From Clostridia bacterium (GTDB taxonomy: Bacteria > Bacillota > Clostridia > UMGS1883 > UMGS1540): a stretch of 64,000 nucleotides of DNA. Positions 1-64,000 of the stretch are shown here, in pieces (position 1 is the stretch's first letter; each line of letters begins with the position of its first letter). Position numbers and translations under genes: made by a program. The notes below the pieces were generated by a model. It saw only the letters and a list, made by a program, of their open reading frames with translations, searched no databases and was not told the origin of the DNA. Location of the stretch: the NCBI GenBank assembly GCA_045590195.1, contig JAZNQN010000044.1, positions 19,186 through 83,185 on the forward strand, written 5' to 3'.

Positions 1-495
1 GATGAAGAACAAAACAAGCTCTACATCAGAACAAACATATACAGAGATAACGGAGAATTAAAAGAAGGTAAACCTAAAACGGACGAGGGCGAAAGATGCA
101 TCATACTGCCAAAGGCAACTGCGGATATGTTAAAACAGCGAAGGCGGATATCAAAATGGATATTCCCGAACCTGACAACTCCTGGATTACCCATAGCACC
201 GGAGGCAGCCTACAGAAAAGCAAAACTGATTCTAAAAAGTCTGAATCTGCCGAACATATCCTTCCATGACCTACGACACACCTTCGCAACACATGCCATA
301 GCAAGCGGTGTAGATGCAAAAACACTATCAACGATACTTGGACATACAAACCCAAGCTTCACCCTCGACACATACACACATGTAACAACAGATATGCAAC
401 AAAAAGCATCAAATATAATAGAAATCTTTATGGAAGATATACTCGGAAAGGAGATGAAACCATGGCAAGACGAAAAAGCGGACAAGGAACAGTAA
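1..495 (+). CDS. Tyrosine site-specific recombinase (phage/ICE-type integrase), C-terminal portion. The 5' end is cut by the window edge.
   Basis: The frame is open from nt 1 with no start codon in the window. The C-terminal catalytic region carries the motifs HDLRHTFATHAIASG...LGH and a terminal Tyr-containing segment. It is paralogous to the next ORF. Confidence 0.8.
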   Translation, partial: DEEQNKLYIRTNIYRDNGELKEGKPKTDEGERCIILPKATADMLKQRRRISKWIFPNLTTPGLPIAPEAAYRKAKLILKSLNLPNISFHDLRHTFATHAIASGVDAKTLSTILGHTNPSFTLDTYTHVTTDMQQKASNIIEIFMEDILGKEMKPWQDEKADKEQ

Positions 496-1889
496 GACTC
501 AGAAAAGATGGTCGATGGGAAGGCAGAATTGTAATCGGTTACGATGAAAATGGTCTTCCTAAGACAAAAAATGTAACAGCCAAGACAAAAACGGAATGTA
601 TTGAGAAGCTGGAAAAGCTCAAAGATGAAACAGGTTTTATCCGCAGAGAAAAAGTGCATAGCAGAATGACCTTCGGTGAATGGATGGACTTCTGGTATCA
701 GAATTACTGCAAAATGCGAATAAAGGAATCAACTCAAGAGGGCTATGAAACAAGAATATATAATCATATAATCCCCAAGATAGGAAAAATTCCCCTAAAT
801 GAATTGACTCAAAATGACCTGCAGAAATTCTACAACAGCCTTAAACAAGACGGCAGACTGAGATATCGGGATACGCTCGGCGAAGGACTGTCCGACAGGT
901 TCGTGCGAAGCTGCCATGCAAACTGCAGAACTGCACTTCAAAAGGCAACGGATGACAGACTTATAAAAAAGAATCCTGCAATAGGCTGCAAGATACCACC
1001 TAAAAAGTCAAGAGAGATGCAGGTGCTGACGCCGGATGAAATTAAAAGGTTTCTTATACAAGCAAAATATGACGGATTCTTCGAAATCTTCTTAGTAGCC
1101 TTATCTACAGGCTTACGGCGAGGAGAAGATATGGCACTAAAATGGGAAGACTTAAACCTCGATACAGGAGAACTAAAGGTGCGAAGACAAGTCAAACGGA
1201 CAAAAGGCAGATTGGTCATAACAGAGCCAAAGACAGAAGAATCGGTAAGAACGATAATACTACCCAAAAGCCTTGTAAACATCCTGAAGGAATATAAGGA
1301 AACAATAGACTCAGAGTGGATGTTCCCATCACCAAAAGTTGAAGGGATGCCAAGAGATCCCTCAGCAGTATATGGAATGATGCAGGTAATATTAGAAAGA
1401 GCAGAATGTAAAAAGCTTCGATTCCACGATCTCCGCCACACCTTCGCAACCACATCGGTAGCAAACGGAATGGACATCAAAACCTTATCCACCATCCTCG
1501 GACATGTATCAAGCAAAACAACACTTGATATATACCTGCACAGCACCGAGGAAATGAAGAAAGAAGCGGCTGAAAAGATTAACGCCCGATTCAACAAGGA
1601 TACAAACGGTAGCGAAGAAACAATCACAGAAGAACAAGAGAAGCCTCCGCAAGCCAAATTTGAGCCTAAAAAGGGCAAGATGAGAAAGCCCGGCACAGGA
1701 TGCATCAGTAAGATAAACGACCACCTATACGAAGGAAGATACTCGCCAAAGGATGACTACGGCAAACGAATGGCAAGAAACATATATGCACCGACAAGAG
1801 AAGAATGTGAAGAAAAGCTCGGCATACTGATAAAGGAAATGAAAGCCGAAATCGCAGAACAAAAAGCAAAGCTCAAAAATGCAAAATAA
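462..1889 (+). CDS. Tyrosine integrase of the Tn916-Int type, with an AP2-like arm-binding domain at the N-terminus and a second related copy at the C-terminus
   Basis: 475 aa. The N-terminus (RKDGRWEGR...TKTECIEKL) resembles the Tn916 Int arm-binding fold. The catalytic box is R...HDLRHTFAT...LGH...Y. A C-terminal extension repeats the N-terminal pattern (YEGRYSPKDDYGKR...TREECEEKL). Confidence 0.85.
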   Translation: MARRKSGQGTVRLRKDGRWEGRIVIGYDENGLPKTKNVTAKTKTECIEKLEKLKDETGFIRREKVHSRMTFGEWMDFWYQNYCKMRIKESTQEGYETRIYNHIIPKIGKIPLNELTQNDLQKFYNSLKQDGRLRYRDTLGEGLSDRFVRSCHANCRTALQKATDDRLIKKNPAIGCKIPPKKSREMQVLTPDEIKRFLIQAKYDGFFEIFLVALSTGLRRGEDMALKWEDLNLDTGELKVRRQVKRTKGRLVITEPKTEESVRTIILPKSLVNILKEYKETIDSEWMFPSPKVEGMPRDPSAVYGMMQVILERAECKKLRFHDLRHTFATTSVANGMDIKTLSTILGHVSSKTTLDIYLHSTEEMKKEAAEKINARFNKDTNGSEETITEEQEKPPQAKFEPKKGKMRKPGTGCISKINDHLYEGRYSPKDDYGKRMARNIYAPTREECEEKLGILIKEMKAEIAEQKAKLKNAK

Positions 1890-1894
1890 CACAA

Positions 1895-1932
1895 ATGGCA
1901 CGGACATAAAAAAATCCGTGCCATAGCTTTTG
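1895..1932 (+). terminator. Rho-independent terminator after the integrase
   Basis: Hairpin ATGGCACGGA...TCCGTGCCAT (10-bp stem) followed by AGCTTTTGG. Confidence 0.5.
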
Positions 1933-1999
1933 GTGTATTAAATTTTGATACGCCTTAAACAAAGAAAAAGACTTTGTCCCACAGTTGAAGATGAAAAAA

Positions 2000-2009
2000 T
2001 GTGGTCAAA
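2000..2009. repeat. TGTGGTCAAA motif, copy 1 of 3. The other copies are in the palindrome at 2201-2231.
   Basis: Exact 10-mer shared with 2204-2213 and, inverted, with 2219-2228. It sits between the integrase and the tRNA 3' end. Confidence 0.5.
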
Positions 2010-2033
2010 CTCGTTTTTTTGACATTTTTTTAG

Positions 2034-2073
2034 ACAAATCAAAAACCTCAGAAACCGCTTGGTTACTGAGGTT
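2034..2073 (-). terminator. Terminator of tRNA-Pro, read on the minus strand
   Basis: Hairpin AACCTCAG...CTGAGGTT lies directly 3' of the tRNA. On the minus strand it is followed by TTTTGATTTG. Confidence 0.5.
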
Positions 2074-2078
2074 TAAGG

Positions 2079-2155
<77 letters not shown>

Positions 2156-2200
2156 ATATAAAATATTTGGTTTTTTCTATATTCCCGTATCTGTGGGATA

Positions 2201-2231
2201 ACATGTGGTCAAAACTTATTTGACCACATGT
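2201..2231. repeat. Perfect palindrome ACATGTGGTCAAA-ACTTA-TTTGACCACATGT (13-bp arms). It carries two inverted copies of the TGTGGTCAAA motif.
   Basis: The inverted repeat was read directly. It lies about 50 nt upstream of the tRNA-Pro 5' end. Confidence 0.6.
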
Positions 2232-2317
2232 ATTTTGTTTTTTTAGTCACCGTAAAGTGGCATTGTTAAAAGGTTTGCGGGAGTTCGGCTGATTACTAAT
2301 GAATTGAATAGTACCGT

Positions 2318-2357
2318 GTCCCGAACGATGCGCGCTACCAAACTGCGCTACACCCCG
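2318..2357 (-). repeat. Partial copy of the tRNA-Pro 5' half, from the anticodon stem to the 5' end. It is not a complete tRNA.
   Basis: 38 of 40 nt match tRNA positions 2116-2155. No T-arm or acceptor 3' strand is found downstream. Confidence 0.7.
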
Positions 2358-2443
2358 TAACAACCTAAATTATTATAGCACAGAGAATACATAAAGTCAA
2401 ATATTTTTTTAAAGGTGCAACAATTTGTTGCACCTTTAATCAG

Positions 2444-4204
2444 TTATTCCGCAATCATATATTCGCCAATAAACAATATTTCTTCGTTTGTATTATCACG
2501 AATTACAAAAGTAAATGGTTTATCAAATTTTACTTCGATTGGCTCTGTTGGCGCAGAGGCAGCACCTGCCATCATTATTGCAGTTACAGCTGCAGCTTCA
2601 GTTCCTTTTTCGTCAACATTTATATACGTTTTATGAAGTATTTTATCTATGTACATATTAAACTCGTCTTTTTTATCAAACATCTTTTCAAATTCAGCCT
2701 CAAAGGCATCAAAGGCCTTAATTATACCGGCATTTTTCAAAATATCGTTAAGCTCTATTGATGTTTCGATTTTGAATTTCGGCACATAAAGATGAATTCT
2801 TTGACCTTTCATTCTGCCAAGACCAATAATATTTTCCAGTTCAGCTACCCTATTCTCATAATCTGTCATCATTATATACATACTTATATTTACATTATCA
2901 CGATGAAAATCGGCCACAGAGCCATCATCATTTAAAGTGTGAGTAGTACTCTCATAAGGTAACTCTATTACAGTTGTTTTATCATCAGCAAAATACATAA
3001 AATTAGCTGTGTTTTGCATAAATTCAGCTTTTGAAACTGTTCCGTCGAAATTATAAAAATTATCTTTAGAGGTTAATTCTTCTTCAAATTCATTATTCCA
3101 GTTTCCGCTGAAATATACCGCATTTATAAGTGCGGCCCAAAAATCAGCGCTATTTATAATTTCAGGAATTTTTTCGTTTGTTTTATCCGAAACCCAGTTA
3201 TTTATTGTTTTAACAGCATTTTTTCTGTCAACCTCTTTTGCCTCAGCACCATAATAGGAATACACTGTGTCTTTATATGTTCTTGAAAAATTTTTGGTGC
3301 TTTCATCCTTATTAAGCCAAATAGAATTTGCAATACTAAGCTTAACAGCTTTTGCCTCTAAATAGCTTTCAATTAAAGACTTTGCAGTTTCATTATACTG
3401 AGCTATATCATAAATTTCGGCAACTTCGCTTATTTCTTTATAAGTTTCGCCCTCTGCCCCGTTTGCTGCAAGCGCAAGAGCCATTTTAATTGAAAGCGGC
3501 GAAAACATATAGTTACTATTTTTCGGCATACCGCTATTTAAATCATCTGCAAAATAACTTTTGGCAGGTGTACCGCCAAATAGTATTCCTTCAAAATCAT
3601 TTTGTGTGTAAAGTCCCTTATCAATTAGCTTTTTATAAAGCATTTGTCCGTCAGCACATTTTGATGTAAGAGCGCTGCGGCAAAGCCTTGTTACATCACT
3701 TCTTAAAAGACTGTAATTTCCTTCAACAACGCTTTTGGTAAAATTATTGTTTATTACATCTGCAGCTTTTCCAATTTTAAGAGCGTTTTCAATTGTAACT
3801 TCAGAATATCCCATAACAGTCAATAAAATTTTTAAAAACTCTTTTCCCGTAACAGTTCTTTGCGGCTGAAAAGTAGTAGCTGATGTACCGTCAATATAGC
3901 CTGCTATGTAAAATTTTTCTATAACATCGGCCGCCCAGTGGCCTTTTACATCTTCAAACGGGAAATCGGCCATAGCTATGTCACTAAATGCTACTCCTGT
4001 TGTGCGCCAGATGAAAGTTAGCGCTTCTGCACGAGTTACCTCTCTCTCCAGTTCATAACCAATATCTGTACCCTTTAAAATGCCAAGTATTGCCATACCT
4101 TCTGCACCGGTATCAATAGGTATTTCTTCCCTTGGTAAGATTGCTGCCGAAGCAGATACGAAAAGCATTAAGGCAGCTAACAATAAAGCAAATATTTTTT
4201 TCAT
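2444..4204 (-). CDS. Secreted serpin (serine protease inhibitor) with N-terminal SLH cell-wall anchoring domains
   Basis: There is a signal peptide (MKKIFALLLAALMLFVSASA). SLH-like repeats match the pattern F.DV..HWA...I..G...GY..G..F.P. The serpin core carries the motif FSPLSIKMALALAANGA, the hinge EKGTEAAAVTA and the C-terminal signature KPFTFVIRD...ILFIGEY. The RBS is AAGGAGG. Confidence 0.75.
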   Translation of the reverse strand: MKKIFALLLAALMLFVSASAAILPREEIPIDTGAEGMAILGILKGTDIGYELEREVTRAEALTFIWRTTGVAFSDIAMADFPFEDVKGHWAADVIEKFYIAGYIDGTSATTFQPQRTVTGKEFLKILLTVMGYSEVTIENALKIGKAADVINNNFTKSVVEGNYSLLRSDVTRLCRSALTSKCADGQMLYKKLIDKGLYTQNDFEGILFGGTPAKSYFADDLNSGMPKNSNYMFSPLSIKMALALAANGAEGETYKEISEVAEIYDIAQYNETAKSLIESYLEAKAVKLSIANSIWLNKDESTKNFSRTYKDTVYSYYGAEAKEVDRKNAVKTINNWVSDKTNEKIPEIINSADFWAALINAVYFSGNWNNEFEEELTSKDNFYNFDGTVSKAEFMQNTANFMYFADDKTTVIELPYESTTHTLNDDGSVADFHRDNVNISMYIMMTDYENRVAELENIIGLGRMKGQRIHLYVPKFKIETSIELNDILKNAGIIKAFDAFEAEFEKMFDKKDEFNMYIDKILHKTYINVDEKGTEAAAVTAIMMAGAASAPTEPIEVKFDKPFTFVIRDNTNEEILFIGEYMIAE

Positions 4205-4254
4205 ATTATACCTCCTTTTTCCTTTTTAGACGAGCAGTTTTAAAAAAAGTTCCA

Positions 4255-4296
4255 AAAAACCCAAAAAATCCGCCAAGGCGGATTTTTTGGGTTTAG
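4255..4296 (-). terminator. Terminator downstream of htrA
   Basis: GC hairpin CCAAAAAATCCGCC...GGCGGATTTTTTGG flanked by A and T runs. Confidence 0.5.
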
Positions 4297-4318
4297 GGAT
4301 ATATCTATGAAAACGTGG

Positions 4319-5638
4319 TTATTGCGCTTTTGTAGTATCTTCGCCAAGAACAACCGAAACATCCATTGCAGAGCCGTTTCTGTTGATTTTAAGAGTTATA
4401 GTGTCGCCTGCTTTGTGTGAATCGCGTATTTCATTAAGGCCTTCGGAGCTTGTAACTTCCTGTCCGTTACAGGAAATAATTATATCACCCTTCATAATTC
4501 CGGCTTTTGCAGCACCTGTTCCCTCTGTAACTTCTACAACAAAAAGTCCTTTTGCAGGGAGATTGTAATAATAAGCTTCCTGCTCGGAAACATATCTTAC
4601 TGAAAGCCCAATAAGCGGACGGCCTTTTACATAGCCAAAGTTAATAAGGTCTTCAATAATAGGTTTTGCATCACTTATTGGAATTGCAAACCCAAGGCCT
4701 TCAACCCCGCTTGAAGAAACCTTAACCGAGTTAATGCCGATAACTTCGCCAAATTCGTTAACAAGCGCTCCACCGCTGTTACCAGGATTAATTGCAGCAT
4801 CTGTCTGAATCATTTTATAGGTTCTTCTGTCAACAGTAACAGTTCTGTTAACGGCACTTATAATACCCTGAGTAAGCGAGCCTGCAAACTCAAGCCCTAG
4901 TGGATTACCGATTGCAACAACTTTTTCGCCTGCTTCAAGATTTGTGCTTTCACCAAAAACAGCCGCAGGAAGATTTGTTTCCTCTATTTTAATTACCGCA
5001 AGGTCGGTTTTTTCGTCGCCACCAATAAGTTTTGCCTCATATTCTTTTCCTGTATTTAAAACAACTTTAACCGAGGTTGCACCTGCGATTACATGGTAGT
5101 TTGTAACAATGTATCCGTTCTCTGTAAAAATAATACCTGAGCCACTACCTGATGAAACATCTGAGAAAAAGCCCTGATACTGAACTGTGCTGACAATTCC
5201 AACTACTGATGGGCCAACAAGTTTTCCAATATCAACTGTTGACAACACTTTTCTGTCGTCTTTATTATAAGTTACGGGCTGTGCATTTGTTTTGTTTTCT
5301 TCGATTTGTGAAGTTCCAAATGAAAACTGCTGCATATTTCCGTTTTGCATAAGGCCGCTGATTACAGGCGATACAAGCGAAAAAATGAGAGCTCCCATTA
5401 TTGCGCTGACCGTTGCAACAAGCCAGGTTTTGGGCTTTTTATGCTTTTTCTCTCTTTTTATATTCTGCTTATAAGAAGAAACAACCACAGGATAAACATC
5501 ACCTTTTTTAAATCTGTAAGAAGTATCTTCATCTATTGTAAAGAAAGATTGTTGATTTTCATTTTCCAATGTTTCTGCATCAAAAGCCATATTTGCTTCT
5601 TCTTCAGAAAAATTGTTGTTTTCAAAATTTTCTTGCAT
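4319..5638 (-). CDS. htrA: HtrA/DegP-family serine protease with a trypsin-like domain and a PDZ domain, membrane anchored
   Basis: It has a His-box (TNYHVI), an Asp-box (DLAVIKIE) and a Ser-box (GNSGGALVN), a C-terminal PDZ domain and an N-terminal transmembrane segment. The start was moved to the ATG at 5638 (MQENF...), which has an AAGGAGAG RBS. The ORF-track start at 5677 lacks an RBS. Confidence 0.85.
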   Translation of the reverse strand: MQENFENNNFSEEEANMAFDAETLENENQQSFFTIDEDTSYRFKKGDVYPVVVSSYKQNIKREKKHKKPKTWLVATVSAIMGALIFSLVSPVISGLMQNGNMQQFSFGTSQIEENKTNAQPVTYNKDDRKVLSTVDIGKLVGPSVVGIVSTVQYQGFFSDVSSGSGSGIIFTENGYIVTNYHVIAGATSVKVVLNTGKEYEAKLIGGDEKTDLAVIKIEETNLPAAVFGESTNLEAGEKVVAIGNPLGLEFAGSLTQGIISAVNRTVTVDRRTYKMIQTDAAINPGNSGGALVNEFGEVIGINSVKVSSSGVEGLGFAIPISDAKPIIEDLINFGYVKGRPLIGLSVRYVSEQEAYYYNLPAKGLFVVEVTEGTGAAKAGIMKGDIIISCNGQEVTSSEGLNEIRDSHKAGDTITLKINRNGSAMDVSVVLGEDTTKAQ

Positions 5639-5723
5639 AGTTTCTCTCCTTTGTTTTATTTGATTTAATTTTAACACTTAATTATTATCAATCTATGAAC
5701 AAACTTAAAAAAAAATTTAAAAC

Positions 5724-7139
5724 CTAGGCTTTTTTTAGTTTAAACTTAAATCTTGCCCACCTGTCTTTTTCGCTTTCAACTAAAATTTTTTCGCCGTGAT
5801 TTGCCAAAATGCTGTGAACCATAAAAAGCCCTAATCCCATACCATTTTTATCATAGCTACGAGATTTATCTGACTTATAAAATCTTTCAAACACATGGCT
5901 TATTTCCTCAGGGGTAATACCAATGCCAGAATTTTCAACAGAAATATCAACCTTTCCTCCCGAAGCTCGCAATACTTTAATTTTTATATATCCGCCTTCA
6001 AAATTAAATTTAATTGCGTTATCGATAAGGTTAGTCATAACCTGTGAAATTGCATCTTTATCGGCGAAAACAAATTCGTTTTCATTTTCAAATTCAATAT
6101 CAACATCAATTTTTTTCTCGTTAATCTGATTTTCAAATCTTAATATAGTTATTCTTACAAGCTCGTTAATATCAAAGCTTCTTGGCGAAAGCTTCATAGT
6201 GCCCGATTCAATTCTGGAAAGGTCTAAAAGTTTTCCAACAAGCCTTGCAAGACGTTTTGTTTCATCAAGAACAATTTTCAGGTATTTATCCTTATCTTCT
6301 TCTGAAATAGTTCCATCAAGAATCCCCTCAACAAAACCTGAAATTGTAGTCATAGGCGTTCTAAGTTCGTGAGAAACGTTTGAAATAAAATCAGAACGCA
6401 TATCTTCAAGGTTTTTTAAAGAATCGGTCATTTTATTAAAGTTTTCAGCAAGTTCCGCAATATCAGTATTCCCTTCTGCCCGAACTTTCAAATCAAAATT
6501 CCCTTTTGCTATTTCTTTGGAAATTTTATTCATTTCCATTATCGGCCTTGATATTCTTTTAGAGTAAAAATAAAGCATAACAACAACGCCGAAAAAAACG
6601 ATAGTTATTGTTGTAAGAAAGGTTTTAACAAAATAATACTTTTGCTGATTAACAACCGGAGATGGAACAGACAAAAAAGTTGCCCCTACAATAGAGTTAT
6701 TCCCTTTAAGAGGAATTCCAACCGTTAAATATGTCCCCTTAAAAAGGCCGTTCATATTACCAATCTGCAAAAAATCGTTACCATCTAAAACCTTTTTGGC
6801 AATTTTATCTTCAGGAACTCTGTCTCCAAAATGCTTCGATGCATTGTTGCTGGTTAACAGATTTCCATACCTGTCCATAATATACACAACGCCGTTTACT
6901 TTGCTTGCAGAATCGTTTAAGCTTTTTTTATAAAGCTTTTCAACAGTAGGCGTTCTGTTTGACAGATAAAATATCGTAAGGTCATTTATTCTTTCTGCTT
7001 CATCTCTTAAAATGTCGCCTTTTTCATTTATAAAAAAGTCGCCTAAAAAGCCAAATAAAACAGTTCCCGTAACAATTAAAAGAACAAGCGTTATAATTAC
7101 ACTTACAAATATAATTCTCGAGTAAATTGTTTTAAGCAT
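5724..7139 (-). CDS. Sensor histidine kinase with two transmembrane segments, an extracytoplasmic loop, and HAMP, HisKA and HATPase domains
   Basis: The H-box is SHELRTPMTTISGF and the G-boxes are GMGLGL. Together with the adjacent response regulator it resembles CssS/VicK-type kinases. Confidence 0.8.
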   Translation of the reverse strand: MLKTIYSRIIFVSVIITLVLLIVTGTVLFGFLGDFFINEKGDILRDEAERINDLTIFYLSNRTPTVEKLYKKSLNDSASKVNGVVYIMDRYGNLLTSNNASKHFGDRVPEDKIAKKVLDGNDFLQIGNMNGLFKGTYLTVGIPLKGNNSIVGATFLSVPSPVVNQQKYYFVKTFLTTITIVFFGVVVMLYFYSKRISRPIMEMNKISKEIAKGNFDLKVRAEGNTDIAELAENFNKMTDSLKNLEDMRSDFISNVSHELRTPMTTISGFVEGILDGTISEEDKDKYLKIVLDETKRLARLVGKLLDLSRIESGTMKLSPRSFDINELVRITILRFENQINEKKIDVDIEFENENEFVFADKDAISQVMTNLIDNAIKFNFEGGYIKIKVLRASGGKVDISVENSGIGITPEEISHVFERFYKSDKSRSYDKNGMGLGLFMVHSILANHGEKILVESEKDRWARFKFKLKKA

Positions 7140-7838
7140 TTACTTCACCTCAAACTTATATCCTACTCCCCACACAGTTTTAAGCGACCAGCCTTCATCA
7201 ACGCCTTCAAGCTTTTCACGAAGCCTTTTTACATGAACATCAACCGTTCTTGAATCGCCAAAATAATCAAAATCCCAAACTTCACCCAGCAGCTGTTCTC
7301 TAGTAAAAACGCGGTTTGGATGAGATGCAAGAAAATATAAAAGCTCGAGTTCCTTTGGCGGAACATCAATTTCTTCTTCCTGAACGCGAAGCTCGTAATT
7401 GTTAAGGCTTATGTAAAGCCCGGGAAGGGAAACCTCGCCATTATCGGCTTTGTCAGCTTTATTTTCAAATCTTCTTAAAACTGCCTTTATTCTTGCAGAA
7501 AGCTCTTTTGCCTCAAAAGGCTTAACAATGTAGTCATCCGCTCCCATTTCGAGCCCTAAAACTTTGTCAAATGTTTCGCCTTTGGCAGTAAGCATAATTA
7601 TCGGAACATTACTCTCTGCCCTGATTTCTCTGCAAACTCTTATTCCATCGATTTTAGGAAGCATAATATCAAGCACTATAAGGTCAGGCGATGCTGATTT
7701 AAACTTTTCTATTGCCTCTTCGCCATCGTATGCAAACAAGGTTTCATAACCTTCTTTTTTAAGATACAAACCTATAAGGTCGCAAATATTTTTATCATCG
7801 TCAACAACCAAAATTTTCGTTTCGTTCATTAAATTCAC
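7140..7838 (-). CDS. OmpR-family response regulator
   Basis: The receiver domain (VVDDD...D54 region...KP) and a winged-helix C-terminus (VWGVGYKF) are present. Its stop is adjacent to the kinase start. Confidence 0.85.
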   Translation of the reverse strand: MNLMNETKILVVDDDKNICDLIGLYLKKEGYETLFAYDGEEAIEKFKSASPDLIVLDIMLPKIDGIRVCREIRAESNVPIIMLTAKGETFDKVLGLEMGADDYIVKPFEAKELSARIKAVLRRFENKADKADNGEVSLPGLYISLNNYELRVQEEEIDVPPKELELLYFLASHPNRVFTREQLLGEVWDFDYFGDSRTVDVHVKRLREKLEGVDEGWSLKTVWGVGYKFEVK

Positions 7839-8017
7839 TCCTTTTATTTTATTCTAACATAATTTGTTAATAAAATGTAGGTGTATTTTTTAAGTAAAAG
7901 TAAATTTTTTGTAAACTACTCTATTATTATATATAAATATGCAATAAAAATCAACACATTGACAAAATTTATAAGATGTTGTAAAATTGTCGTATAATAA
8001 AAACAAAGGGGTTTTTT

Positions 8018-9112
8018 ATGAATACTATAACTTCTGAACCTAAAATAGAAAAAAAGCGTATGCTTTTTATTGATATTCTTAAAACTATCGCAATTTTCGG
8101 CGTTTTAATAATTCATTTCACACCGAGAGCTTATACTGAATATTCTCCTTATTCATTTCAGTATATATTTACTGTTTTTATAAACTGCCTGGTACGCTTT
8201 AGTGTACCTGTTTTTGTAATGTGCAGCGGTACACTTTTTCTTGATGATAACAAATCAGTTTCAGTAAGGAGTATTTATAAAAAATACATACCACGTATAG
8301 TTATAGCCCTTTTCATTTTTGCGGTAATTTACGAAGGGTTTTCAATTTGTTGTTCTTTTCTTAATACGGGCGTTTGGGATACTGCTTTTTTTGTCACTGC
8401 CTTGAAAAACCTTTTAACCTTTAACACCCATTTTCACTTGTATTATCTTTACATAATTATAATTCTTTATGCTCTTACGCCAACAATTAAATTGTTTTTA
8501 AAATCTGCCAGGAAAAGAGATATTGAATATATAATTTTGTTTATTTTTATAACAAGCATTTTTCTGCCGTTTCTCAGAAACTTTTATCCTCTCGACCGCT
8601 ATTTCGGAGGTATGACTTTTCAGTACTCTTTAAATCTTGTATACAGCCTGATTGTTTACTACATACTTGGATACTATTTAAACAAATTCCCTCCAGAAGG
8701 CAAGAAATTTATTCTTACAATTGCACTTGGTATACTTAGTGTTTTTATAACATTTTTCGGCACAACAAACCGCCTTATTGAAAGCGGCTCTCTTTCCGAA
8801 ATTTATCTGCAGGGAACTTCGCCAACTGTATTTTTTATGTCGACAGCGCTGTTCTCTTCAGCAAAAAAACTAAGCAAAAATATCAGTGAACATTCTTTTG
8901 CATCAAGAATTTTTAAATTTATTTCAAAAGTAAGCTTTACAATTTATCTTGTACACGAGTGTTTTAATATTTTGTTTGAAAAACTTGGATTTACTATTTT
9001 TTGTATGAATCCTCTTATTTCTCTCCCTCTTTTGCTCATTTCAAACACAATACTTTCATCACTTGCATATCTGATTTTAAGAAAAATTCCAGGCATTAAA
9101 AGTATTTTGTAA
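8018..9112 (+). CDS. Acyltransferase-3 family integral membrane protein
   Basis: About ten transmembrane helices with an N-terminal pattern (ILKTIAIFGVLIIHF) typical of PF01757. Confidence 0.6.
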   Translation: MNTITSEPKIEKKRMLFIDILKTIAIFGVLIIHFTPRAYTEYSPYSFQYIFTVFINCLVRFSVPVFVMCSGTLFLDDNKSVSVRSIYKKYIPRIVIALFIFAVIYEGFSICCSFLNTGVWDTAFFVTALKNLLTFNTHFHLYYLYIIIILYALTPTIKLFLKSARKRDIEYIILFIFITSIFLPFLRNFYPLDRYFGGMTFQYSLNLVYSLIVYYILGYYLNKFPPEGKKFILTIALGILSVFITFFGTTNRLIESGSLSEIYLQGTSPTVFFMSTALFSSAKKLSKNISEHSFASRIFKFISKVSFTIYLVHECFNILFEKLGFTIFCMNPLISLPLLLISNTILSSLAYLILRKIPGIKSIL

Positions 9113-9126
9113 TAAAAGCAAATCTA

Positions 9127-9155
9127 TTGACAAAATATGATATTTTTTATATAAT
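9127..9155 (+). promoter_or_regulatory. Consensus sigma-A promoter, TTGACA-17-TATAAT
   Basis: TTGACA lies at 9127-9132 and TATAAT at 9150-9155. The start codon at 9294 is about 130 nt downstream of the predicted transcription start. Confidence 0.5.
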
Positions 9156-9293
9156 TAAGTATATTTTTCGAAATGTGGTGATTTTATTTTTTTACCAAGA
9201 TTTAATGTAACGGTTTCTTCGTCTGTTCATAATAAGACGGCAACCGATTGCTTTTACATAAACGGTTCATGCCCGCCCGGCGGCTCAAAAATT

Positions 9294-10196
9294 ATGACAA
9301 AACCTGTTCTTCGCAGCGTTAACGGGAAAAATCTTGTTTTTGCAGTTTCTGATAGTCTTTGCGTTTCAGAAGATATTCCAACACCTTCTCATACGCTTTG
9401 TACTATGCTAAAAAAATATCACGATAAGCTTGCTGAAGCAAATGTTGAACAGCTTGATGCAGTAATGCGTGATTTTGCAACAGATTTAAACGGAGAAATA
9501 AGCGTTATTGCTTCTGCTTCATCTTATAAAGACTACGCTTCCTCTCTTTCTCTTCTCACTGTAAACGGCGGCGTTGCAACAGTTACAAATGTTGGTAATA
9601 CTTCAGCTTTTTTAATGCGTGATGGTCAGCTTACTGAGCTTGCCTCGCCAAATGTTGCAAAATTGCATAAGGCTATCGTTCCAGGAAACGGAAATATGAT
9701 TGGAAATTTCAGAAGTGGCGAAACTTTAACGCCCGACCTTTCCGATTCATACGAAATTGTAAAAAACGATGTTTTCCTTCTTTGCTCTGATGGGCTTACT
9801 TCAGCACTTAATCAGCAAAGAATTTCATACATACTTTCACTTGATTTATCTGATGAGCGCCTTGCTACAAGGCTTGTAAGCGAAGCCCTCGCCCGCGGTG
9901 CAAACGATGATATAACTGTAATGATTATAAGAAATGGAGCAACACCTTATTCTTCGCCCAAGAAGAGAAAAACTGCTGTATCGCTTTGTTTTGGGGTTAT
10001 TTTACTTGCAGTTTTTGTTGCATTTATAACTTCATCATTCAAATCCTGTTCCAAAAAACCTGAAATTTCAAATGAAGGAGCAACTATCACAGAAACTGCA
10101 TCGCCGAAGCCTGATGAGTTTATGACTTCAGAAAACGATGCTTCTCCCACCCCGGTACCAACAGACGATTTTATTCTGCGAACACCAAAACCATAA
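9294..10196 (+). CDS. PP2C-like Ser/Thr phosphatase-fold protein with a C-terminal transmembrane anchor. Its metal-binding motifs are degenerate, so it may be a pseudophosphatase.
   Basis: The C-terminal PP2C signature is present (FLLCSDGLTS...ARGANDDITVMII). The N-terminal GxxRxxNED and DGxGG motifs are replaced by NGKN and SDSLCVSE. Confidence 0.45.
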   Translation: MTKPVLRSVNGKNLVFAVSDSLCVSEDIPTPSHTLCTMLKKYHDKLAEANVEQLDAVMRDFATDLNGEISVIASASSYKDYASSLSLLTVNGGVATVTNVGNTSAFLMRDGQLTELASPNVAKLHKAIVPGNGNMIGNFRSGETLTPDLSDSYEIVKNDVFLLCSDGLTSALNQQRISYILSLDLSDERLATRLVSEALARGANDDITVMIIRNGATPYSSPKKRKTAVSLCFGVILLAVFVAFITSSFKSCSKKPEISNEGATITETASPKPDEFMTSENDASPTPVPTDDFILRTPKP

Positions 10197-10200
10197 ATTT

Positions 10201-10230
10201 AAAGCTGAGCAAAATTTGCTCAGCTTTTTT
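10201..10230. terminator. Hairpin terminator between the convergent PP2C-like and yunB genes
   Basis: AAAGCTGAGCAAAATTTGCTCAGCTTTTTT. Confidence 0.55.
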
Positions 10231-10918
10231 AATCGCCATCCGGCAAAAGGTTTAAAACTGCGTCCTGAGGGTCGCTTTGCCCTGTAACATTAGTATATGT
10301 TCCCGGTACTCCTCCAACAATTATTGTTTCCGCAATCGGTATCTGGGTTTTAACAGAAGTACTTTTTGAGCTGATTGGAAGAAGCACTGAGATTGTCATA
10401 CTTATTTCAAGATAAATTTCGTGTTTCGTTTGGTTAATACCGGCAGAAGTAAACTCATTTTTAACATCAATTCCGGCGTAACCAACAGGTACCATTTTTA
10501 TTTTAATTTTAGGCCCAAGGCCTGAAAACATACTTTGATTTAAAAGATTTCCAAGCGGTATTTTCGTAGTCATAAGGTCAATATCGCTTACCTTTTTTTC
10601 AACTTCCATAGCAATAGTTGACTTGAGTCTGTTTATCTCAACAACATTCGAAGTAACCGCAGCAACATTGTTTTCTCCATTTTTCTGAAAAGATACAAGG
10701 TCGCTGTATTTAATATCCGAATTTGCCATTATATCGTTTACAACATTTGCAATAACTCTTACTGCAACGCTTTTTGCCCGAGAAGATGCAACTTCGTTTA
10801 TTATTGGCCTCATTCGTACTTCGAAAATTGTAAATGAAATTATTGTACAAATCAGAAAAATGCAGAAAAATATGTAAAGCCATTTTTTCCTACTGCTTCG
10901 CCGATATTTCTTAGCCAC
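10229..10918 (-). CDS. yunB: Sporulation protein YunB-like
   Basis: It has a basic N-terminus, a single transmembrane segment and a conserved region (RMRPIINEVASSRAKSVAVRVI). The size and architecture fit YunB. Confidence 0.5.
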   Translation of the reverse strand: MAKKYRRSSRKKWLYIFFCIFLICTIISFTIFEVRMRPIINEVASSRAKSVAVRVIANVVNDIMANSDIKYSDLVSFQKNGENNVAAVTSNVVEINRLKSTIAMEVEKKVSDIDLMTTKIPLGNLLNQSMFSGLGPKIKIKMVPVGYAGIDVKNEFTSAGINQTKHEIYLEISMTISVLLPISSKSTSVKTQIPIAETIIVGGVPGTYTNVTGQSDPQDAVLNLLPDGD

Positions 10919-11001
10919 AAAGCATCACCATTTTTATTCTATTCAGCAAATTTTCTTTTCGTTACAAAAAACCGCCTGCAGAACAAACTTTCCGCAAACG
11001 G

Positions 11002-11964
11002 TTATTCTTCGTAAAACTCAAGTTTTACTTTGTATTTATTTTCAATATAATCTGCATTGCATCGCTTTTGTCCCAAATACTGGGAAAGTTTACCCTTGGG
11101 AACCTTCATTGAAATTACTTTTTCGCTAGAATTTTTCACAAATTCTTCAATTTCATCGCGTAAAATTCTCGCCCTGACCATTTCGCCCATAGCGCTATGA
11201 TATCCGCCTGCCAGAATTTCATCGCCAAGAGTATCTGTTTCCTGAAGACCTACCCTTATAACGTTAACGCCGCCGCTTTCTAAAATTTTAACAGCCTTTG
11301 CAGAAATTTCAACTGCTTCAGTAATGCTAAGTGGCTTATATTCGCTATATTTATACATTTCGCCAAGCTTTGTGTGTTTCAATACACAAGTTGGATATAC
11401 CCTCGCCTCGTCAGCACCAAGCCTCACAATTTCATTTGCTGTGAAAATAGTTTTTTCTTCTGTATCTCCGGGAAGACCGGGCATCATCTGAAGACCAAGA
11501 ATAAAGCCGTGTTTTTTAATAAGCTTTGCCGCATTTTCGGCATCTTTTGCACTATGGCCTCTGTTTGATAATTTAAGTACATCATCACACATCGACTGGA
11601 CACCAAGTTCAATATTTGTAACACCGTAATTTTTCAGCATTATCAGTATGTCTTCAGTTATATAATCAGGCCTTGTAGAAAGCCTTATGCCATCAACAAT
11701 TCCTCTGTCAACATATTCTTTTGCAACAGAAAGATATTCTTTTTGTTTTTCGGTTTCTATTCCCGTAAAACTTCCACCGAAAAAAGCAATAAGTGCTTTT
11801 CTGTTTTTCAAAAAACTCAGAAATGTATCAATAGTCGATTTAACATTTTCGGCAGTAGGCTCGCTTTTTTCTCCTGTGATTGAGTGCTGATTGCAAAAAA
11901 CGCAGTCATTTTTACAACCAAAATGCGGAATAAAAACCGGAATATTCGAATACTTTTCACTCAT
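11002..11964 (-). CDS. Radical SAM protein of the ELP3/TIGR01212-like family
   Basis: The CxxxCxxC motif (CKNDCVFC) lies near the N-terminus. The start codon overlaps the rnc stop (TGATGA). Confidence 0.7.
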   Translation of the reverse strand: MSEKYSNIPVFIPHFGCKNDCVFCNQHSITGEKSEPTAENVKSTIDTFLSFLKNRKALIAFFGGSFTGIETEKQKEYLSVAKEYVDRGIVDGIRLSTRPDYITEDILIMLKNYGVTNIELGVQSMCDDVLKLSNRGHSAKDAENAAKLIKKHGFILGLQMMPGLPGDTEEKTIFTANEIVRLGADEARVYPTCVLKHTKLGEMYKYSEYKPLSITEAVEISAKAVKILESGGVNVIRVGLQETDTLGDEILAGGYHSAMGEMVRARILRDEIEEFVKNSSEKVISMKVPKGKLSQYLGQKRCNADYIENKYKVKLEFYEE

Positions 11965-12653
11965 CAGTTTATAACCCCAAACTCGGAAAGTGCCTTTTTT
12001 GCGGCAAGCTGTTCAGAATCTTTTTTAGTTCTGCCAACTCCGCGCTTAAACTCCTTGTTGTCAATTAAAAGAGAAGTTGTAAAAACCTTATTGTGGTCAG
12101 GCCCTTCTTCCAAAATGAGCTTATATGTTATTTTGCCGCCGTTTCTGCCCTGAATATATTCCTGAAGCGCAGTTTTATAATCAGAAATGTGCTTTCCGCC
12201 AAGAGCCTCTGCAATCTGCGGCTTTAATCTTTCAAGAACAAACTCCTCGGCACACTCAAATCCGCCATCAAGATACAAAGCGGCAATCAAAGCCTCCAGA
12301 GCGTCGGCCAAAATTGAAGGACGTTCTCTTCCGCCTGTCATTTCTTCGCCTTTGCCAAGATATATATATTCGCCAAGGTTTATTTCCTGAGCACATTCAG
12401 CAAGTGAGCGCTCGCAAACAATATTTGCTCTTGTTTTCGACATTTCGCCCTCTGCCAGAGTATTCAGAGAAAAAAGATATTTACTTATAACAAGGCTTAA
12501 AACCGAGTCGCCAAGAAATTCCATTCTCTCGTTATAAGGCGATTTTCCATGCATTTCATTTGCATACGAAGAATGAGTGAGCGCAGTTTTAAGAAGCGAC
12601 ATATTTTTAAATTCGTGATTTGTAATTTGCAAAAATATTTTCTTTAAATCCAC
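11964..12653 (-). CDS. rnc: Ribonuclease III
   Basis: The RNase III signature ERMEFLGDS and a C-terminal dsRBD are present. Confidence 0.9.
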   Translation of the reverse strand: MDLKKIFLQITNHEFKNMSLLKTALTHSSYANEMHGKSPYNERMEFLGDSVLSLVISKYLFSLNTLAEGEMSKTRANIVCERSLAECAQEINLGEYIYLGKGEEMTGGRERPSILADALEALIAALYLDGGFECAEEFVLERLKPQIAEALGGKHISDYKTALQEYIQGRNGGKITYKLILEEGPDHNKVFTTSLLIDNKEFKRGVGRTKKDSEQLAAKKALSEFGVIN

Positions 12654-12715
12654 ATTGCAAACCTTCCTTCTGAAAAATCAAAAATAAATCCACACCTTGC
12701 AGTGTGGATTTAAAA

Positions 12716-12946
12716 TTATTCGGCAATTGAACCGATATAGTCTACAACATCTGCTACTGTTGAAATTTTTTCAGCAGCGTCATCGGGAATTTCAATTGAG
12801 AATTCTTCTTCAAAAGCCATAACAAGCTCTACAATATCAAGTGAATCCGCACCGAGTGTATCTACGAATGAAGCATCCATAGTAACTTTGTCTTCGGAAA
12901 CTCCAAGCTGGTCAACGATAATTGCTTTAACTTTATCAAATACCAC
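12716..12946 (-). CDS. acpP: Acyl carrier protein
   Basis: The phosphopantetheine attachment motif LGADSLD is present. The start was moved to the GTG at 12946, which has an AGGAGG RBS 8 nt upstream. The ORF-track start at 12955 has no spacer to the RBS. Confidence 0.85.
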
Positions 12947-13970
12947 TATCTGCACCTCCTTCTTCTACAGCCGAGTATTTTGCCATTTCTTCCTGAAGCT
13001 TTAATATAAAGTCGCTTTTTGCAAAAGCATCTGCCTGCTTTATTGTATGCATTATAGTTTTTGCATCACTTGTTCCGTGAGCTTTAATAACGCATTTTGT
13101 AACTCCAAGGAAAGGCGCACCGCCATATTCTTTGTAATCCATTTTTTTCTTAAGTTTATAAATACCTTTTTTAAGCATCAAAGCTGCAAGTTTTGAAACA
13201 ATACCGCTTAAAAAAAGTTCTTTAACATTTTTGAAAAGCACAAGACCAGTGCCTTCAGTTGCCTTGAGAAGAATGTTTCCTGAAAAACCATCGCACACAA
13301 CTACATCGCACGCGCCCATCACAGGATCTCTTCCCTCAACATTGCCAACAAAATTAAGGCCGCTGTTTTGTAAAAGTTCATAAGCTTCTTTAACAAGCTC
13401 GTTACCCTTACCGGCTTCAGCACCAATATTTAAAAGGCCGATTTCAGGGTTTTCTTTTCCTAAAACCCTTTGTGCATAAATTGAGCCCATAATTGCAAAT
13501 TCAAGCAGGTTTTTGGGTTTACAGTTTGTGTTTGCACCTGTATCAACAATAATAAAATTATCTTTATCGCTTGGAAGAGTTGGCACAAGAGCAGGCCTTG
13601 AAACGCCCTCAATTCTTTTAAGAAAGTGAATAGCACCGGTTAAAAGAGCACCTGTGCTTCCGGCAGAAACTAAAGCATCTGCCTTCCCCTCTGCAAGCAG
13701 ATTAAAAGCACGAACCATGGAAGAATCTTTTTTAGTTCTGATGGCCGAGGTGGGTTTATCATCGTTTGTAATTACCTCGGTTGCATTTATAATTTCAATT
13801 TTTTCTTTGTCATATTTTTCGTTTGCAAGGATATCGGAAATAGTTTTTTCTTCGCCTACAACTAAAATTTTACCGTCAATAACCAAAGAAGCCATAGCAG
13901 CTCCACGAACTATTTCCTTTGGGGCATTGTCGCCGCCCATTGCGTCAATCGCAATAACCATAACAATCAC
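12936..13970 (-). CDS. plsX: Phosphate acyltransferase PlsX
   Basis: [12 protein letters not shown] at the N-terminus and full-length similarity to the PlsX family. Confidence 0.9.
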
Positions 13971-14138
13971 CTCACTACATACTATTTAGGTATTATACCT
14001 TAAATACGCCAATTTTGCAAGAGAATTTTACAAAAAAATTAAAATCCGGTAACAAAAAAAGTTTTTTACCTATTTATATAACGATTTTTGTTGATTAAAT
14101 TTTCTTTTTCTGTTATACTGTATTATGAGGTGTTTTTT

Positions 14139-17100
14139 GTGTATTTAAAAAAACTAGAAATGCAGGGGTTTAAATCTTTTGTTGATAAAATCTCGCTTGA
14201 TTTCGGTAACGGAATAACCGCCATTGTTGGCCCGAACGGCAGCGGAAAAAGTAATATTTCCGATGCTATACGCTGGGTTTTAGGCGAGCAGAGCATTAAA
14301 ACTTTGCGCGGAAGCAAAATGGAAGATGTTATTTTTGCCGGAACCGAAAAAAGAAAGCCTACCGGCTTTGCCGAGGTTTCGTTAACACTTGATAACTCTG
14401 AAAGAATTTTTGATATTGACTATAATGAAATAACTGTTACACGAAGAGTTTACAGAAGCGGTGAAAGCGAATACTTTATAAACCGTGCAATTTGTCGCCT
14501 TCGTGATATTGCCGAACTTTTTATGGATACAGGCCTTGGTAAAGACGGGTATTCCATAATAGGCCAGGGTAAAATTGATGCGATAGTATCAGGAAAGCCT
14601 GAAGAACGCCGCAAAATTTTTGAAGAAGCGGCAGGTGTTTCAAAATTTAAATACAAAAAAATTCAGGCTGAGCATAAACTCGCCCAGACAGAGGACAACC
14701 TTGAAAGAGTACTTGATATTGCAGGCGAGCTTGAAAGCAGGCTCTCCCCTCTTAAAAAACAATCAGAAAAAGCTACGCGGTATCTTGAACTTCGTGACAA
14801 ACTTACTCAGCTTGACATAAATCTTTATGTTGAAAAAATTACACACCTCACAAAATCACTTGAACAGCAGAGAGAAAAACTTTCTTTCCACATAAAAGAA
14901 CTTGAAACTGAAAATGCGCTTTATGAGCAGTTTCAGGAAAAAGAGGCACAGTTTTATTCAGAAACCGCTGAAGTTGAGCTTAACTTATCAAACCTTCGCG
15001 AAGCGTTACATAAAACCCAGATTTCTCAAACAGAGCTTGCAGGCGAAATATCTCTTATTAAAAATAATATTAGTGATTTTGGCCGCAGAATTTCTGAAAC
15101 TGAAACTGAAATCAATATGATACTTGGCGACTTTTCCGGCGAAGATGCCAAAAAGGCAGAAATTGCCGCAGATATTGAAAAATATACTGCCGAAAAAAAT
15201 CGTCTGTTATCGGAGATTGACGGCATAAGCGAAAAAATTTCTGACATTTCTGCTGAAGTTGACCAGGTTAATTCTTCTCTTCAGCTTAAAATGCAGGAGG
15301 AAAACAACAAACAGCGTGAAATCGACTTGCTTCAGGGCAAAATTGCAACAATTGATGCACTTGATCAGAATTTCGATGAAAGGCTTGAAAAACTTACTCA
15401 GGCTGCAAACGATGCAAAGGCAAGCCATAATAGCGCAAAAGAAAAATATGATGAGTACGAAAAAGAAATAAATGATAAAAAAGCTCATCAGGCTAAGCTT
15501 TTGGAAACATCGAAAAAACTTGAAAGCGATGCCGAAGCCAAAAAAACTGAAATTTCACAGCTTAAAAATGAGTATAACGACTTAAATGACGAATATAATA
15601 AAAAGATGTCACGCCTGAATATTCTTACAGATATGGAAAAAAATCTTGACGGATTTGCACACGGCGTAAAAGCACTTTTAAAAAGTGATGTTTCAAAGGA
15701 ATATAATATTCACGGCATCTATTCAAAGCTTATTAAAACCGACGAAAAATATTTTACCGCAGTTGAAGTTGCCCTTGGAAATGCAATGCAAAACATAGTT
15801 GTTTCAACTGACAGCGATGCAAAAGCGGCAATAAGATACTTAAAAGGCGGAAATCATGGCCGTGTAACATTTTTGCCGGTATCATCTGTTAAAGGCAAAC
15901 GCGGAACATTTGAAGGCGAAATAAAATCGTGCCCGGGTTACCTTGGCCTTGTTTGCGACAAAATTGAATGTAGCGAGCAGTATCGCGAAATTACAGAGAG
16001 CTTATTAGGCCAAACTGCGCTTTTTGACAATATAGACAACGCCTTAAAAGCCGCAAAGCAATTTAACTATAAAATAAAAATTGTTACACTTGGCGGCGAG
16101 GCACTTCATCCCGGCGGTTCAATTTCCGGCGGAAGTGCACCAAAAAATTCAGGGCTTTTGGGCAGAGAAAGCGAAATTGCAAAGCTTACTGAAGTTTGCC
16201 GCAACCTCGAAAAGAAAATGGATAAAGCAGATGACAAAATTGCCGATTTCACCGATGAAATCCGCTCACTTTTAAAAGAACACGAGGTTTGCAGCGAAAA
16301 TCTTCGCAAAACAGGCGAAGAGATATTAAAGCTTATTGGTACACGCGAAATTCAATCGCACATTTTATCAAGAGAAGAATCGGAAATGGAAAAACTTTCC
16401 TCCGAACTTTCCCTTATTAAAAGAGCTGGCGAAAACAGCGCATCTGAAAAGAAACAGCTTCAATTACAAATTGATGCTGAAAACTTAAACAGGGAAAGAA
16501 TTAAAGCCGACGCAGAGCTTTTGCGTCAGCAAATAAGCGACCTTATCAAAAAACGTGAGAGCCTTAACTCAAAAACAGTTGAAATTCGTGTTAAAATTTC
16601 AACTCAGAATTCGCAAATCGAAATGTGTAATATGAAATCCGAAAACATTTCTGCCGAGCATCAGCGCCAGGAACAGCGAATTAAGCTTTTAAAATTCAGC
16701 ATTGAAGAAATGGAAAAGCGAATTTCCCAGCTTCAGGCTGAAATTAAAGTTAAAGAGCAAAATGTTGAAGAAAACAAGGCTTTAGCCGATAAATACGAAG
16801 GCGAAATTACAAGCATTATTTCTTCCAAGGCTGACAGTGACAAGGAAATTTCTGCTTTAAAGGAAAACATTCGGGTTCAGAACGAGAAATTAAACAATCT
16901 TAAAATTGCTTATGCAAGAATGGAAGATGGCATTTCTCACTCTGAGCAAAGCCTTGATGATGCAATTGGAAAGCTTTGGAGCGAATACGACATCAGCTTT
17001 TCTGAAGCGCAAAACCGTGCTACTGAAATTGACAATATTGAAGAAGCCAGGAAAACTGCAGGCACATTAAAAGCACAAATCCGTGCACTTGGTAATATAA

Positions 17101-17699
17101 ATGTTGAGGCAATTGAAGAGTACAAAGAAGTTTCAGAAAGATACGAGTTTTTGTCGAAACAAATTGAAGATTTAACAACTTCAAAAAATGAGCTCACTTC
17201 TCTTATCAGTGATACCGTTAAGAGTATGAACACAAGATTTATTACTGAATTTGAAAACATAAATCAGCATTTTGCAAATATTTTCCGAGAGCTTTTTGGT
17301 GGCGGTACTGCTGCACTCAGCCTTACCGACCCTACTAATATTGCCGAAACAGGAATTGAAATCAGCGTAAGGCCTCCGGGCAAAAAGCTTCAACGCCTAA
17401 GCCTTTTATCAGGCGGAGAAATGGCGCTTACTGCCATAGCAATTTTATTTGCAATTTTGAAAGTGCGCCCTACCCCATTTTGTATTCTTGACGAAATCGA
17501 GGCAGCACTTGACGACAACAACATTCAAAGATTTTGTAACTACATTAAAAACTTTTCAAACACTACTCAGTTTATCGTTGTAACTCATCGACGCGGAACA
17601 ATGGAAGCGGCTGATATTTTATATGGTGTTACAATGCAGGAGAAAGGCATTTCAAAACTTCTTTCGATGCGTCCCGATGAAGTAGAGGTTGAAAACTAA
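14139..17699 (+). CDS. smc: Chromosome condensation/segregation protein SMC
   Basis: It has Walker A (GPNGSGKSN), long coiled coils, a hinge, the signature LSGGE and Walker B (ILDEIEAALD). The start was moved to the GTG at 14139 (VYLKKLEMQGFKSF), which has a GAGG RBS. Confidence 0.9.
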   Translation: MYLKKLEMQGFKSFVDKISLDFGNGITAIVGPNGSGKSNISDAIRWVLGEQSIKTLRGSKMEDVIFAGTEKRKPTGFAEVSLTLDNSERIFDIDYNEITVTRRVYRSGESEYFINRAICRLRDIAELFMDTGLGKDGYSIIGQGKIDAIVSGKPEERRKIFEEAAGVSKFKYKKIQAEHKLAQTEDNLERVLDIAGELESRLSPLKKQSEKATRYLELRDKLTQLDINLYVEKITHLTKSLEQQREKLSFHIKELETENALYEQFQEKEAQFYSETAEVELNLSNLREALHKTQISQTELAGEISLIKNNISDFGRRISETETEINMILGDFSGEDAKKAEIAADIEKYTAEKNRLLSEIDGISEKISDISAEVDQVNSSLQLKMQEENNKQREIDLLQGKIATIDALDQNFDERLEKLTQAANDAKASHNSAKEKYDEYEKEINDKKAHQAKLLETSKKLESDAEAKKTEISQLKNEYNDLNDEYNKKMSRLNILTDMEKNLDGFAHGVKALLKSDVSKEYNIHGIYSKLIKTDEKYFTAVEVALGNAMQNIVVSTDSDAKAAIRYLKGGNHGRVTFLPVSSVKGKRGTFEGEIKSCPGYLGLVCDKIECSEQYREITESLLGQTALFDNIDNALKAAKQFNYKIKIVTLGGEALHPGGSISGGSAPKNSGLLGRESEIAKLTEVCRNLEKKMDKADDKIADFTDEIRSLLKEHEVCSENLRKTGEEILKLIGTREIQSHILSREESEMEKLSSELSLIKRAGENSASEKKQLQLQIDAENLNRERIKADAELLRQQISDLIKKRESLNSKTVEIRVKISTQNSQIEMCNMKSENISAEHQRQEQRIKLLKFSIEEMEKRISQLQAEIKVKEQNVEENKALADKYEGEITSIISSKADSDKEISALKENIRVQNEKLNNLKIAYARMEDGISHSEQSLDDAIGKLWSEYDISFSEAQNRATEIDNIEEARKTAGTLKAQIRALGNINVEAIEEYKEVSERYEFLSKQIEDLTTSKNELTSLISDTVKSMNTRFITEFENINQHFANIFRELFGGGTAALSLTDPTNIAETGIEISVRPPGKKLQRLSLLSGGEMALTAIAILFAILKVRPTPFCILDEIEAALDDNNIQRFCNYIKNFSNTTQFIVVTHRRGTMEAADILYGVTMQEKGISKLLSMRPDEVEVEN

Positions 17700-17716
17700 G
17701 CCGAAAGGAAAAAATT

Positions 17717-18637
17717 ATGGAAGAAAAAAAGGGATTATTTCAACGCCTTAAAGCCGGGCTTACTAAAACCCGTGAAGCAATTTCAGAAAGCGTTGAAAAT
17801 GTATTTAAAGCTTTTGTAAAAGTTGATGAAGATTTATTTGAAGAGCTTTTGGAGGCACTTATAGAAGCCGACCTTGGCGCAACACTGGCTATGGACATTA
17901 CCGACGAACTTCGTGACAAAGTTAAATCCGAACGAATTACTGACGGCAATGAGGTGAGAAATGCGCTTTACGAAATTATTGCAGAAAAACTTGCAACCGA
18001 TACACCTTCGCTTGATTTATCGGGAAAGCCTGCAGTTATTTTTGTTATTGGCGTTAATGGCGTTGGTAAAACCACTACAATCGGTAAAATAGCATCAAAA
18101 CTTAAAGCTGAAGGCAAAACAGTTTTATTGGCTGCGGCCGATACATTTCGTGCAGCCGCTATAAATCAGCTTGATATTTGGGCACAACGTGCAGGTGTTG
18201 ATATTATTAAAGGTGCAGAAGGGGCCGACCCTTCCTCTGTTATATTTGATGCATGCACAGCTGCAAAAAAACGCGGTGCAGATGTTCTCATATGTGACAC
18301 TGCCGGAAGGCTTCACAACAAGAAAAACCTTATGGATGAGCTTTCAAAAATGTATCGTGTAATTGGCAGAGAACTTCCCGAAAGCTCAAAAGAAACTTTG
18401 CTTGTACTTGATGCCTCTACCGGACAAAATGCTTTGGTTCAGGCTCAGATGTTTGCAGAAACCTCTGAAATTACAGGAATTATTCTTACAAAACTTGATG
18501 GAACTGCCAAAGGCGGTATCGTGATTTCAATAGTTTCAAGCCTTGATATTCCCGTGAAATTCATTGGTGTTGGCGAAGAAGCTGACGACCTTCAACCGTT
18601 TAATCCAAGCGATTTTGCAAAGGCACTTTTCGAATAG
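17717..18637 (+). CDS. ftsY: Signal recognition particle receptor FtsY
   Basis: The SRP54-type GTPase motifs GVNGVGKTTT, DTAGR and TKLDG are present. Confidence 0.9.
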   Translation: MEEKKGLFQRLKAGLTKTREAISESVENVFKAFVKVDEDLFEELLEALIEADLGATLAMDITDELRDKVKSERITDGNEVRNALYEIIAEKLATDTPSLDLSGKPAVIFVIGVNGVGKTTTIGKIASKLKAEGKTVLLAAADTFRAAAINQLDIWAQRAGVDIIKGAEGADPSSVIFDACTAAKKRGADVLICDTAGRLHNKKNLMDELSKMYRVIGRELPESSKETLLVLDASTGQNALVQAQMFAETSEITGIILTKLDGTAKGGIVISIVSSLDIPVKFIGVGEEADDLQPFNPSDFAKALFE

Positions 18638-18640
18638 GAG

Positions 18641-21337
18641 TTGATTGAAATTTTAAAAGGAAAAACTGTAAACCGCTTATTCTATGCTGCCATTTGGCTT
18701 GCAGCTTTCATACTGCTTTCATTTGTTCTGATTAAATTTGCAGCAAATGTTTTAGAAATAAGCGAAATCGGATACGAAGATGTTTATTTTAAAAATCTGT
18801 CTACAATTGTAGTAACAGGTTTAATTTCCTTTGGTATTTTATTTGTTGTTTTTGCCGCAAATCTTTTAATCTTGCGCAAAAATCTTGTGCGTATTTGGGG
18901 AACACCCAGCATAATGAAATCTGTTACATCTTCTTTTGTGTTCTCGGCAGTTTTTTCTTTGATTATATCAATTTTTGTAACATTAAGACTTTACCCACTT
19001 TACCTTCAGTTTTTCAGCAGTATTCCCTTTGGAACGGTTGACCCTATAATTGGGCAGGACATTGGTTACTATGTATTTCAGCGACCATTTTTGCTTGAAG
19101 CCTCAAATATGATTCAGTTTGTGCTTTTCTTTCAGATTATTTATTCTTTTGCAATTTATTCAATAAGCTATCTTAAAACAGATTTTCTTATGTATAAAGA
19201 GCTTTTTAAAGAAAAAAGAATTATGAATCATCTGTTAACATCTGTTGTAATTTACTTTATAAGTATTGCAATTTCTTATAAGTTTACTGCTGAAAATATT
19301 CTTTTCGGCGAATTTGGCAATCATCTTTCAGGGGCAGGTTTTACCGATGTTTTTATCTGGCAGAACCACTATAAAATTGCACCATTTGTTTTAATAGCAG
19401 TAATTGTGTTAACATTTATTTTTCTTAAGAAGAGCAAAATTAAATTTGCCGCTATCACCTTACTTATCGTTCCTCTTTTCTGGGTTGGAACTTTTATAAC
19501 CTCGGCTGTTTCCGAACTTTGGTTTGTAAAACCTTACGAGGTTTCCATGCAAAGAGCATATATAAATCATAATCTCGATGCAACCAAAAAGGCTTTTGGC
19601 CTTGATAACATAACTTTTAAAGAATTTCCTGCTGATGACAGCATTACTCTGCAAGATGTTTACGAAAATAAGAATACTGTTGATAATATTCGAATTACCG
19701 ACATAAATCAAACTCTTGCAGCTACTAATTCGCTTCAAAGCCTAAGAAGTTTTTATTCTTTTAACGACAGCGACATTATTCCGTATAATTTAAATGGTGT
19801 TAAAACTCCGCTTATGGTTTCTGTTCGTGAAACCGATCAGGATAAACTTCAGAAATCGGCCCAAAGCTATATAAATAAAAAACTTCGTTACACACACGGA
19901 TATGGCATTGTTGCAAATCCAACAAATTCTGTTACAGAAGAAGGTCAGCCAAACTATATTATTAAAGATATTCCTTCTTCTTCGCTTTCGGGTGCACCCC
20001 AAATTACTCAGCCCCGCATTTACTACGGAGAAAAAACCGACGATTATGTAATCGTTGGTACAAGATACAACGAGCTTGACTATATGGAAGGCGATAAAAC
20101 TGTTGAGTATTCTTATACCGGAAACAGTGGAATTAAATTAAATTTTTTAAACAGAATTATTTTCTCTGTTGATAAGCTTGACCCAATGCTTCTTATGTCA
20201 AGCTATATTTCGGGCGAAAGCAGGCTTTTAACTAATCGTGATATTTTAGACAGGGTTAATATTGCGGCTCCATTTTTAACCTACGATAACGACCCGTATA
20301 TTGTTATAGACTCAGATGGTACTTTAAAATGGGTTGTTGACATTTATACTACAACTAACCTTTACCCCTACGCTCAAAACTACAATGGAATAAATTATAT
20401 AAGAAACAGCGCCAAAGCGGTTGTAGATGCATACAGCGGCGAAGTTACTTTTTATATTACTGATATGACAGATCCTATTATAAGGGTTTTCAGCCGAATG
20501 TATCCAACTCTGTTTTGCTTTGATCCTATTCCTGAATGTGTTATAAATCAGGCGCGTTATCCTGAGTATATATTCAAACTCCAGTCGGAAGTTTATAAAA
20601 TGTATCATGTTACCGAGCCCGAGGCACTTTACAGTAATTCAGATATATGGGTAACTGCAAAAGAAAAATACTCACAGGATGAAACTGTTGATGTTGCACC
20701 CTATTATAACTTAATGAACTTAGGAAACGGCGATGACCTCGTTTTAATGCAGCCATATACCCCTCAGGGAAAAGAAACACTGGTAGCATGGATTGCCGCA
20801 AGCAGCCTTTACGACAGCTACGGCAAATTAACTGTTTACACCTTCCCTAAGGGAAAAACTGTTTATGGTACACTTCACGTAGAAAACAAAATCGATAACG
20901 ACCCTAACATTTCAAAAGAAATTTCACTTTGGGATCAGGGCGGCTCGAAGGTAATCAAAGGAAATCTTCTGGTAATACCTATTAAAAATTCTCTGCTTTA
21001 CGTTGAGCCAATATATATCACTGCAAAAAATTCGGCAGCTCTGCCTGAAGTTAAAAGAGTTGTTGTATGCTTTGGCGACAAAGTTGCCATGGAACCCACC
21101 CTTTGGGGAGCAATAGATGTTTTATTCGGCGGAAAACAGCCCACTGTTCCTGCCGACAGCACTCAGCAGTTAACTGTTGATGACCTTATGAAGGACGCAG
21201 TTAAAAAATACGAAGAGGCAAAAGAAAACAGCGCTTCGGGAAATTTTGAAACATTTGGCAAAGCCCTTGACCAGCTTGGCGATATTTTAAATCAGATGAA
21301 TGAAAAAATATCTGAAAACAAAGCTGAAACGGATTAA
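18641..21337 (+). CDS. UPF0182-family large membrane protein. The N-terminal half is polytopic and the rest is a large extracytoplasmic domain.
   Basis: 898 aa with seven N-terminal transmembrane segments. The length and architecture are typical of UPF0182. The TTG start lies directly against the RBS, so the start is uncertain. Confidence 0.55.
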   Translation: MIEILKGKTVNRLFYAAIWLAAFILLSFVLIKFAANVLEISEIGYEDVYFKNLSTIVVTGLISFGILFVVFAANLLILRKNLVRIWGTPSIMKSVTSSFVFSAVFSLIISIFVTLRLYPLYLQFFSSIPFGTVDPIIGQDIGYYVFQRPFLLEASNMIQFVLFFQIIYSFAIYSISYLKTDFLMYKELFKEKRIMNHLLTSVVIYFISIAISYKFTAENILFGEFGNHLSGAGFTDVFIWQNHYKIAPFVLIAVIVLTFIFLKKSKIKFAAITLLIVPLFWVGTFITSAVSELWFVKPYEVSMQRAYINHNLDATKKAFGLDNITFKEFPADDSITLQDVYENKNTVDNIRITDINQTLAATNSLQSLRSFYSFNDSDIIPYNLNGVKTPLMVSVRETDQDKLQKSAQSYINKKLRYTHGYGIVANPTNSVTEEGQPNYIIKDIPSSSLSGAPQITQPRIYYGEKTDDYVIVGTRYNELDYMEGDKTVEYSYTGNSGIKLNFLNRIIFSVDKLDPMLLMSSYISGESRLLTNRDILDRVNIAAPFLTYDNDPYIVIDSDGTLKWVVDIYTTTNLYPYAQNYNGINYIRNSAKAVVDAYSGEVTFYITDMTDPIIRVFSRMYPTLFCFDPIPECVINQARYPEYIFKLQSEVYKMYHVTEPEALYSNSDIWVTAKEKYSQDETVDVAPYYNLMNLGNGDDLVLMQPYTPQGKETLVAWIAASSLYDSYGKLTVYTFPKGKTVYGTLHVENKIDNDPNISKEISLWDQGGSKVIKGNLLVIPIKNSLLYVEPIYITAKNSAALPEVKRVVVCFGDKVAMEPTLWGAIDVLFGGKQPTVPADSTQQLTVDDLMKDAVKKYEEAKENSASGNFETFGKALDQLGDILNQMNEKISENKAETD

Positions 21338-21409
21338 TATTTAAAATAGTCTTGATTAGTTTAGAAATATACTGTATAATATAGTTATACTTAAATTAGG
21401 AGAATTTTT

Positions 21410-21817
21410 GTGCGAATTATAGGATTTGACTATGGTGACAGCAGAATAGGCGTTGCAGTTAGCGACCTTTTAGGGCTTACAGCCCAGAGCGTTGGCCTTA
21501 TAGCCGAAAAAAACTTTGAAAAACAAGTTATAAAGGTTTTAGAGTATTGCGATGAATACAAAGCAGAAAAAATTGTTTTAGGTATGCCTAAAAATATGAA
21601 CGGAACAATTGGCGAACGCGGCGAAAAAACTCAGCTTTTTGCCGATGCACTCAGGGAAAAAACCTCTGTTCCCATAATTTTTTGGGATGAACGCCTTACA
21701 ACTTCTGCCGCACACAGAACACTTTCCGAAAGTAACGTAAGTGGAAAAAAACGAAAAGGTATTCTTGATAAAATAGCTGCAGTTTTTATTTTGCAGGGTT
21801 ATCTTGACAGCCTTTAA
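21410..21817 (+). CDS. ruvX: Putative pre-16S rRNA nuclease / Holliday-junction resolvase-like YqgF/RuvX
   Basis: MRIIGFDYGDSRIGVAVSD at the N-terminus. GTG start with an AGGAG RBS. Confidence 0.85.
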   Translation: MRIIGFDYGDSRIGVAVSDLLGLTAQSVGLIAEKNFEKQVIKVLEYCDEYKAEKIVLGMPKNMNGTIGERGEKTQLFADALREKTSVPIIFWDERLTTSAAHRTLSESNVSGKKRKGILDKIAAVFILQGYLDSL

Positions 21818-21842
21818 TATATTTTAAGAGAGGTAGTATAAA

Positions 21843-22130
21843 ATGAGCGAAGAAAGAGATAATATTGTTGTACTTGTTGATGATGAAGGCCAGGAGCTTA
21901 AGTTTGAAGTTCTTGATATAATCGAGTATGAAGGAAGCGAATATGCCGCAGGCCTTGATGCTGACAAGGCTGATTCTGATGATGAAGAAGATACTGTTAT
22001 TATTATGAAAATTGTTCACGCAAACGAAGAAGAAGATATTTTAGAGCCTGTTGCAGACGAGGCTACTCTTCAGGCAGTTTTCGAAATTTTCAAAGAACAT
22101 ATGGCAGACGAATTCGAATTTGAAGAATAA
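21843..22130 (+). CDS. DUF1292 family protein
   Basis: A small acidic protein (VLVDDEGQE...YE...) in the position after ruvX that is conserved in Firmicutes. Confidence 0.7.
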   Translation: MSEERDNIVVLVDDEGQELKFEVLDIIEYEGSEYAAGLDADKADSDDEEDTVIIMKIVHANEEEDILEPVADEATLQAVFEIFKEHMADEFEFEE

Positions 22131-22330
22131 TAAGTTCCCTGCTGTGTGTCGGGAGACGGAGCAATAATTTTTTCCGATGCTATTTTAAACGGGAGATTAA
22201 ATAAATACAATTGGTGTGTAAGGCCCCCCGCTTTGCGGTTTGAGGGTAACCCGTAGATTGTAATGATAATCACCCACCTGACTTTTCAGGTTAAAATTTA
22301 TCCGTTTATCGCCACTTGCGGGGCTAAATA

Positions 22331-22372
22331 AAAAATAAGAGCTATGACAGCGTCATAGCTCTTTTAGTTTTC
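22331..22372. terminator. Bidirectional terminator between the DUF1292 gene (+) and tyrS (-)
   Basis: Hairpin AGAGCTATGAC-AGC-GTCATAGCTCT with T runs on both strands. Confidence 0.6.
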
Positions 22373-23599
22373 TTATTTTAATGTAATTTTAAGGTATGCT
22401 TTCTTACCTCTTTTTGCAACAAGGCCATCATCGCCAAAATCTTCAACTGTAACCTTCTCATCAAAAGCAGCTACTTTTTTATCGTTAATTGTAAGGCCAC
22501 CCTGTTGAACAAGACGTTTAGCTTCAGATTTTGAAGGAAGGAAACCTGCGGCTACAACTAAATCTATTGCTGTCATACCTGCTTCAACATCAGCTTTTGA
22601 AACCTCTGCAGTAGGCATATCAGCCGAAACACCGCCACCTGCAAAAATTGCTCTTGCAGCATCCTGTGCTTTTTTAGCTTCTTCTTCGCCATGAACAAGT
22701 TTTGTAACCTCAAAAGCAAGGCGTTCTTTAACTTCATTAAGCTGCTGTCCTTCAAGTTTTTCATATTCTCTTATTTCTTCCATAGGTACAAATGTAACAA
22801 GCTTCATAAAGCGGCAAACATCGGCATCCTGAACATTTCTCCAGTACTGATAAAATTCAAACGGAGAAACTTTTTCGGGGTCAAGCCAAAGAGCACCTTT
22901 AGCAGTTTTACCCATTTTCTGGCCTTCGCTGTTTGTAAGAAGGGTAAATGTCATACCATAAACCTGTTTGTTTTCTTTTCTTCTTACAAGGTCGATACCG
23001 CCCAAAATATTGCTCCACTGGTCATCGCCACCGAGCTCAATTTTACAATCGTACTCTTTTGAAAGACAAAGGAAATCGTAGCTCTGCATAAGCATATAGT
23101 TAAATTCAAGGAACGAAAGACCTTTTTCAAGTCTTGTCTGGAAGCATTTTGCACGAAGCATTTCATTAACTGAGAAGCACGAGCCGATATCTCTTAAAAA
23201 TTCAATGTAATTTAAGTTTCTGAGCCAATCGGCATTATTTACCATAATAGCCTTGTCATCAGAAAAATCAACTATACATGAAAGCTGTTTTTTAAATCTT
23301 TCACAGTTATAGTTAATTGTGTCAACAGTCATCATCTGGCGCATATCTGTTCTGCCCGATGGGTCGCCAACCATAGCGGTTCCACCACCAACAAGGGCAA
23401 TTGGGCGATGGCCTGCGTTTTGCATATGGCGCATTACAACCATCTGCAAGAAGTGGCCGATATGGAGAGAATCTGCAGTTGGGTCAAAGCCAATATAAAA
23501 AGTTACTTTTTCTTTTCCTAAAAGTTCACGAATTTCTTCTTCGTGAGTTGTTTGCGCAATAAGACCGCGCTCTTTTAAAATATCAAAAACGTTAGTCAT
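22373..23599 (-). CDS. tyrS: Tyrosyl-tRNA synthetase
   Basis: The HIGH motif (HIGH) and KMSKS motif (KMGKT) are present, with a C-terminal S4-like domain. Confidence 0.9.
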
Positions 23600-23663
23600 A
23601 AATTTATCCTCTCTTTAGCATAATATAGTATTTTATCACATAAAAGTAAAACTTTCAAGTGTT

Positions 23664-24590
23664 TTATACATATAATCCCAAAATTCCAAACATAATTGGT
23701 ATAGTAATTATACTTAAAATGTTCGACATAAATGTAGCTTTCGCCCCTGTAAGCGAATCGCCGCCGTATGCCTCGGGAAAAACAACGCTATTAAGCCCAA
23801 GTGGCATTGCTAGTGTAACAATAGCAACAGTTACAAATATTGTATCAACTTTTAAAAGCATCATTACTGCAAAAAAAGCTATCGGAATTATAATACCACG
23901 TAAAAATGCAGTAACAAACAGCCTGATGTCTTTAAAAATTGGCTTAATTGGCGTTGCACCAAGAACAAACCCTGTAAGAATCATTGCTGAAGGCGACATA
24001 CAGCTTTCTGCCGAGGTAAGCGCTTTCATAAGAAAAGTAGGAAGTTTTATTTCTGCAATTCCAAAAATCATTCCTAAAATCAAAGCAATAATTATTGGAT
24101 TTAAAAGTTTTTTTGCGGTAAAGCTTCTGTTTGGGTTTAGTATGTACATTCCGTAAGTATAAATTGTAAACTGATACGGAATTGCAAACATCATCATAAA
24201 AAAAAGCATCTGCTCGCCAAAAACAGCCTCCATAAGCGGGTAACCCATATAACCAAGGTTAGGAATTAAAAGACTGTACATATAAACATCTTTCTGCAAA
24301 TTATTCTTCGCGAGAAGTTTTGAAAAAATTTTCGCAGGAACAAAGCTTATTGCCAAAACTAAAATACCAAAAAGAAGTAAATACATATTCTCCGAAAGAT
24401 TTTTCAAATTAAAATTTTCAAGAAAATTCAGAAAAAACATGGCCGGAAGAAAAAGATTTACAAGCAAGCTTGATAAAACTTTGCTAACATCATCCCCGCC
24501 TATTTTCTTTTTCCTCATAATAAAGCCTATTATCATAAAAAGGAACATATTCCCAAGCTGATTTAATGTTAAATTTAATGTTTCAAACAA
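23664..24590 (-). CDS. AEC-family (auxin efflux carrier-like) membrane transporter
   Basis: A polytopic protein of about ten transmembrane segments with a Mem_trans-like N-terminus. Confidence 0.6.
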   Translation of the reverse strand: MFETLNLTLNQLGNMFLFMIIGFIMRKKKIGGDDVSKVLSSLLVNLFLPAMFFLNFLENFNLKNLSENMYLLLFGILVLAISFVPAKIFSKLLAKNNLQKDVYMYSLLIPNLGYMGYPLMEAVFGEQMLFFMMMFAIPYQFTIYTYGMYILNPNRSFTAKKLLNPIIIALILGMIFGIAEIKLPTFLMKALTSAESCMSPSAMILTGFVLGATPIKPIFKDIRLFVTAFLRGIIIPIAFFAVMMLLKVDTIFVTVAIVTLAMPLGLNSVVFPEAYGGDSLTGAKATFMSNILSIITIPIMFGILGLYV

Positions 24591-24592
24591 TT

Positions 24593-25432
24593 TTATGCCT
24601 CCAAATTATAAAGCTTTTTCAAAAGTGCAATTTCTCTGGCATAACCTTCAATTTCGTTTGGAGTTTCGAGATAAAATGGCAAATTACAAACCCTTTTATT
24701 ATTTATAATTTTTACCATAGCATCAATGCCAATATTGCCGTCGCCTATTTTTTCGTGACGGTCTTTGTGAGCACCTTGTGGATTCATACTGTCATTTATA
24801 TGAATTGCACGAAGGCGTGAAAGACCAATAACACGGTCAAATTCGTCTAAAACGCCATCGAAATTTTCTACAACATCATATCCGCCATCGTGTACGTGAC
24901 ATGTGTCAAGACAAACTCCTAATTTTTCAGAAAGTTCAACTTTGTCTATAATTTCTTTTATTTCCTCAAAGTTTCTGCCAATTTCACTGCCTTTTCCAGC
25001 CATTGTTTCAAGTAAAACAGTTGTTGTTTGCTCAGGTTTTAAAATTTCGTTTAAGGCATCGCTTATAAACTTAATTCCAACCTCTACTCCCTGCCCCGTG
25101 TGACTGCCCGGATGAAAATTATACAAATTGTTTGGGGTATATTCCATTCTCATAAGGTCGTCGGCCATAGTATTTTTTGCAAATTCTCTTATACCTTTAT
25201 CAGCTGAGCAAAGATTTAATGTATAAGGAGCGTGGGCTAAAATAACGTCTATTCCGTTTTCTTTAGAGAACTCCAAAAAAGCGGCAACATCTTTTTCGTC
25301 AATATCCTTAGCTTTTCCGCCACGTGGATTTCTTGTAAAAAACTGAAAAGTATTAGCACCTATACTAATTGCTTCTTTTCCCATTGCAAGATAACCTTTT
25401 GAAGCGGAAAGGTGACATCCTATTTTAAACAT
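24593..25432 (-). CDS. nfo: Endonuclease IV (apurinic/apyrimidinic endonuclease Nfo)
   Basis: The signature elements [13 protein letters not shown] and CLDTCH are present. The start was moved to the ATG at 25432 (MFKIGCH), which has a GAGAGG RBS. Confidence 0.85.
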
Positions 25433-25433
25433 C

Positions 25434-25847
25434 TTAATTCCTCTCTTTGTCAAATTTATCAACGTTTTCAAGTAGTGAATTCACGCTTTTGAACCATTCA
25501 ATAATCATATGGCGCATCATTCCAACATCTTCCGATTTTGCCAATAGACCAAAAATCGGTTTTCCCATTCCGTACGCCATACCTATTTCTGCCCATGCAT
25601 CGCATCCTGATGGGCCAACATAAATTATAAGGTCGGCACTTTTAACGGAGGTTACGCAAAAATTGAATACACCCTGTCCAACTTCACTATATATAAACGC
25701 ATCAAGGTCTTTTTTAGAAAGAAAAGCCTCTTCAGGTCTACCCTCACGAAGCCACGACAAAATCGTGTGTCCTCTCTCTTCTAAAAGATTTGTAAGCATT
25801 TCAACCGCGTGCTGATGCTTCCAGGAAGCCGCTATATATATTTTCAT
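25434..25847 (-). CDS. Nucleoside 2-deoxyribosyltransferase-like protein (PF05014/Rcl-like fold)
   Basis: 137 aa. It begins MKIYIAASW... and the catalytic Glu lies in the context [16 protein letters not shown]. Confidence 0.4.
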
Positions 25848-25973
25848 AATTATCCCTCCAAATTCCAGTTTATTTTACCACATTTTTTTATTTATGTACA
25901 CCCTTTTATTTAAAAAATATTGAAAACTTTAAAGTATTGTGTTAAAATTTAAGAAAAAACTTTGGAGTATCTA

Positions 25974-27095
25974 ATGAGTGATTTTGAAGTGATTTCACAA
26001 AAAGCAATTAAATACTTAAAGTCTTCGGGATTTGAGGCTTATGTTGTTGGTGGATTTGTAAGAAACACTTTAATGGGACTTCCTGTTTCTGATATTGATA
26101 TATGTACAAACGCTCTGCCCGAAGAAATAGGCAGGGTTTTTACCGAATTTAATGTTTATGAAACAGGAATTAAACACGGAACCGTAACGGTTATAATTGA
26201 TAAAACCCCCGTAGAAATCACAACTTACAGAATTGATGGCGAATATAAAAATCACAGGAAACCTGATGAAGTTTTGTTTACAACTTCAATTTACGAAGAT
26301 TTAAGCAGGCGTGATTTTACCATAAACGCAATGGCTTTTGACGAAAATCAAAACATTTTGGATTTGTTTGACGGCAGAGAAGATTTGATAAACAATATTG
26401 TTCGCTGCGTTGGAAATGCAGAAAAACGATTTGAAGAAGATGCTCTGCGAATTTTAAGAGCCCTTCGTTTTTCTTCGGTTCTGGGTTTTGATGTTGAAGA
26501 TACAACAAAAAAAGCTATTTTTTCAAAATTTAAGCTTTTATCATTTGTTTCAAAAGAAAGAATTACCGAAGAGATATTAAAACTTTTAGGCGGAAAACAC
26601 GCCAAAATTATTTTAAAAGAGTTTTCTGAAATTTTTGAATACTTATCGGGAGGCAAAATATCTGAAAAACTTTATCTTGAAAAAAACGATCCTCTCATTT
26701 TGCTTTCCTTTTTTGAAAAAACTGATTTTTTAAGGCTCTCGGCAAGCGACAGCAAAATCATTAAATTCATAAAAGAAAACTGCCACAAAACTATTATTTC
26801 TGACTACGATATTTTAAGCCTTTTAAATTGCGGTGGAGTTGATGCTACTGAAAAGATTATGCTTCTTTCAAAAAACTGCCACCTTCTTAAAACTTTTTAT
26901 AAATTGGCAGAAAACGGATGCTACTTTGAAAAACATCTCGCTGTTTCCGGCAATGATATTATAAAGCTTGGCTACAATGGAAAAGATGTTGGGAAAATTT
27001 TGAATAGCATTTTAAACCTCGTAATGCAAGGCGAAATTTCAAACAAATATGAGGTTTTAATGGACTTTATTAAAAAAAATAAATTTTTTGCATAA
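25974..27095 (+). CDS. cca: CCA tRNA nucleotidyltransferase / poly(A) polymerase family protein
   Basis: GGFVRNTLMGLPVSDIDI at the N-terminus. The start was moved to the ATG at 25974, which has a GGAG RBS. Confidence 0.8.
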   Translation: MSDFEVISQKAIKYLKSSGFEAYVVGGFVRNTLMGLPVSDIDICTNALPEEIGRVFTEFNVYETGIKHGTVTVIIDKTPVEITTYRIDGEYKNHRKPDEVLFTTSIYEDLSRRDFTINAMAFDENQNILDLFDGREDLINNIVRCVGNAEKRFEEDALRILRALRFSSVLGFDVEDTTKKAIFSKFKLLSFVSKERITEEILKLLGGKHAKIILKEFSEIFEYLSGGKISEKLYLEKNDPLILLSFFEKTDFLRLSASDSKIIKFIKENCHKTIISDYDILSLLNCGGVDATEKIMLLSKNCHLLKTFYKLAENGCYFEKHLAVSGNDIIKLGYNGKDVGKILNSILNLVMQGEISNKYEVLMDFIKKNKFFA

Positions 27096-27101
27096 ATTTG
27101 C

Positions 27102-27130
27102 TTGCATTATTAAAAATTATGTGTTATAAT
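27102..27130 (+). promoter_or_regulatory. Sigma-A-like promoter for rpmE, TTGCAT-17-TATAAT
   Basis: The -35 element lies at 27102-27107 and the -10 element at 27125-27130. Confidence 0.5.
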
Positions 27131-27171
27131 AACTGAGTTATTAGATGTATTCTATGAAAGAGGTGAAACAA

Positions 27172-27375
27172 ATGAGAGAAGGAATTCATCCCGAATACCA
27201 GCCCACAACAATTAAGTGCGCTTGTGGAAATGTTATAGAAACCGGTTCGACAAAGGAAAATCTTTCTGTTGAAATTTGCTCCGAGTGTCATCCTTTCTTT
27301 ACAGGTAAACAGAAATTGGTTGATACAGGCGGACGTGTTGAGAAATTCAAAAAGAGATTTAACTTGGAAAAATAA
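27172..27375 (+). CDS. rpmE: 50S ribosomal protein L31
   Basis: MREGIHPEY...CxxC...[10 protein letters not shown]. The start was moved to the ATG at 27172, which has an AGGTGA RBS. Confidence 0.9.
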
Positions 27376-27390
27376 GACCACAATAGTAAG

Positions 27391-27419
27391 AAGCGCAAAA
27401 ATTTGCGCTTTTTATTTTT
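27391..27419 (+). terminator. rpmE terminator
   Basis: GCGCAAAAATTTGCGC followed by a T run. Confidence 0.6.
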
Positions 27420-27443
27420 ACACTTTATTCTTGAGGTGATTAC

Positions 27444-28523
27444 TTGGTTAAAATAATTCACAGCGGCGACTTTCACTTCGATTCGCCATATATTGGCTTT
27501 CCTGATGAGGTTGCAAAAATCAGAAGTGAAGAACAGCTTGCCACACTTAAAAAAATAATTGAATATACCAAAAATGAAAAGGCGGATATTCTTCTTCTGG
27601 CAGGAGATATTTTTGAAAACGAATATGTTTCATATAAAACAGTTGAGTTTTTAAAGCATTGTTTTGCCGAAATTCCTGATACTTATGTTTTTATTTCTCC
27701 CGGAAATCACGATTGTATTTCAGGAAACGAAATATATTCTAACATAGATTTAGGCGAAAATGTTGTTGTTTTTTCTCCTGAAATAGATTTTGTAGAAATT
27801 TCTGCCCTTAACACCCGTGTTTACGGATACGGCCTTTTTACAAGAACAGATCAGGTAAACCTTCAGGAAAATATGCCAACACTTGACAAAAGCTTTATAA
27901 ATATTTTTCTTGTTCACGCCGCTCTTCCGCCATATACAGATACTTCTCCTATCACTAAAGAAGAAATAGCTGAAAGCGGGTTCGACTTTATAGCTTCCGG
28001 ACACATACATATTTTTGAAGGAATTAAAAAGTACGGCGACACCTATGCAGTTTTTCCCGGAATGCCTGAAGGCAGACATTTTAAAGTTGCCGAATGTGGC
28101 GAGAAAGGTTTTTTAAAAATTCTAATTGACAAAAATAAATTCGAAACAGAATTTATTAAAAGCAGCACAAGAACTTTATCAAAATACGAAATCGATGTTA
28201 CCGGTTGCCTTTTAAATTCTGACATTCTGGCAAAGCTTGGAGAATTAGATAAAAAGAATTTATATAACTTTGTTCTCACAGGCACTGTTTCAGAAAATGT
28301 TTACTTTAACATACCTTCACTTGAAAAGCTGCTCTGTGAAAACTTTTTCTACGCCAAGGTAACTGACAACACAGAAAAAAGCAAAAAAACATCACTCTCT
28401 CCTATTGAGCAGATGTTTTACGATACCCTTAAAAAAAGCGGCAAAAGCGACGAGATTATTGAAAGAGCTTTTAATATAGGCCTTTCAGCCATCAGAGGGG
28501 AGGAAATCAAAAGTGAAAATTAA
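27444..28523 (+). CDS. SbcD/Mre11-like (YhaO-like) metallophosphoesterase nuclease subunit
   Basis: The calcineurin-like phosphoesterase motifs GDFH, GDIFE, GNHD and GHIH are present. The start is TTG. Confidence 0.75.
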   Translation: MVKIIHSGDFHFDSPYIGFPDEVAKIRSEEQLATLKKIIEYTKNEKADILLLAGDIFENEYVSYKTVEFLKHCFAEIPDTYVFISPGNHDCISGNEIYSNIDLGENVVVFSPEIDFVEISALNTRVYGYGLFTRTDQVNLQENMPTLDKSFINIFLVHAALPPYTDTSPITKEEIAESGFDFIASGHIHIFEGIKKYGDTYAVFPGMPEGRHFKVAECGEKGFLKILIDKNKFETEFIKSSTRTLSKYEIDVTGCLLNSDILAKLGELDKKNLYNFVLTGTVSENVYFNIPSLEKLLCENFFYAKVTDNTEKSKKTSLSPIEQMFYDTLKKSGKSDEIIERAFNIGLSAIRGEEIKSEN

Positions 28524-30492
28524 AAATTTAAACCTGATTTCCTACGGCAAGTTTGAAAACCGCGAAATTACTCTTTCTAATGGTTTTAATATTATTAAAG
28601 GCTCAAACGAGGCCGGAAAATCAACCGTTTTATCTTTCATTAAAGCAATGCTTTATGGTTTCAGCGGAAGAGGAAACATTTTAGCAAACGACAGAAAGCA
28701 TTATCTCCCCTGGGGTAAACAAACCCTTTCCGGCACAATGGAGCTTTCTCTTGACAGCGGAAAAACAGTTAAAATTTCGCGCACGTCGGGCAAAAGTCAG
28801 GGATACGATAAACTTGAATGTTTCGACGTTGCAAATGGCGATGATTTTAACTTTATACCTGAAAATGAGGTTACATGCAACGAAGATGCTTTTTTGAAAA
28901 CTCTGTGTATAAAGCAGCTTCAAACTGCTATAAGCGGTGAGGATGATGAAATTTCCAGAAAGCTTATTAACCTTATCGGTAGCGGAAACGAAGATATAAG
29001 CGCACAAAAAAGCGAAGCAATTATAACCGATTACATTAAAAAATTTAAAGCTTTGCGCGGCGAAAAAGGTTTGATTTTTGACCTGCAAAACCAGATTGCA
29101 GATATAAATTTAAAAATTTCAGAATCTGAACAACAAAGGCTTTTATCCTTTGAAAAAATTAAAGAAAAGAAAAGCCTTGCTGACAAGATTAAACAATGCA
29201 AGGATAAACTTTTAGTTATTAAAAAATATCAGCAAAGCGCAAAAAACCAGGAAATTTTTGAAAGACTTGATAACCTTATGAATAGCAAAAAAGGTTTGGA
29301 GGGCGAAATATCTTCTCTTAAAACTGAAATTTCACAACTTGAAGATGTTGCAACTTCTCTGACAGCCTACAAAAACGAGCCTCCTGAAGCTATTTTTACT
29401 CCACTTTGTGAAACTGCTTCACTTGAAGGCGAAATTTTAAATTGCAAAAGCAAAATTAAATCTGCAAATATGTTTTCTTTGCTTTCTTTGGTTCTGGCAG
29501 CGATTTTTGGCGTTTTATCAGTTTTTTACCTGCCATTGGTTTTTACTGAAATATTGTTTGTTACTGCCTTAGTTTTATTTTTGGTAAAAAGCAGTTCACA
29601 GCGCAAAAAACTTGTAAAAGCTGAAAACGATTTACACGAAACCGAAACACAAAACAATAATATTAAATCTGCACTTAATATTTATGGTGCGGCTGATATT
29701 AAAGAATTTGCCGAGAAAAAGGCTAAATACACCTCACTTATAAGCGAACTTGAAATTCTTGTTTCTACTCTCGAAACAGCCGAGAAAAAACTTAATGATA
29801 TTAACTCGGAAATTGATTTATATGAAAAGAAAACTGAAGGTATAGAGAGAGTTTCATCGCCATATACTGCCGATGAACTTGCAGAAGAAGAAAGAGATCT
29901 GAACATTATTTTTGAAGATGCAATTTCACGCAGCAGTCATATTGATGGTTTTTTAAGTGCGGCAGAAAACGAAGAAGAAACTCCTGATGTTCTTGTTAAT
30001 AAACGAACTGTGTTAATTGAAAAGCTTGACAGAGCTACAGCTGAGCACGATGCGGCAACATTGGCACTTGATGCAATAAACGATGTTTTCTCGCAAATGA
30101 GAAGCGACTTTACTCCGCTTGTAAATGGAAAAGCATCGGAATATTTAAGCCTTTTAACAGGCGGTAGTATTGATAAAATTTATATCGACAAAAAGTTTTC
30201 TGTTACAGCAGAAAAAGATGGTGTTTATGACCTTTCTTATTTCTCACTTGGTACATCTGACCAGACATATCTTGCAATAAGGCTTGCGGTTATAGATTTG
30301 CTCTTTGGAAAAGACAAGCCAATTTTTATCGACGATGCATTTTTACAATATGATGAAGAAAGAGAAAAAACTGCATTTAAGCTCCTTTCAGAAAGAGCAA
30401 AGGAAGGACAGCAGATTATATTTTTCACCTGCCGCCCTATTCCCGAGTTTGAAGGAAATGCAAATATAATTGACCTTGACAATTTAAACTAA
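28513..30492 (+). CDS. SbcC/Rad50-like (YhaN-like) ABC-type ATPase with central hydrophobic segments
   Basis: It has Walker A (GSNEAGKST), coiled coils, an SMC/Rad50-type signature and Walker B/D-loop (IFIDDAF). There are two predicted transmembrane helices at about aa 320-360. It overlaps the upstream gene by 11 nt. Confidence 0.7.
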   Translation: MKIKNLNLISYGKFENREITLSNGFNIIKGSNEAGKSTVLSFIKAMLYGFSGRGNILANDRKHYLPWGKQTLSGTMELSLDSGKTVKISRTSGKSQGYDKLECFDVANGDDFNFIPENEVTCNEDAFLKTLCIKQLQTAISGEDDEISRKLINLIGSGNEDISAQKSEAIITDYIKKFKALRGEKGLIFDLQNQIADINLKISESEQQRLLSFEKIKEKKSLADKIKQCKDKLLVIKKYQQSAKNQEIFERLDNLMNSKKGLEGEISSLKTEISQLEDVATSLTAYKNEPPEAIFTPLCETASLEGEILNCKSKIKSANMFSLLSLVLAAIFGVLSVFYLPLVFTEILFVTALVLFLVKSSSQRKKLVKAENDLHETETQNNNIKSALNIYGAADIKEFAEKKAKYTSLISELEILVSTLETAEKKLNDINSEIDLYEKKTEGIERVSSPYTADELAEEERDLNIIFEDAISRSSHIDGFLSAAENEEETPDVLVNKRTVLIEKLDRATAEHDAATLALDAINDVFSQMRSDFTPLVNGKASEYLSLLTGGSIDKIYIDKKFSVTAEKDGVYDLSYFSLGTSDQTYLAIRLAVIDLLFGKDKPIFIDDAFLQYDEEREKTAFKLLSERAKEGQQIIFFTCRPIPEFEGNANIIDLDNLN

Positions 30493-30539
30493 AAAGTATA
30501 GACTATTATAAAAAGCACTTTGCAGAAAGAGGTATAAAA

Positions 30540-31376
30540 ATGAAACTTGATATTCGTTATCCATCTCATCAGGACGATGCAAAACTTTACACAACAGAAG
30601 AACTCAGAGAGAAATTTTTAATTGAAAAAGTTTTCTCTGCTGATGAAATTTTATTTACATACAGCCATTTTGACAGAATTGTTGCCGGTGGCGTTATGCC
30701 GGTTAAAAAAGTGTTAAAGCTTGAAAGCGGCAAAGAATTCGGCACAGATTATTTTCTTGAAAGACGCGAAATGGGCGTTATTAACGTTGGTGGAAAAGGT
30801 AGAATTACACTCGACGGTAAAGAATACATTTTAAACCCACGCGATGGTATTTATATTGGTATGGGCACAAAAGATGTTATCTTTGAAAGCGAAGATGCAT
30901 CTGCACCTGCAAAATTTTATGTAAACTCCTGCCCTGCTCACGCGAAATATGACACAGTTCATATTGACATTACCAAAGCTAAAAAAGTACCTTGTGGAAG
31001 CGAAGCTGAGGCTAACAAAAGGGTTATAAATCAGTACATTCATCCTGAAGTAATAAAGTCATGTCAGCTTTCAATGGGCCTTACCGAACTTCAGGAGGGA
31101 AGCGTTTGGAACACAATGCCATGCCACACTCACGAGAGAAGAATGGAAGTTTACTTCTATTTTGATATGGAAGAAGATCAGGCTGTTTTCCATATGATGG
31201 GCGAACCTCAGGAAACCAGACATATTGTTATGACAAACGAACAGGCTGTAATTTCTCCTTCCTGGTCAATTCACAGCGGTTGCGGAACTAAAAATTATAC
31301 ATTTATCTGGGGTATGTGCGGCGAAAATCTTACATTTACCGATATGGACCACGTAAAAACAAACGAGCTTAAATAA
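30540..31376 (+). CDS. kduI: 4-deoxy-L-threo-5-hexosulose-uronate ketol-isomerase (KduI)
   Basis: Near-perfect conservation of the KduI blocks QLSMGLTEL, WNTMPCHTHERRMEVYFYF and AVISPSWSIHSG.GTK.YTFIWGM. Confidence 0.85.
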   Translation: MKLDIRYPSHQDDAKLYTTEELREKFLIEKVFSADEILFTYSHFDRIVAGGVMPVKKVLKLESGKEFGTDYFLERREMGVINVGGKGRITLDGKEYILNPRDGIYIGMGTKDVIFESEDASAPAKFYVNSCPAHAKYDTVHIDITKAKKVPCGSEAEANKRVINQYIHPEVIKSCQLSMGLTELQEGSVWNTMPCHTHERRMEVYFYFDMEEDQAVFHMMGEPQETRHIVMTNEQAVISPSWSIHSGCGTKNYTFIWGMCGENLTFTDMDHVKTNELK

Positions 31377-31387
31377 AGGAGAGCATT

Positions 31388-32179
31388 ATGATATACTTAA
31401 AAATTGTTGACAAAGACGGTAACATTAAATTCAAAGAAGCAGGAAACAATATTAAAGCTACATACAACGCAAAATACGAAGAAGGCGACAAAATTTTAGT
31501 TGAACTTGCTGATATTGACAAAGTTGCAATTCAGCTTGACAGCACAATGAAAGAAAGCTTTGTATATTTAAGTGAAAAGAAATACGAGTTCCCTATTCCT
31601 TTTGGCGTTGCGGCAAAAAGCTATCATCCGGATGCCTGGAACAAAGATGTAAACGTTATTTCTGTTCGTACTGTTTCCGATGAAGAATATTATGCTTACA
31701 GAAATGTTGCTCTTAATACTGCGTGTGTAAGACATTATGAAAACTGCTTCCCATATGCTAAAGCAAATGTTGTAACACGTGATGAGCCATGGTTTGAAGA
31801 GAGAAACTCAATCGACGGTGTACTTGACAACTGCTCACATGGTGCATATCCTTATCAGTCATATGCAGGCGGCGCAAGAGAAGATATTGACTATACCCTC
31901 TATTTTGGCGGCGAAGTTGAGTTTGACAAAATCACAATTTACCTTCGTGCAGATTTTGCTGATGACCACGATACTTACTGGAAATCTATGACTGCAGAGC
32001 TTTCCGACGGAACTCGCCTCCCTCTTACTTTTGTAAAAACAGGCGAAGGCCAGTCGTTCACATTTGGAAAAAGCTTTAAAACTGACAGAATTCATCTTAC
32101 AGATTTTAAACAGGCAGCATATCCCCTTTCATGGGCAGCTCTTACACAAATTGAAGTTTATGGAAAATACGTAAAGTAG
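31388..32179 (+). CDS. Hypothetical protein of 263 aa. No family is recognised.
   Basis: The ORF has an RBS (AAGGAGAG) and sits between kduI and dut. Confidence 0.4.
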   Translation: MIYLKIVDKDGNIKFKEAGNNIKATYNAKYEEGDKILVELADIDKVAIQLDSTMKESFVYLSEKKYEFPIPFGVAAKSYHPDAWNKDVNVISVRTVSDEEYYAYRNVALNTACVRHYENCFPYAKANVVTRDEPWFEERNSIDGVLDNCSHGAYPYQSYAGGAREDIDYTLYFGGEVEFDKITIYLRADFADDHDTYWKSMTAELSDGTRLPLTFVKTGEGQSFTFGKSFKTDRIHLTDFKQAAYPLSWAALTQIEVYGKYVK

Positions 32180-32187
32180 GTGCTGAT

Positions 32188-32634
32188 ATGATTAAATTTG
32201 ATATTAACATTAAAAAGCTTGATGCGCGAGCACAAATTCCTACATATGGTTCGCCTTTCGCAGCCGGAGCTGATCTTTATGCCCTTTGCGACAGTGAGGT
32301 TGAAATTGCTCCCCACACAACTATTTTAATTCACACAGGCATTTCAATGGAAATTCCTGAAGGTTATGGCGGATTTATTTTTGCAAGAAGCGGCCTTGCT
32401 TCAAAAAGAAATCTTGCGCCGGCAAATAAAGTTGGTGTTGTAGATTCAGATTACAGAGGCGAAGTAATGGTTGCACTTCATAACCACGGCGAAATTCCAC
32501 AAGTGATTTCAAACGGCGAGAGAATTGCACAGCTTTGCATTATGCCTTATGCGGCTGCAAACTTTGTAGAATGCGAAACACTTTCTGATACAGTTCGTGG
32601 CGCAGGTGGCTTTGGCACAACAGGAACAAAATAA
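32188..32634 (+). CDS. dut: dUTP diphosphatase
   Basis: The dUTPase motifs AGADLYA, RSGLASK and GVVDSDYRGEV are present. Confidence 0.85.
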   Translation: MIKFDINIKKLDARAQIPTYGSPFAAGADLYALCDSEVEIAPHTTILIHTGISMEIPEGYGGFIFARSGLASKRNLAPANKVGVVDSDYRGEVMVALHNHGEIPQVISNGERIAQLCIMPYAAANFVECETLSDTVRGAGGFGTTGTK

Positions 32635-32666
32635 AAAAGATGGCTAAGCCATCTTTTTTATTTTTC
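32634..32666. terminator. Bidirectional terminator between dut (+) and eno (-)
   Basis: AAAAAGATGGCTAAGCCATCTTTTTTATTTTT. Confidence 0.6.
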
Positions 32667-33899
32667 GTGAAAATTACTTTCTATTTCCAGAAGTTTGTTA
32701 TATTTTGAATTTCTCTCACTTCGGCAAGGAGCCCCTGTTTTAATCTGTCCTGCATTTGTGCCAACTGCAAGGTCGGCAATAAAACTGTCTTCCGTTTCCC
32801 CGCTTCTGTGTGAAATAACTGTACCATAACCATTTTCCTTTGCAAGATGTATTGCCTGCAAGGTTTCGGTAACTGTTCCTATCTGATTTGGCTTTATAAG
32901 AATTGAATTTGCAATTTTTTTATCAATTCCCTTTTGAAGTCTTTTTGTGTTAGTAACAAACAAATCATCGCCAACAAGTTGTATTTTCTTCGAAAGTTTT
33001 TTTGTTAAATGGTCCCACGTTTCCATATCATCTTCTGCCGCTCCATCTTCAATTGACAAAATCGGGTAACATTCAATAAGATGCTCGTAATATGTGCAAA
33101 GCTCTTCCCCTGTCATGACAGTTCCTTTTTTCGGCATTTTGTACATTCCGTTTTCATACCACTCACTACTTGCAACGTCAAGGGCAATTTTTATATCATC
33201 ATAAAGCTTATATCCTGCTTTTTCGGTTGCTCGCATTATAAGTTCAATTGCCTCTTCCTCGCTATCTAAATCAGGTGCAAATCCGCCTTCATCTCCAACG
33301 CCCGTAGAATACCCCTGAGAGGATAAAAGCTTTTTAAGAGTATGATAAATCTCGCTACACATTTTAATTCCTACAGCAAAGGATTTGGCACTTACAGGCA
33401 TAATCATAAACTCCTGAATGTCTATATTATTATCTGCGTGTGCTCCGCCATTTAAAATATTCATCATAGGCAGCGGCATCATATAAGCATTTATTCCACC
33501 AATGTATTTGTGAAAAGGCACGCCAACGCACTTTGCCGCAAGGCGTGCATTGGCAATTGATACTGCCAAAATTGCATTAGCACCAAGATTTGATTTGTTT
33601 TCAGTTCCGTCTGCTTCAAGCATTATCCTGTCGATTTTTTCCTGTTCAAGGCAGCACTTTCCTAAGAGTGCATCTTTTATTGTGTTTTCAACATTACAAA
33701 CCGCCTTTAAAACGCCTTTACCATTAAAGCGACTGCTATCATCGTCACGAAGTTCAACCGCTTCGTGCACTCCTGTTGATGCACCTGATGGCACAGAAGC
33801 TTTTGCACTTTTGCCGCAAGAAGAAAAAATTTCTGCTTCAATTGTTGGGTTTCCTCTTGAGTCGAGTATTTCATAAGCTTTTATGTTTTTAATAATCAT
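32658..33899 (-). CDS. eno: Enolase
   Basis: [18 protein letters not shown] at the N-terminus, full-length enolase similarity, and SHRSGETED. Confidence 0.95.
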
Positions 33900-33960
33900 A
33901 AAGTTCTCCTTTTTGCAAATTTTTTCTTTATTGTTTGCCTAAAAGGAAAATTTATGCATA

Positions 33961-33987
33961 AAAAAACCGCTTTCGCGGTTTTTTTGA
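33961..33987. terminator. Hairpin terminator downstream of the permease gene (minus strand)
   Basis: AAAAAACCGCTTTCGCGGTTTTTTT. Confidence 0.5.
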
Positions 33988-35277
33988 TTAGAACAATATT
34001 ATCAAAAACTGTGACACAAGCACAACTGCAATAAGTGCAATAGGATAAGTTGCCGCATAAGCTGATGCAACATCTTCAGTTCCTGAAACATTTATAAGTG
34101 TTCCAAGGGCCGGAGTTGATGTCATACCACCGCAAATTGAGCCAAGAGCATTGAGAAGATTAAGCTTTAGTACATATCTTGCAAAAAGATATCCAAGTAT
34201 CATTGGCAAAATTGTCATAACAGCGCCATATACAAAGTAAACCGGCTGGAAATTCTCAACAAATTTTGCTCCGCCTGCAACACCTGCACCGATTAAGAAA
34301 AGCATAAGGCCAAGCTCGCGGAAAACTTTAAGAGTTGGCTGTGGAGGCATAATGCTTACCATACCAACCTTTCCGAAGTGACCAAAAACAAGTGCCGCAA
34401 GAAGGCATCCGCCCGTTGTTGTAAGCGAAAAAGTTGTTCCCGAAAGGCCACTTGAAGAAAGCGGAATTTTAACCATTCCAATAATAATACCAATAACTGC
34501 CGCAATTGCGAAAGCGCATATACCAAATGAATCAAGCTCTAAAAGATTTTTGGAAACCTCTTTTTTCTCAGCTTTTTCAGCGGCAACAAGCTTTTCTCTT
34601 TCCTTTGCCATATCAGCGTTAACAATCTTTGGAACAAGCTGAACAAAAAGCACAACGCCGATTACACCAAAAATATATGCAATACCATTACCAACAGCAA
34701 CTATATCTTCATACATTTCTCCAACAGTTGCTTTTGCGGCTGAAAATGCCGGTGTTGAAGTAAGTGCGCCTGAGAGAAGCCCTGCAACCATAGCAGTAAA
34801 CTTTTCTGTGTTGGTTTCTCCAAGTGCTCTGCCAATGAGAATACAAATTACAGCCGAAATTCCCCCTGCAATTATAATTATAAGGCCAAGCATAACATAA
34901 GATTTAAAATTCTTTTTCATATTGCTGAAAAATTTTGGTCCGGCAATAAATCCAACGGATGTTACAAAAAGAATAAGGCCTATATTTTCAACAATTTTAA
35001 GTGCATCTTTTGTAAAATCGCCAAGCTGTGCCTGCAGAGTTTTATAAAAAAGGCAACCAAAAACCAATGCAGCAATAAATACGCCTGCAGTACCCAGCGA
35101 TACACCTTTTATTGTTATACGGCCGAGAAGGTAGCCTGCTGCTGAAATAATAAGTACTGAAAAAACTAGAAATGTAATTCCTGTTATGGGGATAACTCCA
35201 CCAAATAAACTCATTTTTAAAGACCTCTTTTCAAGTAAAATACACACAAATGCTATAATGAATCTGTACCGATTCAT
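33988..35277 (-). CDS. Two-repeat polytopic permease, AAE/YidE-like (Asp-Al_Ex-type repeats) but without TrkA-C domains. It may be a C4-dicarboxylate (succinate) transporter.
   Basis: About 11 transmembrane segments in two homologous halves separated by a short charged loop. It sits 30 nt downstream of the fumarate-reductase genes in the same operon direction. Confidence 0.4.
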   Translation of the reverse strand: MNRYRFIIAFVCILLEKRSLKMSLFGGVIPITGITFLVFSVLIISAAGYLLGRITIKGVSLGTAGVFIAALVFGCLFYKTLQAQLGDFTKDALKIVENIGLILFVTSVGFIAGPKFFSNMKKNFKSYVMLGLIIIIAGGISAVICILIGRALGETNTEKFTAMVAGLLSGALTSTPAFSAAKATVGEMYEDIVAVGNGIAYIFGVIGVVLFVQLVPKIVNADMAKEREKLVAAEKAEKKEVSKNLLELDSFGICAFAIAAVIGIIIGMVKIPLSSSGLSGTTFSLTTTGGCLLAALVFGHFGKVGMVSIMPPQPTLKVFRELGLMLFLIGAGVAGGAKFVENFQPVYFVYGAVMTILPMILGYLFARYVLKLNLLNALGSICGGMTSTPALGTLINVSGTEDVASAYAATYPIALIAVVLVSQFLIILF

Positions 35278-35307
35278 TATAGCATAACTTCAATTATTTT
35301 ACAAGTA

Positions 35308-36915
35308 TCAAATACCACTTTTCTGACCTGTGTAGTTTGGAAGAAGTTTAGGAGAAACCATATCGCCTGCAATGCCCGCCGCTTCTCTTTCAGCTTCAAA
35401 CGCAGCAATATGCTGGAGTGTAAGCTTGCCAACTTTAACATTTTTGCATTTAGCCGCCGCATTTTGACCTGCGTTTCTGCCAAATACAATAATATCTAAA
35501 AGTGAGTTACCCATAAGGCGGTTTCTGCCGTGAATTCCGCCAACAGCTTCGCCTGCAACATAAAGGTTTTCTACATTTGTTGTAGAACCATCAACATTTA
35601 TGTCAAGACCACCATTCTGATAGTGAAGTGTTGGGTAAACCAAAATTGGCTCCTTGCGGATATCAATTCCGTACTGACCAAACATTCTCATCATAGCAGG
35701 AATTCTTTTTTCAATTGTTCCCTCTCCACCTATTTTTTCAATCATAGGAGTATCAAGCCAAACACCAAGGCCGTTTCCTGTTTCAACGCCGTTGCCTCTG
35801 TCATTACATTCTCTGATAATAGAAGCCGCCGCAACGTCACGTGTTTCGAGAGGATGCATAAACACTTCGCCTTTTGAGTTTATAAGTTTGGCACCAAGTG
35901 AACGAACTTTTTCAGTAACAAGTGCACCGAAAATCTGCTGAGGATATGCAGCACCGGTTGGGTGATACTGCAAAGTTTCAGCATAAAGAAGCTTAGCCCC
36001 TACTCTGTAACCTAAAACAAGACCATCGGCAGTTGCGCCATAGTGATTCGATGTTGGGAAACCCTGATAATGCATTCTTCCTGCACCACCTGTTGCAATT
36101 ATGACAGTTTTAGCACGTGCAACCATAAGTTTTTCAGTTTCCATATTAAGGAGCACCGCACCTGCCGCGTTTCCGTTTTCATCAAGAATAATTTCGATTG
36201 CAGCTGTAAAATCAACAACAGGAATCTGTCTGTTTAAAACTTCATCTCGGAGTGTACGCATAATTTCAGCACCTGAATAGTCACGTGCAGCATGCATTCT
36301 CTTTCTTGATGTACCACCACCGTGAGTTGTAATCATTGTGCCATCTTCAGCTTTATCAAACTCAACGCCAAGGTTTGAAAGCCACCAAATAGCCTCAGGT
36401 GCATCGCAAACAAGTTTTGATAAAAGCTCGCGTTTAGCTGCAAAATGTCCGCCGCCAAAAGCATCAACAAAGTGAATTGCAGGGGAATCGTTTGGTTTGT
36501 CAGCCGCCTGAATACCACCTTCTGCCATCATTGTGTTGGCATCGCCAATACGAAGCTTTGTTACAATCATAACATCAGCCCCTGCCTCGTGAGCTTCGAT
36601 TGCGGCAGAAGAACCCGCTCCACCACCGCCAATTACAAGAACATCTACATCGTAGTCGGGTGCATCAAGGTTTACGTCTTCTGCTTTAATACGGCTTTTT
36701 GCCTCTAAAATTTCACAAAGCTCTTTTGGAACACACTGGCCTTTGTTAGGACCTATTTTAAGCTCAGAAAATTCGTCTTTTTTATAATCGGGATGATATG
36801 CCGCAAGCAAATCTTCTTTCTGTTTTGCAGTCATTCTGTCGGGCTCGTATGCAATATTTTTATCTCTCGCCGCCTCAACAGCTTTTATTGATTTTGTTAA
36901 TTCTTCTGAATACAT
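35308..36915 (-). CDS. Fumarate reductase/succinate dehydrogenase flavoprotein-family subunit with an N-terminal extension of about 90 aa
   Basis: It has an FAD dinucleotide fold (VLVIGGGGAGSSAAIEA), THGGG, the active-site HPTG and a C-terminal NSLLD...FGR. No membrane-anchor genes are nearby. Confidence 0.75.
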   Translation of the reverse strand: MYSEELTKSIKAVEAARDKNIAYEPDRMTAKQKEDLLAAYHPDYKKDEFSELKIGPNKGQCVPKELCEILEAKSRIKAEDVNLDAPDYDVDVLVIGGGGAGSSAAIEAHEAGADVMIVTKLRIGDANTMMAEGGIQAADKPNDSPAIHFVDAFGGGHFAAKRELLSKLVCDAPEAIWWLSNLGVEFDKAEDGTMITTHGGGTSRKRMHAARDYSGAEIMRTLRDEVLNRQIPVVDFTAAIEIILDENGNAAGAVLLNMETEKLMVARAKTVIIATGGAGRMHYQGFPTSNHYGATADGLVLGYRVGAKLLYAETLQYHPTGAAYPQQIFGALVTEKVRSLGAKLINSKGEVFMHPLETRDVAAASIIRECNDRGNGVETGNGLGVWLDTPMIEKIGGEGTIEKRIPAMMRMFGQYGIDIRKEPILVYPTLHYQNGGLDINVDGSTTNVENLYVAGEAVGGIHGRNRLMGNSLLDIIVFGRNAGQNAAAKCKNVKVGKLTLQHIAAFEAEREAAGIAGDMVSPKLLPNYTGQKSGI

Positions 36916-36927
36916 ATTGCGCCCTCC

Positions 36928-37602
36928 TTACTTTTCAATATCACGGTTATTATAAAGTTCTTTAATCTCATCAATTGGCTTTTGCATTAGAGCTTCAATA
37001 AGGTCATTGAAAGTACCATCTTTAATTTCTTTAACCCTTTCATCAAGATGGCCACAACCAGGAGCTAAATATTTACCGTTAAGTCTTCTTGCAAGCATTG
37101 CAACCTGTGGATGAGAAATACCTGCAGGACATCTTGAAGAACAAACGCCGCACATTACGCAGTCAAAAGATTCTTCAGCACATTTTTCATACTCAGCACG
37201 CTGTGCATAAGCAATATACTGCATTACATTAAGCTTCTGAGTACAAGCTTTTGTACAAGCATTACAGCCGATGCAGGAATAAATTTCAGGATAAAGCTGC
37301 ATCATAATCTGCTCAGTAGGTTTTACTTTTTCAATATCATAAATTTCTTTAACAAGCGGGAAGAATGGCAATGTAGCAATGTACATCTTATCTTCAACCT
37401 TTGTCTGACATGCAAGACAAGCTTTAAGTTCTCTGTCGCCCTCTATTCTGTAAATTGTGGCACATGCACCGCAAAAACCATTTCGGCATCCGCAACCACG
37501 TTTAAGCTGATAGCCTGCATATTCCATAGCACGCATAATTGTCATGCTGGCAGGTACTTCATATTTTTTACCGAACAAAAATATATTTACCATTTTTTCC
37601 AT
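36928..37602 (-). CDS. Fumarate reductase/succinate dehydrogenase iron-sulfur subunit-like protein
   Basis: There are an N-terminal [2Fe-2S]-like Cys cluster (CGCRNGFCGAC) and two 4Fe-4S/3Fe-4S motifs (CIGCNACTKAC, CVMCGVCSSRCP). The start was moved to the ATG at 37602 (MEKMVNIF), which has a GGAGA RBS. Confidence 0.7.
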   Translation of the reverse strand: MEKMVNIFLFGKKYEVPASMTIMRAMEYAGYQLKRGCGCRNGFCGACATIYRIEGDRELKACLACQTKVEDKMYIATLPFFPLVKEIYDIEKVKPTEQIMMQLYPEIYSCIGCNACTKACTQKLNVMQYIAYAQRAEYEKCAEESFDCVMCGVCSSRCPAGISHPQVAMLARRLNGKYLAPGCGHLDERVKEIKDGTFNDLIEALMQKPIDEIKELYNNRDIEK

Positions 37603-37621
37603 CAGTAGTATCTCCTTTTTC

Positions 37622-38452
37622 TTAGTATTCGTCAGGCAGCTCGTCAAGCTGGTCACACCTGAAAACCGGGCCGTCTTTACATACATATTTAGAACCAATG
37701 TTGCATCTGCCGCATTTACCAACGCCGCACTTCATTTTAAGTTCCATAGTAGTATAAATCTGAGTTTTTTCAAAGCCAAGTTCCTGAAGGCCCTGAAGGG
37801 TAAATTTAATCATAATAGGCGGACCACAGATTATTGCTGTTTTATTCGTGTCAAACCCGAGTTCCTTTACATAGTTTGGAACAAAGCCAACATGGCCATC
37901 CCATCCATCCTGAGGGTTATCAATTGTAAGATGAACATTTATTCCTTCATCCTTACACCATTCGTCGATAATTTCTTTATAATCAACAAGGTCGTCCATA
38001 CTTCTTGAGCCGTAAACTATATCAATTTTACCATAGCGGTCACGATAGTGACGGCAGTAGTTGATAACTGAACGAAGCGGTGCAAGGCCGATACCGCCGG
38101 CAATAAAGAGCATATCTTTGCCTGCAAATTCGGTGTCAACAGGGAAAGGATTTCCGTAAGGGCCACGAATTGTAATTTGCTGGCCTACTTCTGCCTGATG
38201 AAGCCACTCGGTAACGCAGCCGCACTTTTTAATGGAAAACTCCATATATTCAGTATTTGTTGGAGAAGAAGTAATTGAAAACATAGCCTCTCCCACTCCG
38301 GGAATTGAAAGCATTGCGCATTGACCCGGTTTATGGTCGAATGCTTTTTTGCCGTCGGGTGTTAAAACGCGGAAGGTTTTAACATCGGGGGTATCAATTC
38401 TTACATCACAAATTGTACCAATTTTTGGAATCAATGGATCTTGATTATTCAT
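37622..38452 (-). CDS. FlxA-like NAD(P)H:FAD oxidoreductase subunit, AsrB/hydrogenase-gamma/PyrK-like, with a C-terminal [2Fe-2S] site
   Basis: It has an FNR-like FAD/NAD-binding fold and a C-terminal CGVGKCGRC...C motif. The start was moved to the ATG at 38452 (MNNQDP), which has a GGAGG RBS. Confidence 0.65.
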   Translation of the reverse strand: MNNQDPLIPKIGTICDVRIDTPDVKTFRVLTPDGKKAFDHKPGQCAMLSIPGVGEAMFSITSSPTNTEYMEFSIKKCGCVTEWLHQAEVGQQITIRGPYGNPFPVDTEFAGKDMLFIAGGIGLAPLRSVINYCRHYRDRYGKIDIVYGSRSMDDLVDYKEIIDEWCKDEGINVHLTIDNPQDGWDGHVGFVPNYVKELGFDTNKTAIICGPPIMIKFTLQGLQELGFEKTQIYTTMELKMKCGVGKCGRCNIGSKYVCKDGPVFRCDQLDELPDEY

Positions 38453-39452
38453 TGTCTGCACCTCCAAGTTCTTTCATAACCTTTACAATATTCATTGAAA
38501 TAGGACACTTTGAAAGGCATCTGCCACAACCAACACATCCGAATATTCCATCGTTATTTTCAGGGAAGTATACAAGTTTGTGCATAAATCTCTGACGGAA
38601 ACGTTCTTTCTGAGAATTACGGGAGTTGCCGTGAGCCATTTTAGTAAAATCGGAATACATACACGAATCCCAGCAACGAAAACGTTGAACACCATTTCCT
38701 GTGTTAAAATCTTTAATGTCATAGCACTGACAGGTTGGGCATACAAAAGTACAGGTTCCACAGCCAAGGCAGCTTTCAGAAAGTTCTTCCCATTTTGGGC
38801 TTTCAAAATACTTTTCTGTTTTACCTCCACCAAAAGCATCAGTTTTTAAATTTTTAAGTGGAAGTTTTTCAATGTAAGTGCGAATTTTTGCTTTTTCTTC
38901 ATCTGCGGCTACAGTATCGCACTCCTGGCCAATCCCTTCAAGAAGAGCAGTTCCTTTTTCAGTTTTTGCGTCGATATAAACCACATCATCAACAATTGTG
39001 CATTCAACATCTCCACCGGGTGCAGAAGCATCAATACCAAAAGCAGCACAAAAACAAGTTTCTTCAGGGCGCGAGCAAGCAACAGTTATTATAGTTGCTC
39101 CCTCTCTTCTTTTCTGATAGAATGTGTCAACAGGTTCTGAGAGAAAAACTCTGTCAAGAATTTCAAAGCTTTTAAGATCGCAGGCGCGAACACCAAAAAT
39201 CGCAAAATTACCAATATCTTCACGAATATCGATAACTTCTATATTTTTGCCTTCTGTTTTAAAGTGCATCATATTTTCAACCTGAGGAAAGAAAAAGTCT
39301 TTCGCGCTCCTGGTTGTGTTAAGTTTTTTGGAATATTCTATTCCTTCTTCCCATTTTTTAAATGAAGCACCTTCTTTTCCGTCAGCCGGGAGATAAAGTG
39401 GCATTTTATCGGCAACGGCCTTGAAAAAATCGCAAATGTTAATTTTACGCAT
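38445..39452 (-). CDS. FlxB-like iron-sulfur protein (AsrA/sulfhydrogenase-beta-like)
   Basis: 4Fe-4S motifs (CLGCGTCTFVCPTC and CVGCGRCLSKCP). The start was moved to the ATG at 39452 (MRKINI), which has an AAAGGAG RBS. Confidence 0.6.
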   Translation of the reverse strand: MRKINICDFFKAVADKMPLYLPADGKEGASFKKWEEGIEYSKKLNTTRSAKDFFFPQVENMMHFKTEGKNIEVIDIREDIGNFAIFGVRACDLKSFEILDRVFLSEPVDTFYQKRREGATIITVACSRPEETCFCAAFGIDASAPGGDVECTIVDDVVYIDAKTEKGTALLEGIGQECDTVAADEEKAKIRTYIEKLPLKNLKTDAFGGGKTEKYFESPKWEELSESCLGCGTCTFVCPTCQCYDIKDFNTGNGVQRFRCWDSCMYSDFTKMAHGNSRNSQKERFRQRFMHKLVYFPENNDGIFGCVGCGRCLSKCPISMNIVKVMKELGGADNE

Positions 39453-40437
39453 TTTCGCCATCTCCTTTCTCCACAGCCTCGGAAGGCTCTAAATCTTCTG
39501 TAGTGTAGTTTACAAGCGGAGCACGAAGGCCTACTTCTTCCCCTGCCTGATACTCACCATAGAAAGAGTTTATATCTTTTATAAACTTACGGTTTAAAAG
39601 ATGAAGTGGAATGTTTTGCGGACAAACTCTTGAACATTCGCCGCAATCTGTACATCTTCCGGCAACGTGAAAAGCTCTTATAATGTGAAACATTTTTTCT
39701 TCAAAGCTATCTGCTGCGGCTTTGTTTTCCACGCCTGATTTAGGATTGCCAAATACGCACTGTTCACAAGTACAAGCGGGACAGACATCGCGGCAGGCAT
39801 TACATCTTATACATCTTGAAAGCTCGCCCTGCCAGAAAGCAAATCTTTCATCGGCAGACATTTTTTCAAGGCGCTTAACTTCATCAAAGCGGTTAGAATC
39901 AATAATTTCGCCTTCGTCGCCAATAAGTTCATCGTATGCAACATGCTTGCGGCTTTTGCAAGAGATGCATCTTTCAGCTAAAACATCAGCTTTATTAAAT
40001 ACTTTTTCATCGCCATAAATTGATTTTACCAAAATTTCATCGCCGTTTTCCAAAATTTCAGAAACAGCAGAAATTTCAGCTTTAATTTTTGAAACATCAG
40101 TCATTCCATCGCAGGGAATTCCAACGGCATAAACTTTTTCGCGGTCTATGCGGTGTTCAGTTAAAAGCTGATTAAAACTGTATGTGTCACATGGTTTCAA
40201 GAAAACCAGCACTTTTCCATCTTTCTGGCATTCTTTTACTAGATATTTTGAAAAGTTTGCACCACAAAAAGCATTGTAAACAAAATCTTTTTTAAGAGAT
40301 TCGGCATCTTTAAACACACCGGGGGTTACATCGTATGAAAACTCGCCCTCTTTCCAGCCTAAAACTCTGTCAACCTTTCCGCTTTCAAGGAGGTTTAATG
40401 CTTTATCTATAAGAATATCACGATTTATTGTTTGCAT
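39445..40437 (-). CDS. FlxC-like iron-sulfur protein (FrhB/FdhB-family-like fold plus ferredoxin motifs)
   Basis: FrhB-like VLVFLKPCDTYS and two CxxCxxCxxxCP-type motifs. Confidence 0.55.
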   Translation of the reverse strand: MQTINRDILIDKALNLLESGKVDRVLGWKEGEFSYDVTPGVFKDAESLKKDFVYNAFCGANFSKYLVKECQKDGKVLVFLKPCDTYSFNQLLTEHRIDREKVYAVGIPCDGMTDVSKIKAEISAVSEILENGDEILVKSIYGDEKVFNKADVLAERCISCKSRKHVAYDELIGDEGEIIDSNRFDEVKRLEKMSADERFAFWQGELSRCIRCNACRDVCPACTCEQCVFGNPKSGVENKAAADSFEEKMFHIIRAFHVAGRCTDCGECSRVCPQNIPLHLLNRKFIKDINSFYGEYQAGEEVGLRAPLVNYTTEDLEPSEAVEKGDGENA

Positions 40438-40859
40438 CTTAAATCCTCCAATCTTTTGTTTTCGCCAAGAGCAGCAACTGCTTCGGCAAATTCATTCATT
40501 GTTTGCGCAAATTTTGCGCCTTCAGCCGCAGAAACCCATTCAACACGGGTTCTTTCTTTTTCAATACCGAGAAAATCGAGCATTGAGAAAAGAAGCGACA
40601 TTCTTCTTCTTGTATAGTAGTTACCAGAAGTATAATGGCAGTCGCCAGGGTGGCAACCACAGATTATAACCCCGTCTGCTCCACGCTGAAATGCTCTTAA
40701 AATAAACATTGGGTTTACCCTACAAGAGCATGGAACACGAATTATTTTAACTTCGGCAGGGTAACTGAGTCGGTTATTACCTGCAAGGTCGGCACCGGCA
40801 TAAGAACACCAGTTACAGCAAAATGCCACTATTAAAGGTTTTTTCTCTTCTATTTGCAT
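40425..40859 (-). CDS. MvhD/FlxD-like [2Fe-2S] electron-transfer subunit
   Basis: MvhD signature FCCNWCSYAGADLAG...IRVPCSCRV. Confidence 0.75.
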   Translation of the reverse strand: MQIEEKKPLIVAFCCNWCSYAGADLAGNNRLSYPAEVKIIRVPCSCRVNPMFILRAFQRGADGVIICGCHPGDCHYTSGNYYTRRRMSLLFSMLDFLGIEKERTRVEWVSAAEGAKFAQTMNEFAEAVAALGENKRLEDLRCKQ

Positions 40860-42844
40860 ATTGCATCCACCTCCGCTAAAATTTGTGCATTTTTAAAGCC
40901 TTTTAAATCCATTGCACCTGATGGACAGGCAACTGTACAAGCACCGCAGCCCTGACAAACAGCTTCATTAACCTGAGCTACGCGGCGCATTTTTGTTGTT
41001 CTGTTTGGCATACGGAACTCTTTAACTACATAAGTTATTGCACCATATGGGCAAACTCTTTCGCAACTACTGCATCCGTTACACATCATTTCGTCTGATG
41101 CGGCAATACAAGGATTACCAAGAAGTTTATCTTTGCATAAAAGGCCGATAACCTTTGAAGCCGCCGCTCCCGCCTGGGAAACAGTTTCAGGAATATCTTT
41201 CGGGCCTTGACAAGCACCTGACAAAAATACGCCTGCGGTTGGGCTTTCAACCGGACGAAGCTTTGGATGAGCCTCGGTAAAGAAATCGTTTGTATCCATA
41301 CTTGCAGTGAGCATTGTTGCAAGAGGACGAGCTGATTTATCAGGCTCGATTGCGGCTGCTAAAACAACCAAATCTGCATCAATGTTAATCTGTTTATTTG
41401 AAATTAAATCGCTTGCACGCACTTTAAGCTTATCGCCTTCAGGCATAATTTTGCCAACCATACCTTTAATGTAGTGAACACCAAATTCCTCGGTTGCTCT
41501 TCTGTAAAATTCGTCAAAGTTTTTACCGGGAGTTCTGACATCGATGTAGAATACTGTTACGTCAGTATCCGGATATTTATCACGAGTGAGCATTGCGTGT
41601 TTCGCTGTGTACATACAACAAATTTTAGAACAGTATTCCTTACCTTTTTCATTGCATGCATCGCATCTTGAACCTACGCACTGAACGAAAACGATTTTTT
41701 CAGGATGTTTTCCGTCTGAAGGGCGTAAGAGTTTACCTGCTGTTGGGCCTGCCGCATTGGTAAGACGCTCAAATTCGAGAGAAGTTATAACATCTTTCGA
41801 CTGGTTATAAGCATACTCATCAAATTTTTCCATACTGATAGGATTAAAGCCTGTTGCAACAACAATTGCACCATATTTTTCTTCTATAATTTCATCCTGT
41901 TGCTTATAATTGATAGCTCCTGCTGCACAAACCTTTTCACAAAGGCCGCACTTGCCATTTTTAAGCATATTACAGTAATCAGCATCAATTGTTGCAACCT
42001 TTGGAACTGCCTGAGCAAAAGGAATATAAACCGCTCTTCTCATATCCATTCCAAGGTTAAATTCATTAGGAACTTTCTTTTGAGGACATTTTTCTGTACA
42101 AAGGCCGCAACCTGTACATTTAGTTTCGTCAACAAATCTTGCTTTTTTCTTAATTTTTACATCAAAATTTCCTACAAAACCGGAAACTGCTTCAACTTCG
42201 CTATAGGAAAAAATTCTTATTTTATCGTTCTGTGCAACATCAACCATTTTTGGAGTTAAAATACAAGCCGCACAGTCAAGTGTTGGGAAGGTTTTATCAA
42301 TCTGCGCCATCTTGCCGCCGATTGTAGGATTTTTTTCAACTATATCTACCGGGAAACCTGCATCGGCAATATCAAGAGCTGTTTGAATACCTGCAATACC
42401 GCCACCGATAACCAAAGCACGCTTTGTAACAGGGCTTTCGCCAGGTGTAAGCGGAGCGTTAAGGTTAACCTTTGCAACAGCCGCTTTGCCCAAAATAATT
42501 GCTTTTTCAGTTCCTGTAGGGATATCTTTATGAACCCATGAGCACTGCTCACGAATGTTTGCAATTTCAACCATATAAGGGTTAATCCCTGCACTTTCAG
42601 CGGTTTTTCTGAAAGTATTCTCGTGCATACGGGGTGAACAGGAACAAATAACTATACCGGTAAGATTATGCTCTTTAATAGCATCTTTAATCATTTCCTG
42701 TCCCGCTTGGGAACACATATACTGATAGTTAGTGGAGAAAACAACACCAGGCTCTTTTTTCAAGGCTTCGCTAACTGCTTCAACATCAACAGTTGCCGCA
42801 ATATTGCTTCCGCACCAACATACGAATACACCAATTCTTTGCAT
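40850..42844 (-). CDS. hdrA: Heterodisulfide reductase subunit A-like flavoprotein
   Basis: It has an HdrA N-terminal Cys motif (GVFVCWCGSNIA), FAD binding (ALVIGGGIAGIQTALDIA), inserted ferredoxin motifs and a C-terminal 2x[4Fe-4S]. Confidence 0.8.
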   Translation of the reverse strand: MQRIGVFVCWCGSNIAATVDVEAVSEALKKEPGVVFSTNYQYMCSQAGQEMIKDAIKEHNLTGIVICSCSPRMHENTFRKTAESAGINPYMVEIANIREQCSWVHKDIPTGTEKAIILGKAAVAKVNLNAPLTPGESPVTKRALVIGGGIAGIQTALDIADAGFPVDIVEKNPTIGGKMAQIDKTFPTLDCAACILTPKMVDVAQNDKIRIFSYSEVEAVSGFVGNFDVKIKKKARFVDETKCTGCGLCTEKCPQKKVPNEFNLGMDMRRAVYIPFAQAVPKVATIDADYCNMLKNGKCGLCEKVCAAGAINYKQQDEIIEEKYGAIVVATGFNPISMEKFDEYAYNQSKDVITSLEFERLTNAAGPTAGKLLRPSDGKHPEKIVFVQCVGSRCDACNEKGKEYCSKICCMYTAKHAMLTRDKYPDTDVTVFYIDVRTPGKNFDEFYRRATEEFGVHYIKGMVGKIMPEGDKLKVRASDLISNKQINIDADLVVLAAAIEPDKSARPLATMLTASMDTNDFFTEAHPKLRPVESPTAGVFLSGACQGPKDIPETVSQAGAAASKVIGLLCKDKLLGNPCIAASDEMMCNGCSSCERVCPYGAITYVVKEFRMPNRTTKMRRVAQVNEAVCQGCGACTVACPSGAMDLKGFKNAQILAEVDAICK

Positions 42845-42858
42845 TTGCTTTCTCCTTT

Positions 42859-43251
42859 CTATTTACTATATTTTCTCATTGCACTTACAATTGCCTGTTG
42901 TGGCAACTGTTCATCTAAAAGTGAAGGTATTGCATCAGCTTTAAGATGATTTTCGCCCTGCTGACGTACTTTTAAAAGCCTTACTGCTTCAATAAGTTTT
43001 GCCGGCTCTACGCCTCTGGGACAACGCTCAACACAGGCAAAACAAGAAAGACATTTGAAAATTGAAGGCGACTCCATAAGTTTATCAACATCACCGTTTT
43101 CAACCATATAAACAAACTGATGAGGATGATATTCCATTTCATCATAAGAAGGACATGTACCTGTGCATTTGCCGCATTTCATACATTTTTTAGGATTAAC
43201 ACCGCTGATGCGCAAAATTTCGTTTGAAAGCTCTGTTTTATTCATTTGCAC
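42859..43251 (-). CDS. hdrC: Heterodisulfide reductase subunit C-like protein (2x[4Fe-4S])
   Basis: CMKCGKCTGTCP and CLSCFACVERCP. Confidence 0.7.
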   Translation of the reverse strand: MQMNKTELSNEILRISGVNPKKCMKCGKCTGTCPSYDEMEYHPHQFVYMVENGDVDKLMESPSIFKCLSCFACVERCPRGVEPAKLIEAVRLLKVRQQGENHLKADAIPSLLDEQLPQQAIVSAMRKYSK

Positions 43252-44032
43252 AGCCCTCCTTTACGCCAAGCGCCTGTGCTAAAAGCTCGGTAAAATATTT
43301 AATTTCTATACCGTCGGCGTGTTTTTCAAGATTATATTTGCAAAGTGGGCAAGCTGTTACTATCATATCTGCACCCATTTTTTTGGCACTTTCCAAAATA
43401 GCAATACTCTTCTTCTTTGCACTTTCACTATCTTCAAGAGCTATATATCCGCCGCAGCATTCGTTTCTGTATGGCGAAACTATTGCTTCCGCACCCATAG
43501 CTTTTACAAGATTTTCAAGAATCTGCGGATTTTCGCTGTCGTCCATCTGCATAACTTTACCAGGACGAAGCAAAAGACAACCATAATATGGAGCAATTTT
43601 TTTACCCTCAAGAGGATTTGTAACTTTTTTGGCAATTTCTTCAAAGCCAATTTCATCTCTCAAAAGCTCAAGATAATGAATAACCTCTGCATCTCCCTCA
43701 TAAGGCGTATCAAGATTCATATAGTTATTTGCTTTAAAAGCAAAATCGCTATCGTTATTAAACTGATAATTTGTTTGTTTTATTACATTATGGCAGGCAG
43801 CACAAACTGTTACAAGCTTCTGACCTTTTTCTTTTGCCTCTACAAGGGCACGAATTGAGGAAAGCTTTGTTGCAATTTCATCCTTCGAAGTTGTAAAAAC
43901 TCCGCCGCAGCACTGCCAGTTATTTATTTCTTCCAGATTAACCCCTAATGCCGCCGCACTTTCTCTTGCGTATTTATCAAGTTCTTTTGCTTTGGTTTTA
44001 AGAGTACAACCGGGATAATATGAAAAATTCAT
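43238..44032 (-). CDS. hdrB: Heterodisulfide reductase subunit B-like protein with two CCG domains
   Basis: The CCG motifs are WQCCGGVF and NECCGGY, and it starts YYPGC. The start was moved to the ATG at 44032 (MNFSYYPGC), which has an AAGGGAG RBS. Confidence 0.8.
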   Translation of the reverse strand: MNFSYYPGCTLKTKAKELDKYARESAAALGVNLEEINNWQCCGGVFTTSKDEIATKLSSIRALVEAKEKGQKLVTVCAACHNVIKQTNYQFNNDSDFAFKANNYMNLDTPYEGDAEVIHYLELLRDEIGFEEIAKKVTNPLEGKKIAPYYGCLLLRPGKVMQMDDSENPQILENLVKAMGAEAIVSPYRNECCGGYIALEDSESAKKKSIAILESAKKMGADMIVTACPLCKYNLEKHADGIEIKYFTELLAQALGVKEGCANE

Positions 44033-44054
44033 ACCTAAACTCCCTTCTGCAAAA

Positions 44055-45431
44055 TTATACCATCTGTTCAGGATGGAACACTTCGTCAAATTTTTCTTCG
44101 GTTAAAAAGCCAAGCTCGATACAAGCCTCTTTAAGAGAAATATTGTCTTTATAAGCTTTTTTAGCTGTTTTAGCCGCATTTTCATAACCGATATAAGGGT
44201 TAAGCGCAGTAACAAGCATAAGTGAATTATGAAGATTATGATGCATTTTTTCGCGGTTTGCCTTAATGCCTACTGCACAGTTTTTGTTAAATGAAACAAT
44301 GGCTTCTGCCATAAGACGTGCCGACTGCAAAAAGTTATATATGCATACAGGCATAAATACATTAAGTTCAAAGTTACCCTGTGAAGCTGCCATAGAAACA
44401 GCAACATCATTACCCATTACCTGAACGGCAACCATTGTTACCGCTTCACACTGAGTTGGGTTAACTTTACCCGGCATAATTGATGAGCCCGGTTCATTTT
44501 CAGGGATGAAAATTTCTCCAAGGCCATCACGAGGACCGCTTGCAAGCCAACGGATATCGTTTGCTATTTTCATCATATCGCAGGCAAGGGCTTTAATTGC
44601 ACCATGTGCAAAAACAAGCTCGTCTTTTGAAGTTAATGCGTGAAATTTATTCTCAGCAGTTACAAATGGTTTTCCTGTTATTTTCGAAACCTCTGCCGCA
44701 ACGCCTTCTGAAAAACCTTTTGGAGCATTAAGTCCTGTTCCAACTGCAGTTCCGCCAAGTGCAAGTTCACAAAGCGGCTTTACGCTTTGCTTCAAAAGCT
44801 CTACATCTTTCTGGAGGCTTGATCTCCAGCCGCTGATTTCCTGGCTGAATTTTATTGGAGTTGCATCCTGAAGATGTGTTCTTCCGCTTTTTACTATATC
44901 TTCGTTTTCTTTTTCAAGGCGTGAAAAAGTATCGATAAGAGTTTGGACAGCAGGAATAAGTTTATCTTCTATCATCAAAACTGCGGAAATATGCATAGCT
45001 GTAGGGAAAGTATCGTTTGACGACTGGCTCATATTAACATCATCATTAGGATGAAGAATACTTTTGCCCGCAATCTGATTTCCACGGTTTGCAATTACTT
45101 CGTTTGCATTCATATTCGACTGAGTGCCGGAGCCCGTTTGCCATACAACAAGAGGAAAATGGCTATTAAGCTTGCCGCTTATAACCTCATCGCAAGCACT
45201 GGAAATTGCCGAAAGTTTTTCTTCAGTCATTTTTTCGGGTTTCAAAGCGTGATTTGCGATTGCTGCAGCTTTTTTCAAAATGCCGAATGCATGTGTAATT
45301 TCACGTGGCATTGTTTCAATATTTACACCGATTTCAAAATTTTCGTGACTTCTCTGGGTTTGAGCCGCCCACAACCTGTCGGCAGGAACTTTAACCTCTC
45401 CCATCGAGTCGTGTTCAATACGATAATCCAT
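44055..45431 (-). CDS. fumC: Class II fumarate hydratase
   Basis: [16 protein letters not shown] (the FumC-type SS-loop) and full-length similarity. Confidence 0.85.
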
Positions 45432-45449
45432 AACTACTCCTCTTTTCTT

Positions 45450-46406
45450 TTATATATCCATTTGTTTTATAAGTGATTTCAAAGTATCTGCGCTATGGTG
45501 AAGTGCGCGAACCTCTTCATCATTAAGAGGCAAAAGCATTTTTCCACAAGCGCCCTTGTTGTCAACAACATTGAGAAGGCTCAAAGAAACATCATCTATT
45601 CCATATTCGCCGTGAAGCATTGTTGAAACAGTCATAGTAGTATTTATACCGCCGAGAATACATTTACAAATGTGGCAAACAGATACTGAAACAGCGTAGA
45701 ATGTTGCACCTTTTCTTTCAATAACTCTTCCGCCTGATTTGCGAACATAATCCTCAACTTCATCAAAGTCTATACTTGGCAGCTTAAAGCCTTTCTGAGA
45801 AAAATCGCCTACTACCGAAGACTGACCTTCCTGAATAGGAATGTTAGATACATTTGCAATTGACCACGGAACAAAAGAAGAATCACCATGTTCACCAAGA
45901 ACATAGGCGTGAACATTTTTCTGGTTGATTGAGTAATACTCCGAAAGCCTTGCACGAAGGCGGGCGGTATCAAGAATAGTTCCCGAACCTATAATCTGAT
46001 TTTCAGGAAGCCCTGAACATTTAAAGAATGTGTAAGTTAAAATGTCAACAGGATTGCTCACTATAAGGTAAACTGCATTTGGTGCATAGCGAACAATTTC
46101 AGGAATAATCTGTTTAGTAATATTAACATTTGTCTGAGCAAGGTCAAGCCTTGACTGACCTGGCTTTCTTGCAATACCTGAAGTTACTATTACTATATTT
46201 GAGCCTACTGCATCCTGATATGAACCTGCGTAAACTGTTGCTGATGAGCAAAACGGTGTTCCCTGGCGAATGTCAAGTGCTTCGCCAAGTGCTTTTTCCT
46301 GATTAATATCAATAAGCACAATTTCAGATGCCAGCCCCATAACAGTTAAAGTATACGCAATTGTTGAGCCAACACTACCTGTTCCTATTATTGTAATTTT
46401 GTTCAT
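45450..46406 (-). CDS. mdh: LDH-type malate dehydrogenase. The substrate-specificity residue is Arg.
   Basis: It has a Rossmann N-terminus (IIGTGSVGST) and an IARKPGQSRLDL loop with Arg at the LDH Gln102-equivalent position. The fumC context supports the call. Confidence 0.7.
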   Translation of the reverse strand: MNKITIIGTGSVGSTIAYTLTVMGLASEIVLIDINQEKALGEALDIRQGTPFCSSATVYAGSYQDAVGSNIVIVTSGIARKPGQSRLDLAQTNVNITKQIIPEIVRYAPNAVYLIVSNPVDILTYTFFKCSGLPENQIIGSGTILDTARLRARLSEYYSINQKNVHAYVLGEHGDSSFVPWSIANVSNIPIQEGQSSVVGDFSQKGFKLPSIDFDEVEDYVRKSGGRVIERKGATFYAVSVSVCHICKCILGGINTTMTVSTMLHGEYGIDDVSLSLLNVVDNKGACGKMLLPLNDEEVRALHHSADTLKSLIKQMDI

Positions 46407-46482
46407 GGTATTCTTCCTTTCGTGTATGAAATATCGTTACAACCTCAATTGTAGCACACATTTAAATTAAAATCAATAGAAA

Positions 46483-46500
46483 TTGATAATTTTTTAACAA
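46483..46500. promoter_or_regulatory. Candidate Rex (redox-sensing repressor) operator, TTGATAA-N4-TTAACAA
   Basis: 17 of 18 positions match the Clostridial Rex consensus TTGTTAA-N4-TTAACAA. It lies 77-94 nt upstream of the mdh start. Confidence 0.4.
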
Positions 46501-46518
46501 TCTTTTTTAAAAAGCTAA

Positions 46519-46542
46519 CTCTATATTTAAATATAGAGTTTT
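46519..46542 (-). terminator. Palindrome/terminator downstream of the 480-aa hydrogenase-like gene
   Basis: Perfect inverted repeat AACTCTATATTT/AAATATAGAGTT. On the minus strand it is followed by GTTAGCTTTTT. Confidence 0.45.
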
Positions 46543-46546
46543 AGCA

Positions 46547-47989
46547 TTATATTATACTGTTTGCATCACTCACGGCGTTATATATAGTTTTGTCTGCGGC
46601 CTTTTTTCCGAAGTTATCTATCATATTTTTATCGCGCGATGTGTGAGTAAGGCACCCTGCCCCACCAATACAACCACCAACACAAGCCATACCTTCTATA
46701 AAGTTTGCATCGAGCATCCCTTTGCTTTTCTTCAGAAGGTTTATTTTACACTCTTCAATTCCGTCGCACGAAATTGCATTAAGTGTAAAGTCGGTTACTC
46801 CTTTTTCTTTAAGCCCCTGTGCAACTGCATCGGCAAGGCCACCACAACGGGCAAAAATTCTTCCGAAATACGATGCGCCGTCAAGTTCGCTTTCTTCAAG
46901 AGAAGTAATATCTATATCGCGGCTGTCAAAAAGCGCCTGAAGCTCTTCAAAAGTTAAAACAGTATCAACATATTTTGAAACTTCTGCTTTCTGTGCCTCA
47001 GCTTTTTTTGCAGTACATGGACCGATAAAAATAACTTTTGCACTTTCATCGTGTTCTTTAATGTATTTTGCAATAGTTGCCATTGGCGAAAGATTATGTG
47101 AAATATTTTCAGAAAGGTTATCAAAATTTTGCTCAATATATTTTACAAACGCAGGGCAACAAGAGCTTGTTAAAAATCTTTTTTCTGCAAGCTCCTCTGC
47201 TTCGGATGCTGCAACCATATCAGCGCCAAGTGCAGCCTCAACAACATTGAAAAATCCGAGTTCTTTAATACCTGTCACAACCTGACCAAGCCTTGCATAG
47301 TTAAACTGACTTGAAATTGTAGGTGCAACAACGGCATAAATATTATACTTTGTATTATTTTCGCTACCTTTTAAAAGGTCGATTGCATCGAGAATAAATG
47401 ATTTATCTGTAATTGCGCCAAATGGGCACTGATATACACAGGCTCCACACGCAATACATTTATCATCAAGAATTTTTGCCGACATATCTACATTCGTTTC
47501 AATTGCATCCACCTTGCAAGCGCTTTGGCACGGACGACGGTAGTTTGCAATTGCGTTGAACGGACAAACTTTTGCGCAGGCACCACAGTTTTTACACTTG
47601 GTTTTATCAATGTGCGCTTTTGGGTTTTCATCAAAAGTTATGGCACCAAATTTGCAAACATCTTCACATCTGTGTGCCAGGCATCCGCGGCATGAATGAG
47701 TTACCTCGTATCCGCCCATAGGACATTCATCGCAGGCAATACTGATAACTTCAATTACATTTTTATTCCTTTTGTTACCACCCATCGCCATTTTAACTCT
47801 TTTTGCAAGAATGGCTCTTTCTTTATAAACGCAGCAACGCATAGTTGCCTCTTTCCCGGGCACAAGTATTTCCGGGATGTCGGATATATTTTCCATAAGA
47901 GTACCTGCCCAGTACAGACGGGCAACTTCTCTTAATACTTTATATTTCAGGTGTTGAACTTTAGTATCAAACTTTCTCATAATATTCAC
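46547..47989 (-). CDS. [FeFe]-hydrogenase-like protein (480 aa) with N-terminal ferredoxin-like clusters and variant H-cluster motifs
   Basis: L1 is TSSCCPAF, L2 is IGPCTAKKAE and L3 is EGMACVGGCIGGAGC. Two 4Fe-4S ferredoxin motifs lie upstream. Confidence 0.7.
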   Translation of the reverse strand: MNIMRKFDTKVQHLKYKVLREVARLYWAGTLMENISDIPEILVPGKEATMRCCVYKERAILAKRVKMAMGGNKRNKNVIEVISIACDECPMGGYEVTHSCRGCLAHRCEDVCKFGAITFDENPKAHIDKTKCKNCGACAKVCPFNAIANYRRPCQSACKVDAIETNVDMSAKILDDKCIACGACVYQCPFGAITDKSFILDAIDLLKGSENNTKYNIYAVVAPTISSQFNYARLGQVVTGIKELGFFNVVEAALGADMVAASEAEELAEKRFLTSSCCPAFVKYIEQNFDNLSENISHNLSPMATIAKYIKEHDESAKVIFIGPCTAKKAEAQKAEVSKYVDTVLTFEELQALFDSRDIDITSLEESELDGASYFGRIFARCGGLADAVAQGLKEKGVTDFTLNAISCDGIEECKINLLKKSKGMLDANFIEGMACVGGCIGGAGCLTHTSRDKNMIDNFGKKAADKTIYNAVSDANSII

Positions 47990-47990
47990 C

Positions 47991-49163
47991 TTAAAAATAA
48001 CTTACTTTAATTCTTTTACCCATTTTTTCAAGATGTTTGGATAACTCTTCTACCATATTCATTTTGATATTAAAATTTATGGGCAAATCAGGATTTTGAT
48101 GAGCAGGATTTACAGCTCTTCCAACATAAAAGTTAATATCGGTTGCTTCTTCAAACAAAAGTTGAGAAATTAACGACGCAGCATCTTTACCCATTTCCCA
48201 GTCATTATAAAGGCGGTTTTCATTAACAAAGTCCTCGGCATATTTAAGCACATGGCTCATTGTAATTACACCTTCAGTTACCAGGTCAACGCCATCAATT
48301 ATCGCTACTGGCGGAATTCCTTGTTTTTCAAACTTCAAAGTTGGTTTTACTTCCTTGCCAAGGTATTCGGCTGCAATTGAAGATGTTGTACCGCCGCAAA
48401 CAATGTGTTTACCCTCTTTTGCAAAGAAAAGTGCCATCATTTTTCTGCAATCATCTCTGTTTGATGGTGGACCAAAAACAAGGTTTATAGGCGCTCTTTT
48501 TCTTATTCTTACAACGCAGGCACTGGTATCATCGCCCGGTTCTCCGCCATAAAGTTTATTACATTCATCAGTTAAAATGGTTGCCAGGGTTTTTGCGTTA
48601 TATCCGGCACATTCAATAGTTTCCATAAACTCAGTTATCTGCTCAGTTTTCCAACCGAAATTATAAATATTTCCAATTCCTGCATGAGGACAACCATCGC
48701 TCATTGCAAGAAATAAATCGTTTTCGCAAAGCTTTATTCTCGAACGAAGCATCTTTTTATCGCCAATTGAAAATGTTTCCTGGTTATATTCAAAGTTCTT
48801 TCCGTCGCGAAGCAAAATTACAGGCGGATTATCATATTGAATAATTTCTGCAAACTCATTATTAACAATATGAATAATTGTAAATGTTGAATATGCCACT
48901 CCCCTTTGCGAACAAACGGGAAGTGTTGCTGCAATAGTTGAAACGCAGTCTTCAATTGACAGCCCTGCTGCCAGAAGAGTTGAAATTATTTTAGAAGTAA
49001 GTGTTGACAAAATGCCAGCTTTAACACCACTTCCAAGCCCATCGGCAAGAACAATTACAGATGAATTTTCGCCTGAGCTTACAACATCTATATGATCGCC
49101 GCAAAGCTCCTCACCGTGGTGGTTTAATGAGCGATATCCAATATCAGCACACAAATCATTCAT
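47991..49163 (-). CDS. SpoIIE/PP2C-type serine phosphatase with a C-terminal domain of about 170 aa of unknown function
   Basis: PP2C motifs CGDHIDV, VLADGLGSG and GDDTSACVV. Its start overlaps the hydS stop by 8 nt. Confidence 0.7.
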   Translation of the reverse strand: MNDLCADIGYRSLNHHGEELCGDHIDVVSSGENSSVIVLADGLGSGVKAGILSTLTSKIISTLLAAGLSIEDCVSTIAATLPVCSQRGVAYSTFTIIHIVNNEFAEIIQYDNPPVILLRDGKNFEYNQETFSIGDKKMLRSRIKLCENDLFLAMSDGCPHAGIGNIYNFGWKTEQITEFMETIECAGYNAKTLATILTDECNKLYGGEPGDDTSACVVRIRKRAPINLVFGPPSNRDDCRKMMALFFAKEGKHIVCGGTTSSIAAEYLGKEVKPTLKFEKQGIPPVAIIDGVDLVTEGVITMSHVLKYAEDFVNENRLYNDWEMGKDAASLISQLLFEEATDINFYVGRAVNPAHQNPDLPINFNIKMNMVEELSKHLEKMGKRIKVSYF

Positions 49164-50838
49164 CAGCTATTGTCTCCTTAAGTTTTGTAAGCGCAATTTT
49201 TGTTTCAGCAGCTGTTTCGCCAAGTAACGATGCAATTTCCTGAACAATGCGCATTTGCTTTTCAACAACTTTATCTGCTACTTCGATGGTTTCTGTCCCA
49301 ATTCTCTCTTTACGCTCTTTCTCTCTTTCCTCGGCAGTTACATCACGCAAAATGCAAATTATAATTCTATACTCTTTATCCGGAATAATTGTTTTTTCAA
49401 CATATTTGTCGTATTCTGCAAGATATTTTCTTCTGTTAGAAATCCTTCTTCCGCTTTCCATTGCATTTATAAACGGAGTAGGGTCTAAAATTCTTACAAC
49501 AGGCTCACCCATTACATCGGAAACAGATTTTACGTTCAAAATTTTTCTTGCGGAGTTGTTGATAAGCTGAACTTCAAGTTGTTCGTTTACAACAATAATT
49601 CCGTTAGGTGTGTTGTTAACTATTGTATCTGAGAAAACTTCAGCTTTATCTTTTAAAAACGGCAAACACATTGAAAGGTCGGCCTTTCCGTGGTATATTG
49701 CAATTGCTTTTTCACGGCAGGTATCATATCCACAGGAGCCACAGTTAAGCTCGTCTTCAGGACGAACTTTTCCCATTGTTTTCAGTACTTTGACTATTTC
49801 TTCATCGGCAGGTGGCTGAAGTCGTCTTTCAATAGGCTCAATGCCTTTTTGAAGTTCAGTAAAATCAGGCTGTGAAATTTCAAAGTCTTTTTCGCCTGCA
49901 TAATCAGAAACAGCTTTAAATTCACTCACAGGAGCTGAATTGAATTTTTCCATTATCGGACCGCAAATACAGCTTCCGCTGCAGGCCGACATTTCAATAA
50001 AGCATCCGTGTACTTTTCCGCTTTCAATATCACGAAGCGCTTCAATACAGTTATTAGTGCCATCAATGGCCATATATGTATATTCAGGAAGTCGCTCGTC
50101 CATTGTTTTTAATATACCTCCCGTTGTCGGGAAAAGCCTTGCACGGCTTTTTTCGGTAACATCTAGCTCTTTTTCAATCTCTATATTTTCTTCTTTGAAC
50201 CAGTTTGTAAGTTCATCGAAGGTTAAAACTGCGTCTACAATATCTCCGTAGTAATCACCCTCATCTTTTTTGGAAAGGCAGGGGCCGATAAATACTGTTT
50301 TCGCACCTGGATATTTCTTTTTAATTTCTATGGAATGAGCCTGCATAGGCGACATTGTGTTTGAAAGGTAAGGCAAAACAGAAGGAAAATACTTCTGAAC
50401 AAGCAAATTAACACTGTGGCAACAGGAAGAAATAAGAATATCAGGCTTTTCTTCACGAAGTTTGCGCTGGTATTCGTTTTTTACAATTGTTGCACCAATA
50501 GCAGTTTCTTCAGCATCGAAAAAGCCAAGTTTTAATAAAGCCTTTTTCATTGCCTCTATTCCGACACCATCATAATTTGCAATAAAAGACGGAGCAAGAG
50601 AAGCAACAACCTGTTCACCATTTGCAATCATTACTCTTACTTTTTCGCGCTGGTCTGTAATTTCTTTAGCATTTTGCGGACAAACAACAAAGCATTGACC
50701 GCATAAAATACACTCATTGCCAATAATATGTGCCTGATTACCTGAGAAACGAATGGCTTTTACGGGACAATGTCTAATACATTTATAACAGTTTTTACAG
50801 TTTGATTTTTTAAGTTTAAGCCATTCCACTATGCTCAC
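49156..50838 (-). CDS. hydS: Putative sensory [FeFe]-hydrogenase (HydS-like). It has N-terminal ferredoxin clusters, a variant H-cluster domain, an extra Cx2Cx4Cx16C motif and a C-terminal PAS domain.
   Basis: L1 is SSCCHSV, L2 is IGPCLSKKDE and L3 is EMSACSGSCICGP. CGSCGYDTC...C is present. The C-terminus has a PAS-like fold. A PP2C phosphatase is adjacent. Confidence 0.7.
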   Translation of the reverse strand: MSIVEWLKLKKSNCKNCYKCIRHCPVKAIRFSGNQAHIIGNECILCGQCFVVCPQNAKEITDQREKVRVMIANGEQVVASLAPSFIANYDGVGIEAMKKALLKLGFFDAEETAIGATIVKNEYQRKLREEKPDILISSCCHSVNLLVQKYFPSVLPYLSNTMSPMQAHSIEIKKKYPGAKTVFIGPCLSKKDEGDYYGDIVDAVLTFDELTNWFKEENIEIEKELDVTEKSRARLFPTTGGILKTMDERLPEYTYMAIDGTNNCIEALRDIESGKVHGCFIEMSACSGSCICGPIMEKFNSAPVSEFKAVSDYAGEKDFEISQPDFTELQKGIEPIERRLQPPADEEIVKVLKTMGKVRPEDELNCGSCGYDTCREKAIAIYHGKADLSMCLPFLKDKAEVFSDTIVNNTPNGIIVVNEQLEVQLINNSARKILNVKSVSDVMGEPVVRILDPTPFINAMESGRRISNRRKYLAEYDKYVEKTIIPDKEYRIIICILRDVTAEEREKERKERIGTETIEVADKVVEKQMRIVQEIASLLGETAAETKIALTKLKETIADE

Positions 50839-51095
50839 TCCCCTATATTTAATACTTTAAGTATATGTTCCTTAAAAAAGTCATCGAACTTATGTATTGT
50901 AAGTCCTACAAAAACTTCATCGTTTATCTGAACGGTTACGCCTTCGCGATTGCATTTTCCAATGCAAAAGCTTCCGGCAACAGAAACTTTGTCGCCAATA
51001 TTATAATCACTTACTGCTTTTTCAAAAGCATTTGCTATTTCATATGAACCTTTAATATGACAGGAACTGCCAATACAAACTAATACTTTAAGCAA
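50835..51095 (-). CDS. Thioredoxin-like [2Fe-2S] ferredoxin of 86 aa
   Basis: CIGSSC...C(x3)C Cys spacing, as in the NuoE C-domain or Trx-like ferredoxins. Confidence 0.55.
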   Translation of the reverse strand: MLKVLVCIGSSCHIKGSYEIANAFEKAVSDYNIGDKVSVAGSFCIGKCNREGVTVQINDEVFVGLTIHKFDDFFKEHILKVLNIGE

Positions 51096-51107
51096 AAATA
51101 AATCATT

Positions 51108-51152
51108 CCTTTTTGATTTTTTAAAAGGCCGCAGTGCGGTTGCACCGCGGCC
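51108..51152 (-). terminator. Possible weak terminator or attenuator between the two small ferredoxin genes
   Basis: GGCCGCAGTGCGGTTGCACCGCGGCC hairpin. The T run on the minus strand is only 4 nt. Confidence 0.35.
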
Positions 51153-51160
51153 ATATGTTA

Positions 51161-51409
51161 TTATTTTACAAGAGGAAGTATATTATCTTTGAAAAACGCT
51201 CTTGCCTCTTTTTCGGTAATTCGGAATGTTTTGTCATCTACTTTTACAGAAACGCCAACATTTGTACAATTTTTCATACAAAATGACGCCGCAAGTTCAA
51301 TTTTATCATGAAGATTATTATCTTCAATCATATGCTGAAATGATGACACAACATTATGTGCTCCGTTTAAATGACACGCGCTTCCAATGCATACACTAAT
51401 TTTTATCAT
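51161..51409 (-). CDS. Thioredoxin-like [2Fe-2S] ferredoxin of 82 aa
   Basis: CIGSAC...CMKNC. Paralogous to the gene at 50835-51095. Confidence 0.55.
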   Translation of the reverse strand: MIKISVCIGSACHLNGAHNVVSSFQHMIEDNNLHDKIELAASFCMKNCTNVGVSVKVDDKTFRITEKEARAFFKDNILPLVK

Positions 51410-51411
51410 TA

Positions 51412-53109
51412 TTATTCCTCCGATTTTTTCGCATAGTTCACATGTAAAAGTTTATGAACTTTACCTTTAATAATATTGTTATAAAGTGACGAAACAATTG
51501 GGTTTTCTTCTGAACGACGTATGCTTAAGAGTCTGTCAGATTTATAAAGTCCGCTCTTTCTGGCAGCAATCTCGTGCTGCATTGCAAATGGCTGACCGCC
51601 ACCATTTATACATCCGCCAGGGCAAGCCATAACTTCAATAAAGTCAATCTGTTCGCCGTCTTTTACGCGCTGAAGAACTTTTTCAGCATTTGCAAGACCG
51701 CTTACAACTACAATATGAAGTTCTCTTTCTCCATACATAAGTTTAAATTCTTTAATGCCATCAAGGCCACGCTGACCGCAATCTGCAATAGAAAGAAGTC
51801 CGCTTCTTGATTTATTTGCAGCAACACGGCGAAGTACAGCTTCTGTAACACCACCTGTTACACCAAATATTACACCTGCACCTGAAATAGTACCAAATGG
51901 CATATCGACAGCTTCAGGCTCTAAGGTATCAAACATAATACCTGCTTCTTTAACCATTGAAACAAGTTCCTGAGTTGTAATAACTGCATCAACATTAGGC
52001 TGACCGTCCATTTTGAACTCATCTCTTGCAGCTTCAAACTTTTTAGCTGTACAAGGCATTACTGCAACATGGAACATTTTTCTTGAAGCTTCTTTTGCCT
52101 GGTCTTTCAAAATTGAAGCCATCATCTGCATTGGGCTGCGGCAAGTTGATACATTAGGAAGAAATTCAGGGAATTTCTTTTCGCAGAACTGAATCCAGCC
52201 AGGGCAGCATGAAGTAATAAGTGGAAGATTTTCGCCTTTTTCAAGTTTAGTAAGAAATTCTTCACTTTCTTCCAAAACAGTTAAATCTGCTCCGAGAGAA
52301 GTATCATAAATTTCATCAAATCCCATACGATGAAGAGCGGCAACAATTTTACCCATTACATCTTCCCCGTCGCGAACACCAAGTTCTTTACCAAGTGCAA
52401 CTCTTACCGCAGGAGCAACCTGAACAGTTGTTTTAACTTCAGGGTCGCTTATTGCTTTCCAAACGGGAGCAATATTATTTTTAACAACAAGAGCACCTGT
52501 TGGACATACTGCAACACACTGACCACAGCCAACACATGGGCTTTCTGAAAGTGGTTTATTAAACGCAGTGCTGATTGTCATATTAGAGCCACGGTATGCA
52601 AAGTCGATAGCGCCAACATTCTGAACCTCGTTACACATTCTCACACAGTCGCCGCAAAGAATACATTTGCCTGTATCTCTTGTAATGCATACGGAAGACG
52701 TATCTTCATCTTTTGTTGAAACTGCAGTATTAGGGAAACGAACGCCTTCAATATTAAAGCGCATTGCCAAATCCTGCAATTTACATTTTGCGTTGTTCTC
52801 ACAGGTTGTACAGTCGCGGCAATGGTTAGCAAGAAGAAGTTCGAGAATATTTTTTCTGTATCTTCTAAGGCGCTCTGTATTTGTTTTTATGTTCATACCT
52901 GCACGAGGAGGTGTTGAACAAGCGGCATCAAGTCCGCCTCTTTCGTTTTCTACCATACACATACGGCATGCACCGTAAACCGAAAGCTCGGAATGATAGC
53001 AGAATGTAGGCATTTTTACGCCTGTTTTATTTATAAGTTCAAGAAGATTTTTCTCTCCGTTAATTTCAACGGGGATACCGTCGATTGTCAAATACTGTTT
53101 CTCAGTCAT
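51412..53109 (-). CDS. hydA: [FeFe]-hydrogenase catalytic subunit HydA, set 1 of the HydABC type
   Basis: It has an N-terminal plant-type [2Fe-2S], ferredoxin clusters, and canonical H-cluster motifs TSCCPGW, MPCTAKKFE and EVMACPGGCINGGG. Confidence 0.85.
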   Translation of the reverse strand: MTEKQYLTIDGIPVEINGEKNLLELINKTGVKMPTFCYHSELSVYGACRMCMVENERGGLDAACSTPPRAGMNIKTNTERLRRYRKNILELLLANHCRDCTTCENNAKCKLQDLAMRFNIEGVRFPNTAVSTKDEDTSSVCITRDTGKCILCGDCVRMCNEVQNVGAIDFAYRGSNMTISTAFNKPLSESPCVGCGQCVAVCPTGALVVKNNIAPVWKAISDPEVKTTVQVAPAVRVALGKELGVRDGEDVMGKIVAALHRMGFDEIYDTSLGADLTVLEESEEFLTKLEKGENLPLITSCCPGWIQFCEKKFPEFLPNVSTCRSPMQMMASILKDQAKEASRKMFHVAVMPCTAKKFEAARDEFKMDGQPNVDAVITTQELVSMVKEAGIMFDTLEPEAVDMPFGTISGAGVIFGVTGGVTEAVLRRVAANKSRSGLLSIADCGQRGLDGIKEFKLMYGERELHIVVVSGLANAEKVLQRVKDGEQIDFIEVMACPGGCINGGGQPFAMQHEIAARKSGLYKSDRLLSIRRSEENPIVSSLYNNIIKGKVHKLLHVNYAKKSEE

Positions 53110-53113
53110 TTTC

Positions 53114-54988
53114 TCAAACCTCCTTTATAGCCTTGAATGCACAAGCATCAATACAGCTACCGCAACGAATACATTTTGAAAGGTTAATTGTAAATGGTTC
53201 CTTAATTTTTCCTTCGATAGCTTCAACAGGACACTGACGGGCACATTTTGAGCAACCTTTACAAAGCTCAGGGTCAATAACAATTGTTTTAAGTTTCTGA
53301 CATTCACCCGCTGGACAACGCTTGTCGTAAATATGAGCTTCATATTCATCACGGAAGTTTTTAATTGTACTTACTACCGGAGAAGGAGCACTTTTGCCAA
53401 GTCCGCAAAGAGCTGTAGCCGAAATTGTATCAGCAAGCTCGAGAAGGAGTTCAATATCTCCATCCTGACCTTCGCCTGCGACAATTCTTTCAAGAATCTG
53501 AAGCATTCTCTTTGTACCTTCACGGCAAGGAACGCATTTACCACAGCTTTCGTTCTGTGTAAAGTTCATAAAGAATCTTGCAACCTCTACCATACAGGTA
53601 TTTGAGTCCATAACAACAAGTCCGCCGGAGCCTATCATAGCTCCAACCTTTTTAAGTGTATCAAAGTCAAGAGGAAGGTCTAAATGTTCTTTTGTAAGAC
53701 AAGCACCTGAAGGGCCGCCTATCTGTACGGCTTTAAATTCGCCGTCGCCTTTCATACCGCCACCGATATCAAAAATAATCTCGCGGAGAGTTGTTCCCAT
53801 AGGAACTTCGATAAGGCCTGTATTTGCAATGTTACCTGTAAGAGCAAAAGCTTTTGTGCCTGCACTTCCCTCTGTTCCGATACCGAGATACCAGTCTGCG
53901 CCACGGTTTATAATTTCAGCAACGTTTGCATATGTTTCAACATTATTAAGTACTGTTGGTTTATCAAAAAGACCATGTTCAACAGTTCTTGGAGGTTTAA
54001 CTCTCGGGAAACCACGTTTACCTTCGATTGAAGCAGTAAGCGCACTACCTTCGCCACAAACAAACGCACCTGCACCACGGCTGATGTGCATTTTAAACGA
54101 AAAGCCTGTTCCGAGAATATTTTCGCCAAGAAGGCCTAGTTCTTCTGCCTGAGTTATTGCATTTTTAAGTCTGTCAACAGCGAGAGGATATTCAGCACGA
54201 ACATATATGTAACCTTCACATGCGCCACAGGCAACACCTGCAATCATCATACCCTCAAGCATTCTGTGAGGGTCACCTTCCATAATACTTCTGTCCATAA
54301 ATGCACCGGGGTCACCCTCGTCACCATTACAAACAACATATTTAATAGGCTCTTTCTGGCGTTTAACCTGTTCCCATTTTCTTCCGGCAGGAAATCCGCC
54401 GCCCCCACGTCCGCGAAGGTTTGATTTACTGATTTCAGATACAATGTCATCAGCAGTCATATCAAAAAGTGCTTTTTCAAAAGCGGAATAACCACCAATG
54501 GCAATATATTCACGAATTGATTCGGCATCAATTTTACCGCAGTGTTCCAAAACGATACGGGTTTGCTGTTTATAAAAAGGAATTTCATCCTGTTTTTTGT
54601 ATGAAACGCCATCTTTTTTGCAGGCAAGGCGGTCAATGGGTTCTCCTTTAAGAACTGTTTTTTCAATAATTTCTTCACAGTCTTCAACTTTTACTTTTGT
54701 GTAAAGCCAACCCTGTGGGTCGATTCTGAGAAGTGGGCCCATTTCACAAAAACCATGGCAACCGCTCTTTTTAAGGCCTATGCTTTCATCGTGGGGATCA
54801 ACTTCAAGCTCCACTGCAACTTTAATGCCTCTTTCATCACAAAGTTCTTTAAGTCTGTCATAAATTTTAAGTGAGCCACCGGCAACGCAACCTGTTCCGG
54901 CACAAACAATGATTTTTTCGGTTTGTAGTTCATAAGACTTTTTCACTTCTTCACGAAGCTTCATAAAATCTTCTCTGTTTTTAAGCAT
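53114..54988 (-). CDS. hydB: NuoF-like NAD(P)H-binding flavoprotein subunit HydB, set 1
   Basis: It has an N-terminal Trx-like [2Fe-2S], FMN/NADH-binding Gly-rich motifs (GRGGGGFP), a NuoF-type [4Fe-4S] and a C-terminal 2x[4Fe-4S]. Confidence 0.85.
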   Translation of the reverse strand: MLKNREDFMKLREEVKKSYELQTEKIIVCAGTGCVAGGSLKIYDRLKELCDERGIKVAVELEVDPHDESIGLKKSGCHGFCEMGPLLRIDPQGWLYTKVKVEDCEEIIEKTVLKGEPIDRLACKKDGVSYKKQDEIPFYKQQTRIVLEHCGKIDAESIREYIAIGGYSAFEKALFDMTADDIVSEISKSNLRGRGGGGFPAGRKWEQVKRQKEPIKYVVCNGDEGDPGAFMDRSIMEGDPHRMLEGMMIAGVACGACEGYIYVRAEYPLAVDRLKNAITQAEELGLLGENILGTGFSFKMHISRGAGAFVCGEGSALTASIEGKRGFPRVKPPRTVEHGLFDKPTVLNNVETYANVAEIINRGADWYLGIGTEGSAGTKAFALTGNIANTGLIEVPMGTTLREIIFDIGGGMKGDGEFKAVQIGGPSGACLTKEHLDLPLDFDTLKKVGAMIGSGGLVVMDSNTCMVEVARFFMNFTQNESCGKCVPCREGTKRMLQILERIVAGEGQDGDIELLLELADTISATALCGLGKSAPSPVVSTIKNFRDEYEAHIYDKRCPAGECQKLKTIVIDPELCKGCSKCARQCPVEAIEGKIKEPFTINLSKCIRCGSCIDACAFKAIKEV

Positions 54989-55466
54989 TGTTTATCTCCT
55001 CTCTGAGTTTTTTCAAAAGCTCTGATGCTTTATCCGGTGTCATTGCAGAATATACAACATCGTTTACTGTAAGTACCGGAGCAAGACCACAAGCGCCGAG
55101 ACATGATACTGTTTCAAGTGTAAAGTTTAAGTCGTCGGTAGTTTTTTTGCTTTCGCTAAGTCCAAGTTCACTGCGAAGACGCTCCAAAATCGGAATGGAA
55201 CGGCGAACATGACAAGCTGTTCCGTCGCATATTTTTATTACATATTTTCCCTTTGGTTCAAGAGAAAAGTTTTCGTAAAATGTTGCTACGCTGAAAATCC
55301 TAACTTCAGGAATGTTAAGCTGTTTTGCAAGATGTGGAAAAATATCTTTTGGCAAGTAATGATATTCTTCCTGAATTTCCTGCAAAATTGCGATAATTGC
55401 CTGTGGATTTTTGTCGTATTTATCGACTATTTTATCTACGATTGCAAAATCAAACTGTTCACTCAT
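54981..55466 (-). CDS. hydC: NuoE-like [2Fe-2S] subunit HydC, set 1
   Basis: Trx-like fold with CDGTAC...C...CLGAC. Confidence 0.85.
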   Translation of the reverse strand: MSEQFDFAIVDKIVDKYDKNPQAIIAILQEIQEEYHYLPKDIFPHLAKQLNIPEVRIFSVATFYENFSLEPKGKYVIKICDGTACHVRRSIPILERLRSELGLSESKKTTDDLNFTLETVSCLGACGLAPVLTVNDVVYSAMTPDKASELLKKLREEINNA

Positions 55467-55488
55467 AGTTTTACTCCTTTGTTTTTAA

Positions 55489-56898
55489 TTATTTATTCTT
55501 AAGGTATTCATCGATTGCCTTGGCAGCAGTTTTACCTGCGCCCATAGCAGATATAACCGTTGCAGCACCTGTTACTGCATCGCCGCCTGCATAAACTGCA
55601 TCGCGTGATGTAAGGCCATCTTCATTTACAATAATTCCGCCTCTGTTATTAACTTCAAGGCCCTTTGTAGTATCTTTTATAAGCGGGTTAGGCGAAGTAC
55701 CAATAGACATTACAACTGCATCAACCTCTAACTCATATTCTGAACCCGGAATTTCTACAGGACGTCTTCTTCCTTTTTCATCAGGTTCGCCAAGTTCCAT
55801 TTTCATAAGGCGAATACCTGTTACAAAACCGTTTTTAGGATCTCTTGGATCCTCAGGATTGTTATAACCCAGAATTTCAACCGGGTTTCTGAGAAGCTGA
55901 AAATCGATTCCCTCTTCTTCAGCATGTTCAACTTCTTCCCTTCTTGCAGGAAGTTCTTCCATTGAACGACGGTAAATAATATAAACCTTCTCAGCTCCAA
56001 GTCTTAAAGCAGTTCTTGCAGCATCCATAGCAACATTACCGCCGCCTACAACTGCAACACGGCCACCTTTCATAATAGGTGTGCTGCCATCTTCACGATA
56101 AGCTTTCATGAGATTGCTTCTTGTTAAGAATTCGTTTGCAGAATAAACGCCTTTAAGAGATTCGCCGGGAATTCCCATGAAATTTGGAAGGCCTGCACCG
56201 CTGCCTACAAAAACAGCTTCATAGCCCATATCAAAAAGCTCGTCGATTGTAAGGGTTTTACCGATTACAACATTAGGCTCAACATTTACGCCAAGTTCTT
56301 TTAAAGTTTCAACTTCTTTAGCAACTATTGCCTTTGGAAGACGAAATTCAGGAATACCATAAACAAGTACACCGCCTGCTGTGTGAAGTGCTTCATAAAC
56401 TGTTACGTCGTAACCTTTTTTAGCAAGGTCACCTGCACAGGTAAGGCCTGAAGGGCCGCTACCAACAACGGCAACTTTGTGGCCGTTAGACAATGGTTTT
56501 TCAGCCTTTTCCTTGGCGTTTTCATTATGCCAGTCAGCAACAAAACGCTCAAGTCGGCCAATGCCTACAGGCTCAAACTTAATTCCAAGAGTACATTTAC
56601 TCTCACACTGTGTTTCCTGTGGGCAAACTCTTCCGCAAACCGCAGGAAGTGAAGATGATTTTGAAATAGACTGATATGCACCTTCAAAATCGCCATTTTT
56701 AATATGAGTAATAAAATCAGGAATATCAATATTTACAGGACAGCCTGCAACGCAAGGCTGGTTTTTACAATTTAAGCATCTTTCAGCTTCTCCTACAGCC
56801 ATTTCCTGAGTATAACCAAGAGCAACTTCATTGAAGTTATGGCCCCTCACATCAGCAGGCTGTGTTGGCATTTCATGCTTTTTAGGATTTATTGCCAT
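55489..56898 (-). CDS. nfnB: NfnB / GltD-like subunit (SudA-like; NADH-dependent reduced ferredoxin:NADP oxidoreductase large subunit)
   Basis: It has N-terminal 2x[4Fe-4S] (CLNCKNQPC...CP), two dinucleotide folds (VAVVGSGPSG and VAVVGGGNVAMD) and is about 470 aa. It is 22 nt upstream of hydC. Confidence 0.75.
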   Translation of the reverse strand: MAINPKKHEMPTQPADVRGHNFNEVALGYTQEMAVGEAERCLNCKNQPCVAGCPVNIDIPDFITHIKNGDFEGAYQSISKSSSLPAVCGRVCPQETQCESKCTLGIKFEPVGIGRLERFVADWHNENAKEKAEKPLSNGHKVAVVGSGPSGLTCAGDLAKKGYDVTVYEALHTAGGVLVYGIPEFRLPKAIVAKEVETLKELGVNVEPNVVIGKTLTIDELFDMGYEAVFVGSGAGLPNFMGIPGESLKGVYSANEFLTRSNLMKAYREDGSTPIMKGGRVAVVGGGNVAMDAARTALRLGAEKVYIIYRRSMEELPARREEVEHAEEEGIDFQLLRNPVEILGYNNPEDPRDPKNGFVTGIRLMKMELGEPDEKGRRRPVEIPGSEYELEVDAVVMSIGTSPNPLIKDTTKGLEVNNRGGIIVNEDGLTSRDAVYAGGDAVTGAATVISAMGAGKTAAKAIDEYLKNK

Positions 56899-56923
56899 TT
56901 TAAATTCCTCCTTCTAAATCAGT

Positions 56924-57772
56924 TCAGGCATTTTTGAAAAGATTGCAAGCTTCTTCATATGCGTGACGCTCAAAATCTGCATACATTCTGCCTCTTGACA
57001 TTGCCTCGTCAAAATCGATTTCGTAGGCATTAAATTCAGGCCCGTCAACACATGCAAACTTTGTAACCTTTTTGCCATCCTGGTTCAAAGTAAGTCGGCA
57101 ACCGCCGCACATACCAGTTCCGTCGATCATAATAGGATTCATTGAAGCTGTTACAGGAACACCAAAAGGTTTGGCAGTTAGAGTAACAAACTTCATCATA
57201 ATAAGCGGACCAATTGTGATGATAATGTCAAATTTTTCTCCGCCTTCAAGCATTTCTTTAAGCGGAACAGTTACGTTACCGTGACGACCATAAGAACCGT
57301 CATCAGTCATTAAAATAAGGTTGTCCGAGCATTCTCTGAACTCATCTTCCAAAATTACAAGATTTTTATCTCTGAAACCGATAATGCTTGTAACTTCAGC
57401 CCCAAGGCGATGAAATTCCTGCGCAACAGGCATAGCAATAGCACAGCCAACGCCTCCGCCTACGATACAAACTTTTTTAATACCTTCAGTATGAGTTGCT
57501 CTTCCAAGAGGACCAACAAAATCTTCAATGAACTCACCTTCGTTTTTCTGACCGAGTTTTGCAGTTGTTCCTCCAACTATTTGAAAAATTATTTTAACTG
57601 TGCCATCTTCCTTGTTGCAACCTGCAACTGTAAGCGGTATTCTTTCGCCTTCGCTGTCGACACGTAAAATAATAAACTGACCTGGTTTTGCCTTTGCTGC
57701 AACTAACGGAGCTTCAATTTCCATCTGGGTTACAGTTGGGTTTAACACTCTTTTACGCACAATTTTGTACAT
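56924..57772 (-). CDS. nfnA: NfnA / SudB-like small subunit (FNR/PyrK-like FAD protein with a [2Fe-2S])
   Basis: About 280 aa with an FNR-like fold and a C-terminal Cys cluster (CGGCRLT...C). Confidence 0.75.
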   Translation of the reverse strand: MYKIVRKRVLNPTVTQMEIEAPLVAAKAKPGQFIILRVDSEGERIPLTVAGCNKEDGTVKIIFQIVGGTTAKLGQKNEGEFIEDFVGPLGRATHTEGIKKVCIVGGGVGCAIAMPVAQEFHRLGAEVTSIIGFRDKNLVILEDEFRECSDNLILMTDDGSYGRHGNVTVPLKEMLEGGEKFDIIITIGPLIMMKFVTLTAKPFGVPVTASMNPIMIDGTGMCGGCRLTLNQDGKKVTKFACVDGPEFNAYEIDFDEAMSRGRMYADFERHAYEEACNLFKNA

Positions 57773-57974
57773 AAAAATTCACCTCTCTATATTTTAAATA
57801 ATTGTTATATTACATACATAACTTTACATAATATATAATAACACAATTACACTTTTTTGCATATTATAAAATTTGCATATCCGTTATATACTTATAGGCA
57901 TATGGTTATTTCGTTTTTACATAACAACAGCGCGATACATTTATTATGTACCGCGCTGCTTAAAATTATTTAAA

Positions 57975-59711
57975 TCAGTATTTCTTTCTTTCTACATAGT
58001 GAGTATGTAAAAGGTCGTGAGCTTTGTGTGAACCGGGTTCGCCAAAGTACTCTTTATAGAGTTTGTCAACATCAGGATTCTTATGACTCTGTCTTACAGT
58101 AGATGCTTTGTCTTCAGCATAAAGGGCTTTTGCCCTTTCAGCCTTAACATCCATATCCATACGAAGCTTAGCCGGAACAATCGGCTGACCGCCACCTGTT
58201 ACGCAACCACCGGGACAAGCCATAATTTCGATAAAGTGATAATCTGCTTTGCCCTCTTTAATACTGTCGAGAAGTGCACGTGCATTTCCAAGGCCATGAG
58301 CAATAGCAACTTTAACTTCTTTACCCCCGAGAGTAAGAGCAGCTTCTTTAATGCCCTCAACACCTCTTACTGCCTCAAAATCAAGGCTTGCAGGCTCTTT
58401 ACCGTCAAGAATTTCGGCAACTGTACGAAGTGCTGCTTCCATAACACCACCTGTTGCACCAAAGATAACACCTGCGCCTGTATCCATACCAAATGGGTCA
58501 TCGAATTTTGCATCTTCAAGAGAAGCAAAATCTATACCCTGTTCTTTAATCATTTTAGCAAGTTCTCTTGTTGTAAGAACGATATCAACATCTTGAAATT
58601 CGTTGCCAAGTTCTTCTCTGCCAGCTTCGAACTTTTTAGCTACGCAAGGCATAACGGAAACTACAACCATTTTTTCAGGGTCGATATTATTCTTTTCTGC
58701 ATAGTAAGATTTAAGAACAGCACCAAACATTTCGTGAGGAGATTTACAGCTTGAAAGGTTTGGAATAAATTCAGGATAGTAATGTTCACAGAACTTAACC
58801 CAACCAGGGCTGCAAGAAGTTATAAGTGGCAACTTACCACCATCTTTAATTCTGTTTATAAGCTCTGTTCCTTCTTCCATAATTGTAAGGTCGGCAGCTG
58901 TATTTGTATCAAAAACTTTGTCAAATCCGAGCATCTTGAGTGCATTTGCCATTTTACCTGTAACAGGTGTGCCAATTTCAAATCCGAATTCTTCGCCAAG
59001 TGCCGCTCTTACAGCAGGAGCTGTCTGAACGATAACATATTTTTCAGGATCGGCAATTGCTTCCCAAGTCTGTGCAATACTGTCTTTTTCATAAAGTGCA
59101 CCAACAGGACAAGCAGCAATACACTGACCACAGTTAACACAGGCAACATCGCCAAGTGATTGTTCAAACGCACAAGCAATTGAAGTGTTGAAACCACGGT
59201 TAACAGCGTCAATAACAGATACAGTTTGAATATTTTTACAAGCACTTACACAGCGACGGCAGAGAATACATTTGTTGTTATCACGAACAATTGATGCTGA
59301 TGAATCATCAATTTCCTGGACATTTCTCTCGCCTTCAAAAGCAATATCACGAACACCGAGTTCTTCAGCCAAAGTCTGAAGTTCACAATTTCTGTTTCTT
59401 TCGCAAGTAAGACATCTTTTGTCATGAGCGGAAAGAATAAGCTCAAGTGTGATTTTTCTTGCTTTTCTGACTTTTTCGCTGTTTGTTACAACCTCAAGGC
59501 CTTCTGAAACAGGATAAACACAAGCCGCCTGAAGTGTTCTTGCAGTTGAAACTTCAACTACGCACATACGGCATGAACCTGTTTTGCTTACATCCTTTAA
59601 ATAACAAAGAGTAGGGATGTGAATATTTGCACTGCGTGCAGCTTCAAGAACGGTATAATTTGCAGGAACGCTAAGGCTCTTGCCGTTAATTTTAATATTT
59701 ACATTTTCCAT
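57975..59711 (-). CDS. hydA: [FeFe]-hydrogenase catalytic subunit HydA, set 2. Its L1 motif is a variant.
   Basis: The domain order is the same as set 1. L1 reads TSCSPGW, confirmed at the DNA level as tct tgc agc cct ggt tgg. L2 is MPCVAKKFE and L3 is EIMACPGGCVTGGG. Confidence 0.85.
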   Translation of the reverse strand: MENVNIKINGKSLSVPANYTVLEAARSANIHIPTLCYLKDVSKTGSCRMCVVEVSTARTLQAACVYPVSEGLEVVTNSEKVRKARKITLELILSAHDKRCLTCERNRNCELQTLAEELGVRDIAFEGERNVQEIDDSSASIVRDNNKCILCRRCVSACKNIQTVSVIDAVNRGFNTSIACAFEQSLGDVACVNCGQCIAACPVGALYEKDSIAQTWEAIADPEKYVIVQTAPAVRAALGEEFGFEIGTPVTGKMANALKMLGFDKVFDTNTAADLTIMEEGTELINRIKDGGKLPLITSCSPGWVKFCEHYYPEFIPNLSSCKSPHEMFGAVLKSYYAEKNNIDPEKMVVVSVMPCVAKKFEAGREELGNEFQDVDIVLTTRELAKMIKEQGIDFASLEDAKFDDPFGMDTGAGVIFGATGGVMEAALRTVAEILDGKEPASLDFEAVRGVEGIKEAALTLGGKEVKVAIAHGLGNARALLDSIKEGKADYHFIEIMACPGGCVTGGGQPIVPAKLRMDMDVKAERAKALYAEDKASTVRQSHKNPDVDKLYKEYFGEPGSHKAHDLLHTHYVERKKY

Positions 59712-59730
59712 AATTATCTGCTCCCCTCTC

Positions 59731-61611
59731 TTAGTGTTTTTCTATTGCGCCAAATTTACAGCTATCCATACACACGCCACATTTGATACATTTGTCTGTA
59801 TCAATTGTAAATGGCGATTTGATTTCGCCTGAAATTGCGCCAACAGGACATTTTCTTGCACAGAGTGAACACCCTTTACATTTATCTGCAACAATCTCGT
59901 ATTTAAGAAGTTTTTTACATACGCCTGCAGGACATTTTTTATCACGAACGTGAGCAATGTATTCATCCCTGAAATAACGAAGTGTGCTGAGTACAGGGTT
60001 AGGAGCTGTCTGGCCAAGGCCACAAAGTGAAGAAGTTTTAATAGCTTCACAAAGCTCTTCAAGCTTATCAATATCTTCCATTGTTCCCTTACCTTCTGTA
60101 ATTTTTGTAAGAATTTCAAGAAGGCGTTTTGTACCGATACGGCATGGCGAACATTTACCACAGCTCTCATCAACTGTAAATTCAAGGAAGAATTTAGCAA
60201 TATCAACCATACAGTTATCTTCATCCATTACAATAAGACCACCGCTGCCCATCATAGAGCCAATGCTCATAAGCGAATCGTAATCAATAGCTGTATCAAT
60301 CAAAGATGCAGGAATACATCCTCCCGAAGGGCCACCTGTCTGAGCGGCTTTAAATTTCTTACCGTTTGGAATTCCGCCGCCAATTTCTTCGATGATTTCA
60401 CGAAGAGTTGTTCCCATAGGAACTTCAACAAGACCTGTGTTATTGATTTTACCACCAAGAGCAAATACTTTTGTACCTGCGCTCTTTTCGGTACCAATAC
60501 CTTTAAACCAAGCGGCACCATTATTTATAATCATAGGAATATTTGCATAAGTTTCAACATTATTCAGAAGAGTTGGTTTCTGCCACAAACCTTTAACAGC
60601 CGGGAACGGAGGACGTGGACGTGGTTCGCCACGGTGACCTTCAATAGAAGTCATAAGAGCTGTTTCCTCGCCGCAAACAAATGCACCGGCACCAAGACGA
60701 AGCTCAAGGTTAAATTCGAAATCAGTTCCAAAAATATTTTTACCAAGAATTCCATATTCCCTTGCCTGTTCAATAGCAATATTAAGGCGGTCAACCGCGA
60801 TAGGATATTCGGCACGAATATAGATATAACCCTGCTTAGCGCCTACTGCATAAGCTGCAATTGACATAGCCTCTATAATAGTGTGAGGATCACCCTCAAG
60901 AACACTACGGTCCATAAACGCACCAGGGTCGCCTTCATCGGCATTACATGCAACATATTTTTCTTCGCCGGGAGCATTTGCAGTAAACAACCATTTCATA
61001 CCTGTTGAGAAGCCGGCACCGCCACGGCCACGAAGACTTGAGTTTTTAACTTCATCAATTACTTCAGCAGGTGTCATACTTGTAAGAACTTTTTCAAGGG
61101 CTTTATAACCATCGAAAGCTATGTATTCATCAATATTTTCAGGATTAACAACACCACAGTTACGAAGAGCAAGACGCTGTTGTTTTCTGTAGAAATTAAC
61201 ATCGTTAAGACCTTTGATATTTTCACCATCAATTGTTTCCTGATAAACAAGGCGTTTTACAACGTTTCCACCCTTAAGGTGTTCACTGACAATTTCCTTA
61301 ACATCTTCAATTTTTACGCAGCTGTAAAAACATCCTTCAGGATATACTATCATAATCGGGCCAAGTGCACAAAGGCCAAAGCAACCGGTCTGAACAACCT
61401 GAATTTCGTCTGCAATACCAAAATCTGCAAGCTGTTTTTTAAGTTCTGTAATAATTTTGGGCGAACCCGATGAAGTACAACCTGTACCGCCACATACGAG
61501 CACATGGTGGCGAATTTTATCGGGAACCACATTTTTATCTTTACGAAGTGAAATTCTTTTAAAAGTTTCACTACGTATAGCATTTATTTCATTTAAGCTT
61601 TTCATAATCAA
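59731..61611 (-). CDS. hydB: NuoF-like flavoprotein subunit HydB, set 2
   Basis: Paralogue of the gene at 53114-54988 with the same motif set. Identity is about 55-60% by eye. Confidence 0.85.
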   Translation of the reverse strand: MIMKSLNEINAIRSETFKRISLRKDKNVVPDKIRHHVLVCGGTGCTSSGSPKIITELKKQLADFGIADEIQVVQTGCFGLCALGPIMIVYPEGCFYSCVKIEDVKEIVSEHLKGGNVVKRLVYQETIDGENIKGLNDVNFYRKQQRLALRNCGVVNPENIDEYIAFDGYKALEKVLTSMTPAEVIDEVKNSSLRGRGGAGFSTGMKWLFTANAPGEEKYVACNADEGDPGAFMDRSVLEGDPHTIIEAMSIAAYAVGAKQGYIYIRAEYPIAVDRLNIAIEQAREYGILGKNIFGTDFEFNLELRLGAGAFVCGEETALMTSIEGHRGEPRPRPPFPAVKGLWQKPTLLNNVETYANIPMIINNGAAWFKGIGTEKSAGTKVFALGGKINNTGLVEVPMGTTLREIIEEIGGGIPNGKKFKAAQTGGPSGGCIPASLIDTAIDYDSLMSIGSMMGSGGLIVMDEDNCMVDIAKFFLEFTVDESCGKCSPCRIGTKRLLEILTKITEGKGTMEDIDKLEELCEAIKTSSLCGLGQTAPNPVLSTLRYFRDEYIAHVRDKKCPAGVCKKLLKYEIVADKCKGCSLCARKCPVGAISGEIKSPFTIDTDKCIKCGVCMDSCKFGAIEKH

Positions 61612-61632
61612 ACCTCCAAGTTCAAATCTGGT

Positions 61633-62121
61633 TTATTCCATATACTTTTTCAAGATGCCTTCAACTTCGTCAACGGTAAGTTTTCCGTAAACGTCTTCGC
61701 CAACTGTCATAACAGGAGCAAGACCGCAGGCACCGATACATCTTGTAGCATCGATAGAGAAAAGACCGTCGGGAGTACATTCTCCAACTTCTATTCCCAA
61801 AATTTCCTTAACCTTCTCCAGAATAAGATTTGAACCTTTTACATAACATGCAGTACCAAGACAAACACCTATCTGATATTTGCCCTTTGGATTAAGTGAA
61901 AACTGAGCATAAAAAGTTACAACTCCATAAATTTCAGCCAAAGGAATATTAAGTCCTTCTGCAATCATTGTCTGCACTTCGATTGGCAGATATCCATAAA
62001 TTTTCTGCGCTTCGTGCAAAACAGGAATAACTGCGCCGGGCTGATCTTTGTGCATTTCAATAACTTCGTTAAGCTTTGCAGCCTGTTCACTTGTTCCTGC
62101 AAATGGTATTGTTTGTGCCAT
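61633..62121 (-). CDS. hydC: NuoE-like [2Fe-2S] subunit HydC, set 2
   Basis: CLGTAC...C...CIGAC, Trx-like. Confidence 0.85.
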   Translation of the reverse strand: MAQTIPFAGTSEQAAKLNEVIEMHKDQPGAVIPVLHEAQKIYGYLPIEVQTMIAEGLNIPLAEIYGVVTFYAQFSLNPKGKYQIGVCLGTACYVKGSNLILEKVKEILGIEVGECTPDGLFSIDATRCIGACGLAPVMTVGEDVYGKLTVDEVEGILKKYME

Positions 62122-62399
62122 TAAAAACTCCTCCTATGTTTTATATTAATGCATAATAACACATCATTGTTAATATTATATCAATTATATCACTTTTACA
62201 CAAGTACCTAAATTATTTTTGGTTACATTGTACAAAACTTACCGCGTATTTTCCGTTTTTACCTATGCTTTTTTTGCATAATGACTATATAAAAAATGTT
62301 GGATAACAAAATTACACAAATATAGCTAAAAAAACTTTGACTTTTTTCCTATAATATGTTATCATTATTTAATAATGCATTTTACGAGGAGTGAATCAA

Positions 62400-63962
62400 G
62401 TGGCAGAAAACATTAAAAGTACCACAGAAGAACAGGTACAGGATTTAAACGAAATTTTACAGGTAAGAAGAGATAAGCTTGCCGAACTTCAGCAAAGCGG
62501 CAACGATCCTTTTCAGATAACAAAATTTGACCGTACACATTCTTCAAAAGATATTTGCGAAGGATACACAACCGAAGAACGCACAGTAACTGTTCGCGGA
62601 GAGGAAACACAGGTAACTGCTAAAATCTCCCCTCTCGACGGGAAAATTGTTACTGTTGCCGGCAGAATTATGTCAAAACGTGGTATGGGTAAAGTTGGCT
62701 TTGCTCACATTGCTGATATTGACGGTCAGCTTCAGCTTTTTGTTAAAAAAGATATTCTTGGCGAAGATGACTATAATACATTTAAAAAATATGATATTGG
62801 CGACATTGTTGGCGCTGAAGGCGAAGTTTTCACAACACAGACAGGCGAAATTTCAGTTCGTGTAAATAAACTTACACTTCTTTCAAAATCACTTCAGCCT
62901 CTCCCTGAGAAGTTCCATGGTATGACAAATACCGACCTTCGTTACAGACAGCGCTATGTCGACCTTATTATGAACGCCGATGTTAAAGATACATTTATCA
63001 AGCGTTCAAAGATTATCAGCGCAATCCGCACATATCTTGCAAAAGAAAACTTTCTCGAAGTTGAAACACCAATGCTTGTTTCAAACGCAGGCGGCGCTGC
63101 TGCCCGTCCTTTCGAAACACATTTTAATGCTCTTGATGAAGATTTCAAACTTCGTATTTCTCTTGAACTTTACTTAAAACGTCTTATCGTTGGTGGTCTT
63201 GAAAGAGTATATGAAATTGGAAGAGTTTTCAGAAACGAAGGCCTTGACACCCGTCATAATCCTGAGTTTACTCTTATGGAGCTTTATCAGGCATATACAG
63301 ATTACCACGGTATGATGGATTTAACTGAAAACCTCTACCGCTATGTTGCAAACGAAGTTTTAGGCACAACTAAAATTGTTTATAACGGTATTGAAATGGA
63401 TTTAGGCAAGCCTTTTGAAAGAATTACAATGCTTGATGCAGTTAAAAAGTATTCCGGTGTTGACTTTAATGAAATTAAAACTACCGAAGAAGCTCACGCA
63501 GTTGCAAAAGAACACAATATCGAATTTGAGAAACATCATAAAAAAGGCGATATCTTAAACCTTTTCTTTGAAGAATATGTTGAACATCACTTAATTCAGC
63601 CTACATTTGTTATGGATCATCCGGTTGAAATTTCTCCTCTTACCAAGAAGAAACCGGAAAATCCTGATTATGTTGAACGTTTTGAATTCTTTATGAACGG
63701 CTGGGAAATGGCAAATGCTTATTCAGAACTTAACGACCCAATTGACCAGAGAGAACGTTTTAAGGCTCAGGAAGAACTTCTTGCTATGGGCGATGAAGAA
63801 GCTAACACAACTGATGAAGACTTTATGCGTGCACTTGAAATTGGTATGCCTCCAACAGGCGGTATCGGATTTGGTATTGACAGAATGTGTATGCTCCTTA
63901 CCGACTCTGCTGCAATCCGCGATGTACTTCTCTTCCCGACAATGAAACCGCTTGATAAGTAA
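62400..63962 (+). CDS. lysS: Lysyl-tRNA synthetase, class II
   Basis: Class II motifs ([14 protein letters not shown]). The start was moved to the GTG at 62400 (MAENIKS), which has an AGGAG RBS 8 nt upstream. Confidence 0.9.
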
Positions 63963-64000
63963 AAACAAAAAACTCTTGCAAACGGCGGTGCTTCTTAGGG

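Follow-up and report, generated by a model that had tools for sequence, protein, structure and literature searches.

The serpin gene in a four-gene cluster on the minus strand of the analyzed window (the whole stretch of 64 kb of DNA from a gut-type Clostridia bacterium) encodes a protein with an N-terminal SLH module. The best explanation, which is given a probability of roughly 60%, is a wall-tethered serpin that possesses its own ECF-type envelope-stress promoter and serves as a suicide inhibitor, shielding the cell surface from serine proteases that prefer small P1 residues. The protein would be exported by Sec and held non-covalently in the wall via a three-repeat SLH module at its N terminus. 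Transcription would start from an ECF-sigma-type promoter belonging to the serpin gene itself, so that stress on the cell envelope would probably induce the gene. The displayed serpin would be a suicide substrate, and a serine protease cutting after Ala548 would be trapped covalently. This should guard the wall and the surface proteins against elastase-, subtilisin-, or HtrA-like proteases, most likely from the host or from neighboring microbes. Host proteases as targets are a guess from the presence of relatives in gut and digester assemblies. The sequence analysis itself yielded the domain architecture, hinge and loop, the terminators, the conserved promoter motif, and the context statistics; promoter use by an ECF sigma factor, wall binding and inhibitory activity of the serpin, and the identity of its targets are deduced from these.

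The SLH-serpin and its neighbors

An ORF check found four minus-strand ORFs with the limits given in the earlier note, which had listed a co-directional response regulator (RR), a histidine kinase (HK) with an extracytoplasmic loop, a membrane-anchored HtrA, and a serpin. ORFs, Pfam domains, and transmembrane (TM) segments agree with this list (Table 1). The RR had been placed at 7140 to 7838, but an ATG at 7829 with AGGAG just 5′ of it is the likely start. The RR is 86% identical to its orthologue in locus L007, its best NCBIfam matches are YycF, MtrA, and PieR, each under the cut-off, and its stop abuts the HK start. The HK contains hydrophobic segments at residues 1 to 37 and 169 to 193, which enclose the loop of about 130 aa and are followed by HAMP, HisKA, and HATPase domains; it aligned over its full length to the PieS model with 196 bits, the cut-off being 850. 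HtrA, a protein of 439 aa that is 100% identical to database protein P0121, has a single TM segment (residues 71 to 97) and intact catalytic triad motifs (NYH182V, D212LAV, and GNS288GG, with H182, D212, and S288), and the DegP and DegQ structures align to it with an E value of 1e-57. Domain and hydrophobicity analysis placed both HtrA and the serpin outside the cytoplasm. The window also encodes YunB, and the organism is a spore former.

Table 1. Features of the serpin and htrA region, all on the minus strand; promoter and terminator assignments are predictions
Feature	Position	Strand	Basis
Hairpin after the serpin stop codon	2409–2439	−	RNA fold, −18.8 kcal/mol, z −7.9
SLH-serpin ORF, 586 aa	2444–4204	−	ORF, Pfam, profile, structure models
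Reactive-center loop, residues 532–552 (P17 E532 to P4′ P552)	2549–2611	−	Hinge counting and alignment
Three-repeat SLH module	3590–4141	−	Profile and structural model
Ribosome-binding site GGAGG	4211–4215	−	Read from the sequence, 6 nt before the serpin ATG
ECF-sigma-type serpin promoter	4226–4253	−	Motif and conservation
Intrinsic terminator of the htrA transcript	4251–4294	−	RNA fold
Membrane-anchored HtrA/DegP-family serine protease, one PDZ	4319–5638	−	Pfam Trypsin_2 and PDZ
Conserved htrA promoter region	5668–5703	−	Box kept upstream of htrA across orthologous loci
Sensor histidine kinase	5724–7139	−	Pfam HAMP, HisKA, HATPase_c
OmpR/PhoB-type response regulator	7140–7829	−	Pfam Response_reg and Trans_reg_C

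The serpin is composed of a signal peptide (residues 1 to 20, MKKIFALLLAALMLFVSASA), the SLH module (about 22 to 205), a linker (about 206 to 216), and the serpin domain (217 to 586), which Pfam Serpin covered from 222 to 583 with an E value of 1e-83, in agreement with the signal-peptide serpin of the earlier note. Pfam detected a single SLH repeat (residues 82 to 123, E value of 5e-8). The profile of the N-terminal region, however, matched the SLH domain of Bacillus anthracis Sap (6bt4, E value of 1e-21), and the model of residues 22 to 215 was confident (pLDDT 92.5, pTM 0.90); in Foldseek, the PDB matches of this model were solely three-repeat SLH domains (Sap and SpaA, probability 1.00, 159 to 186 columns). 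Profile match and model indicate a full three-repeat module despite the one Pfam repeat. The N-terminal SLH repeats of the earlier note are thus real by Pfam, profile, and model, but they make up the N-terminal third of the protein and not the N-terminal half. A TRAE motif (residues 57 to 60) is retained in repeat 1 only, with an invariant R58 and with T57, A59, and E60 present in at least 90% of 60 sequences. Its ligand is probably pyruvylated secondary cell wall polymer, to which the SLH module would attach. In the full-length model, two domains were joined by a flexible linker, and the loop at 539 to 552 was disordered; the pLDDT below 50 of these residues means that the loop is modeled as exposed.

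The serpin has the hinge EKGTEAAAVTA. With P17 set at E532, counting along the loop, together with an alignment to conserpin with the alpha-1-antitrypsin loop, assigned P1 to Ala548 (2561 to 2563) and P1′ to Ala549, so that both the inhibitory-type hinge (GTEAAAVTA) and the small residue at or near P1 noticed before were found again. The hinge E-K-G-T-E-A-A-A-V-T is conserved among 60 aligned family members: P17 E, P15 G, P14 T, and AAA at P12 to P10 were kept in most of them, including Gly at P15 in 55 of 60. The P1 residue was A, S, or T, and G in three. In some bacterial serpins, miropin among them, a different bond is used (PMC8201313). Among solved structures, the nearest were the inhibitory serpins conserpin, tengpin, and miropin, and from these features the C-terminal domain should be a canonical inhibitory-type serpin with inhibitory activity. 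The small P1 residue had been taken as suited to HtrA. The residue suits HtrA but does not single it out: it is just as suitable for the elastase- and subtilisin-like proteases that gut and cellulosomal serpins are known to target (PMC8201313, PMC5301203).

Transcription of the serpin gene

The co-directional htrA and serpin genes are separated by 114 bp. The hairpin behind htrA has a stem of 17 bp and then a U run (−28.2 kcal/mol, z −5.76), and 0 of 200 shuffled sequences folded as well. Hairpins were found by RNA folding at the same place in loci L005 and L007, and inverted repeats followed by T runs were visible by eye downstream of htrA in three loci without a serpin (L092 to L094). Together with the GGAGG site, this agrees with the previous description of a serpin gene with its own ribosome-binding site and an upstream terminator. 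With the hairpin following its stop codon, the gene is predicted to form a monocistronic unit with a terminator on either side. Beyond this second hairpin, a separate promoter-like site (2372 to 2400) and tRNA sequences are located.

The candidate promoter reads GGAAC (−35), a 16-nt spacer, and CGTCTAA (−10), in agreement with published ECF promoters that carry GGAACTT at −35 and CGTC at −10 (PMC3397946). The ECF-type pattern occurred once in the 64-kb window, at the serpin gene, with 0.3 matches expected. In 10 distinct loci with unrelated neighbors, the same motif was positioned 49 to 68 nt upstream of the ATG of an SLH-serpin gene. A total of 36 plus-strand matches were obtained in 1.38 Mb, 19 of them within 310 nt upstream of a serpin start (Poisson P of 2e-21). 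Motif, spacing, and distance to the ATG were also kept where the upstream gene is divergent, for instance, in L001 and L010. In L003, the motif was additionally found upstream of a gene for an LCP-family wall-polymer ligase. No ECF sigma factor gene was found in the window and the fetched flanks, so that the promoter assignment draws solely on motif and conservation; from these, an ECF sigma factor would be responsible for transcription initiation at this site. The searchable literature yielded no serpin that belongs to an ECF regulon. The envelope-stress control proposed before may hold for the serpin through an ECF sigma factor but not through the adjacent two-component system.

Genomic context and alternative explanations

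The SLH-serpin has at least 120 full-length homologues with 41 to 98% identity. Clustering of collinear SLH-serpin fusions at 50% identity gave no fewer than 46 clusters, all of them uncharacterized. The fusions, called uncommon in the earlier note, are so in the literature but not in sequence space. When 160 serpin loci were fetched by two pattern scans with 6 to 10 kb per side, HtrA was absent within these flanks from almost all of them. In counts of serpin loci, it was near the serpin in 3 of 90 and in 1 of 80 further loci. The serpin was located behind htrA in the closest clade only, with serpins about 70% identical or more (L005/L006, L007, and L091). Six distant SLH-serpin loci (L001 to L004, L008, and L010; 43 to 51% identity) were without HtrA within the fetched flanks. 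The position of the serpin unit behind the htrA terminator seems to have arisen in a single narrow lineage. In this clade the serpin stays beside htrA while the downstream genes differ across three contexts, which is mild evidence for a linkage kept by selection.

In the htrA promoter region, a box that resembles a direct repeat, TTTGTTCATAGATTGATAATAAT, precedes an extended −10, TGTTAAAAT. The box was kept in 7 of 7 orthologous loci, including three without a serpin, and was not found upstream of the serpin gene in relatives. It is likely the binding site of the adjacent RR and suggests direct control of htrA by the two-component system. RR-HK-htrA is a module of three genes that is conserved together with a promoter box of its own, and it was intact without any serpin in L092, L093, and L094. 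The RR is a part of this module and outside the serpin unit, and the module is the older and far more widely conserved of the two.

These data bear on the earlier suggestion of a cell-surface protease/inhibitor pair under two-component control. The serpin would then be the dedicated inhibitor of the adjoining HtrA, with the two-component system raising both under secretion or heat stress, and would keep HtrA in check at the interface of membrane and wall. HtrA proteases prefer aliphatic, small P1 residues, so that Ala at P1 is suitable; both proteins are extracytoplasmic, and in this window as in four close relatives, the four genes lie side by side in the same direction, despite differing downstream genes. 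A Bifidobacterium breve serpin is also controlled by an adjacent two-component system, according to the citing article (cited in PMC8012564). Human HTRA1 engages the loop of alpha-1-antitrypsin at P1-P1′ and forms a complex, but cleaves it without being inhibited (PMC4203740), and protein inhibitors of HtrA are absent from a 2025 review on HtrA in Gram-positive bacteria. Moreover, adjacency is confined to one narrow clade, module and serpin each occur without the other, a strong terminator stands between htrA and the serpin gene, as does a separate promoter of the ECF type, the htrA box is missing upstream of the serpin gene in relatives, and the loop sequence is much alike with or without an HtrA neighbor. 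This comparative evidence makes the pair improbable; with the serpin gene under its own stress-type promoter, a partnership with HtrA is possible but not supported.

The 114-bp distance between co-directional genes, and the missing cognate ECF sigma factor in window and flanks, would also fit expression of the serpin mainly by read-through of the htrA terminator, as a de facto fourth gene under two-component control with a non-functional GGAAC/CGTC motif. The 17-bp stem and U runs with −28.2 kcal/mol, and a motif preserved in spacing and ATG distance even without a co-directional upstream gene (L001, L010), render this very improbable. Unlikely, albeit to a lesser degree, is another endogenous secreted serine protease as target, for example, a subtilisin-like or a sporulation/germination protease with its gene in another part of the genome, so that the serpin would limit self-damage to wall proteins instead of defending against foreign proteases. 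The organism forms spores and has YunB in the window, and envelope homeostasis is a common task of ECF regulons. The cellulosomal serpin PinA inhibits subtilisin-like proteases, as stated for a reference cited in PMC5301203. Among the SLH-serpin loci examined, however, HtrA was the sole protease near the gene.

Comparison with known systems

The siropins of [Eubacterium] siraeum, saburopin, and the Bifidobacterium longum serpin are likewise signal-peptide serpins with an inhibitory hinge from gut-type Firmicutes or Actinobacteria. Gut-commensal serpins inhibit host elastase-like proteases preferring small P1 residues, but an SLH module is not described for them (PMC8201313), whereas the present serpin has a three-repeat SLH anchor and a predicted activity. 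An ECF-type promoter for secreted gut-commensal serpins is not reported in the searchable literature. The cellulosomal dockerin-serpins, PinA of Clostridium thermocellum and the Doc-serpin of Ruminococcus flavefaciens, are also Clostridia serpins fused to a surface-tethering module, and protection of surface assemblies against proteolysis outside the cell was proposed as their role (PMC5301203). They differ by a dockerin on a cohesin scaffold instead of SLH on a wall polymer, by domain order and family, and by their origin from cellulolytic specialists.

The RR-HK-htrA module resembles CssRS-HtrA/HtrB of Bacillus subtilis, PieRS, and YycFG-HtrC, with an OmpR-type regulator and a two-TM kinase encoded directly upstream of a membrane-anchored HtrA. 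MprAB-PepD is another two-component system next to htrA. A box kept upstream of htrA points to direct control here as there (PMC12826053). The best NCBIfam matches of the present RR and HK were YycF/WalK, PieRS, and MtrAB, all far under the cut-offs; orthology to CssRS would be putative, and no known htrA-adjacent two-component system includes a serpin (2025 review of Gram-positive HtrA). In the serpin operon of B. breve, a serpin gene likewise lies beside a two-component system, which is protease inducible, and the serpin was proposed to guard against environmental proteases, as far as described by the citing article (Alvarez-Martin et al. 2012, cited in PMC8012564). In the present cluster, the two-component system belongs with htrA and not with the serpin; the module is conserved where a serpin is lacking, and the serpin gene has a terminator and a promoter of its own.

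The promoter layout is that of the ECF regulons of Escherichia coli sigma-E, B. subtilis sigma-W, -X, and -M, and Tt-RpoE1, with −35 GGAAC(TT) and −10 CGTC about 16 nt apart (PMC3397946). In contrast to these regulons, the serpin locus is assigned by its promoter motif, and no cognate sigma or anti-sigma factor was found in the window or the fetched flanks. The products of ECF regulons act in the envelope, as the SLH-serpin would.

The serpin domain and the SLH anchor

Both domains expected in the earlier note, SLH and serpin, were found by Pfam in one protein. The serpin domain covers residues 222-583 (E = 1e-83) and belongs to PF00079 (MEROPS I4), and the protein was aligned to conserpin, tengpin, and miropin, the closest solved serpins, with E values of 1e-41 to 1e-45. 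A model of the full-length protein displayed serpin secondary structure (pLDDT 85), with low confidence beyond the signal peptide only at the linker 210-215 and the loop 539-552. The hinge E532-K-G-T-E-A-A-A-V-T agrees with the pattern for loop insertion, which is Glu at P17, Gly at P15, Thr or Ser at P14, and small residues at P12 to P9; here, P17 is E, P15 is G, and P14 is T. The inhibitory type of the hinge, which had been noticed before, is borne out and conserved in most of 60 aligned relatives (P15 Gly in 55/60). Counting from P17 places P1 at Ala548 and P1' at Ala549, and together with the loop alignment, this agrees with the small P1 residue proposed earlier; across the 60-member family alignment, P1 is Ala, Ser, or Thr, and Gly in three members. 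At the sequence level, the protein belongs to the serpin family and has the features of an inhibitor. A reading of the loop as a signal-peptidase-type AXA site (A-G-A at P3 to P1) was dropped because P3 is variable across the family.

Only one SLH domain was reported by Pfam (repeat 2, residues 82-123, E = 5e-8), and repeats 1 and 3, searched as separate N-terminal segments, were undetected by Pfam at E values up to 10. A profile built from the first 215 residues of 13 family members matched the SLH domains of Sap from B. anthracis (6bt4, E = 1e-21; 3pyw, 5e-20) and also SbsB. The AlphaFold model of residues 22-215 (pLDDT 92.5, pTM 0.90) found in the PDB only the Sap and SpaA domains with three SLH repeats, with a probability of 1.00 over 159-186 columns, and the matches following these had E values of about 1. 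The profile match to Sap and the structural match to three-SLH domains indicate that the module is a complete though divergent three-repeat domain, with wall binding predicted. The SLH assignment of the N-terminal repeats in the earlier note was upheld by this profile search, but the module fills the N-terminal third of the protein and not its N-terminal half. TRAE-type motifs bind pyruvylated secondary cell wall polymer. The TRAE of repeat 1 (residues 57-60) is nearly invariant across the family; as read from the sequence, TGKE in repeat 2 and RSD in repeat 3 are divergent from it. A second SLH protein is not encoded within the 64-kb window. The signal peptide is of the classic type and ends with ASA. 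Ahead of the first SLH helix, members of the SLH-serpin family share the mature N terminus L-x-R-E-E-I-P, with I28 and P29 present in at least 90% of 60 SLH-serpin sequences.

A word-indexed search with the serpin yielded 778 matches. The best 120 of these were all full-length (about 555-650 residues), came from Clostridia assemblies, and were named “hypothetical” or “SLH domain-containing”; 113 of them contained both domains according to Pfam. The relatives derive from Clostridia, Oscillospiraceae, and Ruminococcaceae assemblies. Among 1.84 billion representatives clustered at 50% identity, the best 150 matches included about 46 that were collinear from the N to the C terminus, which gives at least 46 clusters with the same layout. 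All 10 other representatives tested contained SLH and serpin, including variants of 700-1037 residues, among them the database proteins P0275 (937 residues with SLH, PBP_like_2, and serpin), P0268, and P0260 (1037 and 704 residues, with extra N-terminal sequence). The collinear clusters and the further variants show the SLH-serpin fusion to be common in sequence space, and the opinion that such fusions are uncommon does not hold there. A description of the fusion was not found in a literature search.

The neighboring genes and their conservation

The four open reading frames of the region are all co-directional on the minus strand, and this and the other structural details of the original observation were correct. 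Pfam assigned the response regulator to the OmpR type and found HAMP, HisKA, and HATPase domains in the kinase, whose hydrophobic segments (residues 1-37 and 169-193) enclose an extramembrane loop of about 130 residues. HtrA, which is identical to the database protein P0121, contains a single transmembrane segment (residues 71-97), Trypsin_2 and PDZ domains (Pfam), and the catalytic triad H182, D212, and S288 in the motifs NYH182V, D212LAV, and GNS288GG; it was aligned to the structures of DegP and DegQ with E = 1e-57. The scores for the NCBIfam HtrA models were under the equivalog cut-offs, so that the protein is assigned to the HtrA/DegP (S1C) family and not to a named orthologue. The best NCBIfam matches of the two-component system were also under their cut-offs (YycF, 262 bits versus 340; WalK, PieS, PieRS, and MtrB/MtrAB likewise). 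CssRS models were not among the model libraries used, and “CssRS-like” describes an analogy of arrangement only.

Divergent from the response regulator gene is that of an Acyl_transf_3 membrane acyltransferase, followed by that of a membrane-anchored PP2C-like phosphatase; both are envelope-related neighbors. At a distance, the minus strand carries two tandem sets of the electron-bifurcating [FeFe]-hydrogenase type (HydA, HydB, and HydC) with two open reading frames between them, one for a GltD/NfnB-like oxidoreductase.

The genes for response regulator, histidine kinase, and HtrA occur together in the window and in the loci L007, L091, L092, L093, and L094 of the fetched related loci, and are partly contained in the short contigs L005/6. 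They are a stable module. In L092 to L094, HtrA is 61-68% identical to that of the window, and no serpin gene is located behind htrA. Adjacency of htrA and serpin was observed only for serpins with about 70% identity or more. SLH-serpin genes at 43-51% identity reside at unrelated locations, for instance flanked by argG and an AraC-type gene; HtrA is absent within 8 kb of them. With the HtrA of the window as tblastn query, HtrA was found in 3 of 90 serpin loci and in 1 of 80 further metagenomic ones; as background for HtrA adjacency and for the ECF motif described below, we used family-alignment scans of genome and metagenome contigs, and among the matches listed in both scans were mostly generic serpins. 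The co-occurrence that a pair of inhibitor and protease, as suggested earlier, would display is thus confined to close relatives. In the close clade, the serpin gene is still located behind htrA though the genes 3' of it vary, being tRNA-Pro plus an integrase in the window, lysA in L005, and TSCPD/tRNA_edit genes in L091. This persistence is mild evidence for a linkage, within a narrow range of relatives.

Acquisition of the serpin gene with a horizontally transferred island was also considered; the GC content of the gene, 0.348, falls inside the 0.31-0.39 of its neighbors, so that there is no compositional signal of an island. On the 3' side of the serpin gene, a tyrosine integrase gene converges on tRNA-Pro(CGG), and a 95% identical copy of the 5' 40 nt of this tRNA is located behind a promoter-like site, TTGACT-17-TATAAT. 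A second integrase, 45% identical, is represented by its C-terminal part. The arrangement suggests that one or two mobile elements were integrated at tRNA-Pro and extend past the edge of the window.

Transcription units and promoter motifs

In the spacer between htrA and the serpin gene, a hairpin is predicted whose 17-bp stem has U runs behind it (−28.2 kcal/mol, z = −5.8), and GGAGG precedes the serpin start, in agreement with the terminator and the separate ribosome-binding site seen earlier. A second hairpin is located 3' of the serpin stop codon (−18.8 kcal/mol). When the spacers of the window, L005, L007, and L091 were aligned, the element TGGAACTTTTT...CGTCTAA was conserved between terminator and ribosome-binding site. 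It has the architecture of an ECF sigma factor promoter by comparison with the published consensus, a −35 GGAAC(TT) separated by about 16 nt from a −10 CGTC (PMC3397946). The motif GGAAC-N15-18-CGTC occurs a single time in the 64-kb window. In 10 distinct loci with very different neighbors (the window, L001/2, L003, L005/6, L007, L008/9, L010, L013, L014, and L091), it is positioned 49-68 nt 5' of the start codon of the SLH-serpin gene, and GCAAC variants exist in L004 and L011. In the 90 serpin loci (1.38 Mb), 19 of the 36 plus-strand matches were within 310 nt 5' of the serpin start, compared to 0.35 expected in these upstream stretches (Poisson P = 2e-21 for 16 distinct cases). The terminator and the unique, family-conserved ECF-type motif indicate that the serpin gene is most simply monocistronic, with a predicted ECF-type promoter of its own.

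The motif was also present within 310 nt 5' of serpin genes without a matching SLH N terminus, in 7 of 75 loci (L020, L027, L038, L056, L072, L074, and L080; 0.29 expected, P = 3e-8) and, in an independent metagenome set, in 11 of 80 loci (L096, L107, L114, L115, L122, L127, L140, L157, L158, L166, and L172; 0.45 expected, P = 2.5e-12). These serpins belong to other phyla (Chloroflexi, Phycisphaerae, Agathobaculum, and others), and the motif copies are mostly about 40-120 nt before the start codon, with a few closer or inside the predicted reading frame. In the searchable literature, no general link of bacterial serpins to ECF sigma factors was found. An ECF sigma factor gene was not found among the reading frames of the window by regular expression, among 20 further ones of the window by Pfam, by eye among the small-ORF starts beside seven motif-bearing serpins of other phyla, or among the reading frames 3' of other motif copies. 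The same motif precedes an LCP-family (LytR_cpsA_psr) gene adjoining the serpin gene in L003 and a gene for a 552-residue putative lipoprotein directly 5' of the serpin gene in L015; both genes may be further members of the regulon.

Upstream of htrA, the box TTGTTCATAnATTGATAATA followed by an extended −10 was present in all seven orthologous loci with the conserved linkage of the two-component system to htrA (the window, L005, L007, and L091 to L094). The box looks like a candidate site for an OmpR-family regulator, and we only infer a control of htrA by the adjacent one. It is not conserved 5' of the serpin gene. A common transcription unit or regulatory site of serpin and htrA, as the proposed pair under joint control would possess, was therefore not recovered: a terminator and a separate, predicted ECF-type promoter are located between both genes, and the htrA box is not shared. 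In the same set of loci, another candidate site for this regulator, a TTTACA-N5-TTTAC repeat in either orientation, was observed 5' of the response regulator operon in five of the six loci holding this region. Directly after the htrA stop codon, GTTTTCATAGAT duplicates the initial half of the box in front of htrA. This copy is located 5' of the terminator and absent in the relatives, so that it was set aside as probably due to chance or a remnant.

Features of the window and of two related loci
Feature	Position	Strand	Remark
Four-gene region	2444-7838	−	
Serpin gene	2444-4204	−	586 residues
Mature serpin N terminus	4117-4141	−	residues 22-29
GGAAC-N16-CGTCTAA	4253-4226	−	ends 21 nt before serpin ATG
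GGAAC-N15-18-CGTC	4253-4229	−	
GTTTTCATAGAT	4303-4314		
htrA start codon (ATG)	5638	−	origin of HtrA numbering
TTGTTCATAnATTGATAATA and extended −10	5668-5703		
TTTACA-N5-TTTAC repeat	7880-7930		
Acyltransferase gene	8018-9112	+	
PP2C-like phosphatase gene	9294-10196	+	
Region with integrases and tRNA-Pro	127-2400		
Second integrase, C-terminal part	127-495		
Tyrosine integrase gene	462-1889	+	
tRNA-Pro(CGG)	2079-2155	−	
Copy of tRNA-Pro 5' 40 nt	2318-2357		
TTGACT-17-TATAAT	2372-2400		
Hydrogenase-type set	51412-55466	−	
GltD/NfnB-like oxidoreductase gene	55489-56898		
Other reading frame between sets	56924-57772		
Hydrogenase-type set	57975-62121	−	
ECF-type motif, LCP-family gene	7202-7226	−	in L003
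ECF-type motif, lipoprotein gene	8121-8145	+	in L015

Possible function and target of the serpin

The best-supported reading of sequences and models is that of a wall-tethered, ECF-induced suicide inhibitor protecting surface proteins. An ECF envelope-stress pathway would induce the serpin, the protein tethered in the wall would act as suicide inhibitor, and surface proteins would be shielded from serine proteases with a tolerance for small P1 residues. A role of this kind is backed by published bacterial serpins: those of the gut inhibit elastase-like proteases of the host (PMC8201313), dockerin-tethered serpins are thought to protect cellulosomes, and PinA inhibits subtilisin-like enzymes (PMC5301203). 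The serpin of B. breve is protease-induced through an adjacent two-component system (PMC8012564). An endogenous protease other than HtrA as the target here appears rather unlikely. Expression of the serpin by read-through across the hairpin behind htrA, without a functional ECF promoter at the conserved motif, is very unlikely.

Alternatively, the serpin may inhibit the neighboring HtrA, as suggested in the earlier note. Both proteins share a compartment, the P1 residue is compatible with HtrA, and human HTRA1 engages P1-P1' of alpha-1-antitrypsin (PMC4203740). However, alpha-1-antitrypsin does not inhibit HTRA1 (PMC4203740), no protein inhibitor is known to a recent review on HtrA of Gram-positive bacteria, the linkage of both genes is not conserved across the serpin loci, and they are in separate transcription units, which leaves this model a small chance. 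Similarly slight is the chance that, in this lineage, the wall-anchored serpin was recruited as an endogenous brake on HtrA, with induction through two distinct envelope-stress pathways, the two-component system for htrA and an ECF sigma factor for the serpin. If true, a bacterial HtrA would for the first time have a natural protein inhibitor, and both proteins would form the first serpin-protease pair native to the surface of a Gram-positive cell. A partnership with HtrA, if real, would be of greater consequence, but it is unlikely on present evidence.

Natural targets and regulation have been defined for only a minority of bacterial serpins, and the locus is part of a large family of putatively wall-tethered serpins in gut and digester Clostridia. 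The ECF-type promoter motif conserved in this family, and a similar motif before about 10% of the unrelated serpin genes of bacteria in both independent samples, lead to the testable hypothesis that serpins are an output of envelope-stress signaling and act at the cell surface. For the gut, a surface-displayed inhibitor of elastase-type proteases would bear on the survival of commensals in protease-rich, inflamed environments. Both the family of SLH-serpin fusions and the link of serpins to ECF sigma factors are new and can be tested, albeit not very surprising. Compared to the bacterial serpins described so far, the SLH anchor and the predicted ECF-type promoter set the serpin of the window apart.

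Follow-up and report, generated by a model that had tools for sequence, protein, structure and literature searches.

The eleven co-directional genes mdh-fumC-hdrBCA-flxDCBA-frdBA, located at 46406..35308 on the minus strand of the window (the whole 64,000-nucleotide stretch of DNA analyzed), raise the question of whether they encode a soluble, NADH-driven fumarate reductase that also reduces ferredoxin. The genes were identified from the listing of open reading frames together with Pfam and NCBIfam scans.

Organization and conservation of the gene string

All products proposed in an earlier note on this DNA were found in the order given there, with gaps of 12–22 nt or overlaps between neighboring genes (Table 1), and all gene assignments open to testing were upheld by the profile-HMM search. 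The promoter-like site upstream of mdh suggests that this gene begins its own transcription unit. It is preceded by an AT-rich hairpin with a T-run, located 3′ of the stop codon of the upstream hydrogenase gene. The string neither contains nor adjoins an SdhC/D- or FrdC/D-like gene, in agreement with the earlier note.

Table 1. Features of the locus in the direction of transcription; spacings were computed from the most likely start codons
Feature	Position	Strand	Product or description	Evidence	Spacing to next gene
promoter-like site	46448..46476	-	TTGATT, 17 nt, TG-TACAAT; upstream of mdh	consensus match only	
ldh/mdh	45450..46406	-	LDH-family NAD-dependent 2-hydroxyacid dehydrogenase	Pfam Ldh_1_N, Ldh_1_C	18-nt gap
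fumC	44055..45431	-	class II fumarate hydratase, malate to fumarate	TIGR00979	22-nt gap
hdrB	43238..44032	-	HdrB-like subunit, two CCG domains	PF02754, two copies	8-14 nt overlap
hdrC	42859..43251	-	HdrC-like subunit	Fer4_17, Fer4_8	14-nt gap
hdrA	40850..42844	-	FAD + multi-[4Fe-4S] flavoprotein	PDB 5odc_A homology, NCBIfam HdrA2	10-nt overlap
mvhD/flxD	40425..40859	-	[2Fe-2S] adaptor subunit	PF02662 FlpD, 188 bits	13-nt overlap
flxC	39445..40437	-	FlxC-like Fe-S protein	Fer4 dicluster	17-nt overlap
flxB	38445..39461	-	FlxB-like Fe-S protein, AsrA / sulfhydrogenase beta family	Fer4_22, 107 bits	8-nt overlap
flxA	37622..38452	-	FlxA-like NAD(P)H:FAD oxidoreductase, C-terminal [2Fe-2S] site	FAD_binding_6, NAD_binding_1, DHODB_Fe-S_bind	19-nt gap
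frdB	36928..37602	-	FrdB-like Fe-S subunit	Fer2, Fer2_3, Fer4_8	12-nt gap
frdA	35308..36915	-	SdhA/TfrA-like flavoprotein	FAD_binding_2, 224 bits	
15-bp hairpin	35250..35285	-	frdA/permease gap	pattern match only	
permease	33988..35214	-	two-repeat permease, aspartate:alanine exchanger (AAE) family	PF06826 Asp-Al_Ex	

A permease gene lies downstream of frdA, as previously noted, but it probably does not follow immediately. The open reading frame as listed reaches ATG 35277, whereas the start is probably ATG 35214, which has the ribosome-binding site AAGAGG and lies 93 nt after frdA. This likely gap contains the hairpin, which may act as an attenuator or partially terminate transcription, and a promoter-like site (35304..35276, a pattern match) that overlaps it. 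Ferredoxin/NADH-coupled enzymes that could reoxidize the products of the complex are also encoded on the same strand of the window: two HydABC-type hydrogenases, NfnAB and a ferredoxin-type hydrogenase.

The eleven-gene operon is conserved in gut-type Clostridia, and a close FrdA relative is encoded by at least 588 species genomes. Among the 52 loci with 9.7 kb or more of upstream sequence, the gene-neighborhood search that the earlier note had proposed found the ten genes fumC-hdrBCA-flxDCBA-frdBA in identical order in 50; hdrB to frdA is kept without fumC in two further loci. Since this order is kept in so many loci from other species, the arrangement cannot plausibly be due to chance. In 46–50 of the 52, genes for an Arg-type MDH and FumC lie upstream, frdB adjoins frdA in 79 of 80 loci, and frdBA is linked to flx-hdr in all loci examined. 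Of the 74 loci whose sequence extends beyond frdA, 48 have a permease homolog 3′ of it. In the orthologue alignments (46–80 sequences each, including those of the window), almost every Fe-S cysteine is invariant. Mean column identity reaches 84–89% for FrdA, HdrA and MvhD, with HdrB (64%) among the least conserved subunits.

Features of the encoded subunits

The mdh product scores above the NCBIfam cut-offs for L-LDH and below those for MDH. Its specificity loop, GIARKPGQSR, carries the arginine noted earlier: R80 occupies the Gln102 position and is invariant in 46/46 orthologues. The Q102R substitution converts LDH to MDH specificity, and the protein is predicted to be a malate dehydrogenase acting from oxaloacetate to malate. 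FumC matches TIGR00979 with 715 bits (cut-off 665) as well as Pfam Lyase_1 and FumaraseC_C. The permease contains two copies of PF06826 (202 bits) and exceeds the cut-off of TIGR01625 (144 bits). The AAE family has a succinate exporter among its members (PMC9527358), in line with the earlier suggestion, and the permease is a candidate for this function.

A complete HdrB-HdrC-HdrA set is present. The hdrB reading frame as listed reaches TTG 44089, with ATG 44032 as the likely start. The NCBIfam models that HdrB matches best, at scores under their cut-offs, are MFR SdhE (148 bits) and HdrB (135 bits); in the PDB it aligns with the HdrB chain 8rvv_B at E = 1e-29. All ten cysteines of its CCG domains, which are predicted to form two non-cubane [4Fe-4S] sites, are invariant in 55 orthologues. 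HdrC, which would bind two [4Fe-4S] clusters, matches TIGR03290 with 70 bits, below cut-off, and has eight cysteines invariant in 56 orthologues. HdrA aligns over residues 3–661 with the Methanothermococcus protein (5odc_A, E = 4e-208) and over model positions 1–641 with NCBIfam HdrA2 (789 bits). It is thus a full-length homolog of the bifurcating HdrA in the solved Mvh/Fdh-Hdr complexes, and its cysteines are 97–100% conserved except for C570 (45%). From this homology HdrA is predicted to be the electron-bifurcating center.

The four Flx-like subunits likewise appear in the order described in the earlier note. MvhD/FlxD aligns with model positions 643–774 of HdrA2, its C-terminal MvhD portion. 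The C-terminal part of FlxC resembles the FdhB chains of Fdh-Hdr complexes (9t1s_M and 7bkb_E, E about 1e-23), and 16 of its 17 cysteines are conserved at 94–100%. FlxB matches the ShyB, HydB and AsrA models with 152–172 bits and the beta subunit of sulfhydrogenase I (PDB 9nez_B) at E = 3e-43. FlxA, whose reading frame as listed reaches TTG 38467, matches AsrB and HydG-type models with 197–230 bits and is the predicted entry point for NADH.

FrdB comprises an N-terminal [2Fe-2S] domain, which aligns with positions 18–98 of the TfrB model, and, C-terminal to it, two intact CxxCxxCxxxC(P) motifs, from which two [4Fe-4S] clusters but no 3Fe-4S cluster are predicted. Fifteen of its cysteines are invariant in 75 orthologues. 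The protein is SdhB-like, as had been claimed, only remotely: TIGR00384 (dhsB) gives 33 bits, short of its cut-off of 88. The reading frame as listed reaches TTG 37722, and the start MEKMVNIF agrees with the N terminus of a natural FrdB-FrdA fusion (P0122, 727 aa). This fusion shares 40% identity with full-length FrdB (E = 4e-57) and 56% with FrdA over residues 27–525, and its existence indicates that FrdB and FrdA form one enzyme.

FrdA has a conserved N-terminal extension of ∼88 amino acids. Its description as SdhA/FrdA-like holds for the FAD_binding_2 domain and the fumarate-site residues, but the Pfam scan did not find the C-terminal SdhA domain PF02910 (Succ_DH_flav_C). The best NCBIfam match is TfrA (339 bits, below the 718 cut-off, model positions 6–413 of 546). 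In the alignment with avian SdhA (1yq3_A), the dicarboxylate-site residues His254, Thr266/Glu267, Arg298, His365 and Arg409 correspond to H318, T334/E335, R359, H431 and R466, and these equivalents are invariant across orthologues. The covalent-FAD position His57 is occupied by N127, with Asn in 79 of 80 sequences, and a non-covalent flavin is predicted. Fumarate-reducing enzymes, as opposed to succinate-oxidizing ones, typically have such a flavin. These residues point to FrdA as the predicted fumarate-reducing site. The AF2 model of FrdA is poor (pLDDT 57.8).

A proposed bifurcating mechanism and its alternatives

We favor, with some reserve, a model in which the operon encodes a soluble NADH-driven Flx-Hdr-FrdBA fumarate reductase that bifurcates to ferredoxin, together with a succinate branch and export. 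A cytoplasmic reductive branch would run from oxaloacetate through malate and fumarate to succinate, which would then be exported. The soluble two-subunit FrdBA, lacking a quinol-binding anchor, would be fed by NADH-oxidizing FlxABCD-HdrABC. NADH would reduce the FAD of FlxA, and the Fe-S clusters of FlxA, FlxB and FlxC and the [2Fe-2S] cluster of FlxD (MvhD) would relay the electrons to the FAD of HdrA, where the pair would be split. The downhill electron would travel via HdrC, the two non-cubane clusters of HdrB and FrdB to the non-covalent FAD of FrdA and fumarate, and the uphill electron would reach ferredoxin. The overall reaction would be 2 NADH + fumarate + 2 Fd(ox) → 2 NAD+ + succinate + 2 Fd(red). 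The potentials of NADH (-320 mV), fumarate (about +30 mV) and ferredoxin (about -400 to -500 mV) make this coupling thermodynamically allowed. We infer that the nine redox proteins assemble into a single complex, in which FrdB binds to HdrB or HdrC, and that this complex reduces ferredoxin; bifurcation by such an assembly is plausible. Two features of HdrB count against the model: it retains a complete disulfide-reductase-type site, which is not obviously needed in a pure electron wire, and it is among the least conserved subunits.

The same subunits could instead form a non-bifurcating soluble NADH:fumarate reductase, in which Flx and Hdr serve as a long Fe-S/flavin wire and ferredoxin is untouched. 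Electron transfer from NADH to fumarate is strongly exergonic by itself, no sequence feature proves bifurcation, and an irreversible, soluble multi-subunit NADH-dependent fumarate reductase is known, according to the summary of Miura et al. (2008) in PMC13147460. We nevertheless regard this reading as unlikely. A complete canonical HdrA is kept (E = 4e-208 to bifurcating HdrA), with both ferredoxin-like domains, nearly all cysteines and an accompanying MvhD, which would be costly for a wire, and the operon lies among ferredoxin-linked enzymes.

The ten invariant CCG cysteines of HdrB would suit a two-step system in which thiols are formed and then reoxidized by a Tfr-like fumarate-reducing activity. 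The TfrA match of FrdA fits such a scheme, and for the Endoriftia cluster both a direct route and one through Fd(red) and a DsrC-like protein have been kept possible (PMC11636981). FrdB itself, however, lacks a CCG domain and thus any evident thiol-oxidizing site, so HdrB, as the sole CCG protein, would have to serve as both reductase and oxidase. The operon in the window also contains no thiol-carrier or DsrC-like gene, and we consider this scheme distinctly improbable.

There is only a slight chance that the FrdA-like flavoprotein has another substrate, being L-aspartate oxidase-like or an enoate, urocanate or acrylate-type reductase served by Flx-Hdr. Urocanate reductase and other enoate reductases are among the FAD_binding_2 proteins that lack the C-terminal domain, the PDB matches of FrdA include 6t85_A and the Fcc3 family, and NadB, which likewise lacks the covalent histidine, scores nearly as well as SdhA (265 versus 279 bits). 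Against this, the four His/Arg residues of the dicarboxylate site and the Thr/Glu pair are invariant, and a dedicated Fe-S subunit always adjoins FrdA and is sometimes fused to it; we know of no such subunit for NadB or urocanate reductase. Furthermore, an Arg-type MDH and fumarase open the operon in 46–50 of 52 loci, and the operon is expressed in the succinate producer P. thermosuccinogenes. Reversal toward succinate oxidation, with Fd(red) driving NAD+ reduction (confurcation), is very improbable even though flavin-based bifurcating enzymes can in principle run in either direction, given the predicted non-covalent flavin (N127), which disfavors succinate oxidation, and the fermentative, reductive context (MDH, fumarase, exporter) in gut anaerobes.

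Relation to known systems

The bifurcating reading that we prefer has precedents. Whereas the earlier note treated the composition and the bifurcation prediction as unfamiliar, both had been published for Pseudoclostridium thermosuccinogenes, in which a fumarate hydratase gene, seven Flx-Hdr genes, two FR genes and a putative transporter gene are transcribed as a "succinate operon" and the same coupling was proposed (PMC7282089, BMC Microbiol 2020; the hypothesis dates to a 2019 preprint, as cited there). A tfrAB + flxABCD-hdrABC version has been published for Endoriftia and Thioflavicoccus (PMC6315080, PMC11636981, PMC13147460). The proposal for tubeworm symbionts dates from 2019, and in 2026 a review still described it as "suggested."

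In keeping with the earlier note, our search of the literature and PDB found no characterized enzyme of this composition and no biochemical evidence for any Flx-Hdr-Frd enzyme, and the PDB yielded no solved structure of FlxABCD-HdrABC. As far as is known, bifurcation by FlxABCD-HdrABC rests on genetics and analogy. The operon belongs to a known, still hypothetical kind, and its interpretation is plausible, though not new. It is widespread, and its cultured hosts make the bifurcation idea testable.

Among characterized systems, the five-subunit soluble NADH-dependent FrdABCDE of Hydrogenobacter thermophilus is a functional likeness of the non-bifurcating alternative. The fused TfrB of thiol:fumarate reductase aligns in successive stretches with FrdB, HdrC and HdrB (model positions 18–98, 123–220 and 260–485, respectively), and the best match of HdrB is SdhE, the CCG subunit of methylmenaquinol:fumarate reductase; FrdB-type and Hdr-type modules thus cooperate elsewhere. 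The proposed coupling of fumarate to ferredoxin reduction would, in turn, parallel that of Bcd-Etf.

Operon layout, conservation and surroundings

The central feature of this region is a run of eleven closely spaced ORFs on the minus strand, encoding an LDH/MDH-family dehydrogenase, a fumarase (FumC), HdrB, HdrC, HdrA, an MvhD (FlxD) subunit, FlxC, FlxB, FlxA and, as the last two products, FrdB and FrdA. Profile scans bear out these eleven gene assignments and their order, as read from the sequence alone in the earlier note. The gene calls stand, with the likeliest starts moved to internal ATGs for hdrB (44032), flxA (38452) and frdB (37602), the last of these being backed by its match to the N terminus of P0122, a distant relative in which FrdB-like and FrdA-like parts form one chain. 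With the likeliest starts, the junctions are either spacers of 12–22 nt or overlaps of 8–17 nt. Across 80 related loci, the gaps are too small to leave room for an additional gene within the conserved string. The lack of an SdhC/D-like membrane anchor gene, also remarked on previously, holds for the operon and its flanks within the window.

Coordinates of the operon, the upstream redox genes and the flanking signals
Feature	Position	Strand	Details
HydC/HydB/HydA	62121-57975	-	HydA above the cut-off of the NADH-dependent A6 [FeFe]-hydrogenase model
NfnA/NfnB-like pair	57772-55489	-	
Second HydC/B/A set	55466-51412	-	
HydS-type sensory hydrogenase	50838-49156	-	With PAS domain
SpoIIE/PP2C phosphatase	49163-47991	-	
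Monomeric group-B [FeFe] hydrogenase	47989-46547	-	
AT-rich inverted repeat and T-run	46500..46545	-	AACTCTATAT-TTAA-ATATAGAGTT; directly past the group-B hydrogenase stop codon
Operon	46406..35308	-	Eleven ORFs in the ORF listing
frdA-permease hairpin	35250..35304, including the promoter-like site	-	15 bp, perfect-looking, ATGCTATAATGAATC...GATTCATTATAGCAT
Promoter-like site between frdA and permease	Within 35250..35304	-	TTGTAA-17-TGCTATAAT

Downstream of frdA lie a two-repeat Asp-Al_Ex permease (PF06826), which is a candidate succinate exporter, then enolase, then a strong terminator. The permease does follow frdA, as proposed; its likeliest start, at 35214, is set behind the 15-bp hairpin and the promoter-like site, and is better than that of the listed ORF, whose ATG falls inside the hairpin, in having an RBS. 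These elements may attenuate transcription or provide the exporter with a promoter of its own. Enolase was rejected as a member of the operon, since it adjoins the operon in the window only, among 80 loci.

On its other side, the operon forms the end of a minus-strand “redox island” (62121..46547). The two HydABC-type NADH-dependent [FeFe] hydrogenases, the NfnAB pair, the HydS-type sensor with its PP2C phosphatase and the group-B hydrogenase of this island are all concerned with NADH and ferredoxin handling, a setting that fits the model discussed below. The group-B hydrogenase was likewise rejected as an operon member: it is found near the operon in about 9 of the 80 loci, in varying positions, and a hairpin and promoter-like site separate its gene from mdh. 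The AT-rich repeat directly past its stop codon is, judged by its sequence, likely a terminator overlooked by a GC-biased scan.

Close to the operon, Rfam and tRNA scans gave no regulatory RNA. Elsewhere, the window carries a 6S RNA gene (22133..22328, plus strand; 55.8 bits, over the gathering score) and a tRNA-Pro(CGG) gene (2079..2155, minus strand). The AT skew in 1..2000 is unusually strong (0.39), and a 475-amino-acid ORF at 462..1889 (plus strand) does not match any NCBIfam model at E <= 1e-30.

Close relatives of FrdA are present in at least 588 genomes in a scan of one genome per species. Gene order was analyzed by mapping the window proteins onto the best 80 of these at least 588 loci. 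Upstream sequence reaches 9.7 kb or more in 52 of the 80, and 50 of these keep the string fumC-hdrB-hdrC-hdrA-mvhD-flxC-flxB-flxA-frdB-frdA in the same order and on the same strand; the ldh/mdh gene precedes it in 46 of those 50. In the two exceptions, L029 and L063, the string begins at hdrB, making hdrBCA-flxDCBA-frdBA the invariant core. The genes upstream (1..2800 in each locus) are unrelated, encoding a GGDEF-type protein and, on the opposite strand, an ArgC-like protein; mdh and fumC must be elsewhere in these two species or absent. This arrangement is more than chance. The permease is downstream in 48 of 74 loci.

Among the hosts, Yeguia hominis NSJ-40 is cultured; the others are uncultured bacteria of the gut and rumen (Oscillospiraceae, Acutalibacteraceae, Ruminococcus-like and Christensenellales-like). 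The window lineage is itself of mesophilic gut type, with Oscillospiraceae, Acutalibacteraceae, Yeguia and Congzhengia as relatives. An exact-sequence look-up returned no identical record for FrdA, the nearest relatives of which, among the matches listed, come from uncultured Oscillospiraceae and Clostridia MAGs (86–91% identity). In addition, the STRING neighbors reported in a 2024 preprint, which link HdrA, SdhA/FrdA and a FlxA-type protein in Ruminococcus champanellensis, suggest that this species also carries the operon.

Subunit composition and active sites

All seven Flx and Hdr subunit types are encoded side by side. HdrA aligns over its whole length (residues 3–661) with PDB 5odc_A, the HdrA of the solved electron-bifurcating Mvh/Fdh-Hdr complexes (E = 4e-208), and its cysteines, C570 excepted, are 97–100% conserved. 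Its score against the NCBIfam HdrA2 model is 789 bits versus a cut-off of 1100, because the MvhD part of that model is a separate gene here. HdrB comprises two PF02754 domains, each with a CCG motif, and matches a methanogen HdrB in the PDB (E = 1e-29). All 10 of its CCG cysteines are invariant, as are the eight cysteines of HdrC, which make up two [4Fe-4S] motifs. Both proteins score below the curated equivalog cut-offs, which belong to models built for methanogen proteins. The MvhD/FlpD subunit (FlxD) matches PF02662 with 188 bits. FlxA, an FNR-type flavoprotein with a 2Fe-2S tail, contains FAD_binding_6, NAD_binding_1 and DHODB_Fe-S_bind domains. FlxB (Fer4_22) is AsrA/HydB-like and resembles the sulfhydrogenase I beta subunit 9nez_B, and FlxC is an Fe-S dicluster protein resembling FdhB, the subunit that feeds MvhD in the Fdh-Hdr complexes. 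The domains of FlxA and the likenesses of FlxB and FlxC would link NAD(P)H to HdrA in a coherent way. No Flx-Hdr structure was found in the PDB.

FrdB consists of a 2Fe-2S domain followed by a dicluster domain with a helical spacer, the order of domains seen in SdhB-type subunits. It carries the motif Cx4Cx2C...C for the 2Fe-2S cluster and two complete CxxCxxCxxxC(P) motifs, with every cysteine invariant. Since none of the four cysteines is missing from the final motif (CVMCGVCSSRCP), its cluster is predicted to be a second 4Fe-4S and not a 3Fe-4S cluster. The description “SdhB-like” is true only remotely by score, at 33 bits against TIGR00384 (cut-off 88). No CCG domain is present in FrdB; FrdB, HdrC and HdrB are separate proteins, each of which matches a different successive segment of the TfrB model. 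The 727-residue P0122 is 40% identical to FrdB over residues 1–221 and 56% identical to FrdA over residues 229–727. Such a fusion gives Rosetta-stone support for FrdB and FrdA acting as one enzyme, although just one database entry represents it; this putative natural fusion may be genuine or an artifact of assembly or gene calling.

FrdA is a FAD_binding_2 flavoprotein whose nearest models are TfrA, SdhA and NadB, and it lies under every cut-off. The best match, to TfrA (NF004900), has 339 bits versus a cut-off of 718 and spans model positions 6–413 of 546. In an alignment with avian SdhA, His254, Thr266, Glu267, Arg298, His365 and Arg409 correspond to H318, T334, E335, R359, H431 and R466 of FrdA, all invariant among relatives. 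FrdA A216, which faces the histidine of the avian “DRTGH” motif, was ruled out as a lost catalytic histidine: His254 is the HPTG histidine, kept as H318. The histidine for covalent 8-alpha-N3-histidyl-FAD is absent from FrdA, where N127 aligns with avian His57; this position is Asn in 79 of 80 orthologs and also in four distant relatives among database representatives (P0121, P0122, P0129 and P0136). Together, the conserved site residues and Asn127 predict an intact dicarboxylate-reducing site with a non-covalently bound flavin, a combination typical of fumarate-reducing enzymes.

The likeness of FrdA to SdhA, as first described, extends to the flavoprotein part and not to the C-terminal SdhA domain, which is absent. 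FrdA has no match to the PF02910 helical domain, and SdhA/FrdA alignments stop near residue 420–445 of their ∼600-residue chains, with ∼45 FrdA residues remaining. At the other end, FrdA has a highly conserved extension of ∼88 residues (1–88). Neither the N-terminal 89 nor the C-terminal 55 residues have a Pfam match at E <= 10. Among 1.84 billion representatives searched, full-length relatives that share this extension reach down to ∼40% identity, among them P0121, which is 54% identical to FrdA and of equal length; in the fusion P0122, the extension directly follows the FrdB part. This extension may be a docking element that stands in for the missing C-terminal domain. The AlphaFold2 model of FrdA, built from a 24-sequence alignment whose members are 84–91% identical, is poor (mean pLDDT 57.8, pTM 0.62).

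The first gene product passes the cut-offs of L-LDH models and falls below those of MDH models. In its GIARKPGQSR segment, R80 and R86 are invariant, and R80 occupies the Gln102 specificity position, which is Arg in all 46 orthologs; H173, in GEHGDS, is also invariant, and the catalytic His/Asp/Arg set of the [LDH/MDH] superfamily is in place. A Q102R change switches LDH to malate dehydrogenase specificity, so the arginine predicts specificity for oxaloacetate and malate. Given the model scores, this prediction leans on one residue and the gene context; with the arginine confirmed, the original call of malate dehydrogenase is reasonable. The fumarase is of class II, exceeding the cut-off of TIGR00979 with 715 bits.

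Proposed electron path and alternative readings

The earlier note proposed that the operon encodes an electron-bifurcating NADH:fumarate/ferredoxin oxidoreductase. This is the best available explanation, and also the most economical; as an idea, it is a rediscovery of one already published. Electrons from NADH would enter at FlxA and pass through the FlxB and FlxC clusters and FlxD to the FAD of HdrA. From there, a high-potential branch would run through HdrC, HdrB and FrdB to FrdA, where fumarate would be reduced, and a low-potential branch would reduce ferredoxin. The potentials of NADH (-320 mV), fumarate (about +30 mV) and ferredoxin (about -400 to -500 mV) allow such a coupling, which would parallel the logic of Bcd-Etf. 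The segment matches to TfrB, together with the best NCBIfam match of HdrB, the SdhE model (148 bits, far under the cut-off of 500), make HdrB-type CCG and FrdAB-type modules known partners.

It is likely that the operon is the organism's soluble fumarate-reducing system and feeds succinate export. The full model, for which we infer complex formation, the docking site of FrdB and the reduction of ferredoxin, is in our judgment reasonably probable. More tentatively, the products might form a single cytoplasmic assembly with some eleven subunits. In it, the HdrB CCG clusters, their disulfide substrate lost, would serve as docking site and relay for FrdBA, much as in type-E SdhE. The direct high-potential acceptor of bifurcation would in that case be fumarate. 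Hundreds of Oscillospirales and Christensenellales species of the gut and rumen would then make their succinate mainly by this machine and not by a quinol:fumarate reductase, with the extra reduced ferredoxin available for H2 or Rnf-linked energy conservation.

A non-bifurcating NADH:fumarate reductase would also be compatible with the sequence and has a precedent in Hydrogenobacter thermophilus, whose soluble enzyme has five subunits (PMC13147460). We consider it unlikely, as a complete HdrA and MvhD have been kept, which argues against a mere wire. More doubtful still is a two-step system mediated by a thiol: the HdrB site is intact and the symbiont-cluster literature (PMC11636981) leaves room for such a route, but FrdB has no thiol-oxidizing CCG domain and the window's operon includes no carrier gene. 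A FrdA substrate other than fumarate is very improbable, given that the site residues are invariant, that an Fe-S partner is obligatory and that malate dehydrogenase and fumarase form the context. Reverse operation is hardly credible, being at odds with a flavin predicted to be non-covalent and with the fermentative setting.

Should the bifurcating coupling be real, fumarate would be added to the short list of terminal acceptors of flavin-based bifurcation, which includes crotonyl-CoA, heterodisulfide and pyruvate, and quinone-poor gut Clostridia would conserve energy by succinate fermentation without a respiratory chain. Per succinate, three NADH would be used (one by malate dehydrogenase, two by the complex) and two reduced ferredoxins returned, which would alter how redox and H2 are balanced in models of fermentation in the rumen and colon. 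The complex would also be the first Flx-Hdr complex with a defined substrate for structural study. Handles for experiments are the FrdA extension, the missing C-terminal domain and the Asn in place of the covalent His, the all-cubane FrdB and the FrdB-FrdA fusion. The occurrence of the operon in at least 588 species-level genomes, including that of the cultured Yeguia hominis, makes the hypothesis directly testable. The value of the system lies in these handles together with the wide distribution in gut Clostridia and the cultured hosts; the hypothesis bears on a function common in the gut, not on the curiosity of one thermophile.

Relation to known systems

Two established assignments were rejected for FrdBA. 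Classical SdhAB/FrdAB is disfavored by the lack of the covalent histidine, of the C-terminal domain and of an anchor gene at the locus. The thiol:fumarate reductase TfrAB of Methanothermobacter is closer, TfrA being the best family match of FrdA and TfrB amounting to FrdB-like, HdrC-like and HdrB-like parts joined in one chain. However, both TfrAB cut-offs are missed, FrdA is without the C-terminal third of the TfrA model, the modules are separate and FrdB lacks the CCG domain. The catalytic site of FrdA nevertheless appears similar to those of both SdhAB/FrdAB and TfrAB.

In the type-E succinate:quinone reductases and methylmenaquinol:fumarate reductases (SdhABE(F), MfrABE), a CCG protein, SdhE/MfrE, partners SdhAB. 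As in FrdB, the final cluster motif of type-E SdhB has a full fourth cysteine. In contrast to the window system, type-E enzymes are membrane- or periplasm-associated and quinone-linked, with a full-length SdhA, whose FAD is covalently bound, and no HdrA/Flx module.

FrdABCDE of H. thermophilus is a fumarate reductase that is soluble and depends on NADH (Miura et al., 2008, as summarized in PMC13147460). To judge from this summary, the likeness lies in a cytoplasmic, anchor-less, multi-subunit, NADH-linked enzyme with an SdhA-type catalytic subunit; the H. thermophilus enzyme works in the rTCA cycle. Its five subunits are reportedly encoded by genes dispersed in the genome. In the literature, we found neither HdrA nor bifurcation reported for it, and no other biochemically characterized enzyme of such logic.

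FlxABCD-HdrABC was described as an NADH dehydrogenase/heterodisulfide reductase of Desulfovibrio vulgaris (Ramos et al., 2015, as cited in PMC7282089). Judged by domains, it has seven subunit types in common with the window (FlxA, FlxB, FlxC, FlxD, HdrA, HdrB and HdrC), but the order here, hdrBCA-flxDCBA, differs. In Desulfovibrio the proposed high-potential acceptor is DsrC, whereas in the window FrdBA, and with it fumarate, is genetically attached and there is no sulfate-reduction context.

Independently of the work on Pseudoclostridium thermosuccinogenes described below, a complex of tfrAB and flxABCD-hdrABC has been proposed from the rTCA cluster of tubeworm symbionts (Endoriftia) and Thioflavicoccus (Rubin-Blum et al., 2019, PMC6315080). 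In it, NADH would reduce fumarate and ferredoxin simultaneously (PMC6315080, PMC11636981, PMC13147460). Co-expression data exist for this cluster (Mitchell et al., 2024, PMC11636981), and a 2026 survey (PMC13147460) still describes the coupling as “suggested.” The TfrAB and symbiont context is CO2 fixation or methanogen anabolism, in contrast to succinate fermentation here. A literature search found hypotheses only, and no purification, assay or structure of a Flx-Hdr-Frd enzyme, in agreement with the earlier statement that no enzyme of this composition has been characterized. With architecture and hypothesis both published, the window is a further case of a still hypothetical system.

The nearest counterpart is the “succinate operon” of Pseudoclostridium thermosuccinogenes (CDQ83_RS03365..RS03315; Koendjbiharie and van Kranenburg, 2019, preprint; Koendjbiharie et al., 2020, PMC7282089). 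It comprises a fumarate hydratase (CDQ83_RS03365), a seven-gene Flx-Hdr set (RS03360-30), a fumarate reductase (RS03325-20) and a putative succinate transporter (RS03315); it is transcribed and is ∼4-fold up under CO2 limitation (PMC7282089). By this published description, the window has the same string and count of genes: fumarase, seven flx/hdr, two for fumarate reductase and a transporter. The same hypothesis, that NADH drives the reduction of both fumarate and ferredoxin, was put forward for P. thermosuccinogenes, likewise one of the anaerobic Clostridia and a species for which CRISPRi is available (PMC9044749). Unlike that operon, the window has an Arg-type LDH-family malate dehydrogenase as its first gene, and its host lineage is of mesophilic gut type, whereas P. 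thermosuccinogenes is a thermophile. What the window adds to the published case is thus the malate dehydrogenase at the head of the operon, the mesophilic gut lineage and a very wide distribution.

Follow-up and report, generated by a model that had tools for sequence, protein, structure and literature searches.

A probable hydrogen-metabolism island of three modules in an uncultured Clostridia bacterium

Two solved HydABC hydrogenases stand closest to the enzymes considered here. Purified HydABC of Thermoanaerobacter kivui (8A6T), a thermophilic acetogen, works strictly with NADP+ (20.8 U/mg, against <0.01 with NAD+; PMC8578170), and Arg340 of its HydB, located in the motif PPRT, is named as a nucleotide contact, without a statement on the 2'-phosphate (PMC10021017). 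The Acetobacterium woodii enzyme HydABC(D) (7Q4V/8A5E) is NAD-specific and bifurcating, and carries a Ser ligand at the [4Fe-4S] cluster of the H-cluster in the motif TSCSPGW (PMC10021017). Solved and biochemically characterised NfnAB transhydrogenases include those of Thermotoga maritima (4YLF) and Pyrococcus furiosus (NfnI, 5JCA). A fused nfn gene beside a predicted multimeric [FeFe]-hydrogenase, downstream of rex, has already been noted for Clostridium autoethanogenum (PMC6405883). Finally, hfsABCD of Thermoanaerobacterium saccharolyticum/thermosaccharolyticum and the region around HydS-HydA2 of Ruminococcus albus 7 start with a small gene, continue with genes for a PAS-containing sensor resembling hydrogenases and for a Ser phosphatase, and end with a monomeric hydrogenase linked to ferredoxin.

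Gene content of the locus

The window is the whole stretch of DNA analysed, 64,000 nt of contig JAZNQN010000044.1 (GCA_045590195.1, 19,186-83,185) from an uncultured gut-type Clostridia bacterium; coordinates below are window positions. Its region 46547-62121 contains 13 ORFs, all on the minus strand, with domains consistent with their annotation (Pfam, NCBIfam), and all parts of the cluster are members of known families. The first-pass annotation had these 13 genes correct in order, coordinates and annotation. The locus is probably a hydrogen-metabolism island of three separately movable modules, i.e. a NAD-type HydABC (module 1), nfnAB with a NADP-type HydABC (module 2) and an hfsABCD-like module (module 3). 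The corresponding predicted transcription units are hydC2B2A2, nfnAB-hydC1B1A1-fdx1 and fdx2-hydS-PP2C-hydX. The features are:

61633..62121, minus strand: hydC2, NuoE-like [2Fe-2S] subunit (PF01257, 176 bits)
59731..61611, minus strand: hydB2, NuoF-like FMN/NAD subunit (Pfam; best PDB match 7Q4V_B)
57975..59711, minus strand: hydA2, catalytic [FeFe]-hydrogenase subunit (best PDB match 7Q4V_A; NF040763)
57926..57960, minus strand: terminator-like hairpin after hydA2, 15-bp stem then UUGUUAUGU (RNA fold, sequence reading)
57773..57925, minus strand: putative promoter region of the nfnA operon, AT-rich, with TATAAT at 57863-57868 (sequence reading)
56924..57772, minus strand: nfnA, small NfnAB subunit, FAD/NAD-binding (PDB matches; NF004862, 373 bits, cut-off 220)
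55489..56898, minus strand: nfnB, large NfnAB subunit, 2x[4Fe-4S], FAD, NADPH site (4YLF_B; TIGR01316, 573 bits, cut-off 472)
55467..55488, minus strand: nfnB-hydC1 spacer, 22 nt, ribosome-binding site AAAGGAG, unstructured (RNA fold, sequence)
54981..55466, minus strand: hydC1, NuoE-like [2Fe-2S] subunit (PF01257, 172 bits)
53114..54988, minus strand: hydB1, NuoF-like FMN subunit (best PDB match 8A6T_B)
51412..53109, minus strand: hydA1, catalytic [FeFe]-hydrogenase subunit (best PDB match 8A6T_A; TIGR02512)
51161..51409, minus strand: fdx1, 82-aa Trx-like [2Fe-2S] protein (PF01257, 21.7 bits, just under cut-off)
51123..51152, minus strand: intrinsic-terminator-like hairpin between fdx1 and fdx2, 11-bp GC-rich stem then UUUU (RNA fold)
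50835..51095, minus strand: fdx2, 86-aa Trx-like [2Fe-2S] protein, TTG start (PF01257, 28.7 bits, cut-off 24.8)
49156..50838, minus strand: hydS, putative H2-sensing group-C [FeFe]-hydrogenase homologue (Pfam Fe_hyd_lg_C, FeS PF04060, PAS)
47991..49163, minus strand: SpoIIE/PP2C-type Ser phosphatase, residues ~18-225 (PF07228, 52.7 bits)
46547..47989, minus strand: hydX, monomeric group-B [FeFe]-hydrogenase of the HfsD / R. albus HydA2 type (TIGR04105)
46509..46545, minus strand: likely terminator after hydX, hairpin then UUUUU (RNA fold)

Two HydABC sets and their predicted cofactors

Two electron-bifurcating hydrogenases that are old paralogues lie next to each other in this locus, set 1 (hydC1-hydB1-hydA1) and set 2 (hydC2-hydB2-hydA2). 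They are 43.6% (HydC), 51.2% (HydB) and 43.7% (HydA) identical, which is less than the 55-60% first estimated and thus strengthens the earlier view of old paralogues as against a recent duplication.

Among solved structures, the A. woodii enzyme is the best relative of set 2, for HydA2 (A. woodii HydA1, 7Q4V_A, 800 bits) as well as for HydB2 (7Q4V_B, 1006 bits). HydA2 shares its L1 motif TSCSPGW, with Ser301 in place of a Cys ligand of the H-cluster [4Fe-4S], and scores above the cut-off of NF040763 ('NADH-dependent [FeFe] hydrogenase, group A6'; 932.7 vs 765 bits). HydB2 possesses an N-terminal Trx-like 2Fe-2S and a C-terminal 2x[4Fe-4S] domain (Pfam). Its NAD-type motifs CGEETAL (313-319) and PPFP (334-337) are those of A. 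woodii HydB, and the combination CGEETAL..PP[FY]P is present in 79 of the 80 members of the HydB2 clade. Unlike in A. woodii HydABC(D), no hydD-like gene was identified here. The hydC2-hydB2 spacing is 21 nt, whereas most metagenomic relatives have ~950 nt of additional coding sequence in between. Module 1 would encode a bifurcating or confurcating [FeFe]-hydrogenase of the A. woodii type that depends on NAD(H) and ferredoxin; the module has its own promoter region and terminator-like hairpin. A weak Rex-box-like palindrome (2 mismatches; 62167..62184, plus strand) is located upstream of hydC2; over the whole window such matches are insignificant (7 found vs 4 expected).

Set 1 shares its subunit set, domain layout and canonical TSCCP H-cluster motif with T. 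kivui HydABC, the best solved relative of both HydA1 (8A6T_A, 552 bits) and HydB1 (8A6T_B, 810 bits). The HydA1 motifs are canonical (TSCCPGW, MPCTAKK, MACPGGC), and the protein passes TIGR02512. In the motif alignment, T. kivui HydB (NADP) reads CGESTAL...PRVRPPRT and HydB1 (predicted NADP) CGEGSAL...PRVKPPRT, against CGEETAL...PR[PK][RK]PPFP in A. woodii, T. maritima and A. mobile (NAD) and CGEETAL...PRPRPPFP in HydB2 (predicted NAD). HydB1 (CGEGSAL at 311-317 with Gly314, PPRT at 332-335) thus carries Arg334 at the position of T. kivui Arg340, which is Phe in every NAD-type enzyme aligned. Both HydB1 and T. kivui HydB are devoid of the second Glu of CGEETAL, T. kivui having Ser where HydB1 has Gly. 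We take this Glu to be Glu183 of E. coli NuoF, the role of which Morina et al. reportedly addressed in 2011. The signature was calibrated on one characterised NADP-specific enzyme (T. kivui) versus three NAD-type enzymes; other proteins of this kind are C. autoethanogenum HytB (NADP-specific) and the HydB of M. thermoacetica and R. albus (NAD-dependent). The signature is found in all 80 species-level relatives of HydB1.

PPRT and the lost Glu in set 1 versus PPFP and CGEETAL in set 2 lend residue-level support to the prediction, first raised as a guess, that one set is NADPH-linked (set 1, nearest T. kivui) and the other NADH-linked (set 2, nearest A. woodii). Both sets might instead be ordinary NADH- and ferredoxin-dependent isoenzymes with distinct regulation or distinct kinetics, with nfnAB nearby reflecting shared redox regulation only. 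This seems unlikely, even though NAD(H) is the cofactor of most characterised HydABC, the closest HydA model bears 'NADH-dependent' in its NCBIfam title, the signature was validated on a single NADP-specific enzyme, and the margin of HydB1 for T. kivui over the NAD-dependent HydB of A. mobile (765 bits) and A. woodii (739 bits) is modest. Not only do the residues at both HydB1 positions and their conservation in the clade argue against it, but HydA1, unlike HydA2, remains under the curated A6 cut-off (681 vs 765 bits), and nfnAB linkage is restricted to the HydB1 clade (30 of 63 loci vs 0 of 80).

Linkage of nfnAB to set 1 and transcription units

NfnA matches the small subunits of P. furiosus NfnI (5JCA_S, 270 bits) and T. 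maritima NfnAB (4YLF_A, 254 bits), and NfnB matches T. maritima NfnB (4YLF_B, 536 bits), with the YRR motif (309-311) and every cluster Cys aligned. The order nfnA-nfnB with a 25-nt gap is common to these systems, and all Fe-S ligands, including Asp and three Cys of the NfnA [2Fe-2S] cluster, the FAD sites and YRR of the NADPH site are kept. Here nfnAB immediately precedes a bifurcating hydrogenase operon, a position that it does not have in P. furiosus and is not known to have in T. maritima. In T. kivui, hydCBA (TKV_c19580-600) is apart from nfnAB (c22270-80), and the small Trx-like 2Fe-2S gene after hydA is an addition in the window. With C. autoethanogenum the locus shares an nfn clustered with a (there predicted) multimeric [FeFe]-hydrogenase, nfn being there a single fused gene and here two genes.

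The linkage was surveyed in 80 species-level HydB1-type loci, 63 of them with enough flank, and 80 HydB2-type loci. nfnAB is directly upstream in 17 of the 63 and within 10 kb in 30, leaving roughly half of the HydB1-type loci without nfnAB in the vicinity; near HydB2-type loci it was found in 0 of 80. The arrangement, initially regarded as unusual, is therefore common among HydB1 relatives. The block nfnA to fdx1 is collinear at the nucleotide level in four relatives (L004, L005, L008, L059), its edges lying where nfnA starts and where fdx1 ends, and in L059 the hydS-PP2C block is located on its opposite side. fdx1, with 4/4 Cys kept and 38% identity to Fdx2, closes the hydC1B1A1 unit and is conserved in this position; its homologue directly follows hydA1 in 39 of 66 relatives. 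The two small Trx-like [2Fe-2S] ferredoxins (~80 aa) were recognised from the start, although only fdx2 passes Pfam.

Co-transcription of nfnAB and hydC1B1A1 is plausible because the nfnB-hydC1 spacer, whose 22 nt were confirmed, is unstructured and includes AAAGGAG. The spacers of the closest relatives are likewise unstructured (up to 33 nt). However, several relatives have spacers of 114-158 nt with strong hairpins, a canonical terminator in the case of L039, and tight co-transcription is therefore not universal. The single apparent unit proposed earlier for nfnAB and hydC1B1A1 stands as plausible, but the strong hairpin at 51123-51152 after fdx1 had been overlooked. This hairpin (-27.9 kcal/mol, z -5.6; 0/200 shuffles equally stable) probably interrupts the block that follows nfnA, and it has similar counterparts after the fdx1 homologue in many relatives. 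On the other side, the gap between hydA2 and nfnA, given before as ~200 nt with a hairpin, measures 202 nt (57773-57974), and its hairpin reaches -25.1 kcal/mol (z -4.8; 0/200 shuffles equally stable). The nfnA promoter is putative, since a scan for consensus promoters and terminators gave no enrichment above shuffled sequence.

A single long transcription unit from hydC2 to hydX, with the hairpins acting as mRNA-stabilising or processing elements, would agree with the co-orientation of all 13 genes, with U-tracts that are short or interrupted behind two of the hairpins (57926-57960 and 51127-51152), and with the generic terminator scan, which flagged neither. It is nevertheless improbable: the three hairpins are far above shuffled stability and located exactly at the borders of modules that are rearranged in relatives, ~130 nt of AT-rich sequence follow the first of them, and set 2 adjoins nfnAB in no close relative. 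Separate units remain the preferred reading, with module 2 (nfnA-nfnB-hydC1-hydB1-hydA1-fdx1) as a conserved 6.5-kb block that in this genome most likely forms one operon.

Module 2 would combine the NfnAB transhydrogenase with a HydABC of the T. kivui type, for which NADP(H) and not NAD(H) is the predicted cofactor. The Nfn step (NADH + Fd(red) + 2 NADP+ -> 2 NADPH) may feed set 1, which would oxidise NADPH and reduced ferredoxin to form H2; from this we infer a net reaction of NADH + 3 Fd(red,2e-) -> 4 H2, reversed for H2 uptake. As the cellular NADPH couple (~-380 mV) is ~100 mV more negative than that of NADH (~-280 mV; PMC9304861, Table 1), module 2 should be able to go on making H2 under H2 pressures far above those that would stop module 1 with its 1:1 NADH/Fd route, but should consume more ferredoxin in return. 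A NADH:Fd ratio of 1:3 does not fit glycolysis alone, and the physiological rationale is therefore speculative.

NfnAB and HydA1B1C1(-Fdx1) might even constitute one physical super-complex with internal NADPH/electron transfer, a composite NADH/Fd-dependent hydrogenase of non-canonical stoichiometry functionally analogous to Nfn-Bfu or Hyt/FDH. NfnB-like domains fused into Bfu enzymes are a precedent (PMC9304861), translational coupling is possible across the 22-nt spacer in this lineage, and the additional small 2Fe-2S protein of the 6.5-kb block could be a connector. Yet NfnAB and HydABC are each complete homologues of stand-alone enzymes, fusion proteins occur in none of 80 loci, and both the HydB1-type loci without nearby nfnAB and those with terminators between nfnB and hydC weigh against such an assembly; it is the most doubtful of the alternatives considered.

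The module fdx2-hydS-PP2C-hydX

fdx2 is the first gene of the third module and moves together with hydS-PP2C in rearranged relatives; hydS and PP2C are linked in 22 of 80 HydB1-type versus 1 of 80 HydB2-type loci. The hydrogenase motifs of HydS are degenerate (SSCCHS, GPCLSKK, SACSGSC). The protein also possesses a PAS domain and, in its C-terminal part, an FeS motif, and it passed none of the catalytic NCBIfam models. The phosphatase gene overlaps hydS by 8 nt; its product has weak PDB matches to SpoIIE-type phosphatases and a 165-aa C-terminal region matching no known family. Its sequence marks HydX as a complete, catalytic monomeric hydrogenase of group B: the motifs are intact (SSCCPA, GPCTAKK, MACVGGC), and the TIGR04105 match (555 bits, cut-off 450) covers 1-461 of 462 model positions. 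The initial description of this tail as hydS (PAS), a SpoIIE/PP2C phosphatase and a further hydrogenase holds, but not as a purely regulatory module, HydX being catalytic. Just beyond the cluster, a Rex-box-like palindrome with 1 mismatch is located upstream of mdh (46483..46500, plus strand).

By gene order, the module mirrors hfsABCD and the R. albus 7 arrangement, and this literature supports the following reading by analogy. The non-catalytic, putatively H2-sensing PAS hydrogenase homologue, translationally coupled to the PP2C phosphatase, presumably tunes expression or activity of the ferredoxin-only HydX, possibly of module 2 too, to the H2 level. While HfsA is reported to resemble no known protein, the product of the first gene here can be recognised as a Trx-like 2Fe-2S protein. 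Also unlike hfsABCD, the module adjoins a NADP-type HydABC operon here and is shuffled around that operon in relatives.

Genes of the hydrogenase cluster

The minus strand carries 13 ORFs head to tail between 46547 and 62121. Their Pfam and NCBIfam content bears out the gene labels and the order of the first-pass annotation, and every component is a further member of a known family.

Genes and intervening gaps of the cluster (set 1, hydC1-hydB1-hydA1; set 2, hydC2-hydB2-hydA2)
61633-62121, minus strand, hydC2
59731-61611, minus strand, hydB2
57975-59711, minus strand, hydA2
57773-57974, gap of 202 nt between hydA2 and nfnA
56924-57772, minus strand, nfnA
55489-56898, minus strand, nfnB
55467-55488, spacer of 22 nt between nfnB and hydC1
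54981-55466, minus strand, hydC1
53114-54988, minus strand, hydB1
51412-53109, minus strand, hydA1
51161-51409, minus strand, fdx1
50835-51095, minus strand, fdx2
49156-50838, minus strand, hydS
47991-49163, minus strand, PP2C phosphatase gene
46547-47989, minus strand, hydX

Both HydA proteins contain the Pfam domains Fer2_4, NADH-G_4Fe-4S_3, Fer4, Fe_hyd_lg_C and Fe_hyd_SSU, an N-terminal F-domain with 2Fe-2S, His-ligated 4Fe-4S and 2x4Fe-4S sites, and the H-cluster motifs L1-L3. The HydB proteins share a layout of N-terminal Trx-like 2Fe-2S domain, NuoF-like FMN domain and C-terminal 2x[4Fe-4S] ferredoxin-like domain and align over their full length with bifurcating HydB structures, HydC is NuoE-like in both sets, and the order hydC-B-A is the same. 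By sequence, sets 1 and 2 thus have the features of electron-bifurcating HydABC (group A3 / FeFe-Bfu). Protein identity between the sets (BLASTP) is 43.6% for HydC, 51.2% for HydB and 43.7% for HydA, lower than the 55-60% estimated earlier, and DNA identity amounts to 64-67% over parts of the sets only. They are therefore old paralogues, as had been proposed; with so low and partial a DNA identity, an origin by recent duplication is rejected.

The closest solved structure to set 2 is Acetobacterium woodii HydABC (7Q4V; HydA2 800 bits, HydB2 1006 bits), and that to set 1 is Thermoanaerobacter kivui HydABC (8A6T; HydB1 810 bits, HydA1 552 bits). With the NCBIfam model NF040763, 'NADH-dependent [FeFe] hydrogenase, group A6' (curated cut-off 765 bits), HydA2 reaches 932.7 bits and HydA1, below the cut-off, 681.1 bits. 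Purified HydABC of T. kivui shows strict specificity for NADP (20.8 U/mg with NADP+, <0.01 U/mg with NAD+; PMC8578170).

HydA2 has an L1 motif TSCSPGW, with Ser301, identical to that of the aligned A. woodii HydA; the usual [FeFe]-hydrogenase motif is TSCCPxW. In the active A. woodii enzyme Ser301 stands in place of one Cys ligand of the H-cluster [4Fe-4S], and the infrared signature is unaffected (PMC10021017). TSCSP is common to all 65 HydA2-type metagenomic relatives recovered. The motif could be taken as a mark of an inactive HydA2, a reading that we reject: the same Ser is present in A. woodii HydA, whose enzyme is active, and throughout the 65 clade members. The Ser-for-Cys ligand is a trait of the whole HydA2 clade and not an A. 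woodii peculiarity. In most loci of the HydB2 type (L084-L163), hydC and hydB are separated by some 950 nt of additional coding sequence, often with a distant HydS-like gene (25-30% identity) upstream; the hydC2-hydB2 gap in the window is only 21 nt.

NfnB matches Thermotoga maritima NfnB (4YLF_B) at 536 bits, with all cluster Cys and the YRR motif aligned; this large subunit has two [4Fe-4S] motifs, an FAD site and an NADPH site. NfnA, with FAD/NAD binding, scores 270 bits to Pyrococcus furiosus NfnI and 254 bits to T. maritima NfnA, and its [2Fe-2S] site D-x3-C-x2-C...C (Asp-Cys3) is aligned. Both subunits score lower against P. furiosus NfnII/Xfn (5VJ7), a relative of different function, than against Nfn proper (for NfnB 453 bits versus 536 and 489 bits). 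The gene nfnA lies directly upstream of nfnB with a 25-nt gap, the order stated as a rule for these genes (PMC6405883). The pair has the sequence features of an NfnAB transhydrogenase; an exact look-up of the NfnB protein sequence returned no record.

Predicted cofactor signature of HydB and its link to nfnAB

HydB1 was aligned by HMMER with four solved HydB chains, and one short region separates the enzymes by cofactor.

Cofactor motifs of HydB
T. kivui HydB, NADP: CGESTAL...GMPRVRPPRT
HydB1, predicted NADP: CGEGSAL...GFPRVKPPRT
A. woodii HydB, NAD: CGEETAL...PRPRPPFP
A. mobile HydB, NAD: CGEETAL...PRPRPPFP
T. maritima HydB, NAD: CGEETAL...PRPKPPFP
HydB2, predicted NAD: CGEETAL...PRPRPPFP

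Bound NADP+/FMN in the T. kivui structure is stabilised by Arg340, Phe205 and a Gly-rich loop (PMC10021017). Counting along the alignment, Arg340 is the Arg of PPRT, and its position is occupied by Arg334 in HydB1, by Phe336 in HydB2 and by Phe in A. woodii, T. maritima and A. mobile, so that set 1 has the Arg and set 2 does not. We infer, beyond what the structure paper states, that Arg340 may bind the 2'-phosphate; the Stn structure paper contains nothing on NAD/NADP discrimination. The second Glu of CGEETAL is present in HydB2 and the NAD-type enzymes and is replaced by Gly314 in HydB1 and by Ser in T. kivui. In NuoF-type sites specific for NAD, the adenosine ribose is presumably bound by this Glu. 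We take it to correspond to Glu183 of Escherichia coli NuoF, whose removal, reportedly in work by Morina et al. in 2011, lets complex I use NADPH; that work and Berrisford's of 2009 are said to deal with discrimination against NADPH by the NuoF Glu. For Gly314 of HydB1 the argument serves as a lead only.

A scan with HydB1, one genome per GTDB species, yielded 80 loci of 74-91% identity, nearly all from uncultured Clostridia of gut, rumen or digester (Oscillospiraceae, Acutalibacteraceae, Christensenellales), besides a few isolates (Yeguia hominis NSJ-40, Acetivibrio mesophilus N2K1, Clostridium punense). CGEGSAL...PR[VT]KPPRT is found in all 80. Linkage to nfnAB was counted in 63 loci, those where 2.6 kb or more of sequence precedes hydC: nfnA-nfnB is directly upstream (gap <400 nt) in 17, elsewhere on the same strand within 10 kb in 11 more, on the opposite strand in two and absent from 33. 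As a control, metagenome contigs scanned with HydB2 gave 80 loci of 67-79% identity, 79 of them with CGEETAL...PP[FY]P. None of these 80 possesses nfnAB, the sole NfnB-like match (42% identity, L096) being located well upstream of hydC2. Linked hydS and PP2C genes occur in 22/80 HydB1-type versus 1/80 HydB2-type loci.

In this sample, nfnAB associates specifically with the NADP-signature clade, and its confinement to that clade therefore lends independent genomic support to a shared NADP(H) pool. The earlier suggestion of one NADH- and one NADPH-linked set gains support from the motif alignment and the comparative linkage, with set 1 assigned to NADP(H): the comparison of HydB NAD(P)-binding loops then proposed gives PPRT/CGEGSAL for HydB1 versus PPFP/CGEETAL for HydB2. 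We predict set 1 to be NADP(H)-dependent and set 2 NAD(H)-dependent, on the basis of a single characterised NADP enzyme.

The nfnAB-hydCBA arrangement, considered unusual in the first-pass annotation, is not so: nfnAB is directly upstream in 17 of the 63 relatives. Set 2 also adjoins nfnAB in the window; a conserved adjacency of the two is rejected, as it is absent from every close relative. HydB1-type operons of 74-80% identity are also present in non-Firmicutes MAGs (L028 and L029, Spirochaetales / Sphaerochaetaceae; L082, Cloacibacillus), which points either to errors of binning or to horizontal transfer of HydABC with the NADP signature. A review of Nfn describes, in Clostridium autoethanogenum, a cluster of fused nfn and a predicted multimeric [FeFe]-hydrogenase (PMC6405883). 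That neighbourhood was the only such case found in the literature searched, where neither an explicit nfnAB-hydCBA operon with an NADP-type HydB nor a clade-specific nfnAB link was found described. Modestly new is that, among gut Clostridia, a large clade of trimeric hydrogenases called 'NADH-dependent' has the NADP signature; in the sample it alone is linked to nfnAB, and HydS-PP2C accompanies it far more often (22/80 versus 1/80 loci).

In many Firmicutes of gut and rumen, H2 comes mainly from trimeric [FeFe]-hydrogenases, for which NADH dependence is the routine annotation. The window and 80 species-level relatives bear the signature of the only structurally characterised NADP-specific enzyme; if it predicts specificity, NADPH-linked H2 formation would have to enter redox models of gut fermenters, NADH:Fd ratios and H2 thresholds included. 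Current concepts would be extended, not overturned. Both types side by side in one genome form a handy natural pair for NAD/NADP specificity in Bfu-type enzymes.

Predicted transcription units, putative H2 sensing and possible working

The 22-nt spacer between nfnB and hydC1 is without structure and contains AAAGGAG. Unstructured nfnB-hydC spacers of 2-33 nt are present in the closest relatives (L004-L008, L059, L062); more distant relatives possess spacers of 114-158 nt with strong hairpins, in L039 a canonical terminator. The tight nfnB-hydC coupling is therefore a trait of the sub-lineage and not of the whole clade.

Hairpins of the cluster
57926-57960, 3' of hydA2, -25.1 kcal/mol, z -4.8 versus shuffled controls
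51123-51152, between fdx1 and fdx2, -27.9 kcal/mol, z -5.6, followed by UUUU
46509-46545, 3' of hydX, followed by UUUUU

The hairpin at 51123-51152 was overlooked in the first-pass annotation. It is backed by comparison: in many relatives the fdx1 homologue is followed by long-stem hairpins with T-runs, among them L019, L020 and L036, where fdx2-hydS comes next, as in the window. A generic promoter/terminator scan did not exceed shuffles and, owing to its rule on T-runs, picked up none of the three hairpins. From the start of nfnA to the end of fdx1 (57773 to about 51300), the sequence is collinear at the nucleotide level in L004, L005, L008 and L059, with differing flanks; in L059, a hydS-PP2C block lies upstream of nfnA, and hydX downstream of fdx1. 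A small Trx-like 2Fe-2S gene directly follows hydA1 in 39 of 66 relatives. In our reading the cluster comprises three predicted movable units: hydC2B2A2 (module 1), nfnAB-hydC1B1A1-fdx1 (module 2) and fdx2-hydS-PP2C-hydX (module 3).

HydS contains Fe_hyd_lg_C, a C-terminal Cys4 FeS motif (PF04060) and a PAS domain. Its H-domain motifs are degenerate (SSCCHS, GPCLSKK, SACSGSC), the latter two standing where MPC and MAC are expected, and it remains below the cut-offs of all catalytic NCBIfam models. The hydS and PP2C genes, overlapping by 8 nt, have the features of a group C sensory [FeFe]-hydrogenase (HydS/HfsB) with PP2C partner, their role in H2 signalling being putative. As informative relatives, PDB searches with PP2C and HydS returned only SpoIIE-type phosphatases and catalytic hydrogenases. 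PP2C residues ~226-390, the C-terminal ~165, match no Pfam family or solved structure and are kept with the gene in relatives; this region may be the part contacting HydS or a substrate. HydX scores 555.2 bits to TIGR04105 'monomeric [FeFe] hydrogenase' (positions 1-461 of 462), above the cut-off of 450 bits, with intact H-cluster motifs, and is therefore a predicted catalytic group-B enzyme (HfsD / R. albus HydA2 type). ENA contig L001 is near-identical (HydA1 100%) and has hydS split into two gene calls, 465 and 91 aa long (3004-4642), where the window has a single ORF of 560 aa; the split is probably a frameshift error of an assembly with 2.6x coverage.

The order fdx2-hydS-PP2C-hydX mirrors hfsABCD of Thermoanaerobacterium and HydS/HydA2 of Ruminococcus albus. 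In the former, the sensor HfsB contains a PAS domain, HfsC is a Ser phosphatase and HfsD an Fd-linked hydrogenase, and hfsB mutations are thought to deregulate hfsD; in the latter, hydA2 transcripts are reportedly down 90-fold when a partner organism removes H2.

Module 1 would dispose of NADH and reduced ferredoxin, 1:1, as H2. In module 2, Nfn would raise NADH electrons to the NADPH level (NADH + Fd(red) + 2 NADP+ -> 2 NADPH), and NADPH would then be confurcated with reduced ferredoxin, with the net reaction NADH + 3 Fd(red) -> 4 H2. From physiological potentials of -280 mV (NADH), -380 mV (NADPH), -500 mV (Fd) and -414 mV (H2) (PMC9304861, Table 1), the donors average about -390 mV in the pair NADH+Fd and about -440 mV in NADPH+Fd. 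By our own Nernst estimate, the equilibrium H2 pressure is roughly 0.2 bar for the former versus several bar for the latter; module 2 could therefore sustain H2 formation at high H2, at the price of more ferredoxin. Which of the three hydrogenases is used could be set by the HydS-PP2C sensor. It is conceivable, though improbable, that NfnAB and the NADP-signature HydABC (with Fdx1) form one obligate unit, possibly a super-complex, that would turn NADH and three reduced ferredoxins into four H2. In gut Clostridia this 'high-pressure' confurcating route would come on via HydS-PP2C as H2 accumulates, the NAD-type HydABC serving at low H2. Many gut 'group A3 NADH-dependent' hydrogenases would then be mis-assigned NADPH enzymes. 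Module 2 might equally run in reverse, from H2 uptake to NADPH.

Genomic surroundings and Rex-like sites

Genes downstream of the cluster, in order
33988-46406, minus strand, mdh, fumC, HdrB-like CCG protein, HdrA-like flavoprotein, two polyferredoxin-like genes
within 33988-46406, minus strand, continued: PyrK/NfnA-like FAD/NAD protein with 2Fe-2S site, FrdB-like, FrdA-like, Asp-Al_Ex family transporter

This run, followed by an enolase gene, is likely a soluble Hdr-linked fumarate reductase branch with exporter, possibly bifurcating. The Rex operator motif TTGTKAA-N4-TTMACAA has a counterpart with one mismatch upstream of mdh (46483-46500, TTGATAATTTTTTAACAA) and a weaker one with two mismatches upstream of hydC2 (62167-62184); none was found upstream of nfnA. 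The motif is not enriched in the window (7 matches versus 4 expected), from which rex and hydEFG are absent.

The remaining window contains housekeeping genes, one sporulation gene, an SLH-serpin and an integrase. The SLH-serpin (2444-4204, minus strand) is, by its domains, a predicted cell-surface-anchored bacterial serpin of 586 aa, with an S-layer homology domain and a full serpin domain. Its gene adjoins those of an HtrA-like protease and a two-component system.
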